From: a virus
Taxonomy: Duplodnaviria; Caudoviricetes
Length of the DNA stretch: 64,000 nucleotides
Reading direction: 5' to 3' (one strand)
Virus record (IMG/VR): IMGVR_UViG_3300028392_002123
Below the pieces are notes generated by a model. The model had not been told where the DNA came from, ran no database searches, and saw only the letters and a program-made list of their open reading frames with translations. Positions within the stretch are counted from its first letter, which is position 1. Each line of letters starts with the position of its first letter. Shown here piece by piece: positions 1 through 64,000 of this stretch. Made by a program: the position numbers and the translations under genes.

Positions 1-83
1 GCGTCTACATTTTTGTAGTCCGACATTAATTCTGCGTTGCAACCGCCACAGTCAATGATTAGATGATAGCCCCAGTATTCCAT
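1..83 (-). CDS. speD: S-adenosylmethionine decarboxylase-like, N-terminal fragment (runs off window)
   Basis: Hand translation MEYWGYHLIIDCGGCNAELMSDYKNVD resembles the GxHLIxD start of AdoMetDC proenzymes; SD AAGGA upstream. Confidence 0.55.
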   Translation of the reverse strand, partial: MEYWGYHLIIDCGGCNAELMSDYKNVD

Positions 84-169
84 TTTTATTCCTTTAGTTA
101 TGTATGTATATTATAGCACCTCAATTATTTATTGCCTAGGTACTAAATAATCAAAAGCAAGGAACAAGC

Positions 170-793
170 GTGAGCTACTACATGAAATTAAAATTGCCGG
201 CCGATCCATTTAAATTCGGAGCAGCCAGAGAAAGTCTAAGAAAAATCACCGGCGGATATAATATTGTCAAACCTGAGGAAATACTCAATGACCAAGTCAT
301 GGACACTTTTGCCACGTGGTCATTGACTCCAAAATTTGTCAGCTTGTTTGGCCGCAACGATCAGGACAGTAAAATAGAAGACCGCATGATACACACTGAC
401 GTGGCTATGAATCGCGACGGCGCCACGTGGCGTAAGTTAATATTTGGCATTAATTGGGAAATAGAACAAAGCGAAAATATATTTTCTTGGTGGGACATGT
501 CTAAATTAAAAGAATGCTGGCCCGACGAACAGCTCGGTGAATTCAGTAAATATAAAATACTAAATGGTATACACTATGTAAATCGAGGATTTTTAGGTAT
601 ACCTGACCTAGCAGTTAAACTAGATGAAACTGTGATCTCTGGACCCACTGCGGTGCGTACAGAAATTCCACATATGACCTTGTATACCAGTCCCACTTAT
701 AAAAGACTGGGAATCAGTGTAAGATTTGACGAATCTAAATTTAATTCCTGGGCGGACGTTGTTGAATTATTAAAACCCCATGAGCTATCATAA
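170..793 (+). CDS. Cupin/2OG-Fe(II) oxygenase-like protein
   Basis: MIHTD...INW...PHMTL (HxD...H triad); GTG start; paralog of next ORF. Confidence 0.55.
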   Translation: MSYYMKLKLPADPFKFGAARESLRKITGGYNIVKPEEILNDQVMDTFATWSLTPKFVSLFGRNDQDSKIEDRMIHTDVAMNRDGATWRKLIFGINWEIEQSENIFSWWDMSKLKECWPDEQLGEFSKYKILNGIHYVNRGFLGIPDLAVKLDETVISGPTAVRTEIPHMTLYTSPTYKRLGISVRFDESKFNSWADVVELLKPHELS

Positions 794-1424
794 ATCACTG
801 AACTTGCCGGCCAACCCTATAATAGATTGGTCCGCACTAAAATCTAAATTGCCAAGAAATGTGGTCATGAGCAATAAAAACTTTGCCGGCAGTTTTTCAT
901 TGCTGGACATCAATAAACATCTAACCACAGAAGTTTTAGATACACTTGGCCATGCAGGAATTACAGTAACACATTTAGTTGTTTTTTCCAATGGCAAATC
1001 TAGGACCAATGATGTAGAAAGAATGATACACAGCGATGTTAAATGGGATAGAGAAGATAATTCTTGGAAAAGTATACATTGCGGAATTAACTGGGAATTA
1101 GAAGGCACAAATTTATGGAAATGGTGGGACATGACTGCATACCCTGCTGTCTACCCCACAGGCCCAATGACTCCGGAAAATCATATACTGCATGGCATAC
1201 ACTATGAACGTAGAGGAAGGTCCGGAGTACATCCAAATGCTAGATTAATCGAACAGGCTTATATACCCGGTCCTAGTTTGGTACGCACAGATGTGCCGCA
1301 CAGCACTATATTTGGCAAGGAAGGCTATACTCCCAGAGCAGGTATTAGTCTACGAATAGATGAAACTAATATTTCATCCTGGGAAGATGCTGTAGAATTG
1401 TTTAAACCTTTGATCAAAGAATGA
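780..1424 (+). CDS. Cupin/2OG-Fe(II) oxygenase-like protein
   Basis: MIHSD...INW...PHSTI. Confidence 0.55.
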   Translation: MSYHKSLNLPANPIIDWSALKSKLPRNVVMSNKNFAGSFSLLDINKHLTTEVLDTLGHAGITVTHLVVFSNGKSRTNDVERMIHSDVKWDREDNSWKSIHCGINWELEGTNLWKWWDMTAYPAVYPTGPMTPENHILHGIHYERRGRSGVHPNARLIEQAYIPGPSLVRTDVPHSTIFGKEGYTPRAGISLRIDETNISSWEDAVELFKPLIKE

Positions 1425-2905
1425 ATGTAATTTTAGTCAATGGCATCTATGACTTGATGCCCAGTAGAAGTCTTGGTCCTTACTTGCTAAGACATGTGTT
1501 AGCCAAGAATGGCTATACCTGTCAAGTAATCGATCACTGTCAGGAATTCACAGCCGACGAACTCTACGCTACTATCAAACACTTTATCACCAAGGACACA
1601 GTATGCTTGGGATTCAGTACTACATTCTGGCGCGACATAGAACGTAAGATATGGAACAACAATGGCGGCATGCCGCCTAACTTAGACACAGCCAGTCGTA
1701 GAATTAAACAGGAATATCCCCATATTAAACTAGTGCTAGGTGGTGCAGGCATACGCAATGTGGGTGCCAAGGTGGATCACGTTGACGCACTGGTAGTGGG
1801 TGAAGCCGAAGACCTGTTCATTGAACTCTTAGATCACTGGACCAAAGGCACAGCAGAACCTCCACGTAAAACAAATACAACAGTGAACAAGCCCTACTAC
1901 AATCAATGTATAAACAAAGATTATGATGTCAGTACCTGCGACTTTATGTGGAGTTTCAGCGACGCAATTCTGCCCGGAGAACCCCTGCCCTTGGAAACAG
2001 CCAGGGGTTGTATTTTTAAGTGCAAGTTTTGTAGTTATCCGCACTTGGGTAAAAAGAAAATGGACTACTTAAAACCCATAGAACACATACGCGAACACAT
2101 GATGCACAACTATGAACGTTGGGGTACACGACACTATATCATGCTGGATGACACATTCAATGACAGTGAACACAAGATAGACACACTCTTGGACATGACT
2201 CGTCGATTGCCTTTTAAAATAGGCTATGTTGCTTATATTAGAGCTGACTTGGTGCATAGATTCAAAGGACAGGCGGAAAAGCTACAGGAGTCCGGACTTG
2301 AAAGCTGTTTCTTTGGACTTGAAAGTCTACACCCCCAGGCCAGTCAAGCAGTGGGCAAGGGCTGGAGTGGTCGACATGCCAGAGAATATATACCGCATTT
2401 ACTGCACGACATATGGCAGGATAAGGTCAATGTGACCACAGGCTTTATTGCAGGCCTACCCGGAGAAGACGCTGACAGTTTGCTGGACACACTTAAATGG
2501 GTCAATGACAATGGCATCATGACATTCTGGTTGGGCTTGGGTATCAGCAGTCCTGCCAGCTTGGCCGCAGGCAGCATGGATGGTGTGGCCTTTTACAGTG
2601 AGTTTGAACGTAACGCTGACAAATACGGCTATAAATTTGACAGCAAAGGTTGGTGGTACAATGATCTATGGACACATCATACTGCGGAAAAGTTTGCCAT
2701 GGAACGGCTTAACTATTATAGAAAACTTAAACGTATTAGCTGTTGGTTCCATATTCAGCTACGTGCCTTTGGCTACACAGACGACGAACTATGGGCCATT
2801 GCCGGCAGTCAACTCACACACAATGGCTTTTTAACAGATCAGACATTTCTGGACCGCAGAGACAAATACGTGGCTGACTATAAGAAATTGTTGTTGACAC
2901 TATAA
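1421..2905 (+). CDS. B12-binding-domain radical SAM enzyme
   Basis: ETARGCIFKCKFCSY (CxxxCxxC), DDTF, GLES; N-terminal cobalamin-binding-like domain (LVLGGAG, LVVGEAE). Confidence 0.85.
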   Translation: MNVILVNGIYDLMPSRSLGPYLLRHVLAKNGYTCQVIDHCQEFTADELYATIKHFITKDTVCLGFSTTFWRDIERKIWNNNGGMPPNLDTASRRIKQEYPHIKLVLGGAGIRNVGAKVDHVDALVVGEAEDLFIELLDHWTKGTAEPPRKTNTTVNKPYYNQCINKDYDVSTCDFMWSFSDAILPGEPLPLETARGCIFKCKFCSYPHLGKKKMDYLKPIEHIREHMMHNYERWGTRHYIMLDDTFNDSEHKIDTLLDMTRRLPFKIGYVAYIRADLVHRFKGQAEKLQESGLESCFFGLESLHPQASQAVGKGWSGRHAREYIPHLLHDIWQDKVNVTTGFIAGLPGEDADSLLDTLKWVNDNGIMTFWLGLGISSPASLAAGSMDGVAFYSEFERNADKYGYKFDSKGWWYNDLWTHHTAEKFAMERLNYYRKLKRISCWFHIQLRAFGYTDDELWAIAGSQLTHNGFLTDQTFLDRRDKYVADYKKLLLTL

Positions 2906-3610
2906 CAAGCCCCTGCGCTGATATAAAGTTTCTAGACTACAGTCCAGGGCCAAGGCCACAACCAGTCTAAATCCCGGGCGATCAATGTCCAAACAATGAG
3001 CACAGTCTGTGCGTAAAAATGCGGCACAGTGGTTCTTATATAAACCATGTTTTGTTGTTGTAGGTTGGCCTAGGTACTGCCATTTTTCTAGATAGTCCCT
3101 GCCCTTGATGGCCAAGTATTGATAATTCCGCACACCTAGATTTTCATGATCCTGTATGCCCACCAAGGGATGACCAGGCACAACATTTTCCCACCAATGC
3201 ATGGGATCATCAGGATCATATTCAATGACCACATTAAAGCGTGTTAGCACTGGCAGTCTGCGTAAAGGGTCCACTTCATCCCATTTATATCCATCAATAT
3301 GCGGATATCCTGGCTGAGCTTTATTGGCATTATTGCTGAGGAACACGTCGGGCCCACAGAGTTCACTGCCCACATAATTTCTTTCAATGCCCCAGGTCGC
3401 CAAATAGTCACGTAGTTCTTCCAGGGCCCGACTGCCCTGCCATATTATTTTCTTATTAAAGAATTTGTGTTCTGCGTCTACAGTAGCGTATTTGTCATAG
3501 GCAATATACTTGTTGACAAAAGGATAATAATAAATTTGTTTAATCCATTCCACTGCTTCAGCACTAAATTTAAAATCGCTGTGGTGATAACAATAATTTA
3601 ATTCGCTCAT
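2900..3610 (-). CDS. Cupin/2OG-Fe(II) oxygenase-like protein
   Basis: PHIDG...RFN...AHCLD. Confidence 0.5.
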   Translation of the reverse strand: MSELNYCYHHSDFKFSAEAVEWIKQIYYYPFVNKYIAYDKYATVDAEHKFFNKKIIWQGSRALEELRDYLATWGIERNYVGSELCGPDVFLSNNANKAQPGYPHIDGYKWDEVDPLRRLPVLTRFNVVIEYDPDDPMHWWENVVPGHPLVGIQDHENLGVRNYQYLAIKGRDYLEKWQYLGQPTTTKHGLYKNHCAAFLRTDCAHCLDIDRPGFRLVVALALDCSLETLYQRRGLL

Positions 3611-3640
3611 AGTCGTATTTATTATTCATAAATATTCATT

Positions 3641-5089
3641 ATGCACGTCATATTTTTAAACAGTATATACACACAAATTCCGCAAAGAAGTCTTGGTCCG
3701 TATTTGCTCAAACATCAATTAGCCAAGAATAATTATCAAAGTCAAGTCATTGATTTTTGTCAAGACTGGCATGCTGATCAAATTTTACTGCTATTTAAAA
3801 AATTTGCCACAGACAAAACTCTGTGTTTGGCACTGAGCAGTACATTTTGGTTTGACGAAACACAGACTTATTATACCTATGACAACGGAATTCCGCCCAA
3901 CATTTATCAAGCCGTTAAATTAATTAAACAACAGTTTCCCCAGGTTAAAATCGTTTTGGGCGGAGCGCACAGTAGTTATATGCGTTATAGAATAGAAGAC
4001 GTGGACTGTGTGTTCATTGGAGAAAGCGAAGACACACTGGTAGAAGTGTTGGACCATTGGTGCCGGGCCGGCCAAGAACCTGTCAGTGAAATTAATCCCG
4101 CCACAGGCAAATTAACATACAGAGATCCAAGGAATAAAAAATATCAAATACAGACCTGTGATTTTATGTGGCAGGAAGAAGACTGTATTATCAACAAAGA
4201 AGCTCTGCCCATGGAAACTGCTAGAGGCTGTATATTTAAATGTAGTTTTTGCGCTTATCCGCACTTGGGTAAAAAGAAATTCGATTATTTAAAACCCAAT
4301 GATGCCATTAAAAATTATTTAATTAACAATTATAATCGTTGGCAGACCACTAGTTATATCATCTTAGATGACACTTTCAATGACAGCGAATATAAAATAG
4401 ATGGATTTTTAGATATTACTAAAAGCCTGCCTTTTAGCATAGAATACGCGGCCTATATTAGAGCAGACTTGGTCTATAGGTTTGAAGGCATGGCAGACAA
4501 GCTGGCAGAAACAGGCCTGCGTGGAGCTTTCTTTGGCATTGAAAGCCTGCACCCCCGGGCCAGTCAGATTGTGGGCAAAGGCTGGAGCGGTAGACATGCT
4601 CGTGAGTTTGTGCCCAGACTGGTACATGACACGTGGCAGAATAAGATCACTGCACATTGTGGATTAATTGTGGGACTGCCCGGAGAAACTCGTGAAGATT
4701 TAACTACAAGTTTAACCTGGGCCAATGACAACATGATCAATGTTATTTTCTTTGGCCTGCAGGTCACTAATAACTTACACGAGCGTAGCTATATCAGTGA
4801 ATTCGAGCGTAACGCTGACAAATATGGATTTAAATTTGACGAGCATGGAAAATGGTATAATGACACGTGGACAAGAAATTCTGTTTTAGAATTCAGCGCA
4901 CAATTAAATCCTCAGCGCAGGCGCATGAATTATTCGGGATTTAATCACGTGGCCCTGCACACACTGGGCTATACCAATGAAGAAATAATGAACACACACC
5001 AGGATCTACTAGTGCGTAACAGTGAGGAATTTCGTCAGCGTAAACAACAATTCCTCAGGGCCTATTGGAATAAAATTATCAATTTATAA
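3641..5089 (+). CDS. B12-binding-domain radical SAM enzyme (paralog of 1421..2905)
   Basis: ETARGCIFKCSFCAY, DDTF, GIES, IVLGGAH, FIGESE. Confidence 0.85.
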   Translation: MHVIFLNSIYTQIPQRSLGPYLLKHQLAKNNYQSQVIDFCQDWHADQILLLFKKFATDKTLCLALSSTFWFDETQTYYTYDNGIPPNIYQAVKLIKQQFPQVKIVLGGAHSSYMRYRIEDVDCVFIGESEDTLVEVLDHWCRAGQEPVSEINPATGKLTYRDPRNKKYQIQTCDFMWQEEDCIINKEALPMETARGCIFKCSFCAYPHLGKKKFDYLKPNDAIKNYLINNYNRWQTTSYIILDDTFNDSEYKIDGFLDITKSLPFSIEYAAYIRADLVYRFEGMADKLAETGLRGAFFGIESLHPRASQIVGKGWSGRHAREFVPRLVHDTWQNKITAHCGLIVGLPGETREDLTTSLTWANDNMINVIFFGLQVTNNLHERSYISEFERNADKYGFKFDEHGKWYNDTWTRNSVLEFSAQLNPQRRRMNYSGFNHVALHTLGYTNEEIMNTHQDLLVRNSEEFRQRKQQFLRAYWNKIINL

Positions 5090-5092
5090 ATA
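5085..5092 (+). promoter_or_regulatory. T4-late-type promoter TATAAATA
   Basis: Exact TATAAATA 6 nt before ATG at 5099. Confidence 0.65.
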
Positions 5093-5098
5093 ACAACA

Positions 5099-5659
5099 AT
5101 GATGTATAAAAAATTAATTCTGCCCCGGGATTTAATCACGGAAATTCAAATAACTGCCATTGAGGAAATGTCTACATTTGATGTTAATTCTGGACAGCTA
5201 CATTTCTTAATTAAACCACAGCATGTCATGGGCAAATATTTAAAAATGACCTATCCCACTCTGCCCTTTTTATATAATTGTTTATTATTTCATCGTCCCC
5301 CTAATTTTCAACAGGCTCTGCACATAGACTGTAACAATGAAGATCCGCCGCAGTTGATCAACTGTGCCATTAATATACCCCTGCAAAACTGTGACGACAG
5401 CTACATGGAATGGTACTCGGGTGCGTATACCACAGAAGTCAATGCCACAGTGGGTCAGGATGGTAGAACTAGAAAATTCGTTGAACTAGCATGGCAGGGA
5501 GAACCCCAGTTAATAGAAAAAACAATAATAGATCAGCCCACGCTGGTACGTGTTAATCAGCCACATAGAATCAGTTGTATTAGTCGTGTGCGTAGTTTAA
5601 TTACTTTTAGATTCAGCAAGAATCCTGATTTTGACACAGTGGAAGCTATGATGCTTTGA
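5099..5659 (+). CDS. Cupin/2OG-Fe(II) oxygenase-like protein
   Basis: LHIDC...AINIP...PHRI. Confidence 0.6.
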   Translation: MMYKKLILPRDLITEIQITAIEEMSTFDVNSGQLHFLIKPQHVMGKYLKMTYPTLPFLYNCLLFHRPPNFQQALHIDCNNEDPPQLINCAINIPLQNCDDSYMEWYSGAYTTEVNATVGQDGRTRKFVELAWQGEPQLIEKTIIDQPTLVRVNQPHRISCISRVRSLITFRFSKNPDFDTVEAMML

Positions 5660-6344
5660 CATCAGCAGGTATTTCTGCAATGCCTGTGATGCGTATTTTT
5701 TCCAAGTCAAAAAAGCTACGGGGAATTAAATTCATTTCCTGGGCTCCCCATAATAAACGTAGATAAACATCATCTCCACCTAGCTCAGACTTTGAATTTT
5801 TCAACATGGGCACAATGCTGAGACAGATTCTGGGTCGGTCCGGTGTGCCATTTTTCATTTGTACGCTGTGGGGAATTCCTGCGTTTACCACGTAGAGTCC
5901 GGACATGTCTAAATGATCTATTTCCATGACGTCCTCGGGAGGAAATGCTAGATACTTTGTGCCAGCATTGGTCACTAACTGATGTCGATCTTCAACTCGA
6001 ACCCTGGGCATGTACCAGCGCATGATATTGTCCGACTCACCTATTACATAGTTAATTTTAGCAATACAGGGTACAACTCTATGCCCGTCTACGTGTATAA
6101 AAGCATCAAAGTCTTCGCCTACACCAGGACGAAAAAATACTTCACTGTGCTTGACTACCATGCCGCCACGTAGCATCATTTCTTTAAATTGCTCACTGAT
6201 ATATTCGGGATCATATTTGTAGTGTGCAAAAAATGTATAAGGTTGACCTTCTTTATTCTTAGGAAACGGATAAGTTTCTAATATTGTTTCCTTGCTGGCA
6301 GGAGCTATATTTAAAATATTAATGTCTCTATATGTAAATGTCAT
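5646..6344 (-). CDS. Cupin/2OG-Fe(II) oxygenase-like protein
   Basis: IHVDG...KINY...MRWY...PHSV. Confidence 0.6.
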   Translation of the reverse strand: MTFTYRDINILNIAPASKETILETYPFPKNKEGQPYTFFAHYKYDPEYISEQFKEMMLRGGMVVKHSEVFFRPGVGEDFDAFIHVDGHRVVPCIAKINYVIGESDNIMRWYMPRVRVEDRHQLVTNAGTKYLAFPPEDVMEIDHLDMSGLYVVNAGIPHSVQMKNGTPDRPRICLSIVPMLKNSKSELGGDDVYLRLLWGAQEMNLIPRSFFDLEKIRITGIAEIPADVKAS

Positions 6345-6889
6345 TTTAAATATCCTTTGAACGTGTCTTCAATTTGATTAAATTTTACTTTTAGGTTGTG
6401 TTTATTTAACAGCATAAAACTATAGCAAAGTCTAGGCACGTCAACATTTTCCACATTGTGTAACTGTCCAGCATTGACTATGGTAGGCTCTAACAGTGAG
6501 CTTTCTGCTACCATTTCCACATCTTCCCTGGCAGCCCACATATAGGGAGTGTTGATCACTGTCATTTTAAACTGTGCAGAACAGCCGGGTCGAAGCTGCC
6601 ACCAACGCATAACGCTGGCACCTGGATTAACTATAAAGTTAATTTTAATATGATTGTCAATTTGGCGGCCGTCTAAGTGCAGAGCCCAGGGATAGTCGAT
6701 GTCTGTGGGTTTTTTTAAAAATACTTCGCTGAAGCCAATTTTTAATTCTAAACTGGCCAGCCAATCAATAAAATTAACGTCAATTAATTCTCTGTCTAAT
6801 TTAATTTGTCCGTGTGCAGTGGGAAATTTAACTTCGGGCAGGGACATTTTAAATGGCAGCGTTAATTCTCTATAATATATATTTTCCAT
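6341..6889 (-). CDS. Cupin/2OG-Fe(II) oxygenase-like protein (start moved to MENIYY)
   Basis: LHLDG...KINF...MRWW...LHNV; ATG at 6889 follows upstream stop at 6892. Confidence 0.6.
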   Translation of the reverse strand: MENIYYRELTLPFKMSLPEVKFPTAHGQIKLDRELIDVNFIDWLASLELKIGFSEVFLKKPTDIDYPWALHLDGRQIDNHIKINFIVNPGASVMRWWQLRPGCSAQFKMTVINTPYMWAAREDVEMVAESSLLEPTIVNAGQLHNVENVDVPRLCYSFMLLNKHNLKVKFNQIEDTFKGYLK

Positions 6890-6891
6890 GA

Positions 6892-7671
6892 TTAATTCTT
6901 GGCTATCCAAAAGCTTAGATGACAGCGTGTCTGTTCTTCTCTGGGCTGATACCAACCCACGCCCACTGACGCCACTGAGTGCATGTAGTCCTTGGTGAAT
7001 ATTTCATAGACCTGACCATCCGCGGGAATATAGTGTCCGACAAAGTCCATGGGCTGTTGTGCTTCTTCTTGATCAAAGCCTGCTTTCCATTTAAAATTTC
7101 TAGCACTGAATAATAGTACGTGCCCGGGGTTGGTCCACAGGGGAATATGAAATCTATTTTCCACGGGATCGTCTTTGTGCCAGTAAAGTCCCTGACTGGT
7201 ACCATTGACTGTTCTATTCTGACAGCGTATGCGTATGGGTGCTTGAAATTTATCCTGCATGTAATTGTGCAGTTCTTCCACTATGGTGCCTTTAAATCTA
7301 GGCACCAGCTCGGCTAATTGATCATCGGTCATAGCAGGTTCTTCAACGCCCACACCGTCAACAACACGACCCCTGCGTCCGGTGCCGCCAAACAACTGTT
7401 GATCCAATTCAGTGAATCTAGACAGGTTAGTGGTTAAATTAATATCACCATTGGTAATTCTGCTGGGATTGACAGCGTTGTAATCATGATGCAGGCTGGC
7501 ATCACACCAATCCTCTGTGCCCAACTTTTTAAGTTCAACTGTTCTACGCCAGTGATCAAATCTAATGCCCGCTAGGAATACTCTGTCGCGAACAACTTCG
7601 GTTATTTTATTCACGTCCCATTGACTGAGATCTTGTCGTACTTCATAATATTTTTTAAACAGTGACGTCAT
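6892..7671 (-). CDS. Asp/Asn beta-hydroxylase-like 2OG oxygenase
   Basis: YWHKDD...RFHIPL...MHSV. Confidence 0.6.
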   Translation of the reverse strand: MTSLFKKYYEVRQDLSQWDVNKITEVVRDRVFLAGIRFDHWRRTVELKKLGTEDWCDASLHHDYNAVNPSRITNGDINLTTNLSRFTELDQQLFGGTGRRGRVVDGVGVEEPAMTDDQLAELVPRFKGTIVEELHNYMQDKFQAPIRIRCQNRTVNGTSQGLYWHKDDPVENRFHIPLWTNPGHVLLFSARNFKWKAGFDQEEAQQPMDFVGHYIPADGQVYEIFTKDYMHSVASVGVGWYQPREEQTRCHLSFWIAKN

Positions 7672-7676
7672 GAAAT

Positions 7677-7713
7677 TATTTATAGCAAAAATCGTTTATT
7701 TTCACTATAAATA
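7677..7713. promoter_or_regulatory. Back-to-back divergent TATAAATA late-type promoters
   Basis: TATAAATA on minus (7677-7684) before ATG 7671 and on plus (7706-7713) before ATG 7719. Confidence 0.65.
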
Positions 7714-7718
7714 TTCAC

Positions 7719-8741
7719 ATGCCCACTAGTCCTTATTTACTGCGCTATAGAGATCCCGAGGTTAAAGAACCCGAAAATATAGAAACCAACGAATTTATTC
7801 AAAGACAGCTGGGCCGTCGCAGTCTGCGTAATTATGATCCACAGCGTAAAATATCCTGGGAACAGCTCAGTTATTTGATCACTGCCGCGCAATGCAGTCC
7901 CAATGGCAGTGGCGCACAAAGTTGGAGTGTGATTGCACTGATCACTGACGAAGAAAAAAGAATATTCCGGGAAGCCGCAGGCTCTGTTCTAGACGGCACA
8001 GATCCTTTGAATAGATTAAACTATGATAACTGTAGTGTATTTTTAATTTGGATCGCAGACAACTACAAAAATGAACAGGGTATACGCATTGTAGGCAACA
8101 AAGAACTTTCTCCAGAAGAATTAAAACTCATGCCCAAGCATATATCTGCTACTATATCTGTGCATCCTGTGCCGGGTAGAGATGACATATTATTTGATGT
8201 TGAACAGCATGTGCAAAACTTAGATCAAAGTTATTATTCTATTAGAGCCATGCAGGACTGTATTATTGCCGCACAGACCTTTGTTATGTGTGCTGAAAGT
8301 CTGGGCATGGGCACACTATACATGGGCAGTATAGCACATTGTGAACTAGCCAGTTTTAAAAATACATTAAATTTACCCAATAAAACTTATCCCCTTTTTG
8401 GCATGTGCGTGGGCTATGAACTAGCACCAGGCAGTGATCACAACGGCATACATATTAATAATGGGCAAAGCGACTTGTACAGAAAGATCAGATATTCCGA
8501 TGCAGATTATGCAGACTGGCTGATCAAACCTGTGCAACCACAGGATATTGTTCTGCATCGTGCCAAATATAATAAAGATGTCAAGGCCAGTTTATTCAAA
8601 TATAATAAAATCATTTATGAATATGTCAGCAGATTAAAATCTCGCCGGGCAAATTATTTGGTTAGTAGAGTAGCACAGCGCATTTATAAAGTAGTTGATC
8701 AATTGGGCCTAATGATGGCCATGGGTAATCGATGGCGTTGA
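7719..8741 (+). CDS. Nitroreductase family protein
   Basis: RRSLRNY...AAQCSPNGSGAQSW...AESLGMGTLYMGS. Confidence 0.85.
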   Translation: MPTSPYLLRYRDPEVKEPENIETNEFIQRQLGRRSLRNYDPQRKISWEQLSYLITAAQCSPNGSGAQSWSVIALITDEEKRIFREAAGSVLDGTDPLNRLNYDNCSVFLIWIADNYKNEQGIRIVGNKELSPEELKLMPKHISATISVHPVPGRDDILFDVEQHVQNLDQSYYSIRAMQDCIIAAQTFVMCAESLGMGTLYMGSIAHCELASFKNTLNLPNKTYPLFGMCVGYELAPGSDHNGIHINNGQSDLYRKIRYSDADYADWLIKPVQPQDIVLHRAKYNKDVKASLFKYNKIIYEYVSRLKSRRANYLVSRVAQRIYKVVDQLGLMMAMGNRWR

Positions 8742-8772
8742 TCACTAAATATTTTAAACAAGTGGAGATACT

Positions 8773-9399
8773 ATGAATTTTGCCGCGGCATATCAAATTA
8801 TTGGCCGAGTCCCTGACAGTCTATTAGAAAAGGTCAACGAAGAAATTAATCATGCACTAACAGATGCTGACTTTAATTACAAAGATAGAAACGTAGAAAC
8901 CGCAGAACTAAGCTGGCTACGCTTGGACTTTATGCGGCCGCCAGAAGATAAAAATCGCATGCCATTGTACACTAGTATACTGGCAGTGATCAATCATATC
9001 ACTGAAAATTATAACATTGATCCATTAAACTCTGTGAGTGTTAGTATGCTCAAGCCCCTGCAGGTCCTGGATGAGCACACCGATGGCCGCTTTTTACACA
9101 GAATTACCAATAGATATTTGGTGCCATTAATGGACAGTGAAGTTAATTATAACTATGGTTGGTATGAAAATGAAAAGGTAATCTATCCTTTACGCTATGG
9201 CAATATCTATAGAGTTAACAATGCCATTGTTCACAGCGCATTGAATTTGGAAAATGCCGAAAGATTTAACATATTAATTGACACATGGGAGCCCAGACTC
9301 AAGGCCAAATTTAAAGATCATCAAGACTTAATGGCGGCATTAACAGTACTGGGAGTTAACTATAACTTTGAAAAACGATTGAAAGTGAAACCAAAATGA
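8773..9399 (+). CDS. Asp/Asn beta-hydroxylase-like 2OG oxygenase
   Basis: DEHTD...RYLVPL...VNNAIVHSALN. Confidence 0.6.
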   Translation: MNFAAAYQIIGRVPDSLLEKVNEEINHALTDADFNYKDRNVETAELSWLRLDFMRPPEDKNRMPLYTSILAVINHITENYNIDPLNSVSVSMLKPLQVLDEHTDGRFLHRITNRYLVPLMDSEVNYNYGWYENEKVIYPLRYGNIYRVNNAIVHSALNLENAERFNILIDTWEPRLKAKFKDHQDLMAALTVLGVNYNFEKRLKVKPK

Positions 9400-9620
9400 A
9401 ATTTGAAGAAAGAATTCCAAGAAGCCTAAGTAAAGTAATTACTTGGAGAATTATACTATCTATACAGTATTTCGTTATTGGCTATGTAACCATGGGAACC
9501 ATAGCCAGTGCCCTGGGATTAGTGGGCATTACCACTGTGGTCAACAGTTGTATATATTATCTACACGAACGTGCTTGGAATAAATCCAGCTGGGGCAAAA
9601 AGGTAGAAGTAGAAGCATGA
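9396..9620 (+). CDS. DUF2061-like small membrane protein
   Basis: RSLSKVITWR...YYLHERAW pattern, hydrophobic. Confidence 0.7.
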   Translation: MKFEERIPRSLSKVITWRIILSIQYFVIGYVTMGTIASALGLVGITTVVNSCIYYLHERAWNKSSWGKKVEVEA

Positions 9621-10201
9621 ACTTTGACTTGCCCTACAAGCATATAGGTCCGGTGCCCCGAGAATTATTGGAGCAGGCCGAGTCAGGAGTCATTGACTTA
9701 GAAGCGTCAGGCGCTTATAATTTTAAACACGGCGAATGGCTACGCTTGGACAGTTATTATAATCCGGATAATCATCAATTATCTGACATCGTGGGCTCGG
9801 GCCTAGTAGATCATGTCATGAGTTTCTTTCCCGGTGAAAAGTTGTTTGGGTGGAGTGTCAGTCATATACCGCCACATCAGCCCGTGATTGATCATGCTGA
9901 TCGTATGTTTTTTCATAGATTTGCCAAACGTATTATTGTGCCCATCAATGACGTGGGCAATAATGTATTAAATTGGCACTGGTCTTGGAATGATACAAGA
10001 CGTTGTTATTTCTTTGAATACGGAAATATATATAGATTAAACACAGCATGGACACATGGTGTTAAAAATTCTTCTAACAAGGTTAGAAGAGCAGTTTATT
10101 TTGATGTTATGGAAACTAAATTTTACGATAAATTCATCACACATCCTGACATACTAACAGTTATATTGGCCAATGCTGCCGGAGAGAGATATGTACTTTA
10201 A
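9617..10201 (+). CDS. Asp/Asn beta-hydroxylase-like 2OG oxygenase
   Basis: IDHAD...RIIVPI...LNTAWTHGVKN. Confidence 0.6.
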   Translation: MNFDLPYKHIGPVPRELLEQAESGVIDLEASGAYNFKHGEWLRLDSYYNPDNHQLSDIVGSGLVDHVMSFFPGEKLFGWSVSHIPPHQPVIDHADRMFFHRFAKRIIVPINDVGNNVLNWHWSWNDTRRCYFFEYGNIYRLNTAWTHGVKNSSNKVRRAVYFDVMETKFYDKFITHPDILTVILANAAGERYVL

Positions 10202-10790
10202 AAATATTGCAGAAAACGTGGGCATACTGCCCGATTACATGATAAAAGATATCATGGCCTATGAAAGTGATATAGAACCAGTTAAAGATTATCGTGCTGT
10301 ATTAGGTAAAGAAAATTTAATTCAGAATTTTGTTAAAATGTCGCCAGACCTACAACGACAAGTAACACAGGTCAGTAGCTATATTTTATCTTTACAACTG
10401 CCTATTCTTAAGGAAATGGTCATATATGAAAGTTTATTAGTTAATATTCCCACAGTGACCAGTACGATTGTCATGCCCACACGTTATCTATGCAGGGTGG
10501 GTGAATTAATTATTGCTCCTTTAAAAGGTGGTTGCGTCATTGAAAGCGAAGAATTTCCCAGTAGTGTAGCATTTAAACCAGGCTACTTGTATAGGATTAA
10601 CAATAGAGTCAACAGTACCTTTATGGCCACACCAGACTTTCTCTGTGTAGCATTTAATCTCTTGGACTTTGATCTTAGACGCTACTTGATGCCCCATGAT
10701 CTAAGAAGCGCATTTATTCGTCGCAAGGACGAACATTTAAATCCCGACGAAGCTCCAGACAATCCCGGAGTGCCCAAAGATGCGTACTGA
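10191..10790 (+). CDS. Degenerate beta-hydroxylase-like protein
   Basis: Aligns by eye with neighbours (IIAPL...YLYRINNRVN) but lacks HxD and distal His; SD GGAG before ATG 10191. Confidence 0.4.
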   Translation: MYFKNIAENVGILPDYMIKDIMAYESDIEPVKDYRAVLGKENLIQNFVKMSPDLQRQVTQVSSYILSLQLPILKEMVIYESLLVNIPTVTSTIVMPTRYLCRVGELIIAPLKGGCVIESEEFPSSVAFKPGYLYRINNRVNSTFMATPDFLCVAFNLLDFDLRRYLMPHDLRSAFIRRKDEHLNPDEAPDNPGVPKDAY

Positions 10791-11682
10791 ACCTTTGATA
10801 GCCAAAAGCGGCCGCGAGTTATCCTGGGGCATACGTATGTATGTTGACAGCTACGAAGAACTGGTCAGCATGGGCCGAGAAGAACTGACACGCTTGGTCT
10901 ATGCTAATAAATTCTTTGCTGTGCGCGGCATGTCAGGCATGACCAAACAACAGTTCTGGGACTTGTGCAATATGTTCGGCGGAGGCTGTTGGACCAAAGA
11001 AGATTACCTTGTGGGCAAAGAACAAAACTTTCCCATAGATGATGATGGCAGTACTGATAGAGTATTTGCGTTTTACACTAATCACGGTAATACTGCCAAG
11101 GCCATAGGTGATGCTGAAATGAGTTGGCACGTGGATATCCCACTGTGGCCCACACACAAAGCTCCTTTACGTGCTTTTTATGCTACTAGTATACCTGACA
11201 ATCGTTATGGTATCACACGCTTCGCGGATCGTGCCTATGGTTGGCTAACAATGACTCCCGAAGAACAAGAAGAAGCTCTTAAGTGGGATTTACTATATCA
11301 AAGCTGGTACGAGCCTGGCACTAACCTAACTTGGTTGCCTGTGGTAGATACTAGTCCTGTGGACGGCAAACCCTATTTACAGTTTACCAGTTTCAGTAAC
11401 AGCGGCAAAAAATACAGCCACTATGCACATGGCTGGAAAGTACATGGTTGGGTATTTGGAGCACGTCGCGAGGGTGTGCCCATGAACGCAGACTATGTTA
11501 GTTTTCTGCATGAAAAGACCATTGTGGATGATAACATATTTGAAAATGTCTGGGACGAAGAAGATTTTGTTATCTATACCAATGTACATATGATACATGA
11601 TAGAACTCCGCTTAAAAGTGAAATACAGACCAAGCCCAGAGAGTTTTATCGTTTGAACGTTTTTAACAGCTGGCAAAAGTGA
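10780..11682 (+). CDS. TauD/TfdA family dioxygenase
   Basis: SWHVD...T.FAD...W...D..IYTN..MIHDR. Confidence 0.8.
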   Translation: MRTEPLIAKSGRELSWGIRMYVDSYEELVSMGREELTRLVYANKFFAVRGMSGMTKQQFWDLCNMFGGGCWTKEDYLVGKEQNFPIDDDGSTDRVFAFYTNHGNTAKAIGDAEMSWHVDIPLWPTHKAPLRAFYATSIPDNRYGITRFADRAYGWLTMTPEEQEEALKWDLLYQSWYEPGTNLTWLPVVDTSPVDGKPYLQFTSFSNSGKKYSHYAHGWKVHGWVFGARREGVPMNADYVSFLHEKTIVDDNIFENVWDEEDFVIYTNVHMIHDRTPLKSEIQTKPREFYRLNVFNSWQK

Positions 11683-12266
11683 AGGTCATTGATTTAATTA
11701 AAACACCCATGGAGGGCCTGTGGGCAGACTGTCTGACAGTGATTGCTGACAGTGAGGATCCCTTAAAAGAAAATTATACCACAATAAACTTTGAAGAGTT
11801 TATCAGTTTTCCCTGTGTCGTTGACAGTGATAGAATAGTCTGTTTCAGCGGCCTGCAATACAACGAACGTAAGTGGGGTCGGGGCATTGCCAGAGCCAGT
11901 AGTAGGATGTGGATAGATCCTGCATATAGACATCAAGGTATTACCAAATTCACTGGTGGTAGTAAATTTCTCAATACCACTTACTGCCTGCCCTTACAGT
12001 TTGCAGAACTTGCGGCCAACAATATTAACAGCGTTTTTATCAGCAGGGAAAGCAATGTTCGTGCTTTTAAAGAATATTTAAAATTGATTAAGATTAACTG
12101 TGGCATGGAATTCGAATTGGAACCGAATTTGTACAATGTCTGTGGGCCACAGTCTGTGATACCTGTGAGTTGCCAACAATTCGTTGCTGTACACCATAGA
12201 AATAAGTCCGCGTCGACTTGGACTGCAAATATGATTAAGTATAAACTTAATGAATTTATTATTTAA
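11679..12266 (+). CDS. GNAT-like acyltransferase
   Basis: SRMWIDPAYRHQGI resembles acetyl-CoA binding motif A. Confidence 0.55.
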   Translation: MKVIDLIKTPMEGLWADCLTVIADSEDPLKENYTTINFEEFISFPCVVDSDRIVCFSGLQYNERKWGRGIARASSRMWIDPAYRHQGITKFTGGSKFLNTTYCLPLQFAELAANNINSVFISRESNVRAFKEYLKLIKINCGMEFELEPNLYNVCGPQSVIPVSCQQFVAVHHRNKSASTWTANMIKYKLNEFII

Positions 12267-12274
12267 ATAACTGT

Positions 12275-13183
12275 ATGAACATGGGAAATATTAAAGGCTA
12301 CTACGAAGATGATCCTTCAAGGGTATTTAGAACCGGTATGATGGATCTACTTACTTTTGAAGTACAAGGATGCACGAGGCCGGCACAGACACTCAAAGAA
12401 GAATTGATGCTAGCGGCCAGTGATATATACAATACTGTACCTGATATACACATAGCACTATCCGGTGGTTGGGAAAGTAACGTATGTCTGCATACTTTTA
12501 TGGAAGCAGGATATAAACCCCGGGTAATGATTCTGGAGTTTCCCCGGGGACTCAATGACTTTGACACAGATCCTGCCAAAGAAGCTTGCCGTAGATATGG
12601 CATTACTCCTACCATCGTACCTGTTGACATGTCCTTTCTAGACTTTATCAAAAACGCTGTAGTACCTGTGGTAGAAAAATATCAAACATATACTTTTTTT
12701 CAAAGTTTGTTTGCTTATTACTTGGAAAAAACAAAAATCAACTGCTTGCTAGTAGATAAAGTAGATCTGCGCCGCGATCTAAATCCTAATGGTCAGTGGA
12801 GTTTTATACGCAGTGAAGTAGCTACATGGACTGATCGATTCAACACACTCAACGAAAATAAAGTATTGATGAATTTTTATTGTCACAGTCCCGAAGCCAT
12901 GCTGGCCTATTTAGAACTGCCCACTATAGTCGACTTGATGAATCATCCTAAAAATGGTAAGCTAAGTCTACAAAGTCTCAAACATAAGATCTATCTAGAA
13001 GGCGGATACAATATTCCATTGTTTACACGAACTGTCAGCACTGATAAGATCATTGGCGTAACAGCGGCCTGCGAAGAAAAGATTAAAAAAGACATTGGTT
13101 GGAAAACTAGGATAGGCTACGTAGAGTATCCTAAAATTGTTCAAGCATTAAAAAGTGAAGGTGGAAAATGGCAATACATTTAA
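12275..13183 (+). CDS. PP-loop (adenine nucleotide alpha-hydrolase)-like protein
   Basis: IALSGGWES variant of SGGxDS; similar to 16184 and 26287 ORFs. Confidence 0.55.
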   Translation: MNMGNIKGYYEDDPSRVFRTGMMDLLTFEVQGCTRPAQTLKEELMLAASDIYNTVPDIHIALSGGWESNVCLHTFMEAGYKPRVMILEFPRGLNDFDTDPAKEACRRYGITPTIVPVDMSFLDFIKNAVVPVVEKYQTYTFFQSLFAYYLEKTKINCLLVDKVDLRRDLNPNGQWSFIRSEVATWTDRFNTLNENKVLMNFYCHSPEAMLAYLELPTIVDLMNHPKNGKLSLQSLKHKIYLEGGYNIPLFTRTVSTDKIIGVTAACEEKIKKDIGWKTRIGYVEYPKIVQALKSEGGKWQYI

Positions 13184-13779
13184 GAAGATTGGTAACAGAA
13201 GACTTGGCCGTTATAGAATCTATGGCCAAAGAAAAATTAGTAATGACCAATACTAAAAGTTTTGTATTTGAAGAAAACGGTGTTGCTGTGTTCAAATACT
13301 TTGTCTTACCAGATTCAATCTATGGCGCAGAAAAAATGCGCTGTTATGGTTACTTTGAAGATGATAAATTATTGGCTGTATTGGGTTTGAGAACATTTGA
13401 TCAATTCCCCAGTTGGATCCTTAGCTTTATTGTCACTAGTAACGACTGTAAAAATAGCATTGACTGTATTAAATCACTGCTAGAGTACACCATAGAAGAA
13501 CAGGAAAAACTGGGATTCTATCAATGGTTTACAGTGAGTAAATTGGAAAAGTTTGAGGTTTGGCAAAAACTATTTAAAAAGGCCAGACAGAAATACCATC
13601 ACTATGTCTATGCAAGAATCCCAGCTAATACCATGCCTAAATGGTTGAGTCACTTGAGCTTTAGCCGCGGAAAATTGTTTCCTTACGATATAAATATCAG
13701 CATGTACATGGCTAAGAGTTTGTGTACTTCGGACGGCGACGACTCGGATGTCGACGAACGTGACATAGACTTTTTATGA
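13168..13779 (+). CDS. Possible GNAT-fold protein
   Basis: YGYFEDDKLLAVLG...W.LSFIV...LLEY...G pattern; no clear motif A. Confidence 0.4.
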   Translation: MAIHLRRLVTEDLAVIESMAKEKLVMTNTKSFVFEENGVAVFKYFVLPDSIYGAEKMRCYGYFEDDKLLAVLGLRTFDQFPSWILSFIVTSNDCKNSIDCIKSLLEYTIEEQEKLGFYQWFTVSKLEKFEVWQKLFKKARQKYHHYVYARIPANTMPKWLSHLSFSRGKLFPYDINISMYMAKSLCTSDGDDSDVDERDIDFL

Positions 13780-14636
13780 ACGAACAAGAACCAATTAAAC
13801 TAAACAATTTTTTATATTTTGTGCTGTATCCAGCACACTTAGCTGCCTTATTAGGTATTTTTGTATTTCCATTCTACTTTGATTTTGGTATTAAACATGT
13901 TGTATGTTTACTGCTAGGATGGGTACTATTAGCAGGCATAGGTAGTGCTATTACCTTACACAGAGTTGTCAGTCACAGAGCATTAGAACCGCGCCGTGGT
14001 TTTAAACCTGTTATGCTGTGGCTGGCCAGTTTGTGTTTACAGGGAAGTCCTTTGGGTTGGGCCAGTATACATAGAGGCGCACATCATAGACATGCTGACA
14101 CAGACAGAGATCCGCATACTCCGCAAAAAGGTTTTTGGTACAGCTATCATGGTTGGCTCTATGACTGGGCAAATTATTATAATTTTAGATTCAGTGTGGA
14201 CTTGATCAGAGATCCCATGCACATGTGGTTCGCACAGCACTACACTAAGATCATTGCTGTAACTTATATAATCGTGGGATTAATCGACTGGCAAGTTCTT
14301 TTATTCATGTTTATTATTCCTGCTGTTTACAGCCTGCATCAAGAAAGCTGTGTAAACTATTTCTGTCACTTGCCTAATAAAGGTTATAGGAACTTTGAAA
14401 CCAAAGATGACAGCAACAATAGATCAGTTATGGCCTTGTTAGTTTGGGGTCAAGCTTGGCACAACAATCATCATGCCAAGGCCAGTGCCTACGACTTTGG
14501 CACCACTGTTAGTGGTCGTATTGACGAATTTGATCCCACATTATTGTTAGTACCTTTACTAGCAACCAAAGAAAGTAGACAACGTATATTTAAAGCGAGA
14601 GAAGATGCAACTACAATTCCGAACACTAATAATTAA
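13776..14636 (+). CDS. Membrane fatty-acid desaturase (delta-9-like)
   Basis: His boxes LHRVVSH, HRGAHHRHAD..DPH, WHNNHH; TM helices. Confidence 0.9.
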   Translation: MNEQEPIKLNNFLYFVLYPAHLAALLGIFVFPFYFDFGIKHVVCLLLGWVLLAGIGSAITLHRVVSHRALEPRRGFKPVMLWLASLCLQGSPLGWASIHRGAHHRHADTDRDPHTPQKGFWYSYHGWLYDWANYYNFRFSVDLIRDPMHMWFAQHYTKIIAVTYIIVGLIDWQVLLFMFIIPAVYSLHQESCVNYFCHLPNKGYRNFETKDDSNNRSVMALLVWGQAWHNNHHAKASAYDFGTTVSGRIDEFDPTLLLVPLLATKESRQRIFKAREDATTIPNTNN

Positions 14637-15153
14637 TCCTGATAATTGGATTATTGGTGAGCATACTAACAAAGATGCTATGATATGGGCGATATCAGAT
14701 CGTCCTTGGTATAATCTTAGAACTTATACTATTAAAGATGAATTTTCTTTGCCCGCACAGTTAAAAACCAATAGCTGGACGCAGGTAGAAATTAATAGGG
14801 AAAACACTTGCCCACAGGATGTGCTGAGAGAAATTAAATTAATCGAAGCTAGAATTAAATTCTGTGCGGAGTTATACTATCGCTTACAAATAGCACAGGA
14901 AAATCTAGGACTCAGCATGACTAATTTTACCTTGGTGCAATTACATGAATATCTCGTCAGCAAAGGACTAGTTGAAGGAGAAGCCAATCCAGATGCCAGC
15001 ATACAGTACGAAAACAAACTGAGATTATTACAAGATTTAAACAACATCAAAAATCAAGTTGTTGCTTCTTTAATGTCTGCGGCAACCATTGAAGATTTTG
15101 CTCAAACAAGAGCACTCATGGAACGCCTATTCTTCACTAACATATTACTATGA
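14605..15153 (+). CDS. Hypothetical helical protein preceding PP-loop ATPase
   Basis: Overlapping start/stop with both neighbours; positional analog of 33547..34170. Confidence 0.6.
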   Translation: MQLQFRTLIINPDNWIIGEHTNKDAMIWAISDRPWYNLRTYTIKDEFSLPAQLKTNSWTQVEINRENTCPQDVLREIKLIEARIKFCAELYYRLQIAQENLGLSMTNFTLVQLHEYLVSKGLVEGEANPDASIQYENKLRLLQDLNNIKNQVVASLMSAATIEDFAQTRALMERLFFTNILL

Positions 15154-16187
15154 ATTTAATTTACTATCATCCGATTGCATTACCCGTAGAACAAAAAGGC
15201 ATATTTCATGCCTGTGTTAATCCACTAATTTCTGTCATGGATAGAACTGATAATCGTTGGCCCGCAAAGCTAGACTATGTCAATTTATTCCCCATGCCCG
15301 CGGTATCGGCGGATCCAACACCTAACTTCATGGACACCAGCATAGCCAGGATAAAAGAATTAACCGAGCATGATCAACATGTTAATCTACTGTGGAGCGG
15401 TGGCATTGACAGCACGTTTATCATGACCATGATGATTGACTTGGGCATTGCTGATCAACTGTTCAATGAAGGTAGATTGACCATTGGTTTAAATCAGGAC
15501 AGTATCAAAGAGAATCCAGTGTTCTATGAAAAGTTTATCAAAGCACGTTATATGAAATGTGTGGTGCAGGCCAATCATATTTTAATTAATCCCAAACCCG
15601 ATCAAGTTATTATCACAGGCGAAATGGCCGACAACTTGGTAGGTAGTTTAACTATGAAAAGTTGTGTAGATTTTTACAACGACTTCAGTGTTGTTCATAA
15701 ACCATATGCCCAGGCCATTGATTGGATGACACGCAATTTAAAAAAGCCTGAATACAAGGATAATCTGCAAAAGTTTTTAGAAAGTGCTATTGCTAAAAGT
15801 CCAGTTGAATTGACCACATGCCATGATCTACTTTGGTATTTGAACTTCAATTATAAATGGCAAGCAGTTAACTTTAGAATTGTCAGCCATTGTCGGGATC
15901 AAAACACTGGAAATTTATTGATTAAAAACTTAAAACATTTCTTTAACACTGACAGTTTTCAACAATGGAGTCTCAAAGAAGGACACTATTTTGAAGGCAG
16001 TAATTGGGGAGATTATAAAAAGGTCATGAAGAAACAAATCTATCAAGTTACCAGCGACTTAGAATATTTTAAGAACAAGACCAAACATCCTAGTTTGCCT
16101 GCATTGCTACGCTATAAAGATACCTTTGACTTTATCTACGAAGACAATGGCAGTTACGTGTTTACTAAAAAACAGATTCAATCATGA
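15150..16187 (+). CDS. Asparagine-synthase-C-like PP-loop ATPase (no glutaminase domain)
   Basis: LLWSGGIDST, TGEMADNL.G, FF...FQQWS. Confidence 0.75.
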   Translation: MNLIYYHPIALPVEQKGIFHACVNPLISVMDRTDNRWPAKLDYVNLFPMPAVSADPTPNFMDTSIARIKELTEHDQHVNLLWSGGIDSTFIMTMMIDLGIADQLFNEGRLTIGLNQDSIKENPVFYEKFIKARYMKCVVQANHILINPKPDQVIITGEMADNLVGSLTMKSCVDFYNDFSVVHKPYAQAIDWMTRNLKKPEYKDNLQKFLESAIAKSPVELTTCHDLLWYLNFNYKWQAVNFRIVSHCRDQNTGNLLIKNLKHFFNTDSFQQWSLKEGHYFEGSNWGDYKKVMKKQIYQVTSDLEYFKNKTKHPSLPALLRYKDTFDFIYEDNGSYVFTKKQIQS

Positions 16188-17095
16188 ACTTTGGCATAGA
16201 AGAAACCACAGGCAAGTTCTACGTAGAACATGTTAGCTGTAGTCGTCAACCTGGCACACTTCGCGAAGAAAGCGATCGTCGTGCCAGAGAGATTTATTCT
16301 AACAATAATAAAGTAATGCTGTGCCTCAGCAGTGGCCTAGACAGTCAAATAGCATTACACAGTTTTCTCAGTCAGGGCATACCTGTTGAATGTGCCTTTT
16401 TACGCTTGGGAGGATTCAACGACAATGAATATGAAAACTTACAAGTATTGGAAAAGAAATACGGATTTAAAAGTCATGTCATTGAACTAGATCCCAATGC
16501 TCGCAGAGAAGAATTAGAAGCACTGAGTCCAGTACTGGACGCACATTTAAATCACTGCATACAACATCTATTCGTCAAAGAGCTACCCCGAGACTATGAC
16601 ATTGTACAAGTACTGCATGATCCATGGTTGGTAACTAGAAAAGATACTGCACAACACTATGTTTATCAAAGTTATTATGATCCAGAGATAGCTCGCTATC
16701 GTGCATTGTCTGCCATACCCGATCGCACAGGTCGTATAGAAATGTTTGGCAACAGCAGTGAATATTTTGTCAGCAGTATCAATGACGAATTATTTCACTA
16801 CTTTCTTAAGAGTTGGGTTTACTATGATGGCAATGGTTTCAAGCTCTACGACCTCAAAGTCAATGACGTTCTGCGCTATGAATACTATATCAAACCCATG
16901 CTGTATGCCAAGCACTGGGGCGATGAACTAATTTACTTTCCCAAGTTCTCGGGCTATGAAAACATTGATTGGCTCTACAAAAGTGTACGTAAAATACAAA
17001 AAGAAAAACAATGCTTTATGCTCTGGCAGGATTTGATCAAACACTATCTTGCTTGTACGGGTACTAGTAAAAGATTCTACGAAGTTAAATTTTAG
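16184..17095 (+). CDS. PP-loop-like protein
   Basis: LCLSSGLDSQ; paralog of 26287..27225. Confidence 0.6.
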   Translation: MNFGIEETTGKFYVEHVSCSRQPGTLREESDRRAREIYSNNNKVMLCLSSGLDSQIALHSFLSQGIPVECAFLRLGGFNDNEYENLQVLEKKYGFKSHVIELDPNARREELEALSPVLDAHLNHCIQHLFVKELPRDYDIVQVLHDPWLVTRKDTAQHYVYQSYYDPEIARYRALSAIPDRTGRIEMFGNSSEYFVSSINDELFHYFLKSWVYYDGNGFKLYDLKVNDVLRYEYYIKPMLYAKHWGDELIYFPKFSGYENIDWLYKSVRKIQKEKQCFMLWQDLIKHYLACTGTSKRFYEVKF

Positions 17096-17101
17096 TCATA
17101 A

Positions 17102-17125
17102 AAAAAGGACCTTTCGGTCCTTTTT
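17102..17125. terminator. Intrinsic terminator closing the enzyme island
   Basis: AAAAAGGACC-TTTC-GGTCCTTTTT. Confidence 0.8.
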
Positions 17126-17139
17126 AAATAAGTAGTTAT

Positions 17140-17337
17140 ATGATTACTGTAGAACAAGCTATTCGAGATATGTACCAGCAGTTAGGCGGGCAACCGTATG
17201 CACAGCGTTTTTATTCCACTACAGTACGAGAGTTTACAGCCAGTCACTTTCATGTCAAAAAGAACTTTGAAACCGACACGATGTTGACTGGCAAACAACA
17301 AGAGTTTGTCCATGATAAATGTCAAACAAAAGGATAA
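17140..17337 (+). CDS. Small hypothetical protein
   Basis: 65 aa ORF after a TAAATA motif. Confidence 0.45.
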   Translation: MITVEQAIRDMYQQLGGQPYAQRFYSTTVREFTASHFHVKKNFETDTMLTGKQQEFVHDKCQTKG

Positions 17338-17399
17338 CGTTATGTATTCAACACAAGAAGAATGCCCAATCTGCGGCGGCAATCATAAAAAATAATAAA

Positions 17400-17603
17400 T
17401 TATTCTTTGATAATTTTTATCAATTTAATTAGATCCCTGCGAATAGCATATTCTGTAGAACCAACACGAATATGCAAACAACCCCGATTTTTTCTTAATA
17501 CTGTTAACAGTCTATCGGGCACAATGCCCAAAGACTTTAGTCTTTCATGATCAACTGAAATGATTCGACATTGTTGATTTGGTTTTAAATCATCTATGTT
17601 CAT
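17400..17603 (-). CDS. feoA: FeoA-like SH3 protein
   Basis: IDDLKPNQQCRI...RLKSLGIVP...V.V..TEYAIRR. Confidence 0.65.
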   Translation of the reverse strand: MNIDDLKPNQQCRIISVDHERLKSLGIVPDRLLTVLRKNRGCLHIRVGSTEYAIRRDLIKLIKIIKE

Positions 17604-17606
17604 ATA

Positions 17607-17683
17607 TGGCGCGGTGGACGGGACTCGAACCCGCGACCCTCGGCGTGACAGGCCGATACTCTAACCAACTGAGCTACCACCGC
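17607..17683 (-). tRNA. tRNA-Asp(GTC)
   Basis: Cloverleaf, loop CT-GTC-AC, encoded CCA. Confidence 0.95.
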
Positions 17684-18311
17684 TAATCTTCTTAACTCTA
17701 ACTAAATCCAGACTGGGATTACACACTGGAATTCTAGCGTATTTAATATAAAAATTCTTTAATAATTCTAACTCTATGTCCTTGCACAAACTAGGATGCA
17801 TGGGCAAGTATGCTTGATAACATTTATCAATTAACTTAGCATCAAAGTTTTCTTTAAACGCAGTACCACAACCATAGGGACTAAGTCTATTATTTCTAAT
17901 AGTTCCTTTAAAGTCTGTGCGTCTGCCTAACATACAATTACGTGTTACTGCTCTACTTTCACCAATGTAAATAACCTGTTCAGATAAAAAATCTGCAGGT
18001 CCCGGGGGAACAGTATCTTCAAATAGTCCATATATATAACAACCTGGATGTGCTTTGTCAAAGCCCCAGGTCCTGGACCAAGGTTCGTCTATGTGATGCC
18101 AAGCTGTAAAATTTTTAAAGTCTGGCCTTACAGTAGTTTTTAGTTGTGTGACAAAATATTCAACGCCACTTAACTCAGCACACTTCCGTAGGCTATAAGC
18201 CAATTGTTCTATGTTAGAATCTTTGAATATATCATAGAGTTGGTCTTCGGTTAATCCGTGATTACCTGATCCCATTCTAATATTTTTAGCAAGTATCTGT
18301 GCGGCGTTCAT
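17661..18311 (-). CDS. GIY-YIG-like nuclease; 3' end overlaps tRNA-Asp
   Basis: GCYIYGL...VIYIGES...R...E pattern. Confidence 0.55.
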   Translation of the reverse strand: MNAAQILAKNIRMGSGNHGLTEDQLYDIFKDSNIEQLAYSLRKCAELSGVEYFVTQLKTTVRPDFKNFTAWHHIDEPWSRTWGFDKAHPGCYIYGLFEDTVPPGPADFLSEQVIYIGESRAVTRNCMLGRRTDFKGTIRNNRLSPYGCGTAFKENFDAKLIDKCYQAYLPMHPSLCKDIELELLKNFYIKYARIPVCNPSLDLVRVKKISGGSSVG

Positions 18312-18320
18312 TGTTATAAT

Positions 18321-18398
18321 TGGAGCAACGGGTAGGATTTGAACCTACGGTTTTAGGGATTTGCAATCCCTTGCATTGGGCCACTCTGCCACCGTTGC
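18321..18398 (-). tRNA. tRNA-Cys(GCA)
   Basis: Loop TT-GCA-AA, CCA. Confidence 0.93.
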
Positions 18399-18403
18399 AT
18401 TGT

Positions 18404-18478
18404 TGGTACTCGATAGGGGAATCGAACCCCTCTTTCCGGCGTGAAAGGCCAGCGTCCTAACCGATAGACGAATCGAGC
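18404..18478 (-). tRNA. tRNA-Glu(TTC)
   Basis: Loop CT-TTC-AC, CCA. Confidence 0.95.
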
Positions 18479-18495
18479 AATGATATTATTTTACA

Positions 18496-19146
18496 TTAAA
18501 TGTTTGACTGTGTCAACTGATATTTTGCAATTAGATTATCAATTAATTCTTTTTTTGGTTCAGTGTGAAATTGATACCAGATGTGTAATCTTCTATGACC
18601 TTTGGGAACATGGATATCATGCTGTATCGCTGTTTGTATCAGCACCGGAGTACTGGTAATAGGTTGATGTACAGTCAATGATTCTGTGTCGTTTCTAAAT
18701 TTCCAAAGACATTCCGGAGTTGTTTCCACAGCAATGTGTACACGAAAGGGAGTGTGATTATCCACGTGCCAGTTAAGATTTACATTAGCATGATCTTTGT
18801 ATAATAAACTTGATCTTGCTCTAGGCGGCCCTATTTCTAAGTATTCTGAAAATAACTTTCCCAGCTGTTGAATATAAGATCCCTGCAATGATCTGGGCCA
18901 ATGCACTAAATCTCTGTCATCTTCTCCTGTGGCCAGTATATGTCTACTATGAGGATTAAATTTACGTTGTCCACTGTATTTTGTAAAACTGAAATTGTCG
19001 TTGTTAAGATCTTCTAGTTGACAAGTTAGACCGCAGTCTATGCCAATCTGTGGTTTAACTATGTTATAAATCTCTTGTCGAACTTTATCAACATCAACAT
19101 TAATATCTACTAAGGGGATATAAAATTGATCTAATAGTGTATGCAT
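18496..19146 (-). CDS. Asp/Asn beta-hydroxylase-like 2OG oxygenase
   Basis: WHVDN...RVHIA...QHDI; TATAAATA at 19152-19159. Confidence 0.6.
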   Translation of the reverse strand: MHTLLDQFYIPLVDINVDVDKVRQEIYNIVKPQIGIDCGLTCQLEDLNNDNFSFTKYSGQRKFNPHSRHILATGEDDRDLVHWPRSLQGSYIQQLGKLFSEYLEIGPPRARSSLLYKDHANVNLNWHVDNHTPFRVHIAVETTPECLWKFRNDTESLTVHQPITSTPVLIQTAIQHDIHVPKGHRRLHIWYQFHTEPKKELIDNLIAKYQLTQSNI

Positions 19147-19159
19147 GGTGATATTTATA

Positions 19160-19234
19160 TGGCCGGTCCGGAGAGATTCGAACTCCCGACAGCTGGTTTC
19201 GAAGACCAGAACTCTTCCACTGAGCTACGGACCG
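19160..19234 (-). tRNA. tRNA-Arg(TCG)
   Basis: Loop CT-TCG-AA, CCA. Confidence 0.93.
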
Positions 19235-19283
19235 TACGACTTATGTTGTATATATCAATGACCAGTTATCTTTAAATAAGTGT

Positions 19284-19478
19284 ATGACTAGAACTCTTTC
19301 AATTTACGTTAATAATATATTTTGGAAAGCCATTACCATAGATGTTGCTCCAAATAATTCATACCCACTGGGCCCTATACTAGAAATGGTTAATACTGCA
19401 CGAGCCAACGGCGTTTTCAATGATTACGAAGTTAGTCCGGATCATTTTAACATACGTGTTGCGCTGTCGCATAATTAA
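19284..19478 (+). CDS. Small hypothetical protein
   Basis: 64 aa ORF 5 nt after TAAATA. Confidence 0.5.
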   Translation: MTRTLSIYVNNIFWKAITIDVAPNNSYPLGPILEMVNTARANGVFNDYEVSPDHFNIRVALSHN

Positions 19479-19503
19479 TAAGATCTAACTGTTAAATACT
19501 TGT

Positions 19504-20223
19504 ATGTTAACAGATGTAATTTATACTCCAGTGGATCCACTGGAACCTATGCCAGAAGTTGATCCTAAAAAATTTCACCAATGGATCAAAGACAATTATC
19601 CTAAAACAGCAGTCTATAGGGACATAATAATTAATAAAGGACGAACTGCATCAGGCAGGGTAGAAAATTATCCATGGGATTTAACAGTGGGTTATATGGC
19701 CAGTATGGGGTGGGTGGGCACCTTTAAAAATGAATGGCCTGAGCTAGCAGACTGGATTCCACGAGCATGGGGCATTGATATCACAGATATTGGTGTTATT
19801 ATATTTTTACCTACAAGAGAACAACAATTAGGCACAGCATTTTGGCATAATGATGCAGATCTGCATGGCCTTAGATTTTATATAGAATTTGAAGATCCAG
19901 AAAACAATACGTTGTTAATGAGAAGAACTAAAATCAAACACGAAGTTAAACCTATATATGATTATCCATTGGATACAGAAAAATATTTACAAAAAGAAAT
20001 TTTAACTTGTAATATATCAAAAAGGAATCAGGTATTCTTTTTAAACAACACATTGTCTGCTCATGCTGTACATACCAATGTACCAGGCAAGGTACGCATA
20101 GCATGTTTCATATCAATTAATACATCTAGGAATAAAAAAGTTTCTGACATTGTCTGTCCTATAATAGAACGTAGTGCAGAAAAGTATAAAGATTATTCTT
20201 TATATTGGAAACCAGAAGAGTAA
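19504..20223 (+). CDS. Cupin/2OG-Fe(II) oxygenase-like protein
   Basis: FWHND...LNNTLSAHAV. Confidence 0.55.
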   Translation: MLTDVIYTPVDPLEPMPEVDPKKFHQWIKDNYPKTAVYRDIIINKGRTASGRVENYPWDLTVGYMASMGWVGTFKNEWPELADWIPRAWGIDITDIGVIIFLPTREQQLGTAFWHNDADLHGLRFYIEFEDPENNTLLMRRTKIKHEVKPIYDYPLDTEKYLQKEILTCNISKRNQVFFLNNTLSAHAVHTNVPGKVRIACFISINTSRNKKVSDIVCPIIERSAEKYKDYSLYWKPEE

Positions 20224-20237
20224 GCCCCGAAGGGCTT
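20222..20237. terminator. Hairpin between convergent genes
   Basis: AAGCCC-CGAA-GGGCTT. Confidence 0.55.
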
Positions 20238-20838
20238 ACATGGTAGGTCCGTTGCCATTGCGAAAGCCTACACTTCCACCTTCTGCTTCAATACGTGCAA
20301 TAACGTCTTCAAATAAGATAGGTGCAAAGTCAGTTTGCTCCACGCAGACACAGTGATAGCGCACATCGGGTTCGTCGCTGTATAAGATTTCTCCTGTACG
20401 TGCGTCAACACCACGAGCCTTCTTCACGCGATTGGCATGAGTGTGTCCGTGAATGTTAACACCAAAGCGACCCATTGAGTCCGAGTGTAACGGAATATGG
20501 CTTAAGATCATTCCGTTCATAACATGGTATGCTCGTAATTCTCTAAAGTACTGCCTATACTCGTCATCACGGAAGATGTCGTGGTTACCGCGGATTAAGA
20601 CCTTGTCGCCGTTTAAGCGACTCATGATGCTTAAAGCCTTGCGGTTAATAACAACGTCACCTAAGTGGTAGACCTTATCAGTGGGCTTTACCCGTTCGTT
20701 CCACGCCTTAACCATAGCTTCGTCCATTTCCTCAGGACTATCCCATGGGCGTAACTTAGTAACACCATCGTTACGTGTGAAGCGGCAGACGCCGGTATGT
20801 CCGAAATGCGTGTCGCTAACTAAAAATACACTAGGCAT
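20236..20838 (-). CDS. Calcineurin-like metallophosphoesterase
   Basis: SDTHFGH, HLGD, GNHD, HGHTH. Confidence 0.9.
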   Translation of the reverse strand: MPSVFLVSDTHFGHTGVCRFTRNDGVTKLRPWDSPEEMDEAMVKAWNERVKPTDKVYHLGDVVINRKALSIMSRLNGDKVLIRGNHDIFRDDEYRQYFRELRAYHVMNGMILSHIPLHSDSMGRFGVNIHGHTHANRVKKARGVDARTGEILYSDEPDVRYHCVCVEQTDFAPILFEDVIARIEAEGGSVGFRNGNGPTM

Positions 20839-20860
20839 CTTGCCCTCCTTTTAAAATTAT

Positions 20861-20889
20861 ATTATACACTATTATGACTTTGATGTCAA
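20861..20889 (-). promoter_or_regulatory. sigma70 consensus promoter
   Basis: TTGACA-17-TATAAT, followed by AGGAGG SD. Confidence 0.85.
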
Positions 20890-20893
20890 TTAT

Positions 20894-20969
20894 TGGTACC
20901 AAGAGTCGGAATCGAACCGACCACACACGGATTTTCAATCCGTTGCTCTACCTACTGAGCTATCTTGGC
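20894..20969 (-). tRNA. tRNA-Phe(GAA)
   Basis: Loop TT-GAA-AA, CCA. Confidence 0.95.
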
Positions 20970-20978
20970 ATTATTGAA

Positions 20979-21190
20979 TTTGTAAGTAGTTGCTCCATCG
21001 TTATAGCAACCATTCACCCATGTATATAAAGCCGGCTGGGACTCGGTACGTCACTTGGGATACTAGTCCAGTTAGCAACCAATCTGCGGAGATCTTCCGA
21101 TCTCCCGGGAGTTGAACCCGTCCCCTTTTACTATTTTGGTAGTTCGAACTTACCTAGATAGCGTGACATTCTCTTGCTGACACTTACAAA
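20979..21190 (-). ncRNA. Candidate structured ncRNA between tRNA-Ser and tRNA-Phe
   Basis: Terminal 9-bp stem TTTGTAAGT/ACTTACAAA plus several internal hairpins; no ORF. Confidence 0.6.
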
Positions 21191-21193
21191 ACT

Positions 21194-21283
21194 TGGCGGA
21201 AGCGGTGAGATTCGAACTCACGGCCCACTTTCGTGAACGACGGTTTTCAAGACCGTTGCCATAGACCACTCGGCCACACTTCC
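21194..21283 (-). tRNA. tRNA-Ser(TGA)
   Basis: Loop CT-TGA-AA, long variable arm, CCA. Confidence 0.95.
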
Positions 21284-21288
21284 TGATT

Positions 21289-21362
21289 TGGCGTCCCGCC
21301 AGGGACTCGAACCCCGACCAACGGTTTTGGAGACCGTTATGCTGCCATTACACCAGCGAGAC
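21289..21362 (-). tRNA. tRNA-Trp(CCA)
   Basis: Loop CT-CCA-AA, CCA. Confidence 0.95.
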
Positions 21363-21368
21363 ATTAAT

Positions 21369-21460
21369 TGGTACCCCCGGCGGGAATCGAACCCACATGA
21401 ACCAATTATCTGTTGCTTACGGGATATAAATCCGCCGTTTTACCGTTAAACTACAGGGGC
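21369..21460 (-). tRNA. Atypical tRNA-Ile(TAT) with 22-nt variable arm
   Basis: Acceptor GCCCCTG/CGGGGGT, normal D and T arms, loop TT-TAT-AT, CCA. Confidence 0.7.
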
Positions 21461-21465
21461 ATATT

Positions 21466-21542
21466 TGGTGCCGCAACCTGGACTCGAACCAGGGACCTTT
21501 CGCTTATCAAGCGAATGCTCTAACCAACTGAGCTATTGAGGC
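21466..21542 (-). tRNA. tRNA-Ile(GAT)
   Basis: Loop TT-GAT-AA, CCA. Confidence 0.95.
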
Positions 21543-21551
21543 AATATAAAC

Positions 21552-21627
21552 TGGGGTGAAGGATGGGACTCGAACCCACAACAACTGGAATCACAATCCA
21601 GGGCTCTACCATTGAGCTACCGACACC
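21552..21627 (-). tRNA. tRNA-His(GTG)
   Basis: Loop TT-GTG-AT, G-1, CCA; two acceptor mismatches. Confidence 0.9.
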
Positions 21628-21644
21628 AAAAGATAAATAATTTT

Positions 21645-22220
21645 ATGTACTGTTTCCACTTAAACTTAGATCTAGCACCTTTTAAATTTAAATTTAACTA
21701 TAAAGATTACTTGCCTCCATTTGGAAAAACAAGTAATGTAGTTAAATTTAATCTCGTCGACATAAATCCAGAACTTGTAGAATTATTAGCCGAGCGCAAT
21801 ATAAAAATTGGCTGGGCTGAAATGTTTATTAAACATCCTCATATGACAGTAAATGAACAAATACACATCGATGAATTTCGAGGAGACTTTGTTAAATTAA
21901 ATTGGGTCTGGGGAGGAACCGGAAGCACTATGAGATGGTTCCGAGAACTTGATCCTGCAAAAAAATTAACACCATCAAGCAATCAAATCAACAGTCCTTA
22001 TCTAGGATTCAGTATCAATGATGTTGTTCTAGAACATGAAGAAGCACTTAGTGGACCGTGTATAATACAAGTTGGTGTTCCACATAATGTTGTCATGGGC
22101 ACTGATATGAGATGGGCATTGAGTTTTGTATTATTGGATATCACTGGTAATACCAGTGCTCGACGAAGATTATCAATGCCACAAGCTTTGGAAAACCTAA
22201 GCAATCTACGCAAAGCATAA
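21645..22220 (+). CDS. Cupin/2OG-Fe(II) oxygenase-like protein (start moved to MYCFHL)
   Basis: IHIDE...KLNW...MRWF...PHNV; ATAAATA just upstream; similar to 5646 and 6341 ORFs. Confidence 0.6.
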   Translation: MYCFHLNLDLAPFKFKFNYKDYLPPFGKTSNVVKFNLVDINPELVELLAERNIKIGWAEMFIKHPHMTVNEQIHIDEFRGDFVKLNWVWGGTGSTMRWFRELDPAKKLTPSSNQINSPYLGFSINDVVLEHEEALSGPCIIQVGVPHNVVMGTDMRWALSFVLLDITGNTSARRRLSMPQALENLSNLRKA

Positions 22221-22407
22221 ACTTCCGTATAATTAACGATATGCTTTTTCTTATTAAGTAATTTAATAAGGAAAAACACTATGCGTAGAAAAAAATGGAT
22301 TGACAGAGTATCAGATATCTATCAATCAACAAAGCGAATTAATAGAAGAAGAAACTAAAAGTATACGAGCTCAAGAAAGAAAATCTTTCCTAGCTAGAAC
22401 GTTCAAA

Positions 22408-22482
22408 TGGTGGTGATAGTTGGATTTGAACCAACGACCGGCCGCGTATGAAGCGGATGCACTACCACTGTGCTATATCACC
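22408..22482 (-). tRNA. tRNA-Met(CAT), probably elongator
   Basis: Loop TT-CAT-AC, paired 1-72, CCA. Confidence 0.88.
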
Positions 22483-22637
22483 ATAAGGCGGGAGCCCAAC
22501 TATCCGGGTGGCCCGGCCTTGCTGGATTGTCTCGAATAGTCAAGTCAACTAAACTACAACCATACTATAGTGTCACCGCAGTTAACCCTACTGTGGCTAG
22601 GTTGGCAAGGACTCAAAACTATCGTCTATCCCAAAAC

Positions 22638-22715
22638 TGGCACCCATGGAAGGATTCGAACCTCCGACTCCCTGCTTCGTAGGCAAGTACTCTAGTCCAA
22701 CTGAGTTACACGGGT
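22638..22715 (-). tRNA. tRNA-Arg(ACG)
   Basis: Loop CT-ACG-AA, CCA. Confidence 0.93.
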
Positions 22716-22718
22716 ATA

Positions 22719-22794
22719 TGGTAGGACGTACTGGATTCGAACCAGTGACCAATGGATTAAAAGTCCACTGCTCTACCAACTGAGCTAACGTCCC
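22719..22794 (-). tRNA. tRNA-Lys(TTT)
   Basis: Loop CT-TTT-AA, CCA. Confidence 0.95.
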
Positions 22795-22799
22795 GTAAC

Positions 22800-22873
22800 T
22801 GGCACCCGGAGTAAGAATCGAACTTACAATAGCAGAGTCAAAGTCTGTTGTGTTACCACTACACTATCCGGGA
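22800..22873 (-). tRNA. tRNA-Gln(TTG)
   Basis: Loop CT-TTG-AC, CCA. Confidence 0.93.
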
Positions 22874-22880
22874 ATTAATA

Positions 22881-22956
22881 TGGTACTCCGTGGGGGAATC
22901 GAACCCCTCGTTTGCGCCTTGAAAGGGCACCGTCCTAACCGTTAGACGAACGGAGC
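22881..22956 (-). tRNA. tRNA-Glu(TTC), second copy
   Basis: Loop CT-TTC-AA, CCA. Confidence 0.93.
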
Positions 22957-22961
22957 AAAAT

Positions 22962-23047
22962 TGGTGGAGGCGGATGGATTCGAACCACCGCGCTTTTTAC
23001 AGAACAGATTTACAGTCTGCCGCCTTCAGCCACTCGGCCACACCTCC
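22962..23047 (-). tRNA. tRNA-Tyr(GTA)
   Basis: Loop CT-GTA-AA, long variable arm, CCA. Confidence 0.95.
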
Positions 23048-23050
23048 ATA

Positions 23051-23241
23051 ACACACTCTTTCGAATGTGTGTATTAAAGCACACTAGCCGCTCTGTTTCT
23101 TCTGTATGCCTACAGATTGTATCCATTCGTCTAATATGCTTTAATACGCTGTAATTTTTCATCTCACAAAAGAGACTCTATCCTACAGGCCGCCCGTTTC
23201 CCCATGTTTTAAGTGCGGGGTGAGCCCTCGTTGCTCCACAC
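23051..23241 (-). ncRNA. Candidate structured ncRNA leading the tRNA operon
   Basis: 11-bp stem 23071-81/23137-47, GAAA- and GGCA-capped hairpins. Confidence 0.55.
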
Positions 23242-23244
23242 TAT

Positions 23245-23281
23245 AAAAACAAAAACCCTGGAGTTTTTAGTTCCAGGGTCC
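23245..23281 (-). terminator. Attenuator-type intrinsic terminator
   Basis: minus strand GGACCCTGGA-ACTAAAAAC-TCCAGGGT-TTTTGTTTTT. Confidence 0.8.
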
Positions 23282-23312
23282 TTGAAGTTTTGAAATGTAT
23301 TAAGTTGTTTAC

Positions 23313-23423
23313 TTAACCATCCCATCCCTCCCGGACCCTGATATTAATCTCGCGGTCAAAGCAAAGCATTGACCAATATATGGAATGCTGTGAGCTAAGA
23401 TTAAAAAGTTTGTTGTTCATCAT
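23313..23423 (-). CDS. Putative leader peptide, 36 aa
   Basis: MMNNKLFNLSSQHSIYWSMLCFDREINIRVREGWDG; ATG 7 nt after a consensus -10. Confidence 0.6.
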   Translation of the reverse strand: MMNNKLFNLSSQHSIYWSMLCFDREINIRVREGWDG

Positions 23424-23430
23424 AGTGTGT

Positions 23431-23459
23431 ATTATACAGTTATTTATCTTTTATGTCAA
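23431..23459 (-). promoter_or_regulatory. sigma70 consensus promoter of tRNA operon
   Basis: TTGACA-17-TATAAT. Confidence 0.85.
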
Positions 23460-23482
23460 TTAAATCTTTAATTTTGGTAAAA

Positions 23483-24127
23483 TTACTTGACAAAATTTAC
23501 TTCTATTTTTTGTTTTGGAAAAGTGATGTAGTTGAAGTTTTCATTGACTTGATGCTGTGTGCGTTGTTTGTTTGGATCAGGAAATCCAATACCCAGTAAC
23601 AATAGCACTCCGCCTTCAGTGCCCAGAACTTTTTGTACTTTTGGGCCGTCGAAACAACCGCAGTAGCCAGTGGAATAGCCTAGCAAGTTCGCTGTAAGGT
23701 TCAAGTATCCAGATGCAATGCCCAAGGAGACTTCTCTGTCATTGTACAAAGCGTCGGGCACTCTTTCGTTGTCTTTTTCTAACCATGCCATTTGATCATT
23801 GCGATGTACACCTTCGTGTAAAACTGGTGTGACCATTTGATCTTCAAAAACCACTAACAAATTTGCCAATGTTTGTGTGTTTGTTTCGACAATATTTTTT
23901 TCCCTGTTAACTGTAAATCCATTGGTTAACCCATGTATAGTTTCAATGATATTTCTGTTAGTTATGAAATGACACTTATAGTAAGCTACGTTTTGTTTAC
24001 TGGGACATTGTGTAACTGCTGATACTAGTGTATCTAGATCTGCTTGCGGAATAGACTTAGTCAAATCCCAATTACGTTGGCAATGTTGACTTTTTTCAAT
24101 TATGGTTTCGATGTCATTGTTTGTCAT
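23483..24127 (-). CDS. Nitroreductase family protein
   Basis: SQHCQRNWD...QCPSKQN...ANLLGYSTGYCGC. Confidence 0.75.
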   Translation of the reverse strand: MTNNDIETIIEKSQHCQRNWDLTKSIPQADLDTLVSAVTQCPSKQNVAYYKCHFITNRNIIETIHGLTNGFTVNREKNIVETNTQTLANLLVVFEDQMVTPVLHEGVHRNDQMAWLEKDNERVPDALYNDREVSLGIASGYLNLTANLLGYSTGYCGCFDGPKVQKVLGTEGGVLLLLGIGFPDPNKQRTQHQVNENFNYITFPKQKIEVNFVK

Positions 24128-24138
24128 TGTATCTCCTA

Positions 24139-25056
24139 TTAACTAATATCTAATTTGTTATTTACAATGAAGGACATCAAAGATTTATTAGATCTCAGCA
24201 CCGTATTAGTCATCGATGATTCGGTGGATCCCACCGGCATCAGTCCTAGATTAAATACAGTTTCTTTAAATTCTTTATTTTTAAAAACACTGATTGCATC
24301 ACTGACAATTTTTTCTTTCATTGATTTACTCATTGATTTGGCTACCACTAAGCAAATATAACTTTGGTAAGGAAAAGATTCTTTAAAATATTTGTCCCAC
24401 GTAAGTATGTTATCTCCCATGTCGTGGCTGGCAAATAATATACTAACACGGCTGTCTCCGATAAAAGGTTTGACACTTGAATAGTTGCCAAATGTACAGT
24501 CTACTTGCCCTGCTAGAACATCCATGGCGCCTTTATTACCTCCACTGGGATAAGGAACGATAATGTGTTTTCCCTGAGCACGTACAAACAATGCTTCAGT
24601 GGCAATATGTTCTGAGCTACCATAGCCGTTGACTGCAAAACTTAGAGATTTTTTTGTGTTTAAAAACTCGTTGAACGTTGTGATACCCAGACCAGCTCTG
24701 CAAGCTAACAAATTAGGAAGTACAGCCACTGTTCCTAAAATTTCTAAATCTCGTTCAGTGTCGTATTCTAAGTCTTTATAATTTAAAGTGTTAGTGACAT
24801 AAATCTGTGGCATAGTGGCCATGAGCACACTTTCACCTTTGAGTACTTGTTTCATTGCCAGTCTGCCGGCCGCACCCGGACGATTCATAACAATATAATC
24901 TTCTATTGAGAGATTCTTGACTATCAGTCTAGTAATTCTATCACTGGGACCGCCAGGAGCATGATGCACAGTATACTCAATAATCGATGCAGGCTTTGCA
25001 CAGACAGAGAAAATTACCAGTGATATCACTAGTAAAAATTTAATTGTATTCTTCAT
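24139..25056 (-). CDS. Bug/TctC tripartite tricarboxylate transporter solute-binding protein
   Basis: Signal peptide, PGGPSD..TR, NRPGAAG, H.A.E, VPY..GG...DVLAGQVD. Confidence 0.85.
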   Translation of the reverse strand: MKNTIKFLLVISLVIFSVCAKPASIIEYTVHHAPGGPSDRITRLIVKNLSIEDYIVMNRPGAAGRLAMKQVLKGESVLMATMPQIYVTNTLNYKDLEYDTERDLEILGTVAVLPNLLACRAGLGITTFNEFLNTKKSLSFAVNGYGSSEHIATEALFVRAQGKHIIVPYPSGGNKGAMDVLAGQVDCTFGNYSSVKPFIGDSRVSILFASHDMGDNILTWDKYFKESFPYQSYICLVVAKSMSKSMKEKIVSDAISVFKNKEFKETVFNLGLMPVGSTESSMTNTVLRSNKSLMSFIVNNKLDIS

Positions 25057-25079
25057 ATATCTACTTATAAGCCAAGGCC

Positions 25080-26240
25080 TTAAGTTGCATACTGCGGCAA
25101 CAGGCCTGGTATTGGACCTAAGTCATAAAACTTATGGAAATGTTTTAAACCATCCCCGCTGTCATTGACAAAATCAGACAAGGTAGTATTGACATATTCA
25201 ATGCCCTCTCTCCAAATATTAACAGCCTTTGTGTGGGAGTATCCGTCTTTGAACCATAAATCGAATTCACTGTACCAGTCTGATGTAGATTTATCTGCTT
25301 GCCACCAATTGGTATCCCATGTTGAATATATCACACTTCTTAGCACTCGTTCGTGAATCAAACGAACTTTTTCATGTGTGATGTTGGGTGCATACCAGTG
25401 TTCTTGCATGTGAGGATTGGCCGCCAAATATTTTTTAATTACATGCCCCTGCTTTATCAATAAAGGAACACAGTCGGGGCTCCAATAAAAGAATTCAGCC
25501 ATGGCATTTGGATATTCTCTAAAATGCTCAGCTACTGTATTTTGATTAGCGGCACGATCTACAAAGCGCATCAATAGTTTACCATCGGCAATGGCTACCC
25601 TGGGTTTTTCAATGCCGATTATCATGCATATCTTTTTATCTTTATCGAATTGTTTTCTCACGTCTGCTAGAGCCAGATAATTGAAACGTGTGGCACCTGC
25701 AGGATTTATACCTTCGCGTTTGGTAAGAACCCAACTAGCATCTCCAGTGCCTTCCATAAAATCAAATAAATGATCACTTAGGTCAGCCACAGTAATTTTT
25801 GTTTTAGGTATCAGCGGTGCAATCTCTTTTAACCTAGGCATAGTCTGCAGATAGTGTTCTGCACCAGCGTTTTTTGCATCCATGTTTGCAGGATTTAAAT
25901 CGATGAACTGTTTACTGGCTTTTTCAAAATGATTAACAACTATTTCATCTACGTGCAGGCCTTGACGCACAAAGCTCATTAGAATATTGTTACTGTCTGC
26001 TCCGCCACTATAACTTATCATAACATAGTCATATCGTTCTCGTAGCTGTCGAGCTCGTCGATTATATAGTTCATCCAATGATTCTTCGGGCTCAACAGCC
26101 CAGTTATAAGAATCGAATACTCTGTCATTAAAAATCCAATTAACTGGTTTATTAACTTGAGTACTATGTAGACATGCTAAAATTTTTGAAGTGAATTCTT
26201 TGCCATCGCAGACATAGAATCCTAACTCTCTGTTGATCAT
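25080..26240 (-). CDS. PP-loop ATPase-like protein
   Basis: ISYSGGADSNN, GIEKP, FFYWS. Confidence 0.65.
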   Translation of the reverse strand: MINRELGFYVCDGKEFTSKILACLHSTQVNKPVNWIFNDRVFDSYNWAVEPEESLDELYNRRARQLRERYDYVMISYSGGADSNNILMSFVRQGLHVDEIVVNHFEKASKQFIDLNPANMDAKNAGAEHYLQTMPRLKEIAPLIPKTKITVADLSDHLFDFMEGTGDASWVLTKREGINPAGATRFNYLALADVRKQFDKDKKICMIIGIEKPRVAIADGKLLMRFVDRAANQNTVAEHFREYPNAMAEFFYWSPDCVPLLIKQGHVIKKYLAANPHMQEHWYAPNITHEKVRLIHERVLRSVIYSTWDTNWWQADKSTSDWYSEFDLWFKDGYSHTKAVNIWREGIEYVNTTLSDFVNDSGDGLKHFHKFYDLGPIPGLLPQYAT

Positions 26241-26286
26241 TGATTGTTCTCGGTAAATATTTTGCTACAATATTTAGTGAGCTATA

Positions 26287-27225
26287 ATGAAATCTGGATT
26301 TGAAAATAACAAGTTTTACGTCGAATATACCAGCCCTGGCCGGAAGATTGGTAATATGCGCGAAGAGCTTGATCTAGCGGTTAAAACAATTTCCGATTCT
26401 AGTGGCGACAAGTTACTGTTAGGTCTTAGCAGTGGCTTGGACAGTCAAGTAATACTACACAGTCTACACGAACAAGGTTTGCCATATACCTGTGCATTTT
26501 TATACATGCCAGGATACAATGATCATGAATACAACAATGTAAAAGTTTTGGAAAAGAAATATGGTTTCAATGCATTGATAGCTGAAATCGATCCTGCCAA
26601 AGAAAAAGATGAAGTATTAGACCAAGCCTATTCTCAGCACATACTTCCCAATCATTTCATGCATAAAAAGTTTTTATCATTGTTGCCCGCGGACATGGAT
26701 TACTTGAACGGTATCGAAGGACCCGACATTGTGATGAATGAAGAATCTGGTAAAAGATATATCATGGAGGCCCATTGGAATTTTGAAAATACTAGACTAA
26801 GAACATTGCGTAGCTTAGATAGGTCAGGCAAAGTATTAAACATTGATCGTAACGAAACCAGTGAAGCGTTCTTACTCAGTATAATCAACGATGCTGTATT
26901 CAGAGGTTATATCAACAGTATTCGTTATATTTTACACAATGACCTTGTTGACGGATCAGGTAAAAAGCCGGGCATTATATTCAACTACAATTATTATATC
27001 AAACCCATCATCATGGGAAGATACTGGGGTCATGAGCTATTGTATTTCCCAAAATCTATGGGCGTGGAAAAAATAGATTGGATTATGAACTGTCCCATTA
27101 AAAGTACATATAGTCGAGATGTTGTTCACACTGAATATTATACTCTGAGAAAATTCTTGTTACAAGATAAAGTAGATGTACTGAGAATGGAAGACAAATT
27201 GCCTACATCAGAGGCCCACAGTTAA
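26287..27225 (+). CDS. PP-loop-like protein
   Basis: LGLSSGLDSQ; paralog of 16184..17095. Confidence 0.6.
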   Translation: MKSGFENNKFYVEYTSPGRKIGNMREELDLAVKTISDSSGDKLLLGLSSGLDSQVILHSLHEQGLPYTCAFLYMPGYNDHEYNNVKVLEKKYGFNALIAEIDPAKEKDEVLDQAYSQHILPNHFMHKKFLSLLPADMDYLNGIEGPDIVMNEESGKRYIMEAHWNFENTRLRTLRSLDRSGKVLNIDRNETSEAFLLSIINDAVFRGYINSIRYILHNDLVDGSGKKPGIIFNYNYYIKPIIMGRYWGHELLYFPKSMGVEKIDWIMNCPIKSTYSRDVVHTEYYTLRKFLLQDKVDVLRMEDKLPTSEAHS

Positions 27226-28140
27226 TTCTTCTACAATCTGTTTAACTGGTTTAATACTAGTAATATGATCTATTGCACCACCAGCAAAGACGTGTCCTTC
27301 GTTGGGACTTTGAATACCTTTTGCTAGTCCGTATGTATTATTTTCTATGTCAAGAGCAGTTTTACTAAACAAAAAACCACTTTGGTTTGCTGTTCCTATT
27401 TTTACAGTTTCCGAGTAGGATGATTCTAACATTTTCTTTTTAGTTTCCAGCGACACAACTGATTCTTCCGACACCGCAAAAACTGTGCCGAGACTGACAA
27501 TATTCGCACCTGCAGAAAGATGTTCTTTTATTCCCTGACTGTCATATATTCCGCCTTGTGCTATAATAATCCAATTTGGTTTTAACAAACGTAAAGCACG
27601 TATAGCTTCTACTAGATCAAATGTTGTCGAAGAAACTCTACCTGCACCTTTATCACCTTTGAGTATGATACCATCTAAGGAATTCATAACATTTGAATTT
27701 TTATTCAAATGTTCGATCACAGTTTCAAATGAAAGGAATTTACCTAGTACCTTAGTTCCATTTTCTTGAACTTGTTTTAATAATCTAGGAAAACGTGGAT
27801 CTGTGACAAAGTAGTTGTCAAACATTTCTATGTACGCTGGCTTTAACTCTAAGATAATTTTAAATGTTTCTGTGGAATCAGTGAAAATAGGTGTGTTAAG
27901 TCCTAGTATAAAATCCGAATCACCTACTTTGTTTATATAGTATGTTAGATGTTCTCTTAGAACTTTTGGATCGTATATAAAAGTAGATCCTGTTTGAACA
28001 GTATGATTAAATGTAACAAAACTGGGATAACATCCTGTTTCTTTGACTGCCAGTGCCAACTTGACGTTGGACACAGTGGTCATCCCGGAACAGATAATGG
28101 GATACTTAGAATTAAAATTATTTTGATGATCTGTGTACAT
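27208..28140 (-). CDS. Nitronate monooxygenase / FabK-like FMN oxidoreductase (start moved to MYTDHQ)
   Basis: PIICSGM, G..GAG, IIAQGGI, GA..V.LGT.F; TATAAATA at 28148-28155. Confidence 0.75.
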   Translation of the reverse strand: MYTDHQNNFNSKYPIICSGMTTVSNVKLALAVKETGCYPSFVTFNHTVQTGSTFIYDPKVLREHLTYYINKVGDSDFILGLNTPIFTDSTETFKIILELKPAYIEMFDNYFVTDPRFPRLLKQVQENGTKVLGKFLSFETVIEHLNKNSNVMNSLDGIILKGDKGAGRVSSTTFDLVEAIRALRLLKPNWIIIAQGGIYDSQGIKEHLSAGANIVSLGTVFAVSEESVVSLETKKKMLESSYSETVKIGTANQSGFLFSKTALDIENNTYGLAKGIQSPNEGHVFAGGAIDHITSIKPVKQIVEELTVGL

Positions 28141-28176
28141 ATGAAAATATTTATAGCACACTATCATCTATAATAT

Positions 28177-28253
<77 letters not shown>

Positions 28254-28261
28254 ATTTAAAT

Positions 28262-28471
28262 TTATTTGTTAGGTCTAATCTTTAAGAGATAGTCTCGGCC
28301 AACATGGCCTTCTTCGACTTCTCTTAGAGCTGTAACTGTTTTACTAGGACTAGGTTTAACCATTGGTGTTGCACCGGCGTACAATTCTCTAACTCGTAAC
28401 GAAGCTACTAGAACTAAATCAAATCTATTTCCAATTTGCTCGACTGCTTTTTCACTTGTAATTCTTGCCAT
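28262..28471 (-). CDS. rpoZ: RNA polymerase omega subunit
   Basis: [27 protein letters not shown]...K.TVTALREV. Confidence 0.9.
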
Positions 28472-28491
28472 GATAAACCTTATTAAAAAAA

Positions 28492-28750
28492 TGCTCTGGC
28501 ATCCCTCGGCGGTAATTATAGTGTATCAGAAATTTCGTCAAGTTGCCCCAACTAGTCTATTCATCACCTCCACCTCCACCCGCTTCCCGACAGGAACCGT
28601 TCTCGTATTGCCAACGCCGGTTAGGTTGAACCGCACATACATCCATGTTCTATCATGGCCTCTGTGTGAAACTTTTCGTTTCAGAACCACCCGTGTGTGT
28701 CATCACACTTCTCATCGTCTGGGTCAGACTATCCAGTGACGCTGGAACGT
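28492..28750 (-). ncRNA. Candidate structured ncRNA between tRNA-Ser(GCT) and rpoZ
   Basis: GC-rich, at least 8 short hairpins, no credible minus-strand ORF. Confidence 0.55.
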
Positions 28751-28752
28751 TT

Positions 28753-28840
28753 TGGCGGAGCATGTAGGAATCGAACCTACTCACCCATTGCTGAATGACA
28801 GATTAGCAATCTGTTGCCTTAACCGGTCGGCCAATGCTCC
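28753..28840 (-). tRNA. tRNA-Ser(GCT)
   Basis: Loop TT-GCT-AA, long variable arm, CCA. Confidence 0.95.
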
Positions 28841-28847
28841 TTAAACT

Positions 28848-28931
28848 TGGTGCGAGAGGCGGGACTCGAACCCGCATGCCTTTCGACGGGAGATTTTAAG
28901 TCTCCTGAGTATACCATTTCTCCACTCTCGC
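28848..28931 (-). tRNA. tRNA-Leu(TAA)
   Basis: Loop CT-TAA-AA, long variable arm, CCA. Confidence 0.95.
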
Positions 28932-28998
28932 AATAAAACTATTATAACAGGTTATTTATATGTTGTCTACTTCTTTTTTTATTTAATTTAAAATAATT

Positions 28999-29076
28999 TG
29001 GTGGGCCCCCGGAGAGTCGAACTCCGCACCAATGGATTATGAGTCCACTGCTCTAACCAACATGAGCTAGAGGCCC
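28999..29076 (-). tRNA. tRNA(CAT), Ile2 (lysidine) type likely
   Basis: GGGCCTCT start, loop CT-CAT-AA, resembles ileX-type bodies; CCA. Confidence 0.8.
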
Positions 29077-29083
29077 GTAACTT

Positions 29084-29470
29084 TTATGCTACGAGATTTG
29101 CAATCATTTTATAATGATTCCAAGCTTCTCGCACACTTTCATTATCTGTAACAGGACTTGGTGCAATGTCATACCAAGTGTCTACTAGTCGATGATTCCT
29201 TATCCATTTGTCTGCACCAACAGCCCTGGGTTGATGTAATTTTCCATCATTGAAAAGATTAGTGGCCAACGCTTTGGCATCTTCAATGCTGTGATCACTA
29301 AAGTCATATGTCGAATAAGGCGGATTGTAATAGTACTCAAAGACTACATCCATTAACCTATCCACAGTAGGACACATTGTATTACTTACAATGAAAAGCA
29401 CTTCATCATAAGAAACATCTTTGTCTAAAATGCTTTTAATGCATTTACCTAAGCTAGTTCCGATTTTCAT
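29084..29470 (-). CDS. Hypothetical phage protein
   Basis: ORF track; tightly packed minus-strand run. Confidence 0.6.
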   Translation of the reverse strand: MKIGTSLGKCIKSILDKDVSYDEVLFIVSNTMCPTVDRLMDVVFEYYYNPPYSTYDFSDHSIEDAKALATNLFNDGKLHQPRAVGADKWIRNHRLVDTWYDIAPSPVTDNESVREAWNHYKMIANLVA

Positions 29471-29642
29471 TTGTATTTGTATGTTTTAGTGTCAACAAGA
29501 ATAACCACGCCTGCAAATAAAAACATGCAACCGTGTGCGGTGTTTCCAATAAGCAAAGAGTTGATTCCAGAAATAATATTAAGTCCGCTTATTGTATAAC
29601 CGATTGATTTACGATTATTGTTAAACCATTCGAAAAATTTAC

Positions 29643-29831
29643 TCATTCGATTTCCTTTTCTAATTCATGCGATTGAAGTACCATGTCCACCATACTGCTA
29701 TGGCAAGTAGGACAAAACGCCACTGGTAGTATACCAAAGTAACCTAGTACGCCGCCTTCGTCTTCGGTAAATTCACAACTGCATACATTACATTTATGCA
29801 CGTCACCCACATGATCAAAGCCCTTAATCAT
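29643..29831 (-). CDS. Small Zn-ribbon-like protein
   Basis: CNVC...CPTC. Confidence 0.5.
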   Translation of the reverse strand: MIKGFDHVGDVHKCNVCSCEFTEDEGGVLGYFGILPVAFCPTCHSSMVDMVLQSHELEKEIE

Positions 29832-30151
29832 ACTGATACTCCGAACTCTGCTTCCAGTTCTTCATCACTGTAAAAGAATCCCTGGCCACGATCATATTTG
29901 TTCATAGACAATTGGTCAAATGTTTCTCCGTCATAAAACTTCTTAATTACCATTCGCCATCGTTCTTCGGGATAATCGACAAGTTCAAATTCATCAATCC
30001 GGCCGTAGCCATCGTAGGTACCTGTAATGCGATCTCCGTTTTTAAACAGTACTACCACCTTGCTGGCAAACGCCCATGATGTATTTACAACTGCGGTATC
30101 GGCCATCACCGGCTTGTCTGATTTAGCGCAACGCCAACTAAAAAATCCCAT
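29828..30151 (-). CDS. Hypothetical phage protein
   Basis: MGFFSW.CA...G.YDGYG; coupled start/stop. Confidence 0.6.
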   Translation of the reverse strand: MGFFSWRCAKSDKPVMADTAVVNTSWAFASKVVVLFKNGDRITGTYDGYGRIDEFELVDYPEERWRMVIKKFYDGETFDQLSMNKYDRGQGFFYSDEELEAEFGVSV

Positions 30152-30288
30152 TACTTAACTCCTAAATATTTTTCAAGATACTGCAATTATAAAGATAATA
30201 ACTGCCGCGATTGGATGTCCTAAGATTAAAGCCATCATTGCAAGAATAGTACTATAGAAGGCTTTATCATCTGACATGTTTTACTCAC

Positions 30289-30684
30289 TTATAACAAAAT
30301 AGGTTCATGAACAGGAGTACCCTTAAGAATCAGCATAACTTCATCCTCTTGAGAAAATACCAGTTTATACTTTTCTAAAATTGTTCTACGAGCTGTATCA
30401 TCGGCCTTGGTCCACGCCTTAACTCGTTCATAGGAGCCATAACACTCTGCTGGCACATGATCATTTATCCAACCTGCCAAAGCCTTAAATGCTCGAACAG
30501 TATTACTAGGATGACTACTTGCCATGGCTCCTAGGAAATCATTGGCCAAGACAGCAGTAAAACAGCTACCTGGAGACCATCCAAAAATCAAGTAGTTATA
30601 CATGGGATGGGCAAACTCTTTGTCCACTTCCCATTCGGCAAATGTATGCAGAATTCGATTTCGACTATGTTCTGAGATTTTCAT
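30289..30684 (-). CDS. Hypothetical phage protein
   Basis: ORF track; coupled. Confidence 0.6.
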   Translation of the reverse strand: MKISEHSRNRILHTFAEWEVDKEFAHPMYNYLIFGWSPGSCFTAVLANDFLGAMASSHPSNTVRAFKALAGWINDHVPAECYGSYERVKAWTKADDTARRTILEKYKLVFSQEDEVMLILKGTPVHEPILL

Positions 30685-30878
30685 TTAACTAGATTTTCTT
30701 TTATACTAAATTCATAGCCGCCCATGCTACCTGCATAAGTTCCTTGTTTGTATATCAGCTTGATCCTTACGGTGTTGACTGCTACATCCATAAAAGATTT
30801 TTCTTTAAAACTTAACACATGACATTGTACTTTCTTTCCGTTGTCTGTGCAAGTAAGAGTAAGTTCTTTATCAATCAT
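30681..30878 (-). CDS. Hypothetical phage protein
   Basis: ORF track; coupled. Confidence 0.55.
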   Translation of the reverse strand: MIDKELTLTCTDNGKKVQCHVLSFKEKSFMDVAVNTVRIKLIYKQGTYAGSMGGYEFSIKENLVK

Positions 30879-31338
30879 TTTCGTCCTCGTTTTCCCAAGA
30901 TTCTTGATTGTCTGCTACACCAAATGCATCATCGATCTCTTCGGGAATCTGTTCTCTTGTTTCTGCAGATGTGGCCGGAATTTCGTAGCAGTCGTCGACA
31001 CCATCGATAAACCTACCACAAAAATTTGCTCCAGGTTCATAGTACATTGCATCTACCTTGATGCCTTGTTCTTGGGCAGATTCGTATGCAGAAATAGGCG
31101 GACTCCATGCACTATTAAAATAGAAACTAATCCACTCATCACCTTCTTCCCGAACTTCTGCATTTACTTCCCACTTTGTACCCCAGTTGGCTACATTCCA
31201 ATCGTACCAGTTATCTTCCTCTGAAGCAGGCCGGGGAGCCAGGACACCCAGTATGTTACCATCAGGTGCATCTTTAAGTTTTTTAATCTGTTCTTTGCTA
31301 CCATAAAATGTAGCAACATTATCACACCAATTTGGCAT
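30871..31338 (-). CDS. DUF1281/YubB-like ferredoxin-fold protein
   Basis: MPNWC.N, WYDWN..NWGTKW, F.SAWSPP, YYEPG..FCG. Confidence 0.7.
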   Translation of the reverse strand: MPNWCDNVATFYGSKEQIKKLKDAPDGNILGVLAPRPASEEDNWYDWNVANWGTKWEVNAEVREEGDEWISFYFNSAWSPPISAYESAQEQGIKVDAMYYEPGANFCGRFIDGVDDCYEIPATSAETREQIPEEIDDAFGVADNQESWENEDEND

Positions 31339-31347
31339 ATCGATTCC

Positions 31348-32013
31348 TCAAACTCTTTTAACACGGGTCAGCCAAGTTTCTTTGGCACCAGTGCGATTGT
31401 TAATTTCTTGTTTCTTAACAGCGCCTTTGACACGAATTTTTTCTCCCACAGGAAAAACGCTGGCATCGTGCGCTGTGGTAAATTTGATAACATTCATTCC
31501 GTCTGTTGCAGTATTGATATAGATATTATAGTTTCTACTGTAAATACTGTCAATAAGTTCGACTGCCAATTCCTGTTTACTGCCAACAGCACCGATATAT
31601 TCGCTGGTTGATGCCAGCGTCTGTTGCTTTTCGGTTTTAGCTTCTTTGATTAGATCTTTACGATATGTTTTTGGCAATGCGGCCATGCAGGCCACATCAA
31701 ATTTTGACACTTCTTCTTTGGCCACAATATTAGCAATGGTATCCAAGAAACCATTTTGTGTTCCGCCAGTAAGGGTTCGGAAAAGCAGGCCTTTAAAATG
31801 TTCGGCTAACTTAGCGCCAAATTCTTTGTCTTCTGGTTGAATCAATTCGGGTTCAGCCAAAAGCTGGTAGGCAATAACTTTGTTAAAAGTAAATTGAGTT
31901 GAAGAATATGAGTTTTGATTGTAATATTCTTGCAGATTGACTCGATCTGCACCACAGACAGCGGCCCAGGCAAGTTCAATGGGATATGTGGTTTGTTTAA
32001 GATTGGAAGGCAT
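31348..32013 (-). CDS. Hypothetical protein, possible C-terminal OB fold
   Basis: Behind sigma70 promoter 32048-32076. Confidence 0.55.
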   Translation of the reverse strand: MPSNLKQTTYPIELAWAAVCGADRVNLQEYYNQNSYSSTQFTFNKVIAYQLLAEPELIQPEDKEFGAKLAEHFKGLLFRTLTGGTQNGFLDTIANIVAKEEVSKFDVACMAALPKTYRKDLIKEAKTEKQQTLASTSEYIGAVGSKQELAVELIDSIYSRNYNIYINTATDGMNVIKFTTAHDASVFPVGEKIRVKGAVKKQEINNRTGAKETWLTRVKRV

Positions 32014-32047
32014 TAAAAAATCCCCGCTTGTTAACTACAGTACAAGT

Positions 32048-32076
32048 ATTATAGCACGACGGGGATTTTCTGTCAA
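32048..32076 (-). promoter_or_regulatory. sigma70 consensus promoter
   Basis: TTGACA-17-TATAAT; spacer complementary to the downstream RBS region. Confidence 0.85.
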
Positions 32077-32091
32077 TTATTGACTATTTTA

Positions 32092-32397
32092 TCAAACTGT
32101 AGCAGTTGTCTGCACCATAGTGATACCATTAGCGGCATTGTATGCGTTGCGAGACTCGCGTTGTGCTACGATGACTGGATCATTGCTGAATGTGTTAAAT
32201 TCAGCTTCAGATATCCATGTCCATACAATGTTCAATGATAAGCCGTCTGGGCTAACTTCTGTTACAATATCACTGATTTTACCAGTATTTTTATAAGTCT
32301 CTAGTACGTGTTGAACATAAGCGTCTGGAACAACAGACATATGAAACACTACAAAAGCATCTGGTCTTGTAAATACATTTTTAACTTGAAAGCTCAT
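32092..32397 (-). CDS. Small hypothetical protein downstream of PP-loop ATPase
   Basis: 101 aa; ATAAATA and GGGGA SD upstream. Confidence 0.65.
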   Translation of the reverse strand: MSFQVKNVFTRPDAFVVFHMSVVPDAYVQHVLETYKNTGKISDIVTEVSPDGLSLNIVWTWISEAEFNTFSNDPVIVAQRESRNAYNAANGITMVQTTATV

Positions 32398-32425
32398 TTT
32401 ATTTCCCCTTAAGGTCTAAGTACAA

Positions 32426-33550
32426 TTATTTATCTAAAAAGTCATTATCAGCTGTATAAAAGCTCATAACATCTATGTCGTTATAAAGTATGAAATCACT
32501 GTCTAATGCTATGGTTCTTCTTTTCAATGCCATTACTTTGTCCAAACTGAGTTTCTTTAATTTTGCCATGTATTCTTGCCCAATTAATTTCGAAACATAC
32601 TGTTTGGCAGTCCACTTGTATGTATCAAATGTCTGCAAGTTTTTAGGTTCTTTATTGTTCATTGACCATAATTGAAAATCTATACTGTCAAAAAATGGAA
32701 TAACTGAGTAATTTTCTCTGGTAGATAACGCATACGTTCTATCTTGTATATTGTTATAAGTATGTATTCTATATTTTACGTTCACCCATTTACAAGCGAA
32801 ACCATACCACCATGTCATGGTCCAATAGGTTTTTTCTTCTGAAGGACAAGTGGACATTAATTTCATAAAAGCCGAAGCCCATTTTCTAGCAGATCTAGGA
32901 GAGAAACCGGAATATTTTGTAAACATATCATATAAAAATTCTTCGTCAACTATAAAGTCGGATAAATCTTTACCAGTTACCTGCGACAGTTCGTTGACTG
33001 CTTTTAACAAGATCATGTTACCGTACAGTTGGTCGTTGAGTTCGCCATTGATATAAATTGTATCGGCTTTTAATGTAGCCAAATCAAATTCTTTGCTGTT
33101 AACCACATTAAAATTTGGCCGAATAAATTTTTCCCACATCCAAGGATTTTCAATTATTGATTCATTGCTCATCATGATGTTTAATTTTTTACTGGCTTGG
33201 TCAATACCCATATAGTTAATAAAACTAGTTAACATCACACTACTGTCTATGCCACCGCTGTACATTAAATTTATTTTTTTATCTTCGCTTTGATTTACCA
33301 AGTCCTTTACACGACTCATAGCGGCTTCTTCATAGGTTATGTTAGTGTCAATATACGCGGGTAATTTACACTCATCTGGAATATAAATTTCAAAAGGAAA
33401 TTTTACTGCACCAGATCTATCTCCAATACAGGTAAAATTATCAGTGAATTTTTTACCGAATAATTCTAAAAAATCAGTGACATCGTTTTTACCGATCTGT
33501 TTGTCCTGCATTAAGACATACATAGTATCGTACATTAATATTTTTTTCAA
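32426..33550 (-). CDS. Asparagine-synthase-C-like PP-loop ATPase
   Basis: LMYSGGIDSS, NGELNDQLYG, FFD..DFQLWS, YKW.AK; paralog of 15150..16187. Confidence 0.75.
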   Translation of the reverse strand: MKKILMYDTMYVLMQDKQIGKNDVTDFLELFGKKFTDNFTCIGDRSGAVKFPFEIYIPDECKLPAYIDTNITYEEAAMSRVKDLVNQSEDKKINLMYSGGIDSSVMLTSFINYMGIDQASKKLNIMMSNESIIENPWMWEKFIRPNFNVVNSKEFDLATLKADTIYINGELNDQLYGNMILLKAVNELSQVTGKDLSDFIVDEEFLYDMFTKYSGFSPRSARKWASAFMKLMSTCPSEEKTYWTMTWWYGFACKWVNVKYRIHTYNNIQDRTYALSTRENYSVIPFFDSIDFQLWSMNNKEPKNLQTFDTYKWTAKQYVSKLIGQEYMAKLKKLSLDKVMALKRRTIALDSDFILYNDIDVMSFYTADNDFLDK

Positions 33551-34170
33551 GATGCTCTTCCCATTAGTCTAAACCTAATTTGTTCAACCATTTTTAGTAT
33601 ATCTTCACGAGTGTTGGCCGCGTTAATTTCTTTTATTAAACTATCCACATGTCCTTGTGTTTTAAGAATAGAGTACTTTCTACTTTCTACTTTAAGTCTA
33701 ATTTCTTTTTCCGCATCAGCTACAGGCAAGCTAACACAAGATGCATATTCGATTAGCATGTTTTCATTAGTCAATGCTTCTTCTAATACATGAACCGCTT
33801 CTTGATTTATAAAATTATCTTGGAAGTATCCGTAAAGGGTAGCATCTGCAACAAGATATAAAAATGTAAACATTCCTTTTCTTCCAACTGCCAATGATTT
33901 TCTTTTTTTATAATCAAGGGATAGTTGGTCGTCTGGTATAACTGTAGGACTGCCATCATTGAGTCTTATACTAACTTCATCAAATTTTCTCCAATTATCT
34001 CTACTCCAAATAACTGCTGATTGAAATTTTATTGAATTGTCACTTAATGTTTCAACTTTGGAGTCTAGAATTCCAATGGCTGTGGCTTGAGCGACTCTGT
34101 AATCTCGAGTTGATGTTAAAATACAATCCTCTATAGGATCGATTACAAAGTATCTTATTCCGGTATCCAT
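33547..34170 (-). CDS. Hypothetical helical protein preceding PP-loop ATPase
   Basis: Start MDTGIRY after terminator 34186-34207. Confidence 0.55.
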   Translation of the reverse strand: MDTGIRYFVIDPIEDCILTSTRDYRVAQATAIGILDSKVETLSDNSIKFQSAVIWSRDNWRKFDEVSIRLNDGSPTVIPDDQLSLDYKKRKSLAVGRKGMFTFLYLVADATLYGYFQDNFINQEAVHVLEEALTNENMLIEYASCVSLPVADAEKEIRLKVESRKYSILKTQGHVDSLIKEINAANTREDILKMVEQIRFRLMGRAS

Positions 34171-34185
34171 TTTGTCTCCAATAAA

Positions 34186-34207
34186 AAAGGACACTTACGT
34201 GTCCTTT
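34186..34207 (-). terminator. Intrinsic terminator
   Basis: AAAGGACAC-TTAC-GTGTCCTTT with an A/T tract. Confidence 0.7.
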
Positions 34208-34226
34208 ATATTTAAGAGTAGTTATC

Positions 34227-34565
34227 TTATTTTTGCACTTGACAAACAGTGGCTAATTGCTCTGCTTGATAAAAACAGGCCTGCCTATGTTGCCAATCTC
34301 CACCAAATGTATGCCAGCAATTATCAATCCTAGATTGATAGATGTATTGGTCAACATAACAAGATCTTACCGGAGCAGAAACAACTTGTTGTTGATATAC
34401 CATCGAGGAGCTAGGTGCTGGTTGGACCATTATCTGCGGCTGTCGATTTTTTCCAATTTCGTAGCCGATAACTCCGCCGATTATTGACGGTGCTAGCCAA
34501 CTTTGGGCCTGTGCGACCGCTGACAATGACAACACTACTGCGCCAAATAAAAAACGTTTTGACAT
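34227..34565 (-). CDS. Secreted/membrane glycine-zipper-like protein
   Basis: Signal peptide MSKRFLFG..AQA, IIGGVIGYEIG. Confidence 0.5.
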   Translation of the reverse strand: MSKRFLFGAVVLSLSAVAQAQSWLAPSIIGGVIGYEIGKNRQPQIMVQPAPSSSMVYQQQVVSAPVRSCYVDQYIYQSRIDNCWHTFGGDWQHRQACFYQAEQLATVCQVQK

Positions 34566-34566
34566 C

Positions 34567-34893
34567 TTAGATCTCCTTGACATGTTTACAAGCACCACGA
34601 AAAGTAAAACCAGGGCAGGTGCAGGTCTTGGTTTCGGCGTCGACAAAGTAACTGTTGCCTTTACTACCTTTTATTTCGACTAGGTTGCTTTTAACTTTTA
34701 TTTTGAATAAATGATTATCTGCTTTTGTAAAGGAGCGGCCGCGCTTGTCCAGCGTCAGGGGAGTTTTAAAGTAAAATGGTTCACCTTGACCAAACTTAAT
34801 ATAAGCAACGGCCTTTGAACCATCAAACAAATAGATGTGGTTCGACTGAGTGGGCGTGTCTTTCCACTTGGTAGTTTCTTGCAGGGCTTCCAT
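34567..34893 (-). CDS. SWIM zinc-finger protein
   Basis: CTCPGF.FRGACKH; promoter TTGACA-17-TATACT at 34916-34944. Confidence 0.7.
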   Translation of the reverse strand: MEALQETTKWKDTPTQSNHIYLFDGSKAVAYIKFGQGEPFYFKTPLTLDKRGRSFTKADNHLFKIKVKSNLVEIKGSKGNSYFVDAETKTCTCPGFTFRGACKHVKEI

Positions 34894-34940
34894 ATCTTTC
34901 CTTTACTATGCTTATAGTATAGCATCAACAGGATTTTGTG

Positions 34941-35477
34941 TCAATTTTCGGCGAATTTTTCCGAACCATTGGCTAATTTAATAGCGTCCCGCAGAGCTTC
35001 TTCTACCAATTGGTTTAATGTAATATCTCGCTCATGGGCAATTTTCATAAACTGAAACAGAGTTGGATCATCTAACTCCAAAGGCATCGATACCCTAGTG
35101 TCATAATCCTCGCCTGCAGAAATAGCTAGGCACTTTTGAATAAAGTCATCGTCAACTTCCAAATCTGTATACTCAACATCGTCCCATGCTTCATTCAAAT
35201 TAACATCGCGCAAGAACGCTTCTTCCTTATGCTTCTTACGTTTGTTTTCAGCTATCATACGATAAGCACGATCATTGGTATAGTCACACACAGTAACTTC
35301 GTAGACCTTTTGTGTCTTGGTACTGAATATGATACTGAAACTATATCCATCTGCGCCGTGGACACCATTCCACGAATCCAAGCAGTAGGCATTGGGTCCA
35401 TAGCAACTCCAACCATAATCACTACCCTCAGTAATCTTATAGTCAACCAATTCCATCCATTCTTTCATCGTAATCAT
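34941..35477 (-). CDS. Hypothetical phage protein
   Basis: ORF track. Confidence 0.6.
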   Translation of the reverse strand: MITMKEWMELVDYKITEGSDYGWSCYGPNAYCLDSWNGVHGADGYSFSIIFSTKTQKVYEVTVCDYTNDRAYRMIAENKRKKHKEEAFLRDVNLNEAWDDVEYTDLEVDDDFIQKCLAISAGEDYDTRVSMPLELDDPTLFQFMKIAHERDITLNQLVEEALRDAIKLANGSEKFAEN

Positions 35478-35486
35478 TTTATATCC

Positions 35487-36341
35487 TTAAATTTCAATTA
35501 AAATATTTGGGTTCCAGCCACTGTTTTCACTGTAGCCATCACTTTCGTAACCACGTGGGTTACATACAACTCTTGTCTCGCCGATCATGTAATCAAACGG
35601 ATGATGAGTGTGTCCATGTGTCCATAGCACAATCTGTGGGTGATCCAAAATGAACTCACTTAGATCACTGTGGTATCCACCATTCATCAAAGTATCATGT
35701 GCATACATTGGATGCATACTTTGCAAACTTGGTGTGTGATGCCCAACTACTACACACTTCTTATCCTTGTGTTCCTGTACAATCAGTTTGATGTAGGCAA
35801 GAGTCTTGTCGTGACGAATAGCAACATCCAACGCACTCATAGTAGCATAGTTTCTCTTATCGTTGCGGATGATACGAAAGTCGTTCATCATACCTTCAAT
35901 GGCATGCATGGTAAGTGGATCACGCTTGTTCATGTTAGTCCAAAGTGTTCCGCCAACAAACACAACATCATCGATGATCTTAGTGTCTTGTTCCAACATG
36001 TAGACGTTAGGAAACTTGGCACATTCTTCACGCATGTAATCGATAGCACCGTAAAACTTACCGTGATAGAATTCGTGATTGCCCATGATGTAGATAACAT
36101 GCGGGAACTGAAAACTACAACGCTTCAAAAAGTCTCTGTAGGCCTGTGCTTTACGTTGTCTACGTCCAAGGCTCTCCAAGTTGATGTTAGTGTACATGCC
36201 ATAGTCCATCTCAGGATGGTCGTGTAGATCCTGGGCAACCATAATGTCGCCACCGAGAATCAGTACATCATAGTCTTGATCGTTTTGAATGTTTATGTCA
36301 CTGAACTCTAAGTGTAGGTCACTGACTAGTTTTATTTTCAT
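35487..36341 (-). CDS. Calcineurin-like metallophosphoesterase
   Basis: SDLHLE, GGD, GNHE, HH.P, HGHTH. Confidence 0.9.
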   Translation of the reverse strand: MKIKLVSDLHLEFSDINIQNDQDYDVLILGGDIMVAQDLHDHPEMDYGMYTNINLESLGRRQRKAQAYRDFLKRCSFQFPHVIYIMGNHEFYHGKFYGAIDYMREECAKFPNVYMLEQDTKIIDDVVFVGGTLWTNMNKRDPLTMHAIEGMMNDFRIIRNDKRNYATMSALDVAIRHDKTLAYIKLIVQEHKDKKCVVVGHHTPSLQSMHPMYAHDTLMNGGYHSDLSEFILDHPQIVLWTHGHTHHPFDYMIGETRVVCNPRGYESDGYSENSGWNPNILIEI

Positions 36342-36562
36342 TGTTTAATTTTTTCTATCAAACGTTTATGATACCACTCTTCTTCACCTGCAAATTGCGG
36401 GCATCTTTCCAAGGCATCTTCTAAAAAGAATTTTATTTCAACTAAGTCTTTTTTGATATTATGGGCAGTGAAACCATCATTGTATGGACTTGCACATTCC
36501 ATGGCCATAGTTCTTAACTGACTCATAATATGGGCCGGATCCCAAGACTTTTTAAAACCCAT
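36338..36562 (-). CDS. Hypothetical phage protein
   Basis: ORF track; coupled. Confidence 0.55.
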   Translation of the reverse strand: MGFKKSWDPAHIMSQLRTMAMECASPYNDGFTAHNIKKDLVEIKFFLEDALERCPQFAGEEEWYHKRLIEKIKQ

Positions 36563-36811
36563 TATCGAGCTTCTGGTTGTTGTAGGCGTACACGTTTTAC
36601 CTTACCTTGGTTAGTTTTAATTTCCGCAGAGCGGTCTTGCAACCAACTCTCTTTCTCAGCTTCAGCCTTAGCGGCTTGGAAGTCTTGAAAAGTTTTACGA
36701 AATTTACCACAAGTAACAGTCCAAGTAGTTCCTGACATTTTAATTACCTTTTAAAGTTGAAAATACAGCTAGATTATAACACAGATTTAAGTGAGCTGTC
36801 AACACTTAAAT

Positions 36812-37153
36812 TTACCGATTTCTTATCAAATCCATGAAGACTGCTTTACCGAGTTCTTCGGCAAAATCTTCTTGACTGGTAATAATGGTAAGGTTTCGAT
36901 TATGGCGATCATGTTTTTCATCGTAGAAACTGCTTTCTACTACATAGCCGCCGGTGGCAGTATGTACAGTAAAATTAACCTGTTGTCTATCACCGCCTAG
37001 AATTTGAGAATTCCTTGACATTGAGCTAGAAGCTAATACAGCATTTTTATGCATAGAATAGTCCGTTGATACATAATGATTTCCATCGTCTTCTTGATGG
37101 GTGGCAGAATTTGCCAACCACCTAGCAATGCGAATACGTAATTTTTCTTTCAT
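36812..37153 (-). CDS. Hypothetical phage protein
   Basis: ORF track. Confidence 0.55.
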   Translation of the reverse strand: MKEKLRIRIARWLANSATHQEDDGNHYVSTDYSMHKNAVLASSSMSRNSQILGGDRQQVNFTVHTATGGYVVESSFYDEKHDRHNRNLTIITSQEDFAEELGKAVFMDLIRNR

Positions 37154-37156
37154 GGT

Positions 37157-37603
37157 CTAATTATACTCTTTTATGTCAATTATGTCAAGATTTAATGTTT
37201 CCTCATATGCTCGATATATTTCATTTTTATCCATATCGTGCTGATGATATCCCTGTAACAATGTATTCAAATAATATTGATCTGGTGTTCTAAGTGGATA
37301 ATATTCTCGCATATAATAAATCATAGCAGTAATTACGGCGCCTTCATAGACAACATCTACCATTTTCTTTTCATAATAATAAGGAAAGCCTTCTAGGGAA
37401 TCTAAACTACGTTCGCACATTTCTGTAATTTCCCACAGCGCACATTCCATTGCTCCGTTTTCATAATACTCGGCATCGGCGTGTGTTTTAAATGTAAGTA
37501 TATGGTCATCTAACCAAACCTTACCCAAACTCACAGCATTAGGGCATCGTCGTGCCATACTACCTAAATTGGTATTCATTCCATAAGCAAGATAAAATTT
37601 CAT
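37157..37603 (-). CDS. Gamma-glutamylcyclotransferase (AIG2-like)
   Basis: YLAYGMN.N, LD.LEG.P..Y, P...Y...L.GY. Confidence 0.8.
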   Translation of the reverse strand: MKFYLAYGMNTNLGSMARRCPNAVSLGKVWLDDHILTFKTHADAEYYENGAMECALWEITEMCERSLDSLEGFPYYYEKKMVDVVYEGAVITAMIYYMREYYPLRTPDQYYLNTLLQGYHQHDMDKNEIYRAYEETLNLDIIDIKEYN

Positions 37604-37649
37604 TCTATTCCTAAATAATCAATGATACCCACGCAGGTGATGGCATACA

Positions 37650-37964
37650 TTATATTTTATATTCCTCGGCAAACTCTTTAGACATTACAATATTACGGTC
37701 TGGAAAACGTTTAACACAATGCTGTTTAAGTTCTTCTATGTTACGGCCCTGTGCTACAAACATATCGGTGTCAGCCTCGAAGAGGTAGATCATATCTCCA
37801 TGTTTTTCCGGCTTAACAAAAATAAAGTGCTTTACAACTTTTTCTATTTCTTTATTCAGTTCTTCGTGACGATACTCGAGAAACTTCATTACAAATGACA
37901 TCAAAATCCTGCCTATCAACCAACCGATAAAAGCATATAGTAAGAAATCTAAAAATTCTGTCAT
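37650..37964 (-). CDS. Hypothetical protein
   Basis: Start MTEFLD immediately after the clpP stop. Confidence 0.55.
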   Translation of the reverse strand: MTEFLDFLLYAFIGWLIGRILMSFVMKFLEYRHEELNKEIEKVVKHFIFVKPEKHGDMIYLFEADTDMFVAQGRNIEELKQHCVKRFPDRNIVMSKEFAEEYKI

Positions 37965-37965
37965 A

Positions 37966-38553
37966 TTACCTTTTTGCAATAACTTGGTCAGCCAAACCAT
38001 ATGCCACAGCTTGATCTGCATTCATAAAATAATCACGCTCCATGTCTGCTTTGAGCTCATCGAAGGTCTTGCCCACACTATTATGATTAACGTAAATTTG
38101 TGTGAGATTTTTTTTCATTTCAAGAATTTCTCGAACATGAATTTCCATGTCAGTGGCTTGACCGCCGGCGCCACCGCTGGGTTGATGAATCATGTGTCTT
38201 GCGTTGGGAAGGATAAATCGTTTTCCCGCCGCTCCTGCTTGGGCAAGTAAACTACCCATCGAGCAGGCCTGCCCCATAACATAGGTGGATACATCTGGTC
38301 GGATAAACTGCATTGTATCATATATGGCCATACCGGCTGTGACACTACCACCTGGGCTATTAATAAACATTGTAATATCTCTGCCAGCATCTTCACTCTC
38401 CAAGAAAAGAAGTTGACCAACAATCAAGTTAGCCATTTGATCATGCACTTCGCCTTCTAGTAGAATAACGCGGTCACGCATTAAACGACTATACAAATCC
38501 ATGGCACGTTCACCATTGCCGGTGCGTTCCAAAACCATTGGTACCAAACTCAT
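37966..38553 (-). CDS. clpP: ATP-dependent Clp protease proteolytic subunit
   Basis: LVPMVLE, D.YSRL, INSPGG, ACSMG (catalytic Ser), MIHQP, ERD. Confidence 0.97.
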
Positions 38554-39258
38554 TTAATTTCCTTTAATTGTATCAAACAGACCATCACGCTGTTTTTTAT
38601 ATTCTTTATAATTCTTCATAAGGACATCTACTATCCACCATTTACCTAACCAGAAAAAGATAATAGTCCAACCAACAGCACAGGCAATTATATCATAAGG
38701 TTTGTTTAAAGCAAGACTAACGACATTTAGGATCATGGCAATAATAAAACTACGTTGCCATAGTTCCCAATTACGCCATACCCACGATATATAACCAAAT
38801 AAATTTTTCATAATATTATTTAATAGACTTTAAATCAAAAACAAAGTTATCCCTGCGATCTAATTCTACTGCAAGGCATTCTTTATAAATTTCATCATTG
38901 GTTCCACTGCTCAACAAACTTTTATAAAGTTCAAATTCTTCTTTTAACATACTTGTAGGTTTGGCCCGCATAGTATCTTGAATGTTTTTGATGTATACTT
39001 CGAAGCTCATTCTTCATCCTTTAATTGATTTTTAAAAAATTCAAGTTGGTCAATCAAGTCTTGGCAACCTTGTTTATTCATGGTAAGTGTACTGTAACCC
39101 ATCTTGAAAACCATGTGTGTGTTCTCAGCAGTGGGTCCAATACTATACATAGCTTCGGGTATGCTCTGTTTCGGTGACTCACTATAAGGAGAAGACACCT
39201 TCTCAGGAAATTGAACTACATTAGAGTAGTCGCGTTTTTTAAAAAAATCAAATATCAT
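38554..39258 (-). other. Three small hypothetical ORFs (38554-38811, 38816-39010, 39007-39258)
   Basis: Tightly packed ORF track entries. Confidence 0.5.
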
Positions 39259-39682
39259 TATTCAACTCCGAAATGTTTATAAATTCTGTCGCCAATACGA
39301 TATCCCAATTCTGACTGTTCATTTTTATCAAACAACTCAGCACATTCCCGCACAATCAACTCGGCGAACTTTTCCACATCAATCACATAAATGTTTGTGC
39401 GGTCATCATTTAATTCTTCCTCTGTGTTAGGGCCAGCCTGTTCAGCAAGTTCTCTAATCTTCTCGTTCATTCTTCAACTCCGAAAACTGAAATTTTCTTA
39501 ACCATATCACCTAACCGTAGTTCCACAGATAAACGACGCTCGTTTCCGTTAAACATTCCGTCGCTAACTACAGCCGTATTAGCAATTTCATTAAACAATA
39601 ACTCGGCGAAATATTCGATAGATTCTTCATCTTTGTTTAAGAATCCAGCCTGTTCAGCAAGTTCTCTAATTCGTTCGTTCAT
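39258..39682 (-). repeat. Tandem duplicated small ORFs (MNE.IRELAEQAG...FGVE)
   Basis: 26-nt identical segment at 39433-39458 and 39645-39670. Confidence 0.8.
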
Positions 39683-40629
39683 ACAACCTCTAACATATTA
39701 GCAGGAACTCGGAACAACACTGAACCCGTGTCAACTGTGATAAACTTGACAGCAATCTTACGAACTGTGCCTTTATAAGTTATACCATTGCGGTTGCTGG
39801 TAAACTTAACAGCCTGTCCCAACGAAATGCTTCGCTTAACTTGTTTCTGTAGTTGGGCGCGATTCCATTTGATAGCATCAATCATGCTATTAAGTTCTGT
39901 GTCAGACCAAGTGCCAAACATAATGGACTGGTTGATTTGTTGAATAGTTGAAAGTTTTTCCATGATTAAGCAACCTTCTTAAAATAACCATAGGGCAAGC
40001 CCTGGGTAAAACAAAAATACTCCGAGTCGCCATTGGCACCTTCAGCATCCATCAACCATGCAATCACTCGGTCACGGTTAGTGCTGGTGTGCATAAGATT
40101 AGCCACACGATCTTCAAACGCCACAACGGCACGAGCTTCGGACTCTAACTGCTCTTTATAGTTGGCTTCGATAGTCCGGCCCAACTGAACGAACTCACGT
40201 TCAAAGTCTGCTTCTGTCCAGCTGGTAGTATCAATACCGCGGGGACGAACACCGTAGGCATCCTTGTACATATCCCAGTAGGTGCAGGCATACTGTTCCA
40301 GAGTAGTCATCTCTTCCCAGCTTTTGAAGTCTTCGCTCATGTAGAACCTCTTTTTGTTTACAATACAAGTATTATAGCAAAGTTACCAATTTCTGTCAAT
40401 TAAATGATTTATATAAACCAACGACACATACTGCAATGGCTACAACATTGACTAACATCTGTGGTTTATTTGCAACACGATATGCCCACAATGCATAGCA
40501 CAATCCGCCTAGTAAACCACAGACTGGATCTAGTCCTAGTTCCCTAAAAAAGTTCATTAACACATACATCGTAAGGATGAAAAATGTGCCTACCCACTGT
40601 ATAATATCGTTTACTTTTTCTTTGTTCAT
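39679..40629 (-). other. Three small early ORFs (39679-39963, 39966-40340, 40396-40629)
   Basis: ORF track; consensus sigma70 promoters at 40371-40399 and 40636-40664. Confidence 0.55.
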
Positions 40630-40680
40630 GTACTTATTATACAGCCACAGTGAATTTCTGTCAATTATTGGGAATTTCTG

Positions 40681-42646
40681 TTAAATCCACTTGTGCCCGT
40701 GTTGTAATCGCCACATAAAAGCATCTTCGTCATTGAAAAATTCCACCATCCAGCCGCGTGGTTCCTCTTCAGTCCATGCAAAATTAAATTCAGTTAACGG
40801 CTCGAGACCCATGGCTATCAAGTCGCGTTCGATAATTTTAAAGTCCCAACGATTTAAAATAAATTTCGTCACGTACTATTTACTAGTACTATGTTATAGG
40901 TCGTGTTTTAGTCTAAAAATTAACGCATATTCTTGATTATAAAACATCAAGACAACTTTTGGTTCTTCGATCAAGTGTCCATTAATAGGATCATGTCTTG
41001 CCTGCATATAATAAAAATCAAAGTCCTTGCCTGTTTCCATTCCATCGTCTCGAATATTTTGTACTATTGGAAGAACCTCACGAGCATTGGTTTTTATTTC
41101 TATTTTAATCATTGAACATAAGATTGAATATCAATATTTCCTGCTCGTCCGATATTGAAACTGTGTACATTGGATCGCCACTGTTGAATCTGTGAGTATA
41201 TTCAGCACTAGGGCAATGTTGGTCCATCCACTGTTCAAATTCATGATCATCGTCGGGGTAAACCCAGCAAGTCCAACCTCGTGGTAAAATTATTTCTCCA
41301 AAAATATTACCTGGATTGATAGGAGTTATTCCATCGTGAAATTCTAAATGATGTACTTTAGTCATGACCATCTTAACGTAAACATCATGGCATCTTTTTC
41401 ATCACTAAAAAAATAATCAATTTTTGAATGGTCGTATGTATTATATCCATCCTGATGTAAATCATTAGAAATATAACTTGGACAATGTTCTTTAGCCCAA
41501 TCTAACGGAGCCCAAACTGGATCGTAGGGTAAGGTAACTGTCACTTGCCGAACCTTAATACTACCATCATATACAGTTCTTCACTGATGTCAAACATATT
41601 TCGATGCACCGTCCACTTGTCATCAATATGTTCATACCAAGAATTGTTTTCAACGCTGTTCTCTCGAATCCACACGGACACTTCCTTGCGACAAGTGATG
41701 GTGTGCCAAATCTTGCCATCTACTTCTGCACTACTGATAATTTTACATTTAGGTTGCTGTTGCTCTTGCATATCCTGCCATTGATGAAGATATTGACTAA
41801 TTGTACTTTTACCCGTTTGTCTGCCTGTAAGTTGAACCACACCACGGCGTTTAAATTTTGTTAAGTTATCAAATATCTGTTGTTGAAAAGGTTCTAATTT
41901 CATGACCATCTCAACGCAAATATCATAGCATCTTCTTGTTCACGAAAGTAAAAATGTGTACAGTTAGATTGATAAACAACATTCCACCGACCTTTGAATG
42001 TGCCTAGCTGTTCTCCCAACCATATTTCTATGTCAGTAATAGACGTAGTAAATTCTTTCTCACCGACCTTGATCTTATAAGGCCACAATTCTTTCTTTAA
42101 AACTCTCATGACCATTTCAGTGTAAACATAGCCGCTTCATCTAGACTTCGCAGATAAATTCTAAATTTATAATCGTCTATAATCCACGACCAATTTGGAT
42201 TTTTATCTTTTACTTCGGGATGAAGCTCGGGACTACGTTCTAATTTGGAACTATGATATCTATTTGCTTCTCTGCTAGGTCCCCATTGTTCCCAGCACCA
42301 CACACGAACTGCAAAGAAATATTCTTTAGCATCCTCTGTTAAATAATTGCTGGGTTTAAAATCAACAAAATACTGCCACTTGTCGTGACCAGTAAATCGT
42401 CGATCTAATTTACGAACTTTAATTTTCATATTTTAGTTTATACATAAAAATAAATTCTTCGGCACTTTTAATGTCAGGAAATAACCACATGTTATAAGAC
42501 TTCCTAGTTGCACCAGAATCGTTTACAATCTCAACAAGATCTTCTTGATCACGCCATGCAGACATGTCCAGCAACTCTTCAACTTCTAAAATACATCTGC
42601 CGTTATTTTTTGGTATTATCTTCATCGTAGGCCAACTTTGCCACAA
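40681..42646 (-). other. Array of eight small paralogous ORFs sharing a C-terminal F...DA..F.L(R/K)W-like motif
   Basis: 40681, 40894, 41105, 41362, 41541, 41900, 42106 and 42419 ORFs. Confidence 0.65.
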
Positions 42647-43082
42647 ACATAAAATGATCGTAGGCTTGTTTAACTGCTTCGTGCTTCATTAATTTATCTG
42701 CTTCTTCCTGCATGGCTTTGACACCTTCCTCGGCAATTTCTCTGGCACTGGGAAGTTCTATATAGTAGCGATCGTCGTCGAATGACTTGGACAAGGCCTT
42801 CCAAGCCTTTTGTTGTTTCTCGGTAATAGGTTTGCGATGCGGACGCATTTCACTGGCCTGGACTACTGCCTTGCTGATGACATCTTCGGCAACACGGCCC
42901 GCGGCAATCATAGCCGCATAATTAGGTTCGATGTTAAACCTGCGACTAGACCCGCCTGGATAGCACATAACCAAATGATTACCTTTGGGAAAACTATCTA
43001 GGTAGTCGTTGTCATACTCAGCCACAGGCACGTATCTGCGACCAACTTTTTCATAGTAAATTTTTTTTGTCATAGTAATCAA
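42603..43082 (-). CDS. Hypothetical phage protein
   Basis: ORF track. Confidence 0.6.
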   Translation of the reverse strand: MITMTKKIYYEKVGRRYVPVAEYDNDYLDSFPKGNHLVMCYPGGSSRRFNIEPNYAAMIAAGRVAEDVISKAVVQASEMRPHRKPITEKQQKAWKALSKSFDDDRYYIELPSAREIAEEGVKAMQEEADKLMKHEAVKQAYDHFMFVAKLAYDEDNTKK

Positions 43083-43088
43083 AATTTA

Positions 43089-43337
43089 TCAGTTAAGGAT
43101 ACGTTTATCTTCCGGTAAATCATGGTCATCGAATTCAACTAAAAAGGGCAATAGCTTGCCAAGCTCTTCGGGATCGAGACTGTCTAAATCTATAGGCGTC
43201 GACTGTTCTAGTGCTTCTCCACTTTCTAACAGCCTTGTAATTTCCTTGACAAATTCATCTAGTTCTTCTTGTGTACCTTCGAAGTTGTCAAAACAACCTG
43301 GGGCAAAAACAATTTCAGGTTTAGTTTTATCAGTCAT
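43089..43337 (-). CDS. Acidic hypothetical protein
   Basis: FAPGCFD.FEGTQEELD. Confidence 0.55.
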   Translation of the reverse strand: MTDKTKPEIVFAPGCFDNFEGTQEELDEFVKEITRLLESGEALEQSTPIDLDSLDPEELGKLLPFLVEFDDHDLPEDKRILN

Positions 43338-43828
43338 TAGATATCTCCTTCATAGTTTTTAGGCACAATTAAACCACTGTCCAATGTAACGCCGTTAATT
43401 GTATGGGCTTCATTTTCATCATAGGTCCAACCCAAGACTTTCATCATTTTGTGCTTGACCATTAAGTTGGGACTGCGAAACACTTCTGTGTCATCGAAAC
43501 CTAGCATAACTCCAATTTCGCAGACTGCACCACTACGACAAACACCTGCCACACAATGTACAACCACATTCATTCGTTTGTCCAGGGCATGTTGCAATAG
43601 TTGAACAAGCTTTTCTGCTTGCTCATCGGTTACTTTAAATTCTTCTCCGAATTTGTCGTCTTGTTCTAGGTCCAAAAATTCAAATTGATGAGTCTCTTTG
43701 AATTGGTGCATGGGCACAGGGAACTCCATAGCTGGATCAACAATTTGAATCAGCATACTGTTTTCACCGGCGTTATGGTGTCGACCCTTAGGAATGTCTC
43801 CTAGACTTACGTTTTCAATCCATGGCAT
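43337..43828 (-). CDS. Cys-based (tyrosine/dual-specificity) phosphatase-like protein
   Basis: VVHCVAGVCRS (HCxxGxxR). Confidence 0.8.
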   Translation of the reverse strand: MPWIENVSLGDIPKGRHHNAGENSMLIQIVDPAMEFPVPMHQFKETHQFEFLDLEQDDKFGEEFKVTDEQAEKLVQLLQHALDKRMNVVVHCVAGVCRSGAVCEIGVMLGFDDTEVFRSPNLMVKHKMMKVLGWTYDENEAHTINGVTLDSGLIVPKNYEGDI

Positions 43829-43841
43829 AATAAAATCCTAA

Positions 43842-43889
43842 AAAAATCTTGCTAGAGTTTATTATAGCAAGATTTTTATTTGTTGTCAA
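43842..43889 (-). promoter_or_regulatory. sigma70 promoter overlapped by a 13-bp terminator-like hairpin
   Basis: TTGACA-17-TATAAT (43861-43889); inverted repeat 43842-54/43865-77. Confidence 0.8.
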
Positions 43890-43893
43890 TTAA

Positions 43894-44661
43894 TTATTTG
43901 TCTGTTCTTATTAATTTAATAACTTGCCAACCCATGTCAAATTCCCACCACTTATGTCCAATTCTTGGGTTCCAAGGTTGGTAATGATGATTATTATGCC
44001 AACCTTCGCCTGCTACCAAAATACCTGTAATTGGATTGTTAACACTATGATCTTTAGCATCTGGATAATTTTTATATCCAATCGGACTATGATTTAGTGT
44101 ATTGGTTGTGCTACCGCCGTGCCAAACAAATATGCCAGGCACTAACCAAAAGTAAATTACAGCTCTAGGATCTATACAATAAAGTATGGCCGCATAAGTC
44201 AAACAAATTGGCCAATGATAGCTGTGAATAAAGGTATGAACCTTGTCTCGCGCCAAGTCTGTGATATATTTGAAATTAGGATTTCTACTTACACGAAATT
44301 GTACACGCCAATATCCAAAGAATCGTGGACTATGCGGATCTTTTTCAGTGTCAGTGTGTCTATGATGTTCTCTATGCAATGCTACCCATGACATGGCACT
44401 TACACAACTTCCATGCAGAGTAATCAATAAACTGCCTAAATATTCAAACCACTTTGGTGCCTTGAAGGTTCGATGTGACATTAATCTATGTAGTACAACT
44501 GTACCAGCAATAGTCACTGTAAAATAATAAACACAGAATGCAATAATCCATTCTCGCATTGTACCTGTAAAAATCAGGTATACTAACGCGATATGTGCTA
44601 CGATTCTATAAATGTCCGTGGACGTTTTAGTTGGACCAAAATACTCTTTAATGTTTGTCAT
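43894..44661 (-). CDS. Membrane fatty-acid desaturase (delta-9-like), second copy
   Basis: LHRLMSH, HREHHRH.D..DPHSP, GEGWHNNHH. Confidence 0.9.
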   Translation of the reverse strand: MTNIKEYFGPTKTSTDIYRIVAHIALVYLIFTGTMREWIIAFCVYYFTVTIAGTVVLHRLMSHRTFKAPKWFEYLGSLLITLHGSCVSAMSWVALHREHHRHTDTEKDPHSPRFFGYWRVQFRVSRNPNFKYITDLARDKVHTFIHSYHWPICLTYAAILYCIDPRAVIYFWLVPGIFVWHGGSTTNTLNHSPIGYKNYPDAKDHSVNNPITGILVAGEGWHNNHHYQPWNPRIGHKWWEFDMGWQVIKLIRTDK

Positions 44662-44669
44662 ACGAGTAT

Positions 44670-46073
44670 TTATGCCGTCTTTTCTTCAACGCCTTTTAAT
44701 TTTTTAAAAAACCTAGACTGCCGATATGCATCTTCTTGACGATTAATTTTCTTGATGTCTATTAGTTTTAGCATAGAATAGTAGTTCTCGGCCCATGTAT
44801 AGCCCTGAAGCCACACTTCTAAATCTTCTAAAGAACCAATAAAAAACTCAGCGTCTCTAGAGTAATGCGGTCTGTGATCATCCAATGGACGCAGAGCTAC
44901 ATGTTCTAGGCTTCCGTGTTTAGGATGCGCCAACATAAACCCTAGTCTATGCACACGCCTTTGCAAGCTTTCAAGTTGCTGAATTGTGTTCCAACCGGCC
45001 ATATTCATTTCCCCATTTCAATGCCACCATTGTAGCATCAGATTTAGATTTAAATTCAAATTTATAAATGTCACTGAATGGCGAATTGTAATTAAACTTT
45101 AATTCATACCAACAGTTGGATAAATTATGCTTGATCCATTCAGTGACATCAATAGCATTGCCTGCGCCTTTAATATAAACAGATATCATGCAATGGCCTT
45201 GGTCTGTTTATTATAATCACTGTAGAGTTTTCTACCATGCTCTCGAATTGAATCAACGATTATTTGTGGACTGTCTTCAAACATTGATCGAACAAAGTCA
45301 TAGTCCATGGTTTCATCTGTGTCAAAAATATAAATTTCATAACTACGCTGACTATTATATCGGGCTCGCATCATCATGGTGGTCAAGTTAAAAGGAGTCT
45401 TAGATGTTTCTCCTTTTAACTTTGACATAAAATTATCGCCTTCTAAATCTGTGATATCAAAAAGGCATTCAAGACCATTACAGTCCCACATAGCTAAAAA
45501 TTTATTCATGAGTTCACTGTTGCGTAAGGACTAAGTTCTTCTGTACTAATTTTAACAGCAATGCCGTTTGAACGAAACCATCCAACAACAATATCGATGG
45601 GAATATTAAGATCCATGGCAATTTCTTTTGGGCCCATGCCTTCTTCGCAGGCACGAAGTTCAATTTCCCAATCTAGTTCAGACATAACACTCATTCTTTT
45701 TCTCCTTCGTTAATAAAACTAACACCAATCAACATGAACACTAAACCATTCAATGCCCACACTACTCCATAAAACATTTCCATGTTAGAAATACTGGTTT
45801 CAATTGTGCCTACTCCGATCATTACAAATAGTAGGCCCATTACCAAGGAAAACATGCTCCACATAATCAATCCTTTTTGTTAATTTGAGTCTTAAACAAC
45901 AATCCGCAGAGAACTAAAATTCCCCAGGCCTGTAGCCAAGAAATCTCATTGATGCCATTAATAGCACCAACCAAACAGCCGTTCCATAACAACATAACTG
46001 GCAAACTGAACAGCAGGCCGACTGCAACAATAATGATTGTTGCCAAAATAAATGCGCCCAATAATACTTGCAT
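44670..46073 (-). other. Run of small hypothetical ORFs (44670, 44971, 45186, 45506, 45867)
   Basis: ORF track; 44971-45189 carries the DA..ALKW array motif. Confidence 0.5.
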
Positions 46074-46543
46074 TATACAAATTCCTTTTCAATTACTTCA
46101 GCCAAAGGCACTAATCCGTTGGCGATAAGACCAGGCACCGAATATACAGCACCCACATACCAAACACCTTCTTTCATAACATAATAAAACTCAGCAGTAG
46201 AATCTTCTACTTGACTGAGAAACTCATTGAATGAATGTGCTACTATGAATTCTTGACCTTCATCTTCACGGTCGCGTCCATAGAATGTACAGGAGTCTTT
46301 GTGATCCAACTGGAATTGGACACGATCCTCGTCGGAGATGTCCAGTTCACTGAAAGCATGTTTCTCCCCGATGTTTCGACGGAGGCTACTGATGTTCCCA
46401 AGGGCCACGAGCTGGTTTGCTTTCGATGAATCATAAAACTCCTGAAGAATTGCTCCATTGTGTGACAAGTAGCCATCCCAATGGCAGTAAACAGATTTAA
46501 TTTTATCGCCATGCATAACAGCGATACGACTACGTGTTGCCAT
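46073..46543 (-). CDS. Conserved-looking phage early protein
   Basis: MATRSRIA...SVYCHWDGY. Confidence 0.6.
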   Translation of the reverse strand: MATRSRIAVMHGDKIKSVYCHWDGYLSHNGAILQEFYDSSKANQLVALGNISSLRRNIGEKHAFSELDISDEDRVQFQLDHKDSCTFYGRDREDEGQEFIVAHSFNEFLSQVEDSTAEFYYVMKEGVWYVGAVYSVPGLIANGLVPLAEVIEKEFV

Positions 46544-46545
46544 TT

Positions 46546-46836
46546 TTAATCCCCTGAATCAATTTGATAACGATCACCACAGTGAATACAATTATATTCA
46601 GTCAAACAGCGACCAACAGTTTCGCTTCGATAAGCATGGGTGCAAGGCAGGCCTTCGCGATTAAGGTCAACTTCACCGCTGGCTCGACCAAACATATATT
46701 GGCCGCCGCAATTATTGCAACCAAAAGTATCTGTGTCTTTGTCATAGCCTGCGCGAACATGTTTATACTGGTTGTCACCGGCTGGCACACGGCCAGAGCC
46801 ATTACATACAGGGCAAGTGCCTTTGTTTTCTCTCAT
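46546..46836 (-). CDS. Small Zn-binding protein
   Basis: CPVCNGSG, CNNCGG, C.H, C.HC. Confidence 0.55.
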   Translation of the reverse strand: MRENKGTCPVCNGSGRVPAGDNQYKHVRAGYDKDTDTFGCNNCGGQYMFGRASGEVDLNREGLPCTHAYRSETVGRCLTEYNCIHCGDRYQIDSGD

Positions 46837-48129
46837 TTTTTAGCTCCGAGTGTAAATTTTTTCAATACTCGTTTAGCATCCTTGTAGCTGTTCATCATTT
46901 CTTCCATGGTCTCTAGAATGATTAAATGTTGCAAAGATTCTGCCAAACGCTGATCTTCACTGTCAAGATTTTCAAACCAAGAAACATATTCTTCGGCTGA
47001 TTCAATTGCCCACATAATGTCCAGCATTTCAACTTGATACTCGGACAAATTTTCTATTTTAATTTCTTTACTGTTCATATCAACTTCCTGTAGAAAGAAT
47101 AAGTGTACGTGAATCATATTTGGCAGGTGTAAACTGCTCGATATAGATGTGGTGGCTGTCTCCGCTGTCACGGATGCAAGCATTGGCCGCGACATACAAT
47201 GCCGCATAAGTTAATCCGTTGATACTACAACTCACAGGCTGGCCACCATAGGCTTTGTAAACAACACGATCAGCACCCTCAAAAGGATGACGGTCGCTGA
47301 GGTTGTTGACTTCGTAGATACTCCAAATAGCAGACAGGCCTAGGTTGAGCTTGACATTGTCATAATGAGTATATTTGTCGTCAAAGCTTTTGCTGTCTTG
47401 TTTATAAGCATCAGCAAGTCCTGTTTCAATTTCTCGAATTGCTGTGGCCAGCTTGTCGCTGATCGGCTCGCGCACTACACCTTGAATGGTTTCATAGACG
47501 CTACGGATTTCACAGACTGCATTGTGAATGGTCTTAAAATCTTCTGCGGTAATAGTAGGACTGCAATTCATTTTACATACTCCAAAAAGATTCAGAACTG
47601 GGTGAGCAGAAATAAGGAGTGTCATAACGCTCTTCAAACTCAGCACCACCTATTAAGTTAGTACGCTTGACCGTGGTCTCTATCACGTTAAAGATATAGC
47701 CGTCTTTCTTTTTGTAAGTAGGATAGAGCGCAGAGATCTCACGCTCCATTGACTTTTTGTCTTTGCGGTCATAGTCATACTTGCCAACCAGTCGCTGACC
47801 TTCTTTGGTACGACGGTCCATCTTGTAAATTTCTAGGGTGAACAACATTATACAGTCTCCTTCTTATCCATGTATTCAAACAAAACCCACTTGGCACGAT
47901 TGATTGCTTGGCGAGCATCTTCTGCTCGCATACTGTCGATGTCGCCGTACTCTGTGTTAATCATTTCTTGTGCATCGCTGAGTATGCTAGCGGCAATCAT
48001 TGTAGGACCAGAGAACTTAAAAGTAATGCTAGATTCGATGCTTTCACGCATACCTTCTACAGTAACGCCATACATACGAACTTCACGCTTTTCTTGCTCT
48101 GTCAAACGATTGTAAGTTTCTGTAGCCAT
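46833..48129 (-). other. Four small early ORFs (46833-47078, 47080-47571, 47573-47848, 47848-48129)
   Basis: ORF track with start adjustment; promoter TAGACA-17-TATAAT at 48160-48188. Confidence 0.55.
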
Positions 48130-48175
48130 TTCGCTGTCCTTTTTACTGTTGATATGAGTATTATACTGCTAAACT

Positions 48176-48564
48176 GAATTTCTGTCTATTTTTGGTGAAT
48201 TTACAAAGTGTTCAATGCGGGGTTGTATGCACGAGTAAGTTCACGTTCACGACTATGTGCATCTGCTTTGCCGCGTACAGTTTCAACCAATCCGTAGGTA
48301 AAAGCTTCCACGCCGTGTTCGCGAATGTTCTTGCACAATGCCCAGTCTTTGTTTTCTGTCAATGCGCGACGAACATGTTTTTGGATGCGAACTTTCAGTG
48401 CTTTTTTGACGTTACCGCTACAAACTGTAACACCAATGTAGTACTCGTTGGTAACTACATTAGTGATAACATAGATTGCATGGTTTCTATCGGATCTTGC
48501 TTTGCGTTTCATCATGTATGTATTATAGCGCGGATCCGAATTTCTGTCTATTTTTGGTGAATTT
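48176..48564. repeat. 27-bp perfect direct repeat flanking a GIY-YIG gene
   Basis: GAATTTCTGTCTATTTTTGGTGAATTT at 48176-48202 and 48538-48564. Confidence 0.85.
48201..48515 (-). CDS. Small GIY-YIG nuclease
   Basis: AIYVITN..T.E.YIG...R...H...E. Confidence 0.8.
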   Translation of the reverse strand: MMKRKARSDRNHAIYVITNVVTNEYYIGVTVCSGNVKKALKVRIQKHVRRALTENKDWALCKNIREHGVEAFTYGLVETVRGKADAHSRERELTRAYNPALNTL

Positions 48565-48605
48565 CGGTGTGTAGTACTAAAATATTACTGGCTATTTTAT
48601 GTCAA

Positions 48606-48983
48606 TTATCGGGAATATTCGATGATACTGTATGCAATCACAGTATCGCCTTCGTCGCTGATGCTTAAATGGCACTTGGCATCTAATCTGATTATTGCAT
48701 CATTTAGCTCGTTGTAAAAACAAGTAAATGGTGCGCCCAATTGGTTATGTCGAACTTCAATGCTTTTCCATTTTGTTGTTGAAGAAATCCCAGTGCCCCA
48801 GGCTTTGCTGATTGCTTCTTTGGCGGCCCAGCGTTTTGCCAAAAAATTTTCTTTAAATTCAGATTTAGTGTATTCTTGTTGTTCGTAGTCTGTGAGTATC
48901 TTAGAAGCAAATTTATCTAGTTCTACTCTTGAATTTCTAAATCGTTCAATGCTGGCTATGTCAGTGCCAATGCCTAATATCAT
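48606..48983 (-). CDS. acpS: Holo-ACP synthase (4'-phosphopantetheinyl transferase)
   Basis: GIGTDI, LAKRWAAKEA.SKA.GTG, G.P, HLSISD. Confidence 0.93.
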   Translation of the reverse strand: MILGIGTDIASIERFRNSRVELDKFASKILTDYEQQEYTKSEFKENFLAKRWAAKEAISKAWGTGISSTTKWKSIEVRHNQLGAPFTCFYNELNDAIIRLDAKCHLSISDEGDTVIAYSIIEYSR

Positions 48984-49408
48984 TTATCTAACCTATAATG
49001 TTTAATTCGATAGCATCTGCTTAATGTAATATTAAACTTTTGCAATTCGTTACGCCATATAAAAAACTGTGGACCATGAGTCATGTTTTCATTGGTCAAC
49101 CATTCCCATTGATGTACCATTTCGTGTGCTAGGGTATTTATGAAAAGCCTTCTGCTTAGAAAGCTCTTATTCATTTTAATGAGGCATTTAGCATTGTCGT
49201 TTAAATCACCAGTACACTCGCCCCAAAATGCTTTGCTATAGACAAGTCTAAAATTAGGCATTTTTAATTCGCCGTTGAAGACCTGCTTGTTTATTTGATT
49301 GAAAACTTCGCGACAGTCCTGTATTGTGGGCCTAAATTTAGCATCGTGCAGATCACAGGACTGCACCATTCGAAACAGTTTAGTACGCTCAATCTTTGAT
49401 TTAGCCAT
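48980..49408 (-). CDS. SprT-like zinc metalloprotease
   Basis: TLAHEMVHQ...HG..F. Confidence 0.8.
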   Translation of the reverse strand: MAKSKIERTKLFRMVQSCDLHDAKFRPTIQDCREVFNQINKQVFNGELKMPNFRLVYSKAFWGECTGDLNDNAKCLIKMNKSFLSRRLFINTLAHEMVHQWEWLTNENMTHGPQFFIWRNELQKFNITLSRCYRIKHYRLDK

Positions 49409-49467
49409 TTTAAACCCCCAATATATAGTATTTATACTATACTAGTAAAGTTAAGCAAAGTCAAATT

Positions 49468-49892
49468 TTAAGGATGAACGTCCCAACCTTCTCGGCGCCA
49501 GCGAAGTAGTGTTATCAATAAGTCTAAATAATTCATTGTGCTATTACCAAGTAAACAACCATGGCCGCGATGGCATAGGCCGCTAGTTTAGGTCCATATT
49601 TCATTTCAGCTTGTTCCAGCTGATGATATAATTGTTTAATACCATCCATAGCGAACAGCCTTTTCAGCTCGCATACGACCGTAGGCTTCAAAGAAATTCC
49701 ATGCTTTTGTTAGAATTTTTTTCATACGAAATTCCTATCGCTTTGTTTGTCATATTGTTTGATCCAATATTCTACATCTGCAGAACTGGCAATGCTTTTT
49801 GTGTTTAAATATTGTTCTAATCTAGACTGATAGTTCTGTTGTGGGAACATTTCAGCTAGACGCTCTAGTAGTTGTACTATTTTTGCAGTCAT
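49468..49892 (-). other. Micro-ORFs below the track threshold: 49722-49892 (56 aa, DUF3563-like), 49636-49725 (29 aa), 49468-49536 (22 aa)
   Basis: Hand translation; coupled starts/stops; ATAAATA upstream. Confidence 0.45.
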
Positions 49893-49978
49893 TTTTATAT
49901 CCTATATTAGTAGTCACTCGTGGTTTCTACTAACGTATTTATGTTGCAACGCACAAAAACTAGTGGTTTCTACTGATA

Positions 49979-51076
49979 TTATTTTACCAAACTAAGATTA
50001 AGTTGTCTGTTAACTCGCACAAAAGTTGTGCATTTAGACAGTTGTTTTAAAGATCCTGCACCTACATAAGTGCAAGTACTGCGAATGCCACCTAAAATAT
50101 CTAGTACTGTGGATTTAACAGCGCCTTTATAAGGTACTGTAACTGTGCGGCCTTCACTGCTACGATATTCTGCAATACCGCCATTGTGTTTTTCCATGGC
50201 TGTGTCACTGCTCATTCCGTAAAATTGAATGTACTGTTCTGCTCTAAGTTTTTTTCTAGGATAATGTTCGCCTTGATCCATGGCGCCTAGTTCACTGGTT
50301 TCTAAGATTTTTTGAATAATCTCACCACCACCTTCATCATGTCCTGCTAGCATGCCGCCCAACATGACAAAGTCTGCGCCTGCGCCAAATGCCTTAGCCA
50401 CATCGCCTGGGCAAGTGCAACCACCATCAGCAATGATATGGGCGCCGAGACCATGAGCCGCATCAGCGCACTCAATGATCGCAGAAAGTTGCGGGTAGCC
50501 AACCCCAGTTTGTAGCCTAGTCGTGCATACCGATCCCGGTCCGATTCCAACTTTGACAATGTCTGCTCCTCTTAAAATAAGTTCTTGTGTCATATCTGCT
50601 GTGACAACATTGCCTGCGATAATTGTGTGTGCGGGATAACGTGCTCTTACCTTGGCTACAAAATCCCCAAAGTGTTCGCTGTATCCGTTGGCAATGTCAA
50701 TGCAGATAAAATGTAGTTCAGGATATGTATTTAAAATCTGCTGAAATTTCGACCAGTCTCGATCGCTGGTGCCCGAACTCACTGCAACATAATTACCATA
50801 GTACAAGTCATCACTGTTTTGTACAAAGTCATCCAGATCATAACTTTTTACAAAACAAGTAAACATGCGATGTTCATACAAGGCTTTGGCCATGGCAAAC
50901 GTGCCAACACCATCCATGTTAGCAGCCATAATAGGAACACCTGTCCAGGCGATGTGACTGTGTTTAAATTTAAAGGTACGATTTAAGTCTACTTCCTTAC
51001 GACTAGAAAGAGTGCTACGTTTTGGTCGTATGAGCACATCGCTGTAGTCCAGCTTTACTTCGTCTTCAATTCTCAT
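49979..51076 (-). CDS. guaC: GMP reductase
   Basis: [42 protein letters not shown]. Confidence 0.95.
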
Positions 51077-51381
51077 TATTCTTCCTCGAGTGTAATTGCC
51101 AGTGCATGGCCGTTTGAACGGCTGACAAAAATTGCTTCATTTTGTTTTTGCTCTGCTATTTCGTAGGTGTATATGCCAGCAGTACCTTTGCCTTTTTCAT
51201 GTATAGATAAGGTGATGTTAACTGCGTCGTCGTGATTTTTATGAAAGATTTCTTTAAGCAAATCTATTACAAACTCCATTGGTGTGCTATCGTCGTTGTT
51301 TAAAACAACTTTAAATAAACTAGGTTTTTTTAAAACCTGCTCGGTTTTTTTATTTTGTATAGTTTGCGCCATCGTGGTCAT
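51076..51381 (-). CDS. clpS: Clp adaptor ClpS
   Basis: [29 protein letters not shown]. Confidence 0.93.
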
Positions 51382-51410
51382 TTTTAATCTCTTATATATT
51401 TATGTATGTA

Positions 51411-51431
51411 TTGGGGGGACGAACCCCCCAA
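51411..51431 (-). terminator. Intrinsic terminator after hsp20
   Basis: TTGGGGGG/CCCCCCAA hairpin. Confidence 0.6.
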
Positions 51432-51435
51432 TGCT

Positions 51436-51879
51436 TTAGTTTGACTTACCTAAAATTTGGATCTTACGAGGCTTTAATTCTTCAGGAACGATCCTAGTAA
51501 TTTTAATACTAAGAATTCCATCTTGAATCATAGCATCACCGACCTGCATGTGTTCGGCCAAAGTAAAGCTCTTTTGAAATTCACGATAAGCTAAACCTCG
51601 ATGTAGGTACTCAAAATCTTCTGAGTCTTCGTGACTGCGTTGGCCACGGATTGTCAGTTCATTTTGATGTACTTCTACGTCAATGTCTTCCAAGGTAAAG
51701 CCAGCAACGGCTATTTCAATTTCATAGCTATCGTCGCTTTTCTTGATGACATTATAAGGGGGATAGTTTGTGCCATTTTGGAATCTAGTTTCAACTGTAT
51801 TAAACATACGGTCAAAACCAATTAAGGCTCTGTTCAGCTGATTTAAAGCTGTTGTGTCAAATCGTGTTAATGCGTTCAT
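51436..51879 (-). CDS. Small heat-shock protein Hsp20 (IbpA-like)
   Basis: YPPYN, EIAVAGF, YLHRGLA.R.F, GIL.I; start MNALTR with AGGAGA SD. Confidence 0.93.
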   Translation of the reverse strand: MNALTRFDTTALNQLNRALIGFDRMFNTVETRFQNGTNYPPYNVIKKSDDSYEIEIAVAGFTLEDIDVEVHQNELTIRGQRSHEDSEDFEYLHRGLAYREFQKSFTLAEHMQVGDAMIQDGILSIKITRIVPEELKPRKIQILGKSN

Positions 51880-51970
51880 AATTTTCTCCTTTAATAAGCA
51901 AGAACGTTTTGGGCTACGTGCCCGATGTACAACCCTATTGGCGTCGTACAAATATATTTATACATTAATT

Positions 51971-52369
51971 TTATTTTTCTGTCAATATGCTACTATCGGC
52001 CATGCCTGCCAAAACCAGTAGTAGTCTATATTCATCATAGGCTCGCTGAACAGCGGGATGATTCTTTCGAACTTCTGCTTCGTCGGCCAAGAGTTTTTCC
52101 AGTCTAGTTATTCGTTCATCGTATTCTTCCCAGGGATCAGAAATAGTAATATTGGAAACACCGTTAATAGATCCAACAATATATCCTGATGCCGAACTTC
52201 CGTTGCTGCCTGCTATGGTTGAAATTTGACTAGACGAACCGCTTGGACCATTTATACTACTCTGCATGGTAACAAACGGTCCAATTTCCTGTGCAGTGAT
52301 GCCAACAATATCATTAGTTTCATCCCAGTTAAAATTACTAGCAGTAATAGTTATTGTATCGTCGTTCAT
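51971..52369 (-). CDS. Hypothetical protein
   Basis: S/G-rich middle, C-terminal HPAVQRAYDEY. Confidence 0.5.
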   Translation of the reverse strand: MNDDTITITASNFNWDETNDIVGITAQEIGPFVTMQSSINGPSGSSSQISTIAGSNGSSASGYIVGSINGVSNITISDPWEEYDERITRLEKLLADEAEVRKNHPAVQRAYDEYRLLLVLAGMADSSILTEK

Positions 52370-52370
52370 A

Positions 52371-52601
52371 TCAATACATCTTTTTAGGTAGTGCTTCTGA
52401 TTCGCGTTTCTTTTGTGCTCTGCGAACTTGTTGATTTTTAATGCGTCTGCGCTTGGTAGTTGGTTTTTCGTAGAACTCACGTTCTTTCAAATCCATGAGC
52501 TTACCGCTTTCCATGATTTTCTTTTTAAAAGTACGCAAAGCTTTTTCTACGTTATCGTTACGGACTTCTACCATACTTCCGTTAAACTGTTTTTTTGTCA
52601 T
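52371..52601 (-). CDS. rpsU: Ribosomal protein bS21
   Basis: V.V..DNVEKALR.FKKK...G...REFYEKPT..R. Confidence 0.93.
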   Translation of the reverse strand: MTKKQFNGSMVEVRNDNVEKALRTFKKKIMESGKLMDLKEREFYEKPTTKRRRIKNQQVRRAQKKRESEALPKKMY

Positions 52602-53136
52602 TTACTTTCCCTTGATATAGTGTAGCCGTAATCCTATTGCCTTGTAGTTCGCTCTTGCCTTCTACTTTGGCGCTGGGCATTTCTGCTAGAATATTATTTA
52701 AGATTTCGAAACCAGTTCCTGTATTGGCCATTTCTCTTCCTCTAAATTTAATAATAATCCTTACTTTGTCACCTTCTTCTAACCATTCCTTGATGTGTTT
52801 CATTTTAACATCAAGATCGTGAGTATCAATTGCTGGGCGAATTTGAACTTCTTTAATATCTACGCGATTTTCTCGTGCTTTTTTATTCTGTTCTTTTTCC
52901 CGTTTTTGTAAATCATATTTGTATCTTCCCACATCTCCGATTTTACATATAGGGGGATTTGACTGTGGATTAATCAAGATTAAATCTAATGATTGATCTG
53001 CCGCTTGATCTAACGCTTTAAAGAAAGGATAGATACCAAGATTAGCACCATCGGCACCGATCAGTCTTACTTCCCTTGCTCGTATTTCTCTATTAGACAG
53101 GATTCTGTTTTCGTGTCTTCTTTCGTTCATTGCCAT
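52582..53136 (-). CDS. infC: Translation initiation factor IF-3
   Basis: N.EIRA.EVRLI, PPICKI.D.G.YKY, KEV..RP.ID.HD, FRGRE. Confidence 0.95.
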   Translation of the reverse strand: MAMNERRHENRILSNREIRAREVRLIGADGANLGIYPFFKALDQAADQSLDLILINPQSNPPICKIGDVGRYKYDLQKREKEQNKKARENRVDIKEVQIRPAIDTHDLDVKMKHIKEWLEEGDKVRIIIKFRGREMANTGTGFEILNNILAEMPSAKVEGKSELQGNRITATLYQGKVNDKKTV

Positions 53137-54328
53137 ATACTAAAATGGGCTCACTTCCTTGGGTAATTGTTTCTTCTGTGATACAAACTTTTGTAACATT
53201 ATTTGCTGCCAAATCCGGCAGTACAAATTGGGTTTTGAGCAGTACGTACTCTAATTCTGATCTGAGGCCACGTGCGCCTAATTTTTTGGTTATGCATGAT
53301 TTAGCTATAGCATAACAGGCTTTGGTGTCTATGTCAAGCTCAACATCATCCATTTTGAATAGTGCTTTGAATTGGCTAATAATGTTATTTTTTGGTTCGG
53401 TTAAGGCCCTAACTAATTGCTCCTCTGTCAAATCTTCTAATACTGTAATCTTAGGCAATCGTCCTACTAGCTCAGGAATCATTCCCCATTTAATTATATC
53501 GTCGGGAATAACACTGGTTAGTTCTGTAGTGGTTTTATCAACCGTTGCTCCAAATCCAATAGTACTTTGTTTATTCAAACGTTTTGCTATTATACTTTCT
53601 AATCCAGAAAAGGCGCCACCTAGAATAAACAAAATGTTTTTTGTATCAATGGTCAACATTTCATTGCCGGGGTGTTTGCGGCCGCCTTGTTGTGGCACAC
53701 GACATTCTGTGCCTTCAATGATCTTTAATAGTGCTTGTTGAACGCCTTCTCCACTGACATCGCGGCTAATACTAGCACCTTCACTTTTGCGTCCTTTTTT
53801 ATCTATTTCATCTATGTAGATAATACCAGTTTCTGTTTTTTCAATGTTTTGACCTGATGCTTGGTACAATTTATGAATAACGTTTTCTACGTCTTCGCCT
53901 ACATAACCTGCTTCAGTTAAACTTGTAGCATCTGTAATGGCAAAAGGAACATCTAAGAATTTTGCAATAGTTTTTGCCAGCAATGTCTTGCCACTGCCTG
54001 TTGGGCCTATCAACAATACGTTACTTTTTTCAATCTCTACATCTGATTTATTGAACAGTCTTTTGTAATGATTGTAAACAGCAACGCTTAATGTTAGTTT
54101 GGGTAGGTCTTGACCGATAACGTATTGGTCCAAGTGTTGAAATAATTCCCTGGGTGTGGGAAGTTTCTTATCGTTTTTTGTTAATTCCGGATCGTCTTTG
54201 ATTACTTCATTGCACAGTTTGATACATTCATCGCAGATATATCCGGTGGCACCTGCTACTAATTTTTTTACTTCATTCTGGCTTTTTTCACAAAAGCTAC
54301 ACGACAATAATTTTTTAGATTCAGTCAT
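53093..54328 (-). CDS. clpX: ATP-dependent Clp protease ATPase ClpX
   Basis: CSFC..C..C zinc finger, GPTGSGKT, YVGEDVE, RDVSGEGVQ, GGRKHP, IGF. Confidence 0.97.
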   Translation of the reverse strand: MTESKKLLSCSFCEKSQNEVKKLVAGATGYICDECIKLCNEVIKDDPELTKNDKKLPTPRELFQHLDQYVIGQDLPKLTLSVAVYNHYKRLFNKSDVEIEKSNVLLIGPTGSGKTLLAKTIAKFLDVPFAITDATSLTEAGYVGEDVENVIHKLYQASGQNIEKTETGIIYIDEIDKKGRKSEGASISRDVSGEGVQQALLKIIEGTECRVPQQGGRKHPGNEMLTIDTKNILFILGGAFSGLESIIAKRLNKQSTIGFGATVDKTTTELTSVIPDDIIKWGMIPELVGRLPKITVLEDLTEEQLVRALTEPKNNIISQFKALFKMDDVELDIDTKACYAIAKSCITKKLGARGLRSELEYVLLKTQFVLPDLAANNVTKVCITEETITQGSEPILVYGNERKKTRKQNPV

Positions 54329-54746
54329 TGCTGAGATATGTTCTTAAAAGACTGTGCAATTGATCGTTGCCTTGGAACATATTGCCTCCTAGTGTATTTA
54401 ATAAACTAAGCAAAGGTATATTCTCAAATTCTTCTGGTACACTGAACCAGCATTTATTTCCTATATGTAGAAATGCTATTAATAGTTCTTGCTGAGTAGA
54501 ACTGCCTAAATCTACTATCAGTAAGTCTGCCATTTCTGACATAGCCAAAGTCCATTCCCACTCATCCTTACTTTCTTCTTCTACATGATAGAATGTAACT
54601 GTGATTGTAGGAAATGTGCTTTCCAAACCTTCTGTTACTTGTTCAATCCAATCTTGATCGGATCCTATTAAAGTAATTCTGATACCATCAGGTGGCAAGT
54701 ATAGGCTTGGCGGTGTTACGTAATACGCTTCTTTATTTTGATCCAT
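54321..54746 (-). CDS. Hypothetical protein
   Basis: ORF track; coupled. Confidence 0.55.
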   Translation of the reverse strand: MDQNKEAYYVTPPSLYLPPDGIRITLIGSDQDWIEQVTEGLESTFPTITVTFYHVEEESKDEWEWTLAMSEMADLLIVDLGSSTQQELLIAFLHIGNKCWFSVPEEFENIPLLSLLNTLGGNMFQGNDQLHSLLRTYLSND

Positions 54747-56101
54747 TATGATTTATTGTCTGTGGGAGAAGATTTAATAGGTCCCCAGTGTGTTGTTTTT
54801 GCTCTATTTTTCTTTCCAAGCTCTTTAACAATTTTTTTGTATATACCTTCAAGTCCGTTATCATCGCCAGATTCGATCATTTTATCAACTTCACTGTTAA
54901 AGTCCATAGAAATATTTTCTTCTTTGTATGTATCCTGTTTTACCGGTTCTTCGACCTTCTGTTTACGTCGAGCTGGCTTTTTAACTTCTTCTTTTGGTAA
55001 TTCTTCTTCGACTTTAACTTCTTTTTTTGTTTCAAACTCGGGACCGGTTTGTTGCCATTCGCCACCGGGTTCGCGAACGCCTTCAAAATCTGTAACGGTT
55101 GTTGCCAATGGTACATTATCTTCAGGAGTACTGTTAGTAACTCCCTGTGCTAGTATTTCTTCGGCTTCTTCGGCTATGGTTGTTTCAACAACAGTACTTG
55201 AGGTTTCACTTTCGTCCTGCCACTCTAGATTTATTTCTTCAATAGGGAGTTGGGCTACAGGTGCTGTGACTTCCGAATTGTCTACAACGGGTTCGGAACT
55301 TACTGGACTGTCTACTTTATCTTCGCTGTGTTCTTTTGATTTTATCTGTGTTAAGTTGGCGGCAATTAACATTAAAACTGCCAATGGATCAAATACAAAA
55401 ATTAATACTATGATCAATATGCGTACTGCTTTTTCTAAAGTATTAGAATCAGGGTTATCGCCATATAACAATGCGGCTATATATTTTATTGGTCCAACTT
55501 CTGCTTCAACTTTACGAACCTCGGTACGAATGGGGGCCGCTTCTTCGTTAAGGGCGGCAATAGCTTTCTGTTCGGTGGCAATCTCGGATTGAAGTCTTGC
55601 TCGTTCCTTTTGTTGACCTCGTCTAATTGCAACTGCTTTGTCGGCACCTTTTTCATCACTGCTTCGGCCCATGACTTGGTCCACAGCTTCATCCATTTGT
55701 TTAAGCGCCTTCCGGTTCGCATCTATATTTTCCTTTGAGGTTTTAATCTTTTCATCATATACAGAAATTTTAGCTAATATATCGCCTGACGTAATACCCT
55801 GATCCATGTGCGCTTTTGACAAGAAACCAAAGATACCCATACTGGTGATCACCATTAACAGTATTAATGCAGAAGTAAAGTATATTCTCATCAACACAGG
55901 TATCTTTGCCCAGTATCTATACAACCAACTGGCAACAACTAATTTTGCCACTTCTAGGCTACTGCCCATGATAGCAACAGGAATTGCGGCCGCGGCAAAG
56001 ATGGCTATCAGGCCCACTATACTATAATAAGCGGCAATAGCACTAAGAAGTATCGCATTCGCGAATAATAATAAATACATTAGCATGGGAATATTTATCA
56101 A
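54746..56101 (-). CDS. Membrane-anchored coiled-coil protein with acidic tail
   Basis: N-terminal TMs, coiled coil, VGPIKYIA, FDPLAV. Confidence 0.65.
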   Translation of the reverse strand: MINIPMLMYLLLFANAILLSAIAAYYSIVGLIAIFAAAAIPVAIMGSSLEVAKLVVASWLYRYWAKIPVLMRIYFTSALILLMVITSMGIFGFLSKAHMDQGITSGDILAKISVYDEKIKTSKENIDANRKALKQMDEAVDQVMGRSSDEKGADKAVAIRRGQQKERARLQSEIATEQKAIAALNEEAAPIRTEVRKVEAEVGPIKYIAALLYGDNPDSNTLEKAVRILIIVLIFVFDPLAVLMLIAANLTQIKSKEHSEDKVDSPVSSEPVVDNSEVTAPVAQLPIEEINLEWQDESETSSTVVETTIAEEAEEILAQGVTNSTPEDNVPLATTVTDFEGVREPGGEWQQTGPEFETKKEVKVEEELPKEEVKKPARRKQKVEEPVKQDTYKEENISMDFNSEVDKMIESGDDNGLEGIYKKIVKELGKKNRAKTTHWGPIKSSPTDNKS

Positions 56102-56188
56102 TTTTTACAAGCATATTATACAAGACTGACGTATATGCTGTCAAATCCATTGGTAAAGATAAATACTTTCAACTAAGGAGAATACTTT

Positions 56189-56644
56189 ATGTATGCGTTT
56201 ATTTCAACCAAAAGAGACATCGATAGAAGCAATGCTTCGAATATAGCCGCTGTTATTAGAAGCGTAGTTGCCGCTTTGACCACAGCAAATTTTAATAAAT
56301 CTAGTTTAAATGCTAGTGTTATCGATATTTCTAAGAGTGCTGTTTTAGATAATAAAACACTAAACTGGTCATATCAAACTAGTAATGTAGATGGAGAAAC
56401 ACTGGGATCTGGTACTGTATCTGGTGCGGATAATAGTTGGACTATTGCCAATGGCAGCAAAACTGTTACATTTACAATCACTGACACTAGCATGGACGGC
56501 TATGGAGAATATGGTATCGGTGTTACTAGTACTACAAGTCCTGTATCATATCCATTATTGCCAGGCGCTGATTTGATATTTGTAATGGGTGCTGGTAATA
56601 TAATTACTATACAGCCAGCTGTTGGTTTAACTACATCTGTCTAA
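56189..56644 (+). CDS. Hypothetical S/T/G-rich protein (possibly virion)
   Basis: ATAAATA and AAGGAG upstream. Confidence 0.55.
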   Translation: MYAFISTKRDIDRSNASNIAAVIRSVVAALTTANFNKSSLNASVIDISKSAVLDNKTLNWSYQTSNVDGETLGSGTVSGADNSWTIANGSKTVTFTITDTSMDGYGEYGIGVTSTTSPVSYPLLPGADLIFVMGAGNIITIQPAVGLTTSV

Positions 56645-56653
56645 TAGATTAAA

Positions 56654-57559
56654 ATGAATTCACAGGTATTCTGGCATTTAACAGATTACTGCGATCAAGA
56701 ATGTACATACTGCCCCGCTCGTTATCGAGGGGGCAGTTCCATTAAAGAGTTAGCAAGTTATCTATCTGTAGTCAAAAAAATTCAAGACAGTAGATATAAG
56801 CATGCCGAAAAAATTGTTTGGCAACTAAGTGGTGGCGAACTAATAACGCTACCAAATATTACTTCAATTTTAAAACAGATAAAAACACGGCCATCTTTTG
56901 TTAAAATAGAAACATCTGGAGGTACTAGTTGGTTTGACTATATGAGTATACAAGATTATATAGATCAAATTACACTAACTTATCATCATTGGCAAAATCC
57001 TTCTATTGCAGAATACATCATCGATTTCTGTCAAACTAACAATAAAATTATCAGAGTCAAAGTTCCTTATTTTCCCGGCAAAGTCAAAGAGCAAATGGCA
57101 CTGATTGCAGATCTAAATTCTAGAAAAATTCCCACACGTGGTATGCCATTATACGTTGATGCTAGATCAAGTAATCCTTATATAGACGGTTATTCTGCTA
57201 ACGAAATAAATTTAATGAATGGTCGCGAAGAGAATTGGGTGCCTCCACCGCCTGCGCCAGTACCGCCTAGAGATCCAAGTTTACCCGATCCAAATTGGAT
57301 AGATCCTACTAAGCCCAGCGAAGAAGGCCAAAAACAAAGTGTGGGCACTGGATGTTATGCAGGCGTTGACTACATATACATTAGTCATAAAGGATTTGCC
57401 ACAGGCAGCGATTGCGGAGGTAGAACTTTGGGCAATGTGTTTGAAAGTGATTGGCTACCTCCCCGCGAATCTTTCAACTGTCCTATGTTTTTATGTCATA
57501 GTCACAGTGATAAGAAAAAAATTAGAATGGCTTCTAATAATTATTTTGTCAAAAACTAA
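56654..57559 (+). CDS. Radical SAM protein with C-terminal Cys cluster (twitch-like)
   Basis: TDYCDQECTYC, SGGE, ETSG, C.AG...C...C. Confidence 0.8.
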   Translation: MNSQVFWHLTDYCDQECTYCPARYRGGSSIKELASYLSVVKKIQDSRYKHAEKIVWQLSGGELITLPNITSILKQIKTRPSFVKIETSGGTSWFDYMSIQDYIDQITLTYHHWQNPSIAEYIIDFCQTNNKIIRVKVPYFPGKVKEQMALIADLNSRKIPTRGMPLYVDARSSNPYIDGYSANEINLMNGREENWVPPPPAPVPPRDPSLPDPNWIDPTKPSEEGQKQSVGTGCYAGVDYIYISHKGFATGSDCGGRTLGNVFESDWLPPRESFNCPMFLCHSHSDKKKIRMASNNYFVKN

Positions 57560-58073
57560 CTAAACTAGTTACCCTATAATTTTCTTTTTCCAGCATACTT
57601 TTGCCGCCCAAGAAACTTAGATCTGCTATGGCACAATGTATTTGATTGTGATTATCAATGTGCCATAAAGTGTTTATAATTTCTCCCACTGCATGACTAG
57701 TACCACCGGTTGCTATGATATCGTCAATGACCATAACAGGTCCTTCTATTTTTTGATTCACTAGCATGGCCACAGTGGCTGTGCTATATTCTGTGTTGTA
57801 AGTAATTTCATATGTGGCGCCAGGTAACTTGCCGGACTTACGTGCCAGGAATAATGGTATGCCGGTGATAGCACCGACTGCTCCGCCCCATATAAAACCT
57901 CTGGCATCAATGGCCACAATAGACTTTATACTATTACTGTTGACAACATCTTCTAACCAATCCACTGTAAATTTAAATGCTAAGGGATCAGATAGTATTG
58001 TGGTAATATCCAAAAAGTCAACTCCAGTCTTTGGAAAATTTTTAACTGTTCTAATTTTTTCTTTGATGTTCAT
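57549..58073 (-). CDS. apt: Adenine phosphoribosyltransferase
   Basis: FPK.GV.F.DIT, DARGF, RK.GKLP, YNTEY, IDDIIATGGT. Confidence 0.93.
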   Translation of the reverse strand: MNIKEKIRTVKNFPKTGVDFLDITTILSDPLAFKFTVDWLEDVVNSNSIKSIVAIDARGFIWGGAVGAITGIPLFLARKSGKLPGATYEITYNTEYSTATVAMLVNQKIEGPVMVIDDIIATGGTSHAVGEIINTLWHIDNHNQIHCAIADLSFLGGKSMLEKENYRVTSLVSF

Positions 58074-58084
58074 ATGTATAAAAT

Positions 58085-58110
58085 AAAAAAGGGTGCAAAA
58101 AATGCACCCT
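58085..58110 (-). terminator. Intrinsic terminator
   Basis: AGGGTGCA/TGCACCCT hairpin with tract. Confidence 0.7.
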
Positions 58111-58137
58111 ATTATTTAAGCTGGAAGCTCTTAGATC

Positions 58138-58395
58138 TTAGACAAGACCCAATGCAATAGCTTTGTAACCAGCGGCTACAACTTCGCGGCTTGGAGTGCC
58201 CAAACGATACTTGGTAGTCTGACGACCTTTAGTATCTTTATGCTGATTAGCATAGATAGCAAAACCGTTAAAACGCAATGCGCTAACTGTTGCCGTTGGG
58301 TTTTTAATACCAAAACGTTGGCCGATTTGAGCCGCTGTCAATTCCTCACCCTTACGTAGGGCGGAAAGTAGTTTACTAGATTTAGTAATGTTCAT
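58138..58395 (-). CDS. Small HTH-like DNA-binding protein
   Basis: LL.AL..GEELTA.QI..RFGI.NP.A.VS.LR. Confidence 0.6.
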   Translation of the reverse strand: MNITKSSKLLSALRKGEELTAAQIGQRFGIKNPTATVSALRFNGFAIYANQHKDTKGRQTTKYRLGTPSREVVAAGYKAIALGLV

Positions 58396-58509
58396 TTTTA
58401 AGTTTCCTTTAAGTTTCGTCGCTGTAACTAAACAACGTAAGAGTATTATACAATAAAAAAACGGTAAAAGCAATAGTGCATTTTACCGTTTTCTTGGTTA
58501 GTTTACCAA

Positions 58510-58749
58510 TTAGCTTCTATTGGTAATAAAACCGTTTAGTGCTGTTGCTTTAGTGATAATCTCTGCTTCTGTGGGGAAAGCTTCGAATGTTGGTTTTTCC
58601 GGCATACTCAGTTGATTAGACTGTGCTTCCTGAACCCTTGTGTGATAGTCAGTTATGACAGCATCGCGTTTAGCATGCCAGTCTTGCTCTAACATTTCTT
58701 TGGCCATCTTGAGTAGTTCAAGACGAATTTCGTATCCATTTGTGGACAT
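58510..58749 (-). CDS. Conserved-looking small phage protein
   Basis: NGYEIRLELLKMAK...FPT..EII..A..L..F. Confidence 0.6.
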   Translation of the reverse strand: MSTNGYEIRLELLKMAKEMLEQDWHAKRDAVITDYHTRVQEAQSNQLSMPEKPTFEAFPTEAEIITKATALNGFITNRS

Positions 58750-58985
58750 AATAATACCTCTCTGTGTGTAATGCACAAACTATTGTCTGTACGCTATTAT
58801 ATAGTCTTAGAGATCACAAAGCAAGATCTATATCAAAGGTCCATGAGTCCATAAAATAATTTCTCACGTAATCAAACGTTGCCCAGAAATAGCCTTGTAC
58901 TCCCCAGTCTGGTCCAAAGCTATTTCTAATCAGTAGTTATTAAATTTAATTGAATTGAATTAAAAAAACGACAGGCCTGCTCGTT

Positions 58986-59237
58986 TTAACGCTGTCGATC
59001 AGTAATATTTTCTACTCTCATACCAACGTAGGCACCAAAGTAAGCGCCCAATAATGCAGGTATTAGTGCTAAGTGATCTGTGGTATAGTTAATCACTGCT
59101 ATGCTGGCGGTAAAAGTAACCACCATGCTCCACCACGCGGCACGCCATGGATGATCATTTTGTATAGACTTGACAAAATATATATAGATTAAGTCAGTGA
59201 AGAATACTGCAAAGAAAGTTAATACGTAGGTCCACAT
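58986..59237 (-). CDS. Small membrane protein
   Basis: Hydrophobic, start MWTYVL. Confidence 0.55.
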   Translation of the reverse strand: MWTYVLTFFAVFFTDLIYIYFVKSIQNDHPWRAAWWSMVVTFTASIAVINYTTDHLALIPALLGAYFGAYVGMRVENITDRQR

Positions 59238-59368
59238 ATTAATCTTTCTTGTCTTCTTTTTTCTTGTCTTCTCGTTGTTCAAGAACACTGGGAGGGAAGT
59301 ATGGCTCTATAACATAATGGTTAGCAGTCCACCAACCAAATGCTGTTACGAATCCATAAAAAAATATT

Positions 59369-60019
59369 TCAATTATCATTTTTCATTAATCGGTTAACAA
59401 ACTCCTTCAGGAGCATGTGATGTTCGCCTTGGTGATAGTGTTCTCGCATCCATGACCATCCATTGTACCAGTGTGCTTGACTTTCGGGATGACAGCCTAT
59501 TAGGCCTATATTATTTTGTATAATAGCCATGGCATCACCGTTGGCATAAGTGGCCACAGTTTCAAATTTAGCAGTATCACCCACTAAAGCACAGCCATCA
59601 TACCAAAACATGTTCATGGGCTTGGTATCCCATGTTATCGAAATGTTCTTAGCGTGAGGCCTGCGTGTGTCTGTGCCAGGGCGACTTAGATATTGAACAG
59701 CATCTACACTATCTAATATATTAAAATAGTGACTGCCGGCCCAGTATGCACCCATGCAAATTCCTAGATATTTACCACCGCGAGCAACGAATTCTTTGAT
59801 CTTCTTTTTGTGCAATTTCATCAGCGAACCGTAACTTTCGCTGTCGCCAATGCCGCCAGGGATGGCTATGATATCTACATCATCGAAAAAGCCCTCTTCC
59901 AGATCGTGTTTAGTAAAAATCTTAAACTCGTAATCTGAACTGAGAGCTTTTAATATGCCGTTACCGCTTTGTACAGAGCATTTGGGTTGATGCAAAAATA
60001 AAGCGATGCGAGCCTTCAT
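59369..60019 (-). CDS. Class I glutamine amidotransferase-like (BPL-N type) protein
   Basis: IPGG, YLGICMGAY, HPE. Confidence 0.8.
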   Translation of the reverse strand: MKARIALFLHQPKCSVQSGNGILKALSSDYEFKIFTKHDLEEGFFDDVDIIAIPGGIGDSESYGSLMKLHKKKIKEFVARGGKYLGICMGAYWAGSHYFNILDSVDAVQYLSRPGTDTRRPHAKNISITWDTKPMNMFWYDGCALVGDTAKFETVATYANGDAMAIIQNNIGLIGCHPESQAHWYNGWSWMREHYHQGEHHMLLKEFVNRLMKNDN

Positions 60020-60041
60020 TCGGTATTTATTAACCGAACTC

Positions 60042-60242
60042 TTAGACCATGTTTATGCCAAGTGCTCGTGTATAAGGAATCCAAATTGCTTCAAATTCTG
60101 GACTGTTGGATCCAGGCGTATGTGTTAACCATACTTGGCGCATGTTTGCTTTTTTCTGTGCGGCTTCTTCGGATCCGCCTTCTAGGCTATCGATCCATTC
60201 TAAAACAGTCATTGCAGGTGTTGTTTGTGGTTGTAAAGACAT
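60042..60242 (-). CDS. Small hypothetical protein
   Basis: ATAAATA and AGGAGAG upstream. Confidence 0.5.
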   Translation of the reverse strand: MSLQPQTTPAMTVLEWIDSLEGGSEEAAQKKANMRQVWLTHTPGSNSPEFEAIWIPYTRALGINMV

Positions 60243-60272
60243 AATATCTCTCCTATTCTAAGAATATTTATC

Positions 60273-60665
60273 TTATTTTGTTTGATTGGCCAGATCTTTA
60301 TAGCCAGACCAGCTAGGATGAATTTTATCCGCTTGTAATCTATTAATGGGTAAGACTGTGTCACCGTAGTTTACTGCTATAAGCTGTACAATATCTCGTA
60401 CTTCGGGTTTAATAGCAGGCAGTATCCAAAAGACATGTTCCGCATCAACTTTTTGGCGAACTTTCATTAATTCTTGAAAAGAATTGATTCCCGCATGATC
60501 GTTTGAGCCTAGGCTGATAATAACAGTTCTAGCTGTCATTGTTTTATTATATTTTGTATTCCACTGTTTAGTGTTTATGCCGCCGGTGGCATAAGCAACA
60601 CATTCGGGTCTAAATTGCTGTGTGCCCACTGCTATACTATCGCCGATTATCAAGCAATCTAACAT
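60273..60665 (-). CDS. SGNH/GDSL hydrolase-like protein
   Basis: GDSI, GSND, D.IHP. Confidence 0.75.
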   Translation of the reverse strand: MLDCLIIGDSIAVGTQQFRPECVAYATGGINTKQWNTKYNKTMTARTVIISLGSNDHAGINSFQELMKVRQKVDAEHVFWILPAIKPEVRDIVQLIAVNYGDTVLPINRLQADKIHPSWSGYKDLANQTK

Positions 60666-60745
60666 ATTGTTTCCTTGTTGGATAGTTTATTATACAGTCA
60701 ATTTAATTATCTTGCAACCAAATTGGTAAATTATTTAATAGATAA

Positions 60746-60769
60746 AAAAAGGCTCCTAAGAGCCTTTTT
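60746..60769 (-). terminator. Intrinsic terminator
   Basis: AAAAAGGCTC-CTAA-GAGCCTTTTT. Confidence 0.8.
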
Positions 60770-60786
60770 ATAAGGATTTCTAAATT

Positions 60787-61347
60787 TTAGAAACCACGTG
60801 TGTAAGCAACTGCCCAGATCTTTTGATCGTTGTCGCCTTTAACACGGTCGTAGCGTACACCAATGCTGTCAACTTTGGTCAATGCATAACTTAAAGTATA
60901 ACGCATTGTATGTGTTTGATCGTTGTATGCACCTGCATCATCTGCACTTCTCCAACGGTATCCAACTTTAGCTGTTAAACCAGCAACTCCTGGAACTGCG
61001 GCAGTAACACCTGGCTCAATTGAGTAGTATGTAAAGTTTGTTGTGTTTGTATACTTTTGACCCAATGCTACACGAGTGTAACCATTGATGCCGCTGACCA
61101 ATGGCATTGTACCAGTAACGCCAGCTTCTAAACGTGTGCTTAGTGCGTTAGTGCCTTCTGTTTGTGCATTACTAAAAGCTAGGTCGCCAGCAAACATGCT
61201 GTTGATATCTTTCTTAATACCTAATACTGCTTGGCTTTGTGCGGCCGCGCCGTTGTTATTGATATGCTGACCTTCGACGGTAAAGCTATCTGCGGCATTG
61301 GCACCAAATGCTGCCAAAACCAATGTTGCTATTGCAATTTTTTTCAT
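60787..61347 (-). CDS. Outer-membrane beta-barrel protein
   Basis: Signal peptide (ANA), alternating beta strands, C-terminal Y.RGF. Confidence 0.75.
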   Translation of the reverse strand: MKKIAIATLVLAAFGANAADSFTVEGQHINNNGAAAQSQAVLGIKKDINSMFAGDLAFSNAQTEGTNALSTRLEAGVTGTMPLVSGINGYTRVALGQKYTNTTNFTYYSIEPGVTAAVPGVAGLTAKVGYRWRSADDAGAYNDQTHTMRYTLSYALTKVDSIGVRYDRVKGDNDQKIWAVAYTRGF

Positions 61348-61492
61348 TTCATTTCCTTTATGTTCGAACTTTCGTTCATTTACTATTGTACATAATATTT
61401 ACGTACGAAGTCAAGAATATGTAAAACAATCATCACGGAATTGTATTAAAATGGACAAATGAATTACATATTGTTGTATCTTTGCAACAAAC

Positions 61493-61999
61493 TTAGCTAT
61501 TCAATACTTTGGCCACAGAGTTCATTACACTGGCAATACGCCCAATGTCACGAAGTTGTTCTACTGTATAACCTTCCTTCTTCAATGTTTCGTAGTGCGC
61601 CTTAACACAGAAGTGACACTTGCCAACGATTGATGCGGCAAGACTGAACGCTTCAAAGTTTGACTTGGTAGTTCCACCATGACTAGCGATAGCGTTCATA
61701 CGAAGCTGTGCTGGCAATCCAGTTAGGTTAGCATCGTCTGCCATTTCAACATATGGATACCATACATTGTTCTGTGCCATGATACTTGCGGCTGTCATTG
61801 CTGACTCTGCATGTACTGGAGCATCTGCTAATAGTATGCTTAAAACTTTGCCGTTACCAGTAGCGGCCAATGCGGCTACAGCACAACCTATAGCTACATC
61901 AGCATCTAGTGTACTACGCAAAAGGACTGCGTCCAAGTTTAACTTGGTATCCTTTGCGTAGTCTGGCAACGCACCTTTAATAGTGTCGTTGAATGCCAT
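61493..61999 (-). CDS. ahpD: Alkylhydroperoxidase AhpD
   Basis: LPDYAKD.KLNL, SI.GKCHFCVKAH. Confidence 0.88.
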   Translation of the reverse strand: MAFNDTIKGALPDYAKDTKLNLDAVLLRSTLDADVAIGCAVAALAATGNGKVLSILLADAPVHAESAMTAASIMAQNNVWYPYVEMADDANLTGLPAQLRMNAIASHGGTTKSNFEAFSLAASIVGKCHFCVKAHYETLKKEGYTVEQLRDIGRIASVMNSVAKVLNS

Positions 62000-62000
62000 A

Positions 62001-62558
62001 TTATAGAGTCTCCCCGCCTACTGTACGGTTACATGCACATAGTTCGCCAGTTTGCAATGCGTCTAATACACGCAATGTTTCTTCTGGGCTACGACCAACG
62101 TTCAAATTGTTTACAGTAACGTGTTGGATAACGTTGTCTGGGTCAACAATAAATGTTGCACGTAGTGCGGCACCTGCTGGAGCATAAAATACGCCCAGTT
62201 GTTCAATCAGGCTCAAACTATCACCAGTGTTTGAGTCATATCGTTGTGTGTCGGCAAACTGATGATGCGTGATTTTACGCAGGTCGTCGTGTGACTTTTG
62301 CCATGCTACTTTGCAGAACTCATTGTCTGTGCTACCTGTTAGTAGGACTGCATCACGGTCAGCAAAGTCGCTGGCTAGTTTGTCATAGGCCACAATCTCT
62401 GTAGGACAAACGAATGTAAAGTCCTTGGGATAGTAAACGATTACCTTCCACTTGCCTTCAAAGCTTTGTTCTGTGATTGTATAAAAAGCATCTTCTGGTT
62501 GTCCTGGCTTAACACCTGTTACTGCAAATGCTGTTAATTTATCTCCAACTGTTTTCAT
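62001..62558 (-). CDS. ahpC: Peroxiredoxin AhpC
   Basis: YPKDFTFVCPTE, RATFIVDP, GR...E.LR.LDALQ. Confidence 0.93.
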   Translation of the reverse strand: MKTVGDKLTAFAVTGVKPGQPEDAFYTITEQSFEGKWKVIVYYPKDFTFVCPTEIVAYDKLASDFADRDAVLLTGSTDNEFCKVAWQKSHDDLRKITHHQFADTQRYDSNTGDSLSLIEQLGVFYAPAGAALRATFIVDPDNVIQHVTVNNLNVGRSPEETLRVLDALQTGELCACNRTVGGETL

Positions 62559-62775
62559 TTTTGATTTCCTTTAAGTTAAAAATTTGTATTAGTGTTTTCA
62601 CTAAGTTATATATTATATATCCTTATAATCAGCAAAGTCAAGGAGTATTTCACTAATATATTTTTATTGACTTAATAGGAAAAGTTAATAACCATCTTCC
62701 TCTTGTTGTAGCTTTTTCCAAAGGTCCTTATCAATATGTTCATCGACCTAAAGTCAATTATCGATTTGCTCAATA

Positions 62776-62799
62776 AGAAACCCGCCGCGGCGGGTTTCT
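62776..62799 (-). terminator. Intrinsic terminator
   Basis: AGAAACCCGCC-GC-GGCGGGTTTCT. Confidence 0.75.
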
Positions 62800-62815
62800 G
62801 CTAAATGTATATTGC

Positions 62816-63463
62816 TTAGTCGTTCCAAACTAAACTGCCGCCTATAATGCTGGCATTGTAAACAACTACATTGCTAAGTCCCCAGGTGTTCATGTTGACT
62901 TGCAGGTCTTGACCATTCATATCAATGGTACCAAATGTTTGAACTCTAGTAAAACCTGCTACTGTAGTATTAGCAGGTAAATTATCACCATCTGTCCATA
63001 AACCACTATTTACAATTGATACTGCTGTGGCAACACCTGAATTACTTGCTGTTACACGAACTTTAAGTGGGGTTGCAAAATTTGCATGACGGAATTCAAA
63101 TTCATCGCCTACGTCATTGGCTGTACCACCTGCACGTAAAGAAATATTTGTTACTACTTTGTCACTGACAAATTCGGAAATGTCTGTGCCCAAGCTAGCA
63201 ATAGTACCAGTTGTTGCGCCTGCTACTGCACCAGGAACACTGGATACCCTGGCTGCAAATGTAAAGATGCTACCATTTGGTTGACTTACCATGTATAAGT
63301 CTGTTTTTAGTTGTAATGCTTGAACTGCCTGTGAATATAAACTATTACTAGCTGTATAATTTGATTCGACGTTTTCGCCCATATCAACTACGAAATATGC
63401 TAGCTCTGGGGTTCCCATTGCAGTAATAGGGAATACTTTTTCCCAGTTGTCTCGAATAGCCAT
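62816..63463 (-). CDS. Hypothetical protein (possibly virion-associated)
   Basis: T/G/A/N-rich; ATAAATA and AAAGGA upstream. Confidence 0.55.
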   Translation of the reverse strand: MAIRDNWEKVFPITAMGTPELAYFVVDMGENVESNYTASNSLYSQAVQALQLKTDLYMVSQPNGSIFTFAARVSSVPGAVAGATTGTIASLGTDISEFVSDKVVTNISLRAGGTANDVGDEFEFRHANFATPLKVRVTASNSGVATAVSIVNSGLWTDGDNLPANTTVAGFTRVQTFGTIDMNGQDLQVNMNTWGLSNVVVYNASIIGGSLVWND

Positions 63464-63513
63464 GATAAAATCCTTTAAAAAGTGTATTGTAATTATTTAT
63501 CATTTAAACAATA

Positions 63514-64000
63514 AGAAACCCGCCGAAGCGGGTTCTGAGTTTCTGTTACGAGGTATGTCTTACCCTAAGCGGAGTTTAGGCCGCTAAAGCGAACTGTTCG
63601 TCGTTTGCATTTACGTTTTTTGTGTCTTCGACCGGGTTCCCCCAATCCTAACGGCTTCTACATTGCCGGACTGTCCATTTCATTACTCTTGACCCTGTCG
63701 AAACCATGGCAGGCCCATCATAAGAAAACTCAATTAAATGTCATATGACCGGTTGCGTATAATACTGCCATTACAGGACCAGCTATATGCTCTCCGATTT
63801 CATACAACGCCCATACAGTTAGCGCCACTGCCCACCATGGATTAGATTCCGCTTTTTGACCTAACCAGGTAAAAAACTTTCCATGAGCACGACCAATTGC
63901 ATTTGCAAATTTAACTATCATAACAAACTTCCTTATGGTGGACCTGGCGGGAGTCGAACCCGCGTCCAGAATGCCTTCACTTTGAAGGGATTACAACTAT
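63514..64000 (-). ncRNA. ssrA: Circularly permuted (two-piece) tmRNA gene; 5' end may lie just outside the window
   Basis: Acceptor piece ending T-arm + CAGGTCC-A-CCA (63936) precedes coding piece GGGCCTG (63716); G3.U70; tag ANDEQFALAA* at 63576-63608; terminator 63514-63537. Confidence 0.92.
63730..63921 (-). CDS. 63-aa hydrophobic ORF inside the tmRNA intervening segment
   Basis: TAAGGAAG SD directly after CCA; ORF fills the intervening segment. Confidence 0.6.
   Translation of the reverse strand: MIVKFANAIGRAHGKFFTWLGQKAESNPWWAVALTVWALYEIGEHIAGPVMAVLYATGHMTFN

Follow-up and report, generated by a model that had tools for sequence, protein, structure and literature searches.

A stand-alone PP-loop protein family, probably AsnB-type, coupled to a dedicated partner in a freshwater phage and elsewhere

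Introduction

AsnB-type adenylating domains serve to form amides, both in primary metabolism and in the making of lasso peptides and of beta-lactam and hydroxamate antibiotics, and the PP-loop SGGxDS binds the pyrophosphate of ATP. A 64,000-nucleotide stretch of viral DNA (Duplodnaviria; Caudoviricetes; IMG/VR record IMGVR_UViG_3300028392_002123), hereafter the window, carries several such loops in stand-alone proteins, two of them encoded directly after a small helical ORF. What do these proteins do, and what does the small ORF contribute? The stretch, from a giant uncultured lake phage, is present in freshwater metagenome DNA sequencing runs; no RNA run is listed for it. An initial annotation, made from the letters alone, had proposed an uncharacterised phage ligase family with a dedicated partner, and we followed that proposal computationally.

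Six PP-loop genes in three related families

A scan of all six frames of the window for S[GS]Gx[DE][ST] returned exactly six ORFs of at least 100 aa, the same six genes that had been pointed out initially. Their products (302 to 386 aa) fall into three families. Family A comprises A1 (15150..16187, plus strand, 345 aa) and A2 (32426..33550, minus strand, 374 aa, TTG start; A-family HMM E 5.6e-101), which share the loop SGGIDS and 28% identity over 243 aa (E 5e-20). Motif scan and BLAST assigned three plus-strand genes to family B: B1 (12275..13183), with the loop SGGWES, and B2 (16184..17095) and B3 (26287..27225), both with SSGLDSQ. B2 is 39% identical to B3 over 276 aa (E 7e-54) and 26% identical to B1 over 116 aa (E 8e-10). 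Family C has a single member in the window (25080..26240, minus strand, 386 aa, SGGADS), which lies divergent from B3, resembles B2 at E 7.5e-6, and belongs to a family with 1420 cluster representatives at E ≤ 1e-3. Profile comparison linked all three families (hhalign, 94.8% for C against A and 96.7% for C against B, over the N-terminus and PP-loop only). By their BLAST matches, the subfamilies distinguished at first are genuine paralogues.

The altered PP-loop first ascribed to family B holds for the window's copies and a few relatives, but most B relatives carry the canonical SGGLDSE. With their non-canonical loops, B1, B2 and B3 may be inactive.

No Pfam (E ≤ 0.01), NCBIfam or PHROG model scored above threshold for any of the six proteins, and no TilS match appeared among them in Pfam or NCBIfam. 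None reached the PF00733 gathering threshold, and their relatives gave only faint or sub-threshold matches to that model. A glutaminase domain is absent from all six, as had been noticed earlier, judging from their size and the lack of a Pfam match at E ≤ 0.01. Furthermore, no conserved cysteine was observed in the A, B or C alignments, where the highest cysteine fraction in any column was 0.30, 0.56 and 0.27, respectively; tRNA thiolase or QueC-like chemistry, which had been listed among the possible precedents, is therefore unlikely.

Megablast of the region against cultured phages gave no match, and tblastn found only Pseudomonas phage Cygsa01. The "MnmA" labels on relatives in a cultured Pseudomonas phage are probably wrong. 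PADLOC returned just a weak QueC match for B2 and thus lends no support to a defence system. The T4 late-promoter motif TATAAATA was not enriched (9 matches against 7.4 expected), and literature searches for the module found nothing specific.

Family A probably belongs to the AsnB-type class

The AF2 model of A1 (pLDDT 93.3) consists of a synthetase domain with only a short N-terminal extension. As seen in a VIA search against 48,161 PDB representatives, its top five matches were TsnB9 (7ylz, Z 11.8), ASNS (9b6c, Z 10.8), beta-lactam synthetase (1jgt, Z 10.0), CarA (1q15, Z 9.8) and AsnB (1ct9, Z 8.8). The next fold class stayed at Z ≤ 8.0, the TilS/MesJ fold (1ni5) matching at Z 8.0 over 143 residues, and Foldseek searches of the PDB and AFDB agreed with an AsnB-class fold.

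The PP-loop SGGIDS is invariant in 23 of 23 aligned A-family sequences, and so are S118, E121, G157-E158, D161, K290, K294 and K310. The second motif of the family is [IV][TS]GE[MH]AD[NQ]L[FV]GS (TGEMADNLVGS in A1), in which G157, E158, D161 and G165 are at least 90% conserved. In AsnB, the second motif holds the catalytic Glu; residues 346-358 of the E. coli protein, read from its gene, are LSGEGSDEVFGGY (S346-G-E348-G-S-D351-E-V-F-G-G-Y). The likeness between the two motifs is one seen by eye, and a 61-column profile of the GE..D motif had no PDB match. With all six proteins below the threshold of every library model, the probable membership of family A in the AsnB-type class rests on fold and motifs.

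A probably fast-evolving partner family tied to family A

Upstream of each A gene lies an ORF that shares its last 4 nt, stop included, with the A start, P1 (14605..15153, plus strand, 182 aa) before A1 at 15150 and P2 (33547..34194, minus strand, 215 aa from a GTG) before A2 at 33550, in agreement with the repeated two-gene module described at the outset. The start of B2 likewise overlaps the end of A1 by 4 nt, an arrangement of translational coupling. For P2, the ATG at 34170, giving 207 aa, is a more likely start than the GTG, because it fits both the N-terminus of the family and the end coordinate of the initial annotation.

P1 has no Pfam, NCBIfam or PHROG match. Its AF2 model (pLDDT 88.9) shows a small N-terminal beta domain followed by a four-helix bundle, and searches with this model retrieved generic helical bundles at Z ≤ 7.5 from the whole PDB (VIA), rows at E ≥ 0.07 from AFDB clusters, among them weak DUF4376 and tail-assembly-chaperone-like ones, and only its own viral family from the atlas (TM 0.74). 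Neither BLAST nor direct hhalign detected similarity of P1 to P2 or to the C1 partner subfamily, in which phmmer grouped P2 with 20 upstream ORFs. Nevertheless, the P1 family matched the C0 partner cluster (hhalign, 96.7%, E 3.6e-10), and both C0 (99.7%, E 5e-27) and C1 with P2 (99.7%, E 2e-25) matched a partner cluster from CPR bacteria, whereas ten unrelated neighbour families used as a control reached at most 2.5%. At the profile level, P1 and P2 are thus one partner family, visible only through intermediate clusters. The partner alignment has no invariant column and none that is 90% conserved. Lacking an invariant residue and an informative fold match, the partner looks non-catalytic from its alignment and model. 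Complex prediction for A1 with P1 scored 0.00, which gives no verdict either way.

Linkage of the pair was observed well beyond the window. Among the distinct partner genes of phage loci found with the enzyme as bait, 59 of 60 have A directly behind them, as do 17/17 in genome loci, and A follows directly in all 42 testable partner-baited loci; conversely, of 79 distinct A genes in phages, 57 come after a partner. The distance matrices of partner and enzyme correlate (Mantel r 0.94; 0 of 999 permutations). Dozens of the phage contigs sampled keep the pairing, and so do certain ultra-small bacteria. Across these loci the partners are homologous at the profile level and strictly linked to A, so the proposal of a dedicated partner stands; non-homologous, unlinked partners, which would have spoken against it, were not what we found.

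The same strict one-to-one linkage and co-divergence would also be expected if the partner were itself the substrate, its carboxylate being adenylated and modified by A, and a hydrophobic C-terminus, F-x-x-[ML]-L-[LM], is conserved in the P1 and C0 subfamilies. However, this motif is absent from the C1 subfamily, including P2, the partner alignment offers no invariant residue, and enzymes of this class would not usually act on a protein in stoichiometric amounts; we regard this explanation as extremely unlikely.

A-family relatives are encoded in at least 478 phage contigs. The A and partner set, in part with B, is moreover found on contigs whose assignment is to CPR bacteria, Bdellovibrionales or Polynucleobacter. 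A genes without the partner were found in Bacteroidota, Acidobacteriota and others, where small upstream ORFs (127 and 164 aa) proved unrelated to the partner family (≤1.4%). Of the original idea of an uncharacterised phage ligase family, the PP-loop adenylating type and the AsnB-class nature of family A hold up, but the family is not restricted to phages.

Conserved gene neighbourhoods

Conserved neighbourhoods surround the two A modules and, independently of these, the C gene, the A pair lying beside an SCD-like desaturase and a B gene, and C beside B, TctC-like and NMO-like genes. In the window, the P1 start is overlapped by 32 nt by the end of an SCD-like membrane fatty-acyl desaturase gene (13776..14636, plus strand; Pfam FA_desaturase E 8e-18; PDB 4ymk, acyl-CoA desaturase 1, E 6e-13). 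Upstream of it lie a conserved 203-aa ORF (13168..13779, plus strand; cluster 4, present in 36 related loci), B1, and a 195-aa ORF (11679..12266, plus strand) without a Pfam or PDB sequence match. In the conserved row ORF, B, ORF, desaturase, B1 takes the place of the B gene. The 195-aa ORF, with its counterpart in locus L005, matched cluster 6 (hhalign, 71.5%, E 3.6e-5, 128 columns) and probably corresponds to the 212-aa ORF found ahead of B in related phage clusters. The 203-aa ORF gave a weak GNAT hint (Pfam Acetyltransf_4, E 1.9e-4, under the cut-off). We place no weight on a GNAT assignment for the two ORFs flanking B1, which yielded one sub-threshold Pfam match, in 1 of 11 relatives, and profiles without a PDB match.

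The order A then B, seen in A1 and B2, recurs in locus L007. A desaturase gene lay within 5 kb in 34 of 55 partner-bearing loci, with both partner subfamilies, against 2 of 14 partner-less ones; such neighbourhood associations are not phylogenetically independent, and accessory islands of phages bring unrelated genes together. A cyanophage desaturase paper describes host-like DesC genes (PMC5776448), and the parts of its text retrieved with terms for neighbouring or adjacent genes do not mention the module genes of the window. Other neighbours of A encode FA_hydroxylase, HxD...H oxygenase-like and Asp/Arg-hydroxylase-like proteins.

On the minus strand, C is accompanied by a TctC/Bug-type solute-binding protein with a signal-peptide-like N-terminus (24139..25056; Pfam TctC E 1.4e-14), an NMO/IMPDH-type FMN barrel protein (27208..28167; Pfam NMO E 1.1e-14) and, beside the TctC-like gene, a nitroreductase-family gene (23483..24127; Pfam Nitroreductase E 1.1e-8). 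Among 80 C-baited loci, an adjacent B-type gene was found in 47, TctC in 35 and NMO in 28. In loci L002 and L064, a TctC-type gene lies directly upstream of partner and A. CPR loci combine a glutaminase-less AsnB-like enzyme and a partner of about 230 aa with a further PP-loop gene, a cupin, a solute symporter and AMP-binding enzymes.

Twenty tRNA genes, two of them with a CAU anticodon, lie between or beside the PP-loop genes. The PP-loop genes flank this array, which leaves room for an RNA substrate: the enzymes might modify RNA, for example in a TilS-like manner on tRNAs that the phage itself encodes, while the partner would serve as RNA-binding adaptor. The TilS/MesJ match of A1 fits such a role, as do matches of the B-family profile to MnmA, ThiI and NcsA in the PP-loop region. 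Yet the A1 model is matched better, and over a greater part, by AsnB-class folds, thiolation is unlikely without a conserved cysteine, the partner has no recognisable RNA-binding fold, and other loci have the module but no tRNA array, beside desaturase and transporter genes. An RNA substrate is thus very doubtful.

A more credible, though still unlikely, alternative is that the enzymes tailor a ribosomal peptide or protein by carboxylate amidation or cyclisation, the partner acting as peptide-recognition element. AsnB-type domains are known to do this in RiPP pathways, as in lasso cyclases and thiopeptide C-terminal amidases. Directly upstream of P2 lies a gene for a small secreted protein (34227..34646, minus strand; from its translation, a signal peptide, the motif APSIIGGVIGY and four Cys), and in locus L070 a secreted His-rich protein with the near-identical motif APVIIGGAIGY precedes the partner; whether the former is a module member is uncertain. 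A 49-aa zinc-ribbon ORF stands before the partner in five loci, and the HxD...H oxygenase-like and Asp/Arg-hydroxylase-like neighbours would suit peptide tailoring as well. Nevertheless, neither the window nor the phage loci showed a recognisable precursor, protease, RRE or YcaO gene, the candidate small ORFs vary between loci, and the association with desaturase and FA_hydroxylase would be left unexplained.

Discussion

We hold it somewhat probable that family A and its non-catalytic partner form an obligate unit, a previously undescribed, partner-coupled variant of AsnB-type adenylating ligases. The fast-evolving partner, a small beta domain with a four-helix bundle, and A would be translationally coupled and would have diverged together without exchange. 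A may bind ATP at the PP-loop and adenylate a carboxylate by means of its AsnB-like T/S-G-E-x-A-D-x-L-F-G-S motif; an amine or free ammonia would next attack to form an amide, because a glutaminase is not present as nitrogen source. The partner could serve as a structural or targeting subunit; that it might select the substrate, as suggested at the outset, is conjecture. Given the desaturase, FA_hydroxylase, oxygenase-like, TctC and NMO neighbours, together with the symporter and AMP-binding genes of the CPR loci, a small carboxylic acid or lipid-like metabolite is a more likely substrate than tRNA.

In a bolder form, which we consider quite improbable, the desaturase, partner, A, B and flanking ORFs would be a phage pathway that makes or remodels an amide-linked lipid in the infected cell, such as a fatty-acid amide or lipo-amino acid, the helical-bundle partner presenting a hydrophobic carboxylate to a soluble AsnB-like ligase. 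If true, phages would have a form of lipid metabolism new among viruses and shared with lipid-scavenging CPR bacteria.

The partner-coupled ligase proposed here would represent a large AsnB-class branch that has no glutaminase domain and instead a separate, obligate partner of no known family. None of the relatives of A in phage contigs, or of the more than 1400 C representatives, is named in databases. The occurrence of the pair in giant aquatic phages, CPR and predatory bacteria suggests a portable function of broad use. Once the substrate is identified, thousands of viral genes now called "hypothetical" would gain an annotation, and a new way in which viruses intervene in the lipid or small-molecule metabolism of the host could come to light.

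Comparison with known systems

Family A shares with the AsnB synthetase domain, the TsnB9 hydroxyamidotransferase and the beta-lactam and carbapenam synthetases the PP-loop SGGxDS, a second motif S/T-G-E-x-x-D-x-x-F-G (by eye) and the overall fold (Z 8.8-11.8). Hence A probably adenylates a carboxylate, which a nitrogen nucleophile then attacks. In contrast to the PF00733 class, A has no N-terminal Ntn glutaminase, even a degenerate one, but an extension of about 60-80 aa; its sequence is too divergent for the PF00733 model, and it is encoded with an obligate separate partner lacking an assignable fold. The Ntn glutaminase with Cys1 of glutamine-dependent AsnB proper is likewise missing.

Lasso cyclases (McjC type) and thiopeptide amidotransferases also combine an AsnB-type adenylating domain, acting on a carboxylate, with a separate recognition protein. 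However, among the neighbours scanned with Pfam, with small ORFs covered in part, none belonged to the lasso families (precursor peptide, leader protease B, RRE protein). Fold searches gave no sign of a relation between the partner and known RRE folds, and desaturase and oxygenases dominate the neighbourhood.

Ctu1/Ctu2 (Ncs6/Ncs2) and TtuA/TtuB likewise pair a PP-loop enzyme with a second protein dedicated to it, and the window moreover has adjacent PP-loop paralogues (A with B, C with B). Those systems are tRNA thiolases with Cys/Fe-S sites, whereas conserved cysteines are absent here and the partner is neither a PP-loop paralogue nor ubiquitin-like.

The same pair occurs in the CPR loci. 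The SCD-like desaturase is tied to the phage pair and was not seen in CPR loci, and the phage of the window carries the pair twice, together with families B and C.

Six PP-loop ORFs and their organization

The window derives from an uncultured freshwater phage, and freshwater metagenomes contain it. In a six-frame motif scan of the window, S[GS]Gx[DE][ST] occurs in six ORFs of 100 aa or longer and in no others of that size; these are the six PP-loop ATPases, at the positions proposed in the initial annotation. These correspond to two members of family A (A1, 15150-16187, +; A2, 32426-33550, -), three of family B (B1, 12275-13183, +; B2, 16184-17095, +; B3, 26287-27225, +), and one of family C (25080-26240, -). 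As judged by BLASTP, the similarities between A1 and A2 (28% identity, 243 aa, E 5e-20), B2 and B3 (39% identity, 276 aa, E 7e-54), B1 and B2 (26% identity, 116 aa, E 8e-10), and B2 and C (E 7.5e-6) represent real paralogy. No Pfam match reached E 0.01 for any of the six ORFs, an NCBIfam search returned only PP-loop matches far below threshold, and a PHROGs search gave weak "QueC-like" matches, the best being that of B2 (3.7e-7). Each A gene had also been described as directly preceded by a coupled ORF; indeed, the stop of the upstream ORF (P1, 14605-15153, +; P2, 33547-34194, -) overlaps the A start by 4 nt for A1 and A2 alike. The A1 stop overlaps the B2 start in the same 4-nt manner, and a desaturase gene and P1 overlap by 32 nt. 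The pair of partner and A is therefore present twice within one phage.

Other arrangements were observed in related loci retrieved for comparison (handles beginning with L). These include five A-like genes in a row without partners (L079, 3732-9717), tandem duplication of the whole partner-A module in other phage contigs (L046, L054, L062, and L073), and two partner genes ahead of one A gene (L066, 1195-2480).

The partner forms one family linked to A

By BLAST, P1 and P2 are not similar. From 84 related loci, the ORF preceding each A gene was collected; nearly all of these ORFs are 200 to 245 aa long and end between -4 and +10 nt from the A start. They group into a main subfamily, C0 (36 sequences), a subfamily joined by P2, C1 (18 sequences), and smaller clusters. 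With hhalign, the P1 subfamily (27 sequences) matched C0 (96.7%, E 3.6e-10, 171 columns), and a partner cluster from CPR bacteria and Bdellovibrio was matched by both C0 (99.7%, E 5e-27) and C1 (99.7%, E 2e-25), versus at most 2.5% when three partner subfamilies were compared with ten unrelated neighbor families as a control. Homology was not detectable in the direct comparison of P1 with C1; the chain of matches shows that P1 and P2 are homologous via these intermediates.

In the enzyme-baited phage loci, a partner gene lies directly upstream of 57 of the 79 distinct A genes, and a further 8 of the 79 come after another A gene in tandem arrays. Conversely, A is directly downstream of 59 of 60 distinct partner genes, the sole exception being the first of two partner genes that stand in a row ahead of A. 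The same direct order was seen in 17/17 cases in genome contigs. Ascertainment bias was removed by a partner-baited survey (C0-type bait), where A lies directly downstream in 42 of 43 loci and the remaining locus ends at the contig edge. Among 76 distinct pairs, the partner and enzyme distance matrices are correlated (Mantel r 0.94, 0/999 permutations), which shows joint inheritance without shuffling and nothing beyond that; the partner diverges faster than A (mean identity, 20% versus 33%). Overall, the dedicated partner suggested in the initial annotation holds as one profile-defined family linked to A elsewhere.

No column of the partner alignment (52 sequences) reached 90% conservation. 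The partner model (pLDDT 88.9) displays a small beta domain (residues 1 to 65) followed by a four-helix bundle, fold searches with it gave no informative match, and the family is absent from Pfam, NCBIfam, and PHROGs, so that the partner looks like a noncatalytic subunit. These results show a partner of A that is obligate, co-diverging, and devoid of conserved residues, and its role might be that of a structural or targeting subunit.

Family A adopts an AsnB-class fold

Family A has 80 relatives in a 90%-clustered protein collection, all without a name, and at least 478 stretches of viral contig encode a relative. Across 23 aligned sequences, SGGIDS, R32, S118, E121, W229, W273, K290, K294, K310, and S315 are invariant, and G157, E158, D161, and G165 reach 90% conservation or more; the alignment thus shows an intact and invariant ATP-pyrophosphatase loop. 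A1 was modeled by AF2 with high confidence (pLDDT 93.3, pTM 0.92), and the model was searched against 48,161 PDB representatives by a method independent of Foldseek. The best five structural matches were AsnB-class synthetase domains, namely, TsnB9 (Z 11.8), human ASNS (10.8), beta-lactam synthetase (10.0), carbapenam synthetase (9.8), and E. coli AsnB (8.8), followed by other PP-loop folds at Z values of 8.0 or lower (TilS/MesJ, APS/PAPS reductases, GMP synthetase, and LarE). Foldseek searches of the PDB and of AFDB clusters agreed, and the top AFDB cluster was an unnamed "asparagine synthetase domain-containing protein" (TM 0.87). The predicted model therefore shows a fold of the AsnB class. 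A further conserved motif, [IV][TS]GE[MH]AD[NQ]L[FV]GS, resembles by eye LSGEGSDEVFGGY, residues 346 to 358 of E. coli AsnB as read from the gene, a segment that carries the catalytic Glu348. Family A would adenylate a carboxylate and then form an amide with ammonia or an amine.

In Pseudomonas phage Cygsa01 (PP179332.1; L085, 3715-5864), the A-family profile matches two genes (E 5e-32 and 3e-22) that are labeled "tRNA-specific 2-thiouridylase MnmA"; that label is probably wrong. The ORFs adjacent to these two genes yielded no member of the partner family.

The initial annotation regarded A as a phage family, a view that does not hold, since bacterial genome contigs carry A with or without the partner. 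Partner, A, and B occur together in CPR bacteria, Bdellovibrionales, and one Polynucleobacter contig, neighbored by a solute symporter, AMP-binding enzymes, a cupin, and a PRTase-propeller protein. Approximately 49 A genes without a partner were found in Bacteroidota, Acidobacteriota, and others (L089 to L135). A 231-aa cupin_2 protein is encoded next to them in 26 loci, and the ORF directly upstream is either 127 aa long or 164 aa long with a transmembrane helix at its N terminus; both types are unrelated to the phage partner.

Families B and C and the interleaved tRNA genes

The altered PP-loop ascribed to family B is confirmed for the window copies but not for most B relatives, which have the canonical SGGLDSE. 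SSGLDSQ was found again in two related loci (L052 and L068), and SGGWES occurs in B1 alone, whose closest relative has TGGLDSN. Families A and B are linked by profile (92.6%, E 4.6e-7) across 227 columns, among them the C-terminal K..Y...K region; the profile links of C with A (94.8%) and with B (96.7%) are confined to the N-terminal segment and PP-loop. Family C is very large: a cutoff of E<=1e-3 gives 1420 cluster representatives, of which 1068 remain at E<=1e-10. Its loci contain a B-type gene (47/80), a TctC-type binding protein (35/80), and an NMO-type flavoprotein (28/80), a set that matches the window order TctC(-), C(-), B3(+), NMO(-). The window's NMO/FMN-barrel protein (27208-28167, -), this conserved neighbor of C, borders the PP-loop genes, as do a nitroreductase-family protein (23483-24127, -) and a TauD-family dioxygenase (10780-11682, +).

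Families A, B, and C all lack a conserved cysteine, which speaks against chemistry of the thiolase, LarE, or QueC type. A role in tRNA modification is a rival reading, favored by the location of 20 tRNA genes among the window's PP-loop genes. ARAGORN predicted among the tRNAs an unusually long (92 nt) tRNA-Ile with anticodon UAU (21369-21460, -) and two with anticodon CAU (22408-22482, -; 28999-29076, -); one of these tRNAs could be of the Ile2 type, needing lysidine.

Neighborhood of the partner-A pair and putative substrate

A row composed of a 212-aa ORF, B, a ~200-aa ORF, and an SCD-like desaturase (match to acyl-CoA desaturase 1, E 6e-13) is kept in many phage contigs. It is collinear with the partner-A pair in the window, L001, L005, L007, and L033, or else sits a few kilobases away on the opposite strand, and genes for ThyX, an FA_hydroxylase-family protein, an Asp/Arg-hydroxylase-like protein, and an HxD...H oxygenase-like protein are also found near it. 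A desaturase lies within 5 kb in 34/55 partner-bearing versus 2/14 partner-less loci, which are not phylogenetically independent. The tie extends to C1-type loci, in the order desaturase, 49-aa zinc ribbon, partner, A. Since desaturase, hydroxylase, carboxylate-binding protein, symporter, and acyl-activating neighbors recur, the substrate may be a small carboxylic acid or a lipid-like molecule.

Several small ORFs accompany the partner. The zinc-ribbon ORF that follows the SCD-like desaturase and precedes the partner in C1-type loci is conserved, with 49 to 57 aa, four Cys, and an acidic tail (L054, 4160-4309; L062, 3433-3582; L066, 1046-1195; L073, 3683-3832; L050, 2653-2826). Directly upstream of P2, the window encodes a small secreted protein (34227-34646, -) with four Cys and the motif APSIIGGVIGY, and a secreted His-rich protein upstream of a partner gene in L070 (3009-3341) has the near-identical APVIIGGAIGY. 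In C0-type loci, an ORF directly upstream of the partner (L024, 3770-4300, and relatives) has invariant H76-x-D78...H152 plus two Arg, an Fe(II)/2OG or cupin oxygenase signature, and no Pfam model names it. The small secreted or zinc-ribbon ORFs nearby support a further rival to the small-acid or lipid-like substrate, the tailoring of a peptide or protein.

Comparison with known systems

What is new here is the double module in one phage, the placement of two dissimilar partners in one family, the partner-baited linkage, the tie of the A pair to an SCD-like desaturase, and the conserved C/B/TctC/NMO set. Compared with the AsnB class, family A falls below the Pfam threshold and, as the initial annotation had noted, lacks a glutaminase domain; no counterpart of its separate, obligate partner has been described. 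Nevertheless, the AsnB synthetase domain is the nearest known class, with which family A shares both the PP-loop and the predicted fold.

Follow-up and report, generated by a model that had tools for sequence, protein, structure and literature searches.

A nuclease gene in the stretch of viral DNA analysed here, 64,000 nt in its full length and hereafter called the window, runs 23 nt into the tRNA-Asp gene that follows it and takes its stop codon from the D-loop of that tRNA. With moderate confidence we read this junction as an intact, conserved accessory nuclease gene that was rearranged onto the 5′ end of a cellular-type tRNA-Asp, the overlap being a by-product of tight packing and not an evolved control.

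The overlap of the nuclease gene with tRNA-Asp

On the minus strand, ARAGORN located 20 tRNA genes and one tmRNA in the window, all of which were confirmed by Rfam. Between tRNA-Cys and tRNA-Asp there is a single long ORF, that of the nuclease. The features of this locus, together with three genes of the window that bear on its interpretation, are the following:

18488..18516, minus strand: candidate sigma-70-like promoter (TTGACA, 17 nt, TAAAAT; 11/12, a consensus match only), ~10 nt upstream of tRNA-Glu
18404..18478, minus strand: tRNA-Glu(UUC), first gene of the unit (ARAGORN, Rfam)
18321..18398, minus strand: tRNA-Cys(GCA) with its CCA encoded (ARAGORN, Rfam; 62.6 bits, Rfam span 18398..18324 with the CCA omitted)
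18312..18320, minus strand: 9-nt spacer ATTATAACA from the tRNA-Cys CCA to the ATG, without a Shine-Dalgarno motif (sequence reading)
17661..18311, minus strand: 216-aa nuclease ORF (ORF list, homologs, fold model)
17661..17683, minus strand: 23-nt dual-coding overlap, in which seven codons and UAG are also the acceptor 5′ strand, D stem and D loop
17607..17683, minus strand: tRNA-Asp(GUC), cellular type (ARAGORN, Rfam, folding; 71.5 bits, full-length model match, Rfam span 17683..17610)
17400..17603, minus strand: 67-aa FeoA-domain ORF, its ATG 3 nt past the tRNA-Asp CCA
37966..38553, minus strand: ClpP homolog
53093..54328, minus strand: ClpX homolog
63576..63998, minus strand: permuted (two-piece) tmRNA with the tag ANDEQFALAA, 117 bits (ARAGORN, Rfam)

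A transcript covering tRNA-Glu, tRNA-Cys, the nuclease ORF, tRNA-Asp and the FeoA-domain ORF likely starts at the candidate promoter. The start codon of the nuclease ORF agrees with the N-termini of >100 homologs. Its 3′ end reads (A)GC GGT GGT AGC TCA GTT GGT TAG, which translates as S-G-G-S-S-V-G-stop, and from the G of AGC on it coincides with positions 1-23 of tRNA-Asp, the UAG occupying positions 21-23 in the D-loop. This geometry agrees with the preliminary description of the locus, which had placed the ORF start 9 nt past the tRNA-Cys CCA (spacer 18320..18312) and the last 23 nt of the ORF on the 5′ strand and D-arm of tRNA-Asp (17683..17661). When the three frames entering tRNA-Asp are compared, one meets a TAG at tRNA positions 8-10, the nuclease frame meets its TAG at 21-23, and the third is open throughout the tRNA; read in this way, the position of the nuclease stop within the tRNA is unremarkable.

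The tRNA-Asp gene itself looks functional and of cellular origin when set against related genes. Its cloverleaf is the minimum-energy fold in the local transcript context, and the same folding of the local transcript revealed no alternative RNA fold that would mask the 3′ end of the nuclease ORF. Compared with the tRNA-Asp genes of related phages (L073, L076) the sequence is different; with those of five contigs from the viral collection (L077-L081), which have a Val-Asp layout, it shares 73 of 77 positions. The four differences from these contigs, which amount to one compensatory pair, one change from G-U to A-U and one T-loop base, keep or improve the pairing. A degenerate pattern covering both versions of the gene matched genomes of Rhodobacterales and Neisseriales (Vitreoscilla type), with no exact match, and as a pointer to the host the tRNA-Asp is thus ambiguous between these types. 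We rejected the possibility of a decaying pseudogene because of the score of 71.5 bits, the cloverleaf being the minimum-energy fold and the compensatory changes. As for the other tRNA that flanks the ORF, near-identical copies of tRNA-Cys were seen in other giant-phage contigs (L066-L076).

A GIY-YIG-fold nuclease family and its distribution

The GIY-YIG label that the ORF had been given at the outset is right at the level of the predicted fold and active site, and it fails in every profile library: curated sequence models do not match, and neither the nuclease protein nor any of 39 family members and 10 remote relatives had a hit in Pfam, PHROGs or NCBIfam. We built an AlphaFold model on the 39 family members (pLDDT 92, pTM 0.82; residues 213-216 disordered). 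The model comprises an N-terminal three-helix domain at ~residues 1-55 and a GIY-YIG-fold nuclease domain at ~64-200, where strands 90-96, 113-119 and 164-170 and helices 126-139 and 173-191 provide the beta-beta-alpha-(alpha)-beta-alpha core. In an exhaustive structural comparison, the best seven VIA matches were all GIY-YIG proteins, with Z scores of 5.0-9.1: T4 endonuclease II (9.1), the GIY-YIG-like N-terminal domain of a plant glutaredoxin (7.6), Eco29kI (7.6), the I-TevI catalytic domain (7.5), the UvrC N-terminal domain (6.6), PD-T4-3 (5.4) and Hpy188I (5.0). The top Foldseek matches fell in the same GIY-YIG families with weak E-values of 0.1-0.3, and a protein language-model search, which gives leads only, pointed at a score of 0.93 to a cluster with GIY-YIG on 11% of its members and to an Eco29kI cluster. 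A profile search of the PDB sequences with the nuclease family returned spurious matches only.

Profile searching of 1.8 billion representatives uncovered remote relatives, many of them 136-150 aa long. Six residues, G90, Y92, Y115, G117, R130 and E180, do not vary at all in the family or in these remote relatives; N198 is likewise constant among the close members, and the remote relatives largely retain the C-N motif at 197-198. We infer that this conserved set corresponds to the GIY-YIG catalytic residues in canonical order, an assignment made from motif order and secondary structure and not from residue-level superposition.

The family is large and uncharacterised: the search brought up 151 clusters at 90% identity, and the best 120 of the 151, all from metagenomes, are 56-84% identical and 211-237 aa long, mostly 212-225. 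Fifty-nine loci with a family gene were present in IMG/VR, and a metagenome scan gave five. When the family's two motifs were scanned in 185,579 prokaryotic genomes, zero members were found, and the nuclease gene had no counterpart in cultured-phage genomes, whether searched by nucleotide or by protein sequence. Judged by sequence, the family is new and stands outside Pfam, PHROGs and NCBIfam; as a by-product, the analysis thus yields a widespread and strongly conserved GIY-YIG-fold family from viral and metagenome sequences that the curated libraries searched do not cover.

The neighbours of the nuclease gene differ in almost every locus and, within tRNA islands, the gene takes at least five different slots. 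Two 345-kb relatives (G004 and G005) carry a single copy, ~100 kb away from the tRNA island, and a complete 344-kb relative (G001) is without it. At the G004 site, G001 and G004 have collinear flanks, between which 1.9 kb containing the nuclease gene and two neighbours is swapped for an unrelated 1.3 kb. In two further contigs tRNA-Cys is directly followed by tRNA-Asp, 5 nt away in L073 and 40 nt away in L076, and the tRNA-Asp genes are different ones. The window nuclease and that of G004 are 67% identical, a value bracketed by those of ClpX (53%) and ClpP (74%) between these two genomes. On these sequence comparisons we concluded that the nuclease gene is a positionally unstable but functionally constrained accessory gene.

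Probable origin of the junction and predicted consequences of tRNA maturation

We extended ~58 complete homolog genes (loci L001-L063) each to its own stop and mapped the tRNAs around them. The preliminary description had suggested checking whether homologs keep the overlap, and had held that homologs stopping before the tRNA would speak against its reading; none of the ~58 complete genes ends inside a tRNA. Most homolog loci have no tRNA within the available flanks, which reach up to 4 kb per side. Among the remainder, the homolog stops 9 nt (L003/L004) or 2 nt (L009) before tRNA-Ser, and a tRNA-Arg lies 5 nt (L014) or 12 nt (L060) upstream of the homolog start. In L060, which is the closest relative (87% identity), the next gene encodes a protein and overlaps the stop codon of the nuclease gene by 4 nt.

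The conserved part of the protein ends in ...VRVKK and is followed by variable tails of 3-13 residues; the last 8 residues of the window protein constitute such a non-conserved tail. In the alignment of 3′ ends, the DNA homology of the window to L060 and L001 is good up to ...AAGAAGATTA, past which the window continues into tRNA-Asp and the two relatives continue with six further codons and TGA. The homology to the closest relatives stops no more than one or two bases from tRNA-Asp +1, and therefore the gene's own end appears to have been replaced by the tRNA in a lineage-specific junction. A local frameshift artefact, which had been put forward earlier as an alternative, was rejected, for the frame is continuous and the homology simply ends at the tRNA boundary. 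A search for a sister-phage copy of the locus through relatives of two neighbouring genes found nothing useful; with no sequence relative of the exact locus at hand, the ancestral state is deduced from more distant homologs.

We propose that the nuclease gene sits in one tRNA-island slot of a freshwater T4-like giant phage, where a rearrangement in this lineage would have fused it to the 5′ end of tRNA-Asp with the loss of its own last few codons and stop. Because the own stop was lost, translation would now end at the first in-frame stop of the tRNA, the UAG in the D-loop. Both the nuclease and the tRNA-Asp genes would remain functional, and the overlap would be an extreme case of the very tight gene-to-tRNA packing of this phage and its relatives.

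RNase P cuts at tRNA +1, and non-stop mRNAs are handled by trans-translation. The predicted transcript could be read to the UAG while tRNA-Asp is uncut, or RNase P could cut it at +1, which by the geometry of the locus would remove the stop codon. The cut message would end in ...AAG AAG AUU A without a stop, the ribosomes stalled on it would need tmRNA or another rescue factor, and the released chain would consist of residues 1-209, the whole conserved domain included. Conversely, ribosomes on the ORF may transiently delay the maturation of tRNA-Asp. The overlap probably lowers the nuclease yield somewhat, as a side effect, and nothing indicates selection for reduced nuclease output; a lineage-specific origin would still be compatible with the overlap being useful now. 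If maturation does compete with translation, the locus would represent a natural coding gene that loses its stop codon via tRNA processing, and would lend itself to simple tests of trans-translation in the course of phage infection.

We surveyed the fetched tRNA-bearing loci (283 tRNAs) for junctions in which a same-strand ORF of ≥100 aa precedes a tRNA at ≤150 nt. Among the 42 junctions, the stop lies inside the tRNA in seven, or about one in six close gene-to-tRNA junctions in the sampled relatives, while the gap is 0-15 nt in 15 and 16-50 nt in 12. An eighth overlap, excluded by the survey filter and added separately, belongs to a 334-aa NAD-dependent epimerase/dehydratase (Pfam E = 1e-56). 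The other overlapping genes include an RNase H-like gene, which runs 6 nt into the tRNA in each of two different phages, and genes for an HNH protein and a WYL_2 protein. Overlapping genes in the related phages end 6-47 nt inside the tRNAs, their stops falling mostly at tRNA nucleotides 8-10 (TAG/TAA) or 4-6 (TGA); the 23 nt of the window is long for such an overlap, the longest being the 47 nt found in L066. Four further tRNA islands (101 tRNAs) contained zero stops inside tRNAs. Gene-tRNA overlaps are recurrent but not general. As to the other side of the tRNAs, four ATGs of the window lie 3-13 nt past a CCA, and ORFs start directly after 14 of 269 tRNAs, vs 3.6% at random positions, a difference too weak for a claim of enrichment. 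The evidence suggests that the locus mainly illustrates how densely genes can be packed in the tRNA islands of phages, and how readily stop codons are supplied by the D-loop and by tRNA nucleotides 8-10.

The preliminary description had also stated that the phage encodes tmRNA, ClpX and ClpP, and all three were found in the window. A permuted tmRNA is present in 5/5 large relatives and 3/5 fragments, including G001, which is without the nuclease gene; G004 and G005 have it too, though their nuclease gene is far from the tRNA island. In these genomes nothing ties tmRNA or ClpXP to the nuclease gene.

The role originally assigned to these three genes was that of a selected brake: RNase P would make a non-stop mRNA, tmRNA would tag its product with ANDEQFALAA for ClpXP, and a toxic homing nuclease would thereby stay low. 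The mechanical part of that proposal stands, as the geometry makes the loss of the stop unavoidable once RNase P cuts. In its favour, too, tmRNA, ClpX and ClpP are encoded in the same window, and tagging would matter, since the shortened product of residues 1-209 would keep the whole conserved domain. A related control, via maturation of tRNA-Arg, was moreover proposed in the T4 segB paper (PMC2330249). An evolved device nonetheless seems to us decidedly unlikely, given that the overlap is kept in none of the ~58 complete homolog genes, that similar overlaps occur on non-nuclease genes and harmless enzymes such as the epimerase, that the clade as a whole carries tmRNA and ClpXP, including genomes in which the nuclease gene is missing or far from tRNAs, and that at tRNA +1 the junction has the look of a scar left by rearrangement. 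A wider version of the idea, in which tRNA excision routinely defines both ends of tRNA-island mRNAs throughout the clade, would regularly yield near-leaderless and stop-less messages, with tmRNA and perhaps a phage IF3 as adaptations for them. We regard such clade-wide punctuation as very unlikely; if true, it would be the equivalent, in bacterial viruses, of the tRNA punctuation of mitochondria.

The scar at the junction could also be read as that of an insertion, left by a free-standing homing endonuclease that, in the manner of segB, recently homed into the spacer between tRNA-Cys and tRNA-Asp, and the enzyme's target would then lie in or near the tRNA genes of phages without the nuclease gene. 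The predicted GIY-YIG fold and the location between tRNA genes, as in T4 segB, are consistent with this, as are the direct passage from Cys to Asp in L073 and L076, the lack of the gene in G001 with its collinear flanks around a different 1.3-kb segment, and the neighbours that differ in nearly all loci. Homing is unlikely in our judgement, since a selfish gene would not usually be so strongly conserved (67% to G004), there is one copy per genome, most copies of the gene lie away from tRNAs, and the tRNA-Asp of L073 and L076 is different in sequence, so that these are not clean empty sites. Moreover, neither a known Seg/Tev DNA-binding module nor a Pfam DNA-binding module was found in the protein, profile comparisons with SegB, I-TevI and DenA brought no significant sequence similarity, and structurally the protein is closest to T4 EndoII, which is not a homing enzyme. 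Finally, the junction might be an assembly chimera or a sequencing error, the real phage having an ordinary stop before the tRNA. The phage is uncultured, a second assembly of the locus was looked for and none was found, and the 5′ 27 nt of tRNA-Asp is identical to a cellular-type tRNA. We find an artefact barely credible, considering that tRNA-Asp occurs once in the window and is at least one base off every cellular copy retrieved, which makes it no assembler-misleading repeat, that AT-rich phage-like genes continue on both sides of the junction, and that the junction leaves the cloverleaf intact and the ORF in frame.

Comparison with known systems

The best fold match to residues 64-200 of the window protein, T4 endonuclease II (DenA, PDB 2wsh; Z 9.1), superposes on them with an rmsd of 2.9 Å over 105 residues. 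DenA is a phage-encoded non-homing GIY-YIG nuclease of 144 aa, and the remote relatives of the window family are of similar size (136-150 aa); unlike DenA, the window protein has an extra N-terminal helical domain of ~60 aa. With hhalign the comparison with DenA gave a probability of ≤8%, not significant at the profile level, and over the GIY...YIG region one remote relative shows a weak pairwise alignment to DenA (E = 0.003).

In animal mitochondria, tRNAs directly adjoin coding regions or overlap them, and the transcript ends are produced by RNase P and RNase Z, an arrangement known as tRNA punctuation; polyadenylation then completes the incomplete stops. The window ORF resembles these genes in being flanked by same-strand tRNAs, with 9 nt upstream and the 23-nt overlap downstream. 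It is directly flanked by tRNAs on both sides, and tRNA excision would therefore define both ends of its mRNA. Unlike in mitochondria, the cut message of the window would end in ...AUU A, where added A's would make Lys codons and no stop. In the literature searched, a limited set, we found no description of stop codons inside phage tRNA genes.

The closest parallel in layout is T4 segB, a GIY-YIG homing endonuclease gene within the T4 tRNA cluster, whose authors proposed that during the maturation of tRNA-Arg the stop codon is cut away from the last codon, which would limit expression, and mentioned the endonucleases of the T5 tRNA cluster in the same sense (Brok-Volchanskaya et al. 2008, PMC2330249). 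The order in the T4 record is tRNA-Ile, 41 nt, segB, 5 nt, tRNA-Arg. Like segB, the window gene is a ~220-aa GIY-YIG-type ORF located on the same strand between two tRNA genes of a T4-like phage, and by the predicted transcription unit it would be co-transcribed with the tRNAs, as segB is. Unlike that of segB, which lies just upstream of the tRNA, the window stop lies 21-23 nt inside it. There is no detectable sequence similarity to SegB (hhalign probability <1%), and the same holds for I-TevI; compared with the Seg proteins, the window family is far more conserved and usually found outside tRNA clusters. The step through tmRNA and ClpXP was an addition of the preliminary description and is absent from the segB proposal. 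The analogy shows that others have found the idea of such a control plausible. Destruction of the 3′ end of a nuclease mRNA by tRNA maturation is thus an idea already proposed for segB, of which the window would be, by analogy, a more extreme anatomical version. What is new here is the sequence family of GIY-YIG nucleases and a real 23-nt overlap between gene and tRNA in a segB-like layout.

Genes that end inside or start just after tRNAs

Searching related giant phages, we found further real genes whose 3' ends lie 6-47 nt inside a tRNA on the same strand. Their stops usually fall at tRNA nucleotides 8-10 (UAG or UAA) or 4-6 (UGA), and the overlap of an RNase H-like gene with a tRNA is kept across two phages.

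Genes ending inside a same-strand tRNA (L numbers are loci of related phages)
L071:1903-2376 and L073:13477-13950
L068:2942-3946
L070:5938-6372
L024:5735-6103
L073:11952-12695
L066:4223-4951

At the other end of the tRNA, four window ORFs start 3-13 nt past a CCA.

Spacers from tRNA CCA to ORF start, same strand
17604-17606, 3 nt, tRNA-Asp to the FeoA-domain ORF
18312-18320, 9 nt, tRNA-Cys to the GIY-YIG nuclease
19147-19159, 13 nt, tRNA-Arg-UCG to a 216-aa ORF
28168-28176, 9 nt, tRNA-Arg-UCU to an NMO-like 319-aa ORF

Since none of these four carries a Shine-Dalgarno motif, tRNA 3' processing would yield near-leaderless mRNAs. Across all loci, any enrichment of ORF starts right after tRNAs is weak (14 of 269 tRNAs, versus 3.6% at random positions).

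A cellular-type tRNA-Asp and the permuted tmRNA

The window tRNA-Asp (17607-17683) is of cellular type: Vitreoscilla copies mismatch it at 1 position, those of freshwater Rhodobacterales at 2-3. It does not resemble the tRNA-Asp genes found in related phages, a difference suggesting that it was captured from a host. A permuted tmRNA was found in all five large contigs of the clade, and in each of the three near-complete relatives (G001, G004 and G005) a distance of 2-7 kb separates it from the tRNA island's edge. As a clue to the host, the combination of cellular-type tRNA-Asp and permuted tmRNA is ambiguous.

Permuted tmRNA genes in near-complete relatives
G004:287991-288216
G001:323279-323540
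G005:135975-136274

Initiation factor, promoters and leaders

The window encodes a translation initiation factor IF3 (52582-53136, minus strand; both Pfam domains, E about 1e-26), which may have a bearing on how start codons or leaderless mRNAs are discriminated. Its gene adjoins that of ClpX, and an Hsp20 gene (51436-51951) is nearby. Two predicted sigma-70 promoters, both within the tRNA island, match the consensus at 12/12 positions (TTGACA, 17 nt, TATAAT).

Predicted sigma-70 promoters
20861-20889, minus strand, before the metallophosphatase gene
23431-23459, minus strand, before the Tyr-Glu-Gln-Lys-Arg tRNA array

A Shine-Dalgarno-like motif precedes only 22 of the 67 window ORFs. Motifs similar to the T4 late-promoter consensus TATAAATA lie only 5-8 nt upstream of the ATG of many window genes (examples upstream of ORFs at 3641, 5099, 7671, 7719, 12275, 19146, 44661 and 56086), a placement suggesting that many late mRNAs would have very short leaders.

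Follow-up and report, generated by a model that had tools for sequence, protein, structure and literature searches.

A probable ribosome-dependent attenuator ahead of freshwater phage tRNA arrays, with a leader ORF whose amino acid content follows that of the array

Transcription from a strong early promoter into a structured noncoding RNA (ncRNA) and an array of tRNA genes is, in our judgment, likely to be set by a ribosome-dependent leader-peptide attenuator. The proposal rests on sequence features, on alternative RNA pairings that covary, on conservation of the leader open reading frame (ORF), and on a link between leader composition and tRNA array. The core idea of an earlier, sequence-only reading of this DNA, namely, that a ribosome-dependent attenuator with many sensing codons gates the tRNA array, is supported by the ORF, the covariation, and the tracking of composition. 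With less assurance, though we lean toward it, we propose that a widespread family of giant freshwater phages carries a pan-amino-acid leader: a test ORF of 34 to 51 codons, with one codon per array amino acid, that is kept by selection, coevolves with the gain and loss of tRNA genes, and acts as a homeostat or a counterdefense trigger upon any tRNA shortage. Phage tRNAs are usually seen as compensating for codon usage or as replacing host tRNAs destroyed by nucleases (PMC11555353, PMC12409363). The phage studied here is known from freshwater metagenomes only: DNA and protein searches of GenBank phages returned only tRNA matches and one distant nitroreductase, with no cultured relative, and no public RNA run contained this stretch, the phage being found in DNA metagenome runs only.

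In the window (the whole 64,000-nt stretch of phage DNA that was analyzed), the element lies on the minus strand (Table 1). The sequence-only reading had described a promoter, a 36-codon ORF, a hairpin, a complementarity, and a terminator, all of which were recovered where it had placed them, and the ncRNA and 16 tRNA genes that it had put behind the terminator were confirmed by ARAGORN, Rfam, and fold z score. Only two sigma-70 sites matching the consensus at 12/12 positions occur between 19 and 26 kb, the leader promoter among them. Because the ATG lies only 7 nt past the -10 box, the leader mRNA of the window is inferred to be leaderless or nearly so, its start site being unmapped. The 185-nt leader folded at z = -5.35 versus shuffles, and its minimum-energy fold contained the antiterminator, not the terminator: P1-P2-P3 reached -34 kcal/mol versus -14 kcal/mol for the terminator (-18.2 kcal/mol with the extended stem). 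The P1 5′ strand is the exact complement of a segment that overlaps the terminator 5′ arm. Only because of its 9-nt loop was the terminator overlooked by a simple scan.

Table 1. Positions of the attenuator and of the genes that follow it in the 64,000-nt window
Feature	Positions	Strand	Basis and details
Sigma-70 promoter, TTGACA, 17-nt spacer, TATAAT	23431..23459	-	12/12 consensus match; TTGACA 23459-23454, TATAAT 23436-23431
Leader ORF, 36 codons plus TAA, beginning ATGATG	23313..23423	-	Open reading frame; ATG at 23423, TAA at 23315-23313
Predicted sensing codons 1-25	23349..23423	-	Geometry from fold and ribosome footprint
Mid-ORF hairpin GGTCAA/TTGACC, directly after Trp codon	23354..23374	-	Fold
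Antiterminator P1 5′ strand, CAGGGTCC, codons 28-31	23333..23340	-	Minimum-energy fold
Inner antiterminator helices P2 (GAGG with CTTC) and P3	23284..23330	-	Fold, double-sided changes in relatives; P3 a hairpin, stop codon 23313-23315 within its 5′ strand
GGACCCTG, common to P1 3′ strand and terminator 5′ arm	23274..23281	-	Fold, covariation
Intrinsic terminator	23245..23278	-	7-bp G+C core, 13 pairs with A/U flanks, 9-nt loop; CCCTGGA 23278-23272, TCCAGGG 23262-23256, T5-G-T5 23255-23245
Structured ncRNA, first product past the attenuator	23048..23244	-	Fold z = -5.43, ~195 nt
16 tRNA genes, 13 amino acids, few ORFs between	17607..23047	-	ARAGORN and Rfam
Second consensus promoter, inside the array, right after tRNA-Phe	20861..20889	-	12/12 consensus match

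An exact 24-nt word from the leader had no match in IMG/VR. Tracing the upstream nitroreductase brought up metagenome contig L081 (98% identity) as well as L082 and L086 (about 60%); in each of the three, the conserved ncRNA and tRNAs lie behind a promoter, mini-ORF, and terminator. Synteny with the nitroreductase was rejected as a general rule, as nitroreductase-anchored IMG/VR loci (≤50% identity) had no leader similarity downstream. Relatives were sampled by the downstream ncRNA motifs alone (ACGGGCGGC, GTATTAAAGCA, and TGCTTTAATAC), independently of any feature of the leader; the motifs recovered 58 viral contigs and >120 metagenome contigs, 80 of the latter being retrieved, and the comparative set consisted of 93 distinct leaders out of about 130 metagenomic phage loci.

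In all loci with complete upstream sequence, the promoter, the ORF, and the terminator were present, together with an antiterminator that captures the 5′ arm of the terminator. The promoters (10 to 12 of 12 consensus positions, 17-nt spacer) were in the same place in every locus with upstream sequence, the ORFs spanned 34 to 51 codons and stopped 25 to 38 nt ahead of the terminator core, and a terminator with a G+C stem and T-tract (-12 to -20 kcal/mol) was present in every locus with enough upstream sequence. Many relatives had two consensus promoters about 100 nt apart. Two start types were seen: (i) a leaderless type, in the window and about ten lineages, with the ATG 6 to 10 nt past the -10 box and often ATGATG, and (ii) a type with a 26- to 96-nt 5′ untranslated region and a purine-rich, Shine-Dalgarno-like tract 7 to 10 nt before the ATG. 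The ORF was open in all 93 distinct leaders, which speaks for its translation, and its conservation, together with that of the complementarity, met the check in related phages that the sequence-only reading had set itself. The frame of the ORF relative to P1 differed by lineage (offsets of -15, -16, -18, -19, -21, and others), such that the window and L086 read the P1 strand in different frames. Since the frame over P1 varies, what persists appears to be an open frame ending inside the switch and no particular peptide. The 5′ part of the ORF had a pN/pS of about 0.5, relaxed relative to ordinary proteins yet not neutral, and given this degree of purifying selection, a function of the peptide cannot be ruled out.

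Folding of the 46 distinct leaders of the first set was carried out on RNA that ended just ahead of the terminator 3′ arm, to represent the transcript as the polymerase nears the decision point. In 46/46 such leaders, the motif GGACCCY paired with an ORF segment 1 to 27 nt upstream of the stop codon, giving an antiterminator composed of an outer helix (P1), a short GGAG:CUYC helix (P2), and a hairpin (P3) with the stop codon. Predicted energies ranged from -19 to -34 kcal/mol for this antiterminator versus -13 to -17 kcal/mol for the terminator hairpin. In all sequences the stop codon fell inside P3 or adjoined it, a placement that would let a terminating ribosome block the antiterminator, with the blocking inferred from known footprint sizes.

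Covariation supported both helices. Upon realignment of 41 leaders with a covariance model, 84.6% of antiterminator cells were paired, compared with 24 to 51% in slid controls; 14 of its 20 pairs were altered on both sides, a result equaled by 0/500 shuffles, and across relatives changes on both sides were seen in 12 of the 13 P2/P3 pairs. The terminator was paired in 99.7% of cells over the 41 relatives. The pyrimidine common to the two helices covaried with its antiterminator partner, the outer pair of P1 (AU in 19, GC in 13, and GU in 6), as well as with its terminator partner (CG in 15, UG in 14, and UA in 12), and such double covariation is the signature expected of mutually exclusive helices. 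In L081, compensatory changes were found in the terminator and in P3, where U-A had become C-G. With the latter change the peptide ends in a different residue, which indicates that at P3 the RNA pairing, and not the peptide, has been kept.

Other structures within the leader were less well supported. The 5′ ORF part of the leaders had a mean fold z of -2.3, and a mid-ORF hairpin was predicted in nearly all of them, although that of the relatives is a different one that ends at the Trp codon, whereas that of the window follows this codon. RNAalifold gave no consensus for this hairpin, and its pairing with the P1 5′ strand was not seen; in the absence of any consensus or covariation, a role as an RNA polymerase pause signal is conjecture. 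No anti-antiterminator of the trp 1:2 type was demonstrated in the leaders. Four G3 tracts resembling a G-quadruplex (window 23317-23338, minus strand) overlap P1, P2, and P3. Such tracts were limited to the leaders with a REGWDG tail (the window, L081, L112, L169, and L232), and with most relatives lacking them, a G-quadruplex was rejected as a separate element and treated as a by-product of the P2 and P3 strands.

The leaders were broad in amino acid content. Among the 93 distinct leaders, 68 contained all 20 amino acids, 12 contained 19, and the remainder contained 15 to 18. By chance, as estimated from random peptides of phage composition and from windows of real proteins, all 20 would be present in 0.3% of cases at 35 to 36 residues and in 2.5 to 5.6% at 46 to 50 residues, and no small ORF in the window had all 20 (0/116). 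When leaders were clustered at 70% identity, every member had all 20 in 22/38 clusters (binomial P of about 3e-18), and at 60% identity the count was 8/18 (P of about 3e-6). Cys occurred exactly once in 43/49 leaders, spread over 22 alignment columns, as did His in 39/49 (14 columns) and Tyr in 39/49 (13 columns); that rare residues are single and yet shift in position points to selection for their presence rather than for their position. If only codons at which a stall would free P1 were counted, 31/49 leaders still had at least 19 kinds, with Glu usually at the boundary. No runs of tandem regulatory codons were found, most amino acids occurring one to three times and the rare ones exactly once.

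The window's own leader has 17 kinds of amino acids and lacks Ala, Pro, and Thr. Each of the 15 distinct anticodons of its array is matched by a cognate leader codon (P = 6.7e-4 under window codon usage); that of Arg-tcg is codon 31, within the antiterminator strand. Codons 1 to 24 comprise 14 kinds, and Glu, at codon 25, is at the boundary. The sequence-only reading had claimed that codons 1 to 26 cover all 13 array amino acids, which holds (P = 1.2e-3; 1.7e-2 for coverage inside 36 codons), and that Ala, Pro, and Thr are missing from both leader and array, which holds as well: their joint absence from 36 codons has a P of 2e-3 under window codon usage, and no tRNA-Ala, -Pro, or -Thr was found anywhere in the 64,000-nt window, which does not cover the rest of the genome. 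As to codon coverage, for which it had suggested a permutation test, coverage of amino acids and of anticodons exceeded chance, but the bare count of 17 kinds per 36 residues was ordinary (P of about 0.35 to 0.43). Its list for the leader was right as to the 13 array amino acids but passed over Asn (4 codons), Leu (3 codons, all of them CTT), Gly, and Val, none of which is served by an array tRNA. The window leader is a shortened or reduced derivative of the ancestral and commonest design, which holds 20 amino acids.

Array tRNAs were identified by ARAGORN on the loci and on larger pieces of five contigs. Leaders with missing amino acids occurred in phages with smaller arrays, and across 11 lineages with reduced leaders, the missing amino acid had no tRNA in the array directly downstream in 21/22 cases (Fisher-combined hypergeometric p = 8e-5; Table 2). 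Array kinds and leader kinds were correlated (Spearman 0.88). The sister phages L094 and L095 differ in this respect as well, as Ala and Cys are present in both leader and array of the former, unlike in L095. The single counterexample, L196 (4966-7600), has a tRNA-Cys in its array and no Cys in its leader; its tRNAs for Asp and Glu lie upstream of the attenuator, in another unit. Overall enrichment of cognate codons was weak (z = 1.35), and tuning to array anticodons at the codon level was rejected, as synonymous reshuffling with the peptide fixed gave P > 0.03 in 10/10 loci. The match of leader and array is thus at the amino acid level, with synonymous choice no better than genome usage.

Table 2. 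Amino acids absent from reduced leaders and the tRNA content of the array downstream
Locus	Absent from leader	Array
Window / L081	Ala, Pro, Thr	None of these
L097 / L138	Asp, Glu, Leu, Thr, Val	Only M Y W F C Q R K H I S
L096	Asp, Leu, Tyr	None; their tRNAs in a separate upstream block
L095	Ala, Cys	None of these
L094	Leu	No Leu
L109 / L114	Asp	No Asp
L124	Phe	No Phe
L157, L202	Val	No Val
L223	Leu	No Leu (array truncated)
L196	Asp, Glu, Cys	No Asp or Glu; tRNA-Cys present

The phage of L096 also has a second, paralogous attenuator-like element (L149:1315-1426, plus strand; 43 bits with model R1), which precedes a separate Ser-Arg-Leu-Leu-Leu... tRNA block and has a 35-codon frame with 6 Leu and 7 Ser codons. 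Its weak points are an ATG that overlaps the likely -10 box and a fold z of -0.9.

In the mechanism that we propose, host RNA polymerase would start at the consensus promoter and a ribosome would initiate at the 5′-proximal ATG. A ribosome keeping pace as far as the stop codon in P3 would occupy P2, P3, and the edge of P1; with GGACCCTG then freed, the terminator would form, and transcription would end at 23245-23255. A stall at any of about the first 25 codons, caused by scarce charged tRNA, would instead let CAGGGTCC pair with GGACCCTG, and the antiterminator, predicted to be more stable than the terminator, would block the latter such that the polymerase continues into the ncRNA and tRNA genes. 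Because every amino acid that the array tRNAs carry has a codon in the leader, a shortage of any one of these tRNAs would raise the output of the whole array, and phage tRNA supply would thereby be under homeostatic feedback. That the ORF is translated, that stalling is the signal, which way the switch works, and that it depends on charged-tRNA supply are all inferred, without RNA or ribosome data, and the anticodon nuclease trigger suggested in the sequence-only reading has no support in these results. In the absence of translation, read-through is predicted, since no anti-antiterminator is evident and the antiterminator is the stronger structure. The trp/his-type stalling model put forward in the sequence-only reading is accordingly kept only in part: a stalled ribosome would give the antiterminator as in that model, but the predicted untranslated default, read-through, departs from it. 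Control by the attenuator need not extend to the last four tRNAs because of the second promoter at 20889 within the array, past which lie a metallophosphoesterase ORF (20236-20838), a terminator-like hairpin (20239-20220), and these four genes.

The varied composition of the leaders could be nonspecific if the element were a general sensor coupled to translation, responding to ribosome availability or elongation speed and not to particular tRNAs, with termination requiring a ribosome close behind the polymerase. Read-through as the predicted default without translation, given the more stable antiterminator, would suit such a sensor, as would the lack of synonymous-codon tuning and the presence in the leader of amino acids without an array tRNA. 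We nevertheless consider it rather unlikely, for it leaves unexplained both the all-20 leaders (68/93) with their single, shifting Cys, His, Tyr, and Trp codons and the match between missing amino acids and missing array tRNAs. The purifying selection noted above (pN/pS of about 0.5 and not 1), together with a peptide motif common to many relatives (..AKQAGF.PS.W..SYDRTPE..), raises another possibility, that the ORF is the gene of a small functional protein and ends in a terminator of its own, the helix merely stabilizing the mRNA or tuning translation, and that tRNA transcription is unregulated, proceeding by read-through or from other promoters. However, the best-conserved stretches of the peptide coincide with RNA helices (P0 and P1 to P3), distant members without peptide similarity retain the structure and the composition, and the frame over P1 varies; nor would a small protein account for the strand common to helix and terminator with its three-way covariation or for the compensatory P3 change of L081 that swaps the last residue. 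This explanation strikes us as very unlikely.

The leader RNA is highly structured, in its entirety (z = -5.35) and in the mean of the 5′ ORF parts (z of -2.3), as would also be expected of a riboregulator that works independently of translation by binding a protein, a small RNA, or uncharged tRNA in the manner of a T-box, with the ORF incidental. Near the leader, neither a T-box nor any other Rfam family apart from tRNA was matched at E values up to 1, and if the ORF were incidental, it would not be expected to remain open in 93 divergent variants, through indels that preserve the frame, or to carry a composition signal, so that this explanation is scarcely credible to us. A ribosome-dependent attenuator remains the reading that we prefer.

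The ncRNA was always the first product ahead of the tRNAs and matched no Rfam family; a search with all Rfam families (E up to 1) over 16 to 31 kb returned tRNAs only, with no T-box, leader, or ncRNA family. In most relatives a small basic ORF of 51 to 86 amino acids is inserted between terminator and ncRNA (e.g., L082:7820-7975); it is absent from the window, L081, L089, L102, L107, L113, L119, L125, L128, and L143. L081 has two features not found in the window: a tandem duplicate of the promoter and first leader codons, which creates a 6-codon mini-ORF (6013-6070), and a PD-(D/E)XK_5 gene between the ncRNA and tRNA-Tyr (6596-6976). In the window, a 69-amino-acid ORF (28262-28471, minus strand) lies between two tRNA blocks, and its counterpart in L081 (1013-1222) matches PF01192 (RNA polymerase Rpb6/omega family); an omega-like subunit encoded by the phage beside tRNA genes may bear on the control of stable-RNA promoters. 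A transfer-messenger RNA (tmRNA) gene (63485-64000, minus strand) runs off the end of the window and encodes the tag ANDEQFALAA, which resembles the tags of proteobacterial hosts; the tmRNA of L082 has a longer tag. The regions flanking the element (170-17095 and 24139-28167) encode two B12-radical SAM proteins, a TctC-like binding protein, a nitronate monooxygenase-like protein, and the nitroreductase noted above, all of them auxiliary metabolic functions in what is a very large phage from freshwater.

To our knowledge, the control of phage tRNA gene expression is largely unknown, and our search of the full-text literature turned up no account of tRNA genes controlled by leader-peptide attenuation. 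If the proposed mechanism is correct, the textbook attenuation of amino acid operons has been adapted to sense decoding capacity for up to 20 amino acids, with a sensor that stays in step with the tRNA repertoire through evolution. The element would then be a compact natural sensor of translational stress and would help in predicting which tRNA blocks belong to a common regulatory unit.

The nearest points of comparison are known attenuators and tRNA-responsive switches. In the enterobacterial attenuators trpL, hisL, leuL, and pheL, runs of regulatory codons precede genes for biosynthetic enzymes. The phage element resembles them in its promoter-proximal mini-ORF, its intrinsic terminator, its antiterminator with a strand common to the terminator, a stop codon so placed that a terminating ribosome would mask the antiterminator, and read-through as the predicted result of stalling. 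It differs in that tRNAs and an ncRNA, not biosynthetic enzymes, would be regulated, in that the leader has about one codon per amino acid (up to 20) and no tandem runs, in that no 1:2 anti-antiterminator has been demonstrated, such that the untranslated state is predicted to give read-through instead of their superattenuation, and in that the window mRNA is inferred to be leaderless. Sensing of several amino acids by one leader is known from ilvGMEDA (Ile, Val, and Leu) and thr (Thr and Ile), which do so by clustered codons; there the amino acids are two or three related ones, whereas the phage leader samples 13 to 20, mostly by single codons, in a set that covaries with the array. The pheM leader of pheST, the phenylalanyl-tRNA synthetase operon of Escherichia coli, senses only Phe, and as is proposed for the phage element, it attenuates a component of the translation apparatus in response to tRNA charging, but the phage target is tRNA genes and not a synthetase. 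T-box riboswitches couple tRNA supply to a choice between terminator and antiterminator, as the phage element is proposed to do; they act by direct binding of uncharged tRNA and do without an ORF, unlike the phage element with its conserved ORF and lack of a T-box model match. The tRNA cluster of phage T4 is cotranscribed from early promoters with the stable RNAs C and D, whose function is unknown, and thus has, like the arrays described here, small stable RNA beside the phage tRNAs; we know of no leader-peptide attenuator described for it. Apart from codon runs and a demonstrated anti-antiterminator, the phage element has the structural features of classical attenuators, and it departs from them in the target, the one-of-each sensor, and the predicted default state.

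Follow-up and report, generated by a model that had tools for sequence, protein, structure and literature searches.

A conserved RNA fold beside phage tRNA genes: a candidate RNA family of uncultivated jumbo phages

A 64,000-nucleotide stretch of DNA from a virus of the Caudoviricetes (IMG/VR record IMGVR_UViG_3300028392_002123; hereafter the window) carries, between a tRNA-Ser gene and a gene for the omega subunit of RNA polymerase (rpoZ), a segment of some 260 nt that a first-pass annotation of the sequence read as a hairpin-dense non-coding RNA of no known class, with a possible link to RNA polymerase. This raises the question of what the segment is, and of whether the neighbouring polymerase gene has any bearing on its function. 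Among the genes of the window are 20 for tRNAs and one for a permuted tmRNA. Most of its proteins are orphans, and a blastn search of GenBank phages with a 7.9-kb query from the window matched nothing but tRNAs. Related IMG/VR contigs reach up to 525 kb. Because of the orphan proteins, the tRNA-only GenBank matches and the size of these relatives, the window is, judging from sequence comparison, part of an uncultivated jumbo-phage contig. The immediate surroundings of the segment, in the direction of transcription, are as follows.

28941-28969 (-): sigma-70-like promoter, TAGACA-17-TATAAT with TG, 11/12 matches, a consensus match only
28753-28840 (-): tRNA-Ser(GCU) with encoded CCA, whose last A (28753) abuts position 1 of the RNA (28752)
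~28487-28752 (-): RNA gene, ~265-266 nt, 5' end set from the tRNA CCA and the family alignment
28485-28491 (-): U7 run after the RNA
28262-28471 (-): rpoZ (RNA polymerase omega), 69 aa, Pfam RNA_pol_Rpb6, E 1.9e-12

The 3' end of the RNA is approximate and falls inside the U run, the first-pass annotation having placed the whole element at 28492-28750. The promoter-like site stands just upstream of tRNA-Leu, at the head of a unit of the tRNA array whose likely order, as read from the sequence, is promoter, tRNA-Leu, tRNA-Ser, RNA, rpoZ and tRNA-Arg. The unusual base composition attributed to the segment was borne out, with a GC content of 49% against 31-42% in the flanks and a transcribed (minus) strand that is 58% purine. 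The presence of a phage omega gene within a tRNA island is an observation in its own right.

Homologs of the segment were obtained initially from loci retrieved via the neighbouring rpoZ protein, in some of which the RNA lies directly upstream of rpoZ and in others after tRNA-Ser(GCU), about 1 kb away from rpoZ, and then through three motif scans of IMG/VR. Together, these searches identified the RNA in at least about 150 phage loci and yielded at least 102 unique sequences, ranging from 175 to 282 nt and most commonly 202-204 nt long. The family was defined by two alignments, A1 (57 full-length sequences) and A3, and by R1, a covariance model of the 5' domain. Positions 28574-28752 of the window (minus strand) align to R1 with 117 bits (E 3.5e-42), covering the whole model. 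The window copy has the hairpins P1-P5, the GAUGAGAA linker, the GGGUGGU sequence and the UGGCAAU loop of the 5' domain, together with the H1/H2 stack, GGAA bulge, UAUAAUUA strand and CAGAGCA tail of the 3' domain; it lies on the tRNA strand of a phage tRNA cluster and abuts a tRNA 3' end. By sequence, it appears to be one member of the family, enlarged by an insertion. The search patterns fixed some bases, so that part of the apparent invariance reported below reflects ascertainment, and members were also gathered with two other patterns to offset this effect.

Outside IMG/VR, GenBank phages yielded no homolog by blastn, whether the query was the window copy or a typical one, and a pattern scan of GTDB bacterial genomes yielded no homolog among the 120 matches listed. 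A search with R1 produced only spurious matches of 17-21 bits with large deletions in 151 Burkholderiales genomes, and no homolog in 5 other genomes. Within the databases sampled, the family thus far appears to be restricted to phages. Searches of the published literature with motif strings and topics found no description of this RNA family. Each locus has one full copy. In locus L331, an additional ~40-nt truncated piece (1559-1600, plus strand), which matches a typical member over its 5' tail, P1 and P2, lies 600 nt upstream of a divergent full-length copy on the same contig, and may be a recombination remnant.

Comparative analysis strongly supports a conserved fold, derived here from aligned sequences. 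The hand-derived structure leaves 94.5% of pair cells paired across the full length of A1, against 35-44% in slid controls, with compensatory changes at 37 pairs (12-22 in the slid controls) and a covariation score of 0.367 (at most 0.084 in controls). For the 5' domain, the 101 sequences aligned to R1 are 98.7% paired, with a score of 0.45 (at most 0.083 in controls). The folding energy of the single sequence is near chance (z = -0.63 for the minus strand and +0.10 for the plus strand), and the support for the fold is comparative, not thermodynamic. The fold comprises five 5' hairpins (P1-P5), a long-range H1/H2 stack and an H3 arm with a kink-turn, which are arranged in the window copy as listed here from 5' to 3'.

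28732-28746 (-): P1 hairpin UCCAG/CUGGA, 5/5 pairs covarying
28717-28729 (-): P2 hairpin GUCUG/CAGAC, stem covarying
28721-28724 (-): P2 loop ACCC, predicted to pair with GGGU of J3/4 (pseudoknot K1)
28709-28716 (-): J2/3 linker GAUGAGAA, nearly invariant in the family
28695-28708 (-): P3 hairpin GUGUG/CACAC, with compensatory changes
28686-28692 (-): J3/4 linker GGGUGGU, proposed partner of the P2 loop (K1) and the P4 loop (K2)
28634-28685 (-): lineage-specific insertion of ~50 nt after GGGUGGU, with two hairpins
28668-28682 (-): insertion hairpin GAAAC/GUUUC
28643-28658 (-): insertion hairpin CCAUG/CAUGG
28618-28633 (-): P4 hairpin CGGUU/AACCG, loop ACC predicted to pair with GGU of J3/4 (K2)
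28604-28616 (-): P5, 3-bp stem and 7-nt loop UGGCAAU, from the alignment
28588-28597 (-): H1 5' strand and extension (GUUCCU, GU bulge, CG), 7/8 pairs covarying
28580-28587 (-): GGAA bulge, then H2 5' strand GCGG, with H2 covariation
28521-28573 (-): H3 arm, with kink-turn GUGAUGA ... CUGA (3-nt bulge, tandem G.A) and tip AGUUG/CAACU
28501-28520 (-): UAUAAUUA internal-loop strand, then CCGC (H2), CG (H1 extension) and AGGGAU (H1)
28485-28500 (-): 3' tail GCCAGAGCA, conserved, then U7, from the alignment

Seven of the eight hairpins that the first-pass annotation had listed are real. Four of them (TCCAG/CTGGA, GTCTG/CAGAC, GTGT/ACAC and CGGTT/AACCG) are the family helices P1-P4, in which compensatory changes are abundant. 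Two more belong to the insertion: GAAAC/GTTTC keeps its pairing through changes in locus L307, and CCATG/CATGG is identical in sequence there, hence uninformative. AGTTG/CAACT is the variable tip of H3, common to L307 and L386 and present in a weaker form in L139. The eighth pair, TTCC/GGAA, does not form a hairpin: the partner of GUUCCU is AGGGAU, close to the 3' end, the two making up H1, and GGAA forms a conserved bulge that separates H1 from H2. Most members are devoid of the insertion, which the window has in common with its close relative L307. Unrelated insertions occupy the same site in L275/L278 and in L364/L375, and because different lineages hold unrelated insertions there, the position after GGGUGGU is, on these alignments, an expansion site.

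In its family form, H1 pairs GUCCC with GGGAU and continues over a GU bulge into a C-G pair, which becomes U-A in three members. H2 pairs GCGG with CCGC, and its central C-G pair is replaced by A-U in four sequences and by U-A in three. P5 of the window has a U-A pair where most members have C-G. The base helix of H3 covaries, its tip is variable, and the kink-turn is absent from the 175-nt members; the motif at the base of H3, as read from sequence, appears to be a canonical C/D-type kink-turn. The kink-turn region of the window copy (28563-28571, minus strand) also holds GGAGGUGAU, which we take to be complementary at all 9 positions to the 3' tail of 16S rRNA, as an extended Shine-Dalgarno would be; its presence is specific to the window and not a feature of the family.

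The GGGUGGU linker is invariant in 93 of 101 sequences and is complementary to both the ACCC loop of P2 (K1) and the ACC loop of P4 (K2). Both loop-to-linker pseudoknots are probable because of rare compensated variants in three loci. In L331, a GUCC loop in P2 faces GGAC in the linker, giving two compensated K1 pairs, and the linker presents CUU or CCU opposite AGG in the P4 loop; in L287 and L366 the stems have diverged throughout, yet both swap A-U for G-C in K1. An alternative register, pairing the P4 loop with the first GGU and the P2 loop with the second, suits L287 and L366 but fails in L331. Two further candidate elements were rejected. A P0 helix joining a 5' CGU to the ACG before H1 involves nearly invariant positions, and AACCC variants break its pairing; a 5' palindrome (GAACGUUC), considered as a dimerisation site, is not conserved, with CCGU and CCCG variants. 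The 5' domain has 42 invariant columns among its 131 positions, and conservation in its junctions and loops appears to reach the degree that is typical of ribozymes, riboswitches and RNAs with a precise tertiary core. A joint change in L372, L392 and L398, in which the P5 loop UGGCAAU becomes UGGCAGC together with a change from GAGAACGG to GAGAGCGG before H1, hints at a further loop-to-linker contact going from U-A to C-G.

We compared the RNA with known families using Rfam 15. Neither a search of the whole window at gathering thresholds nor a search with three members at E<=10 found a family for it, the latter returning chance matches only (snoRNA, miRNA). No RNase P model matched the three members at E<=10, and the CR-I to CR-V/P4 motifs were not seen in the alignment; the SRP (4.5S), 6S, tmRNA, 5S rRNA, group I intron and T-box models gave no match at E<=10 either. 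These results agree with the earlier remark that the hallmarks of RNase P and SRP are missing. The tmRNA of the window (63576-63998) is a separate gene. To the eye, GGGUGGUA...UACCGCC resembles T-box sequence and GACCC...GAAGU...GGUAGU...GCGAGA resembles 5S words, which might suggest a highly divergent RNase P, SRP, 5S, tmRNA piece, group I intron or T-box; however, besides the lack of any Rfam model reaching E<=10 with the three members, the helix topology fits none of these candidates and the T-box-like words are themselves taken up by internal pairings (K1/K2 and H2), leaving such an identity very improbable. The likenesses to T-box and 5S words, as well as others to SAM-I, group I and CsrA-site words, were all noted by eye and carry no statistical support.

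Closer parallels exist among phage RNAs found near tRNA genes. The stable RNAs rnaC (species 1) and rnaD (species 2) of phage T4 are, like the present RNA, non-coding, lie in a phage tRNA cluster on the tRNA strand and abut tRNAs (record NC_000866). They are shorter, at 119 and 139 nt, whereas the present family has a predicted pseudoknotted, multi-helix fold, and a search of the T4 region with R1, filters off, gave at most 4.6 bits (3.9 bits over rnaD and tRNA-Arg), indicating no homology. GOLLD and ROOL (RF03087) are reportedly large structured orphan RNAs of phages and prophages, often encoded beside tRNA genes. At roughly 580-800 nt, they differ in size from the present family, whose 175-282 nt members are typically ~200 nt long, and their Rfam models gave no match to the window at gathering thresholds or to the three members at E<=10.

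The plus strand of the segment contains an 89-aa open reading frame (28470-28739), whose conservation and translation the first-pass annotation had named as evidence against an RNA. The frame exists, and stop-free antisense frames span at least 90% of the RNA in 31 of 57 members, a consequence of the antisense strand being pyrimidine-rich. Against a real gene, indels in L307 split the 89-aa frame over three frames, L275 and L278 differ by a frameshift, member lengths differ by non-multiples of 3, stem substitutions are compensatory and many members have flanking tRNAs only 0-6 nt away; a coding role can be all but dismissed. With its structure conserved through strong covariation, no Rfam match and an antisense frame that is not conserved, the proposal of an uncatalogued non-coding RNA holds.

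The genomic context of the family is dominated by tRNAs. The RNA starts at most 4 nt from the 3' end of a same-strand tRNA in 57 of the 102 unique members (56%), and in 54 of these 57 it is immediately preceded by CCA; in 28 of the 102 (27%), a tRNA follows within 6 nt downstream. Neither neighbour is fixed in identity, the upstream tRNAs including Tyr, Ser, Asp, Arg and Asn, among others, and the downstream ones Ala, Cys, Ile, Met and Thr, among others. Where open reading frames follow, they are unrelated (rpoZ, a 70-aa protein, a 93-aa protein and others). By analogy with T4 species 1 and 2, such a placement would be expected of a stable RNA that is produced and trimmed together with tRNAs.

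We therefore favour, with a probability of roughly 0.55, a stable, trans-acting RNA cut from a tRNA precursor and belonging to an uncatalogued jumbo-phage family. Under this model, the RNA would be transcribed together with the tRNAs, in the window from the promoter-like site upstream of tRNA-Leu, and excised by the enzymes that mature its neighbours. Its 5' end would lie directly after the CCA of the upstream tRNA, and, where a tRNA follows, the RNase P cut at that tRNA would set its 3' end. Since about 40% of members lack an adjacent tRNA on the upstream side, tRNA enzymes would not be the sole route to the 5' end. The P2 and P4 loops would both dock on the GGGUGGU linker, producing a compact fold. 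Conservation and context suggest a stable product that works in trans by binding a macromolecule, most likely a component of tRNA or translation metabolism or a host factor that the phage must neutralise. It would not be a regulator of rpoZ, even if, in the window and in about 11 other loci, it may remain as the 5' leader of the rpoZ transcript.

The polymerase link suggested for the window is a point at which this model departs from the earlier reading, and two alternatives build on it. The RNA could be a cis-acting leader, a riboswitch or attenuator, for rpoZ or for whichever gene follows. In the window it ends in U7, 16 nt ahead of the rpoZ start codon; rpoZ comes immediately after the RNA in about 12 of the 147 loci listed, in three lineages; and members followed by an open reading frame tend to end in ...GCAUUUU, then a Shine-Dalgarno. 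The U-tract end described for the window is thus present there, but it is not a feature of the family: members followed by a tRNA end in ...CAGAGCA plus ~3 nt, the U run is not conserved, and terminator prediction called none at the run in the window. Instead of a consistent position before one gene family, the RNA is elsewhere followed by tRNAs, which lie within 6 nt downstream in the 28 members counted above, or by open reading frames of unrelated families, and five contigs carrying the closest relatives of the window rpoZ have the RNA 6-11 kb away. A leader function is consequently improbable, and the proximity of rpoZ is a chance outcome of local gene order that does not characterise the family. 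Alternatively, the RNA could bind RNA polymerase in the manner of 6S RNA, working with the phage omega subunit. The two genes do occur together in 10 of 10 large contigs tested, three of them at least 92% complete, including 5 of 5 RNA-bearing large contigs that had been picked regardless of rpoZ; where both lie within one locus they share a strand, with rpoZ downstream of the RNA in 37 of 40 cases. Yet adjacency is rare, the 6S model gave no match, the fold is predicted to be a multi-hairpin pseudoknot and not a long bubble-containing duplex, the RNA was not found in five contigs with more distant rpoZ genes, though these are fragments, and both genes may simply mark the tRNA island of one phage clade. 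A 6S-like role is accordingly quite improbable. The clade-level association between rpoZ and the RNA stands, and the specific functional one is weak.

Two other alternatives share with the favoured model the origin of the RNA beside phage tRNAs and differ in what it would do. One is a ribozyme that processes the tRNA array, RNase-P-like or self-cleaving at the junction, or that acts on tRNA ends. Conservation of ribozyme or riboswitch grade, the double pseudoknot and the abutment of position 1 on a tRNA CCA in 54 of 102 members speak for it; no ribozyme model, RNase P, HDV-like, hammerhead and twister included, matched the three members at E<=10, the members that are not preceded by a tRNA speak against it, and part of the invariance is ascertainment bias, so that we consider a ribozyme unlikely. 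The other is a decoy or sponge serving counter-defence or takeover, made in bulk along with the phage tRNAs and sequestering a host nuclease, sensor or RNA-binding protein. Phage tRNAs may themselves offset host defences that target tRNAs. Co-transcription with these tRNAs, which the context suggests, would suit a decoy, as would motifs of protein-binding type (the kink-turn and conserved bulges) and a distribution limited to phages in the databases sampled. However, an L7Ae-type kink-turn binder is not encoded in 5 of 5 near-complete genomes, and the shortest (175-nt) members have no kink-turn arm; both the decoy role and the bulk production that it presumes are improbable.

A broader and speculative possibility, which we also regard as unlikely, is that the family is a catalytic or tRNA-handling RNA machine brought along with the tRNA sets of giant phages. 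If true, it would be a compact ribozyme, or a binder of the tRNA end or elbow, with a role in maturing, repairing or protecting the tRNA pool of the phage, and with the double loop-to-linker pseudoknot as its active or binding core. The translation toolkits of giant phages comprise dozens of tRNAs and tmRNA, to which the trans-acting RNA favoured here would add a conserved, single-copy folded RNA. Knowing its partner could bring to light a new means by which phages handle tRNA metabolism, translation or host defence, and would give a function to a class of RNA that, from species 1 and 2 of T4 onwards, has had no explanation. For annotation, GC-rich gaps within the tRNA arrays of phages would have to be treated as genes and not as spacers.

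Several other features of the tRNA islands were recorded. At 21369-21460 (minus strand), the window encodes an unusually long tRNA of 92 nt, called by ARAGORN as Ile(UAU), with an extra arm of ~20 nt and an encoded CCA; comparable long Ile(UAU) calls of 90-95 nt occur in the related loci L013 (5821-5911), L028 (1132-1221) and L031 (827-921). The tmRNA at the edge of the window is a permuted, two-piece gene on the minus strand (63485-64029 in the ARAGORN call) with the tag ANDEQFALAA, and two relatives carry a tmRNA alongside the RNA in one tRNA island, with the tags ANDELYALAA (L010) and ANDEVYALAA (L012). Auxiliary-metabolic-like genes flank the island in the window at 23483-28167, as follows.

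23483-24127: nitroreductase-like gene
24139-25056: TctC-like solute-binding protein gene
27208-28167: NMO/IMPDH-like oxidoreductase gene
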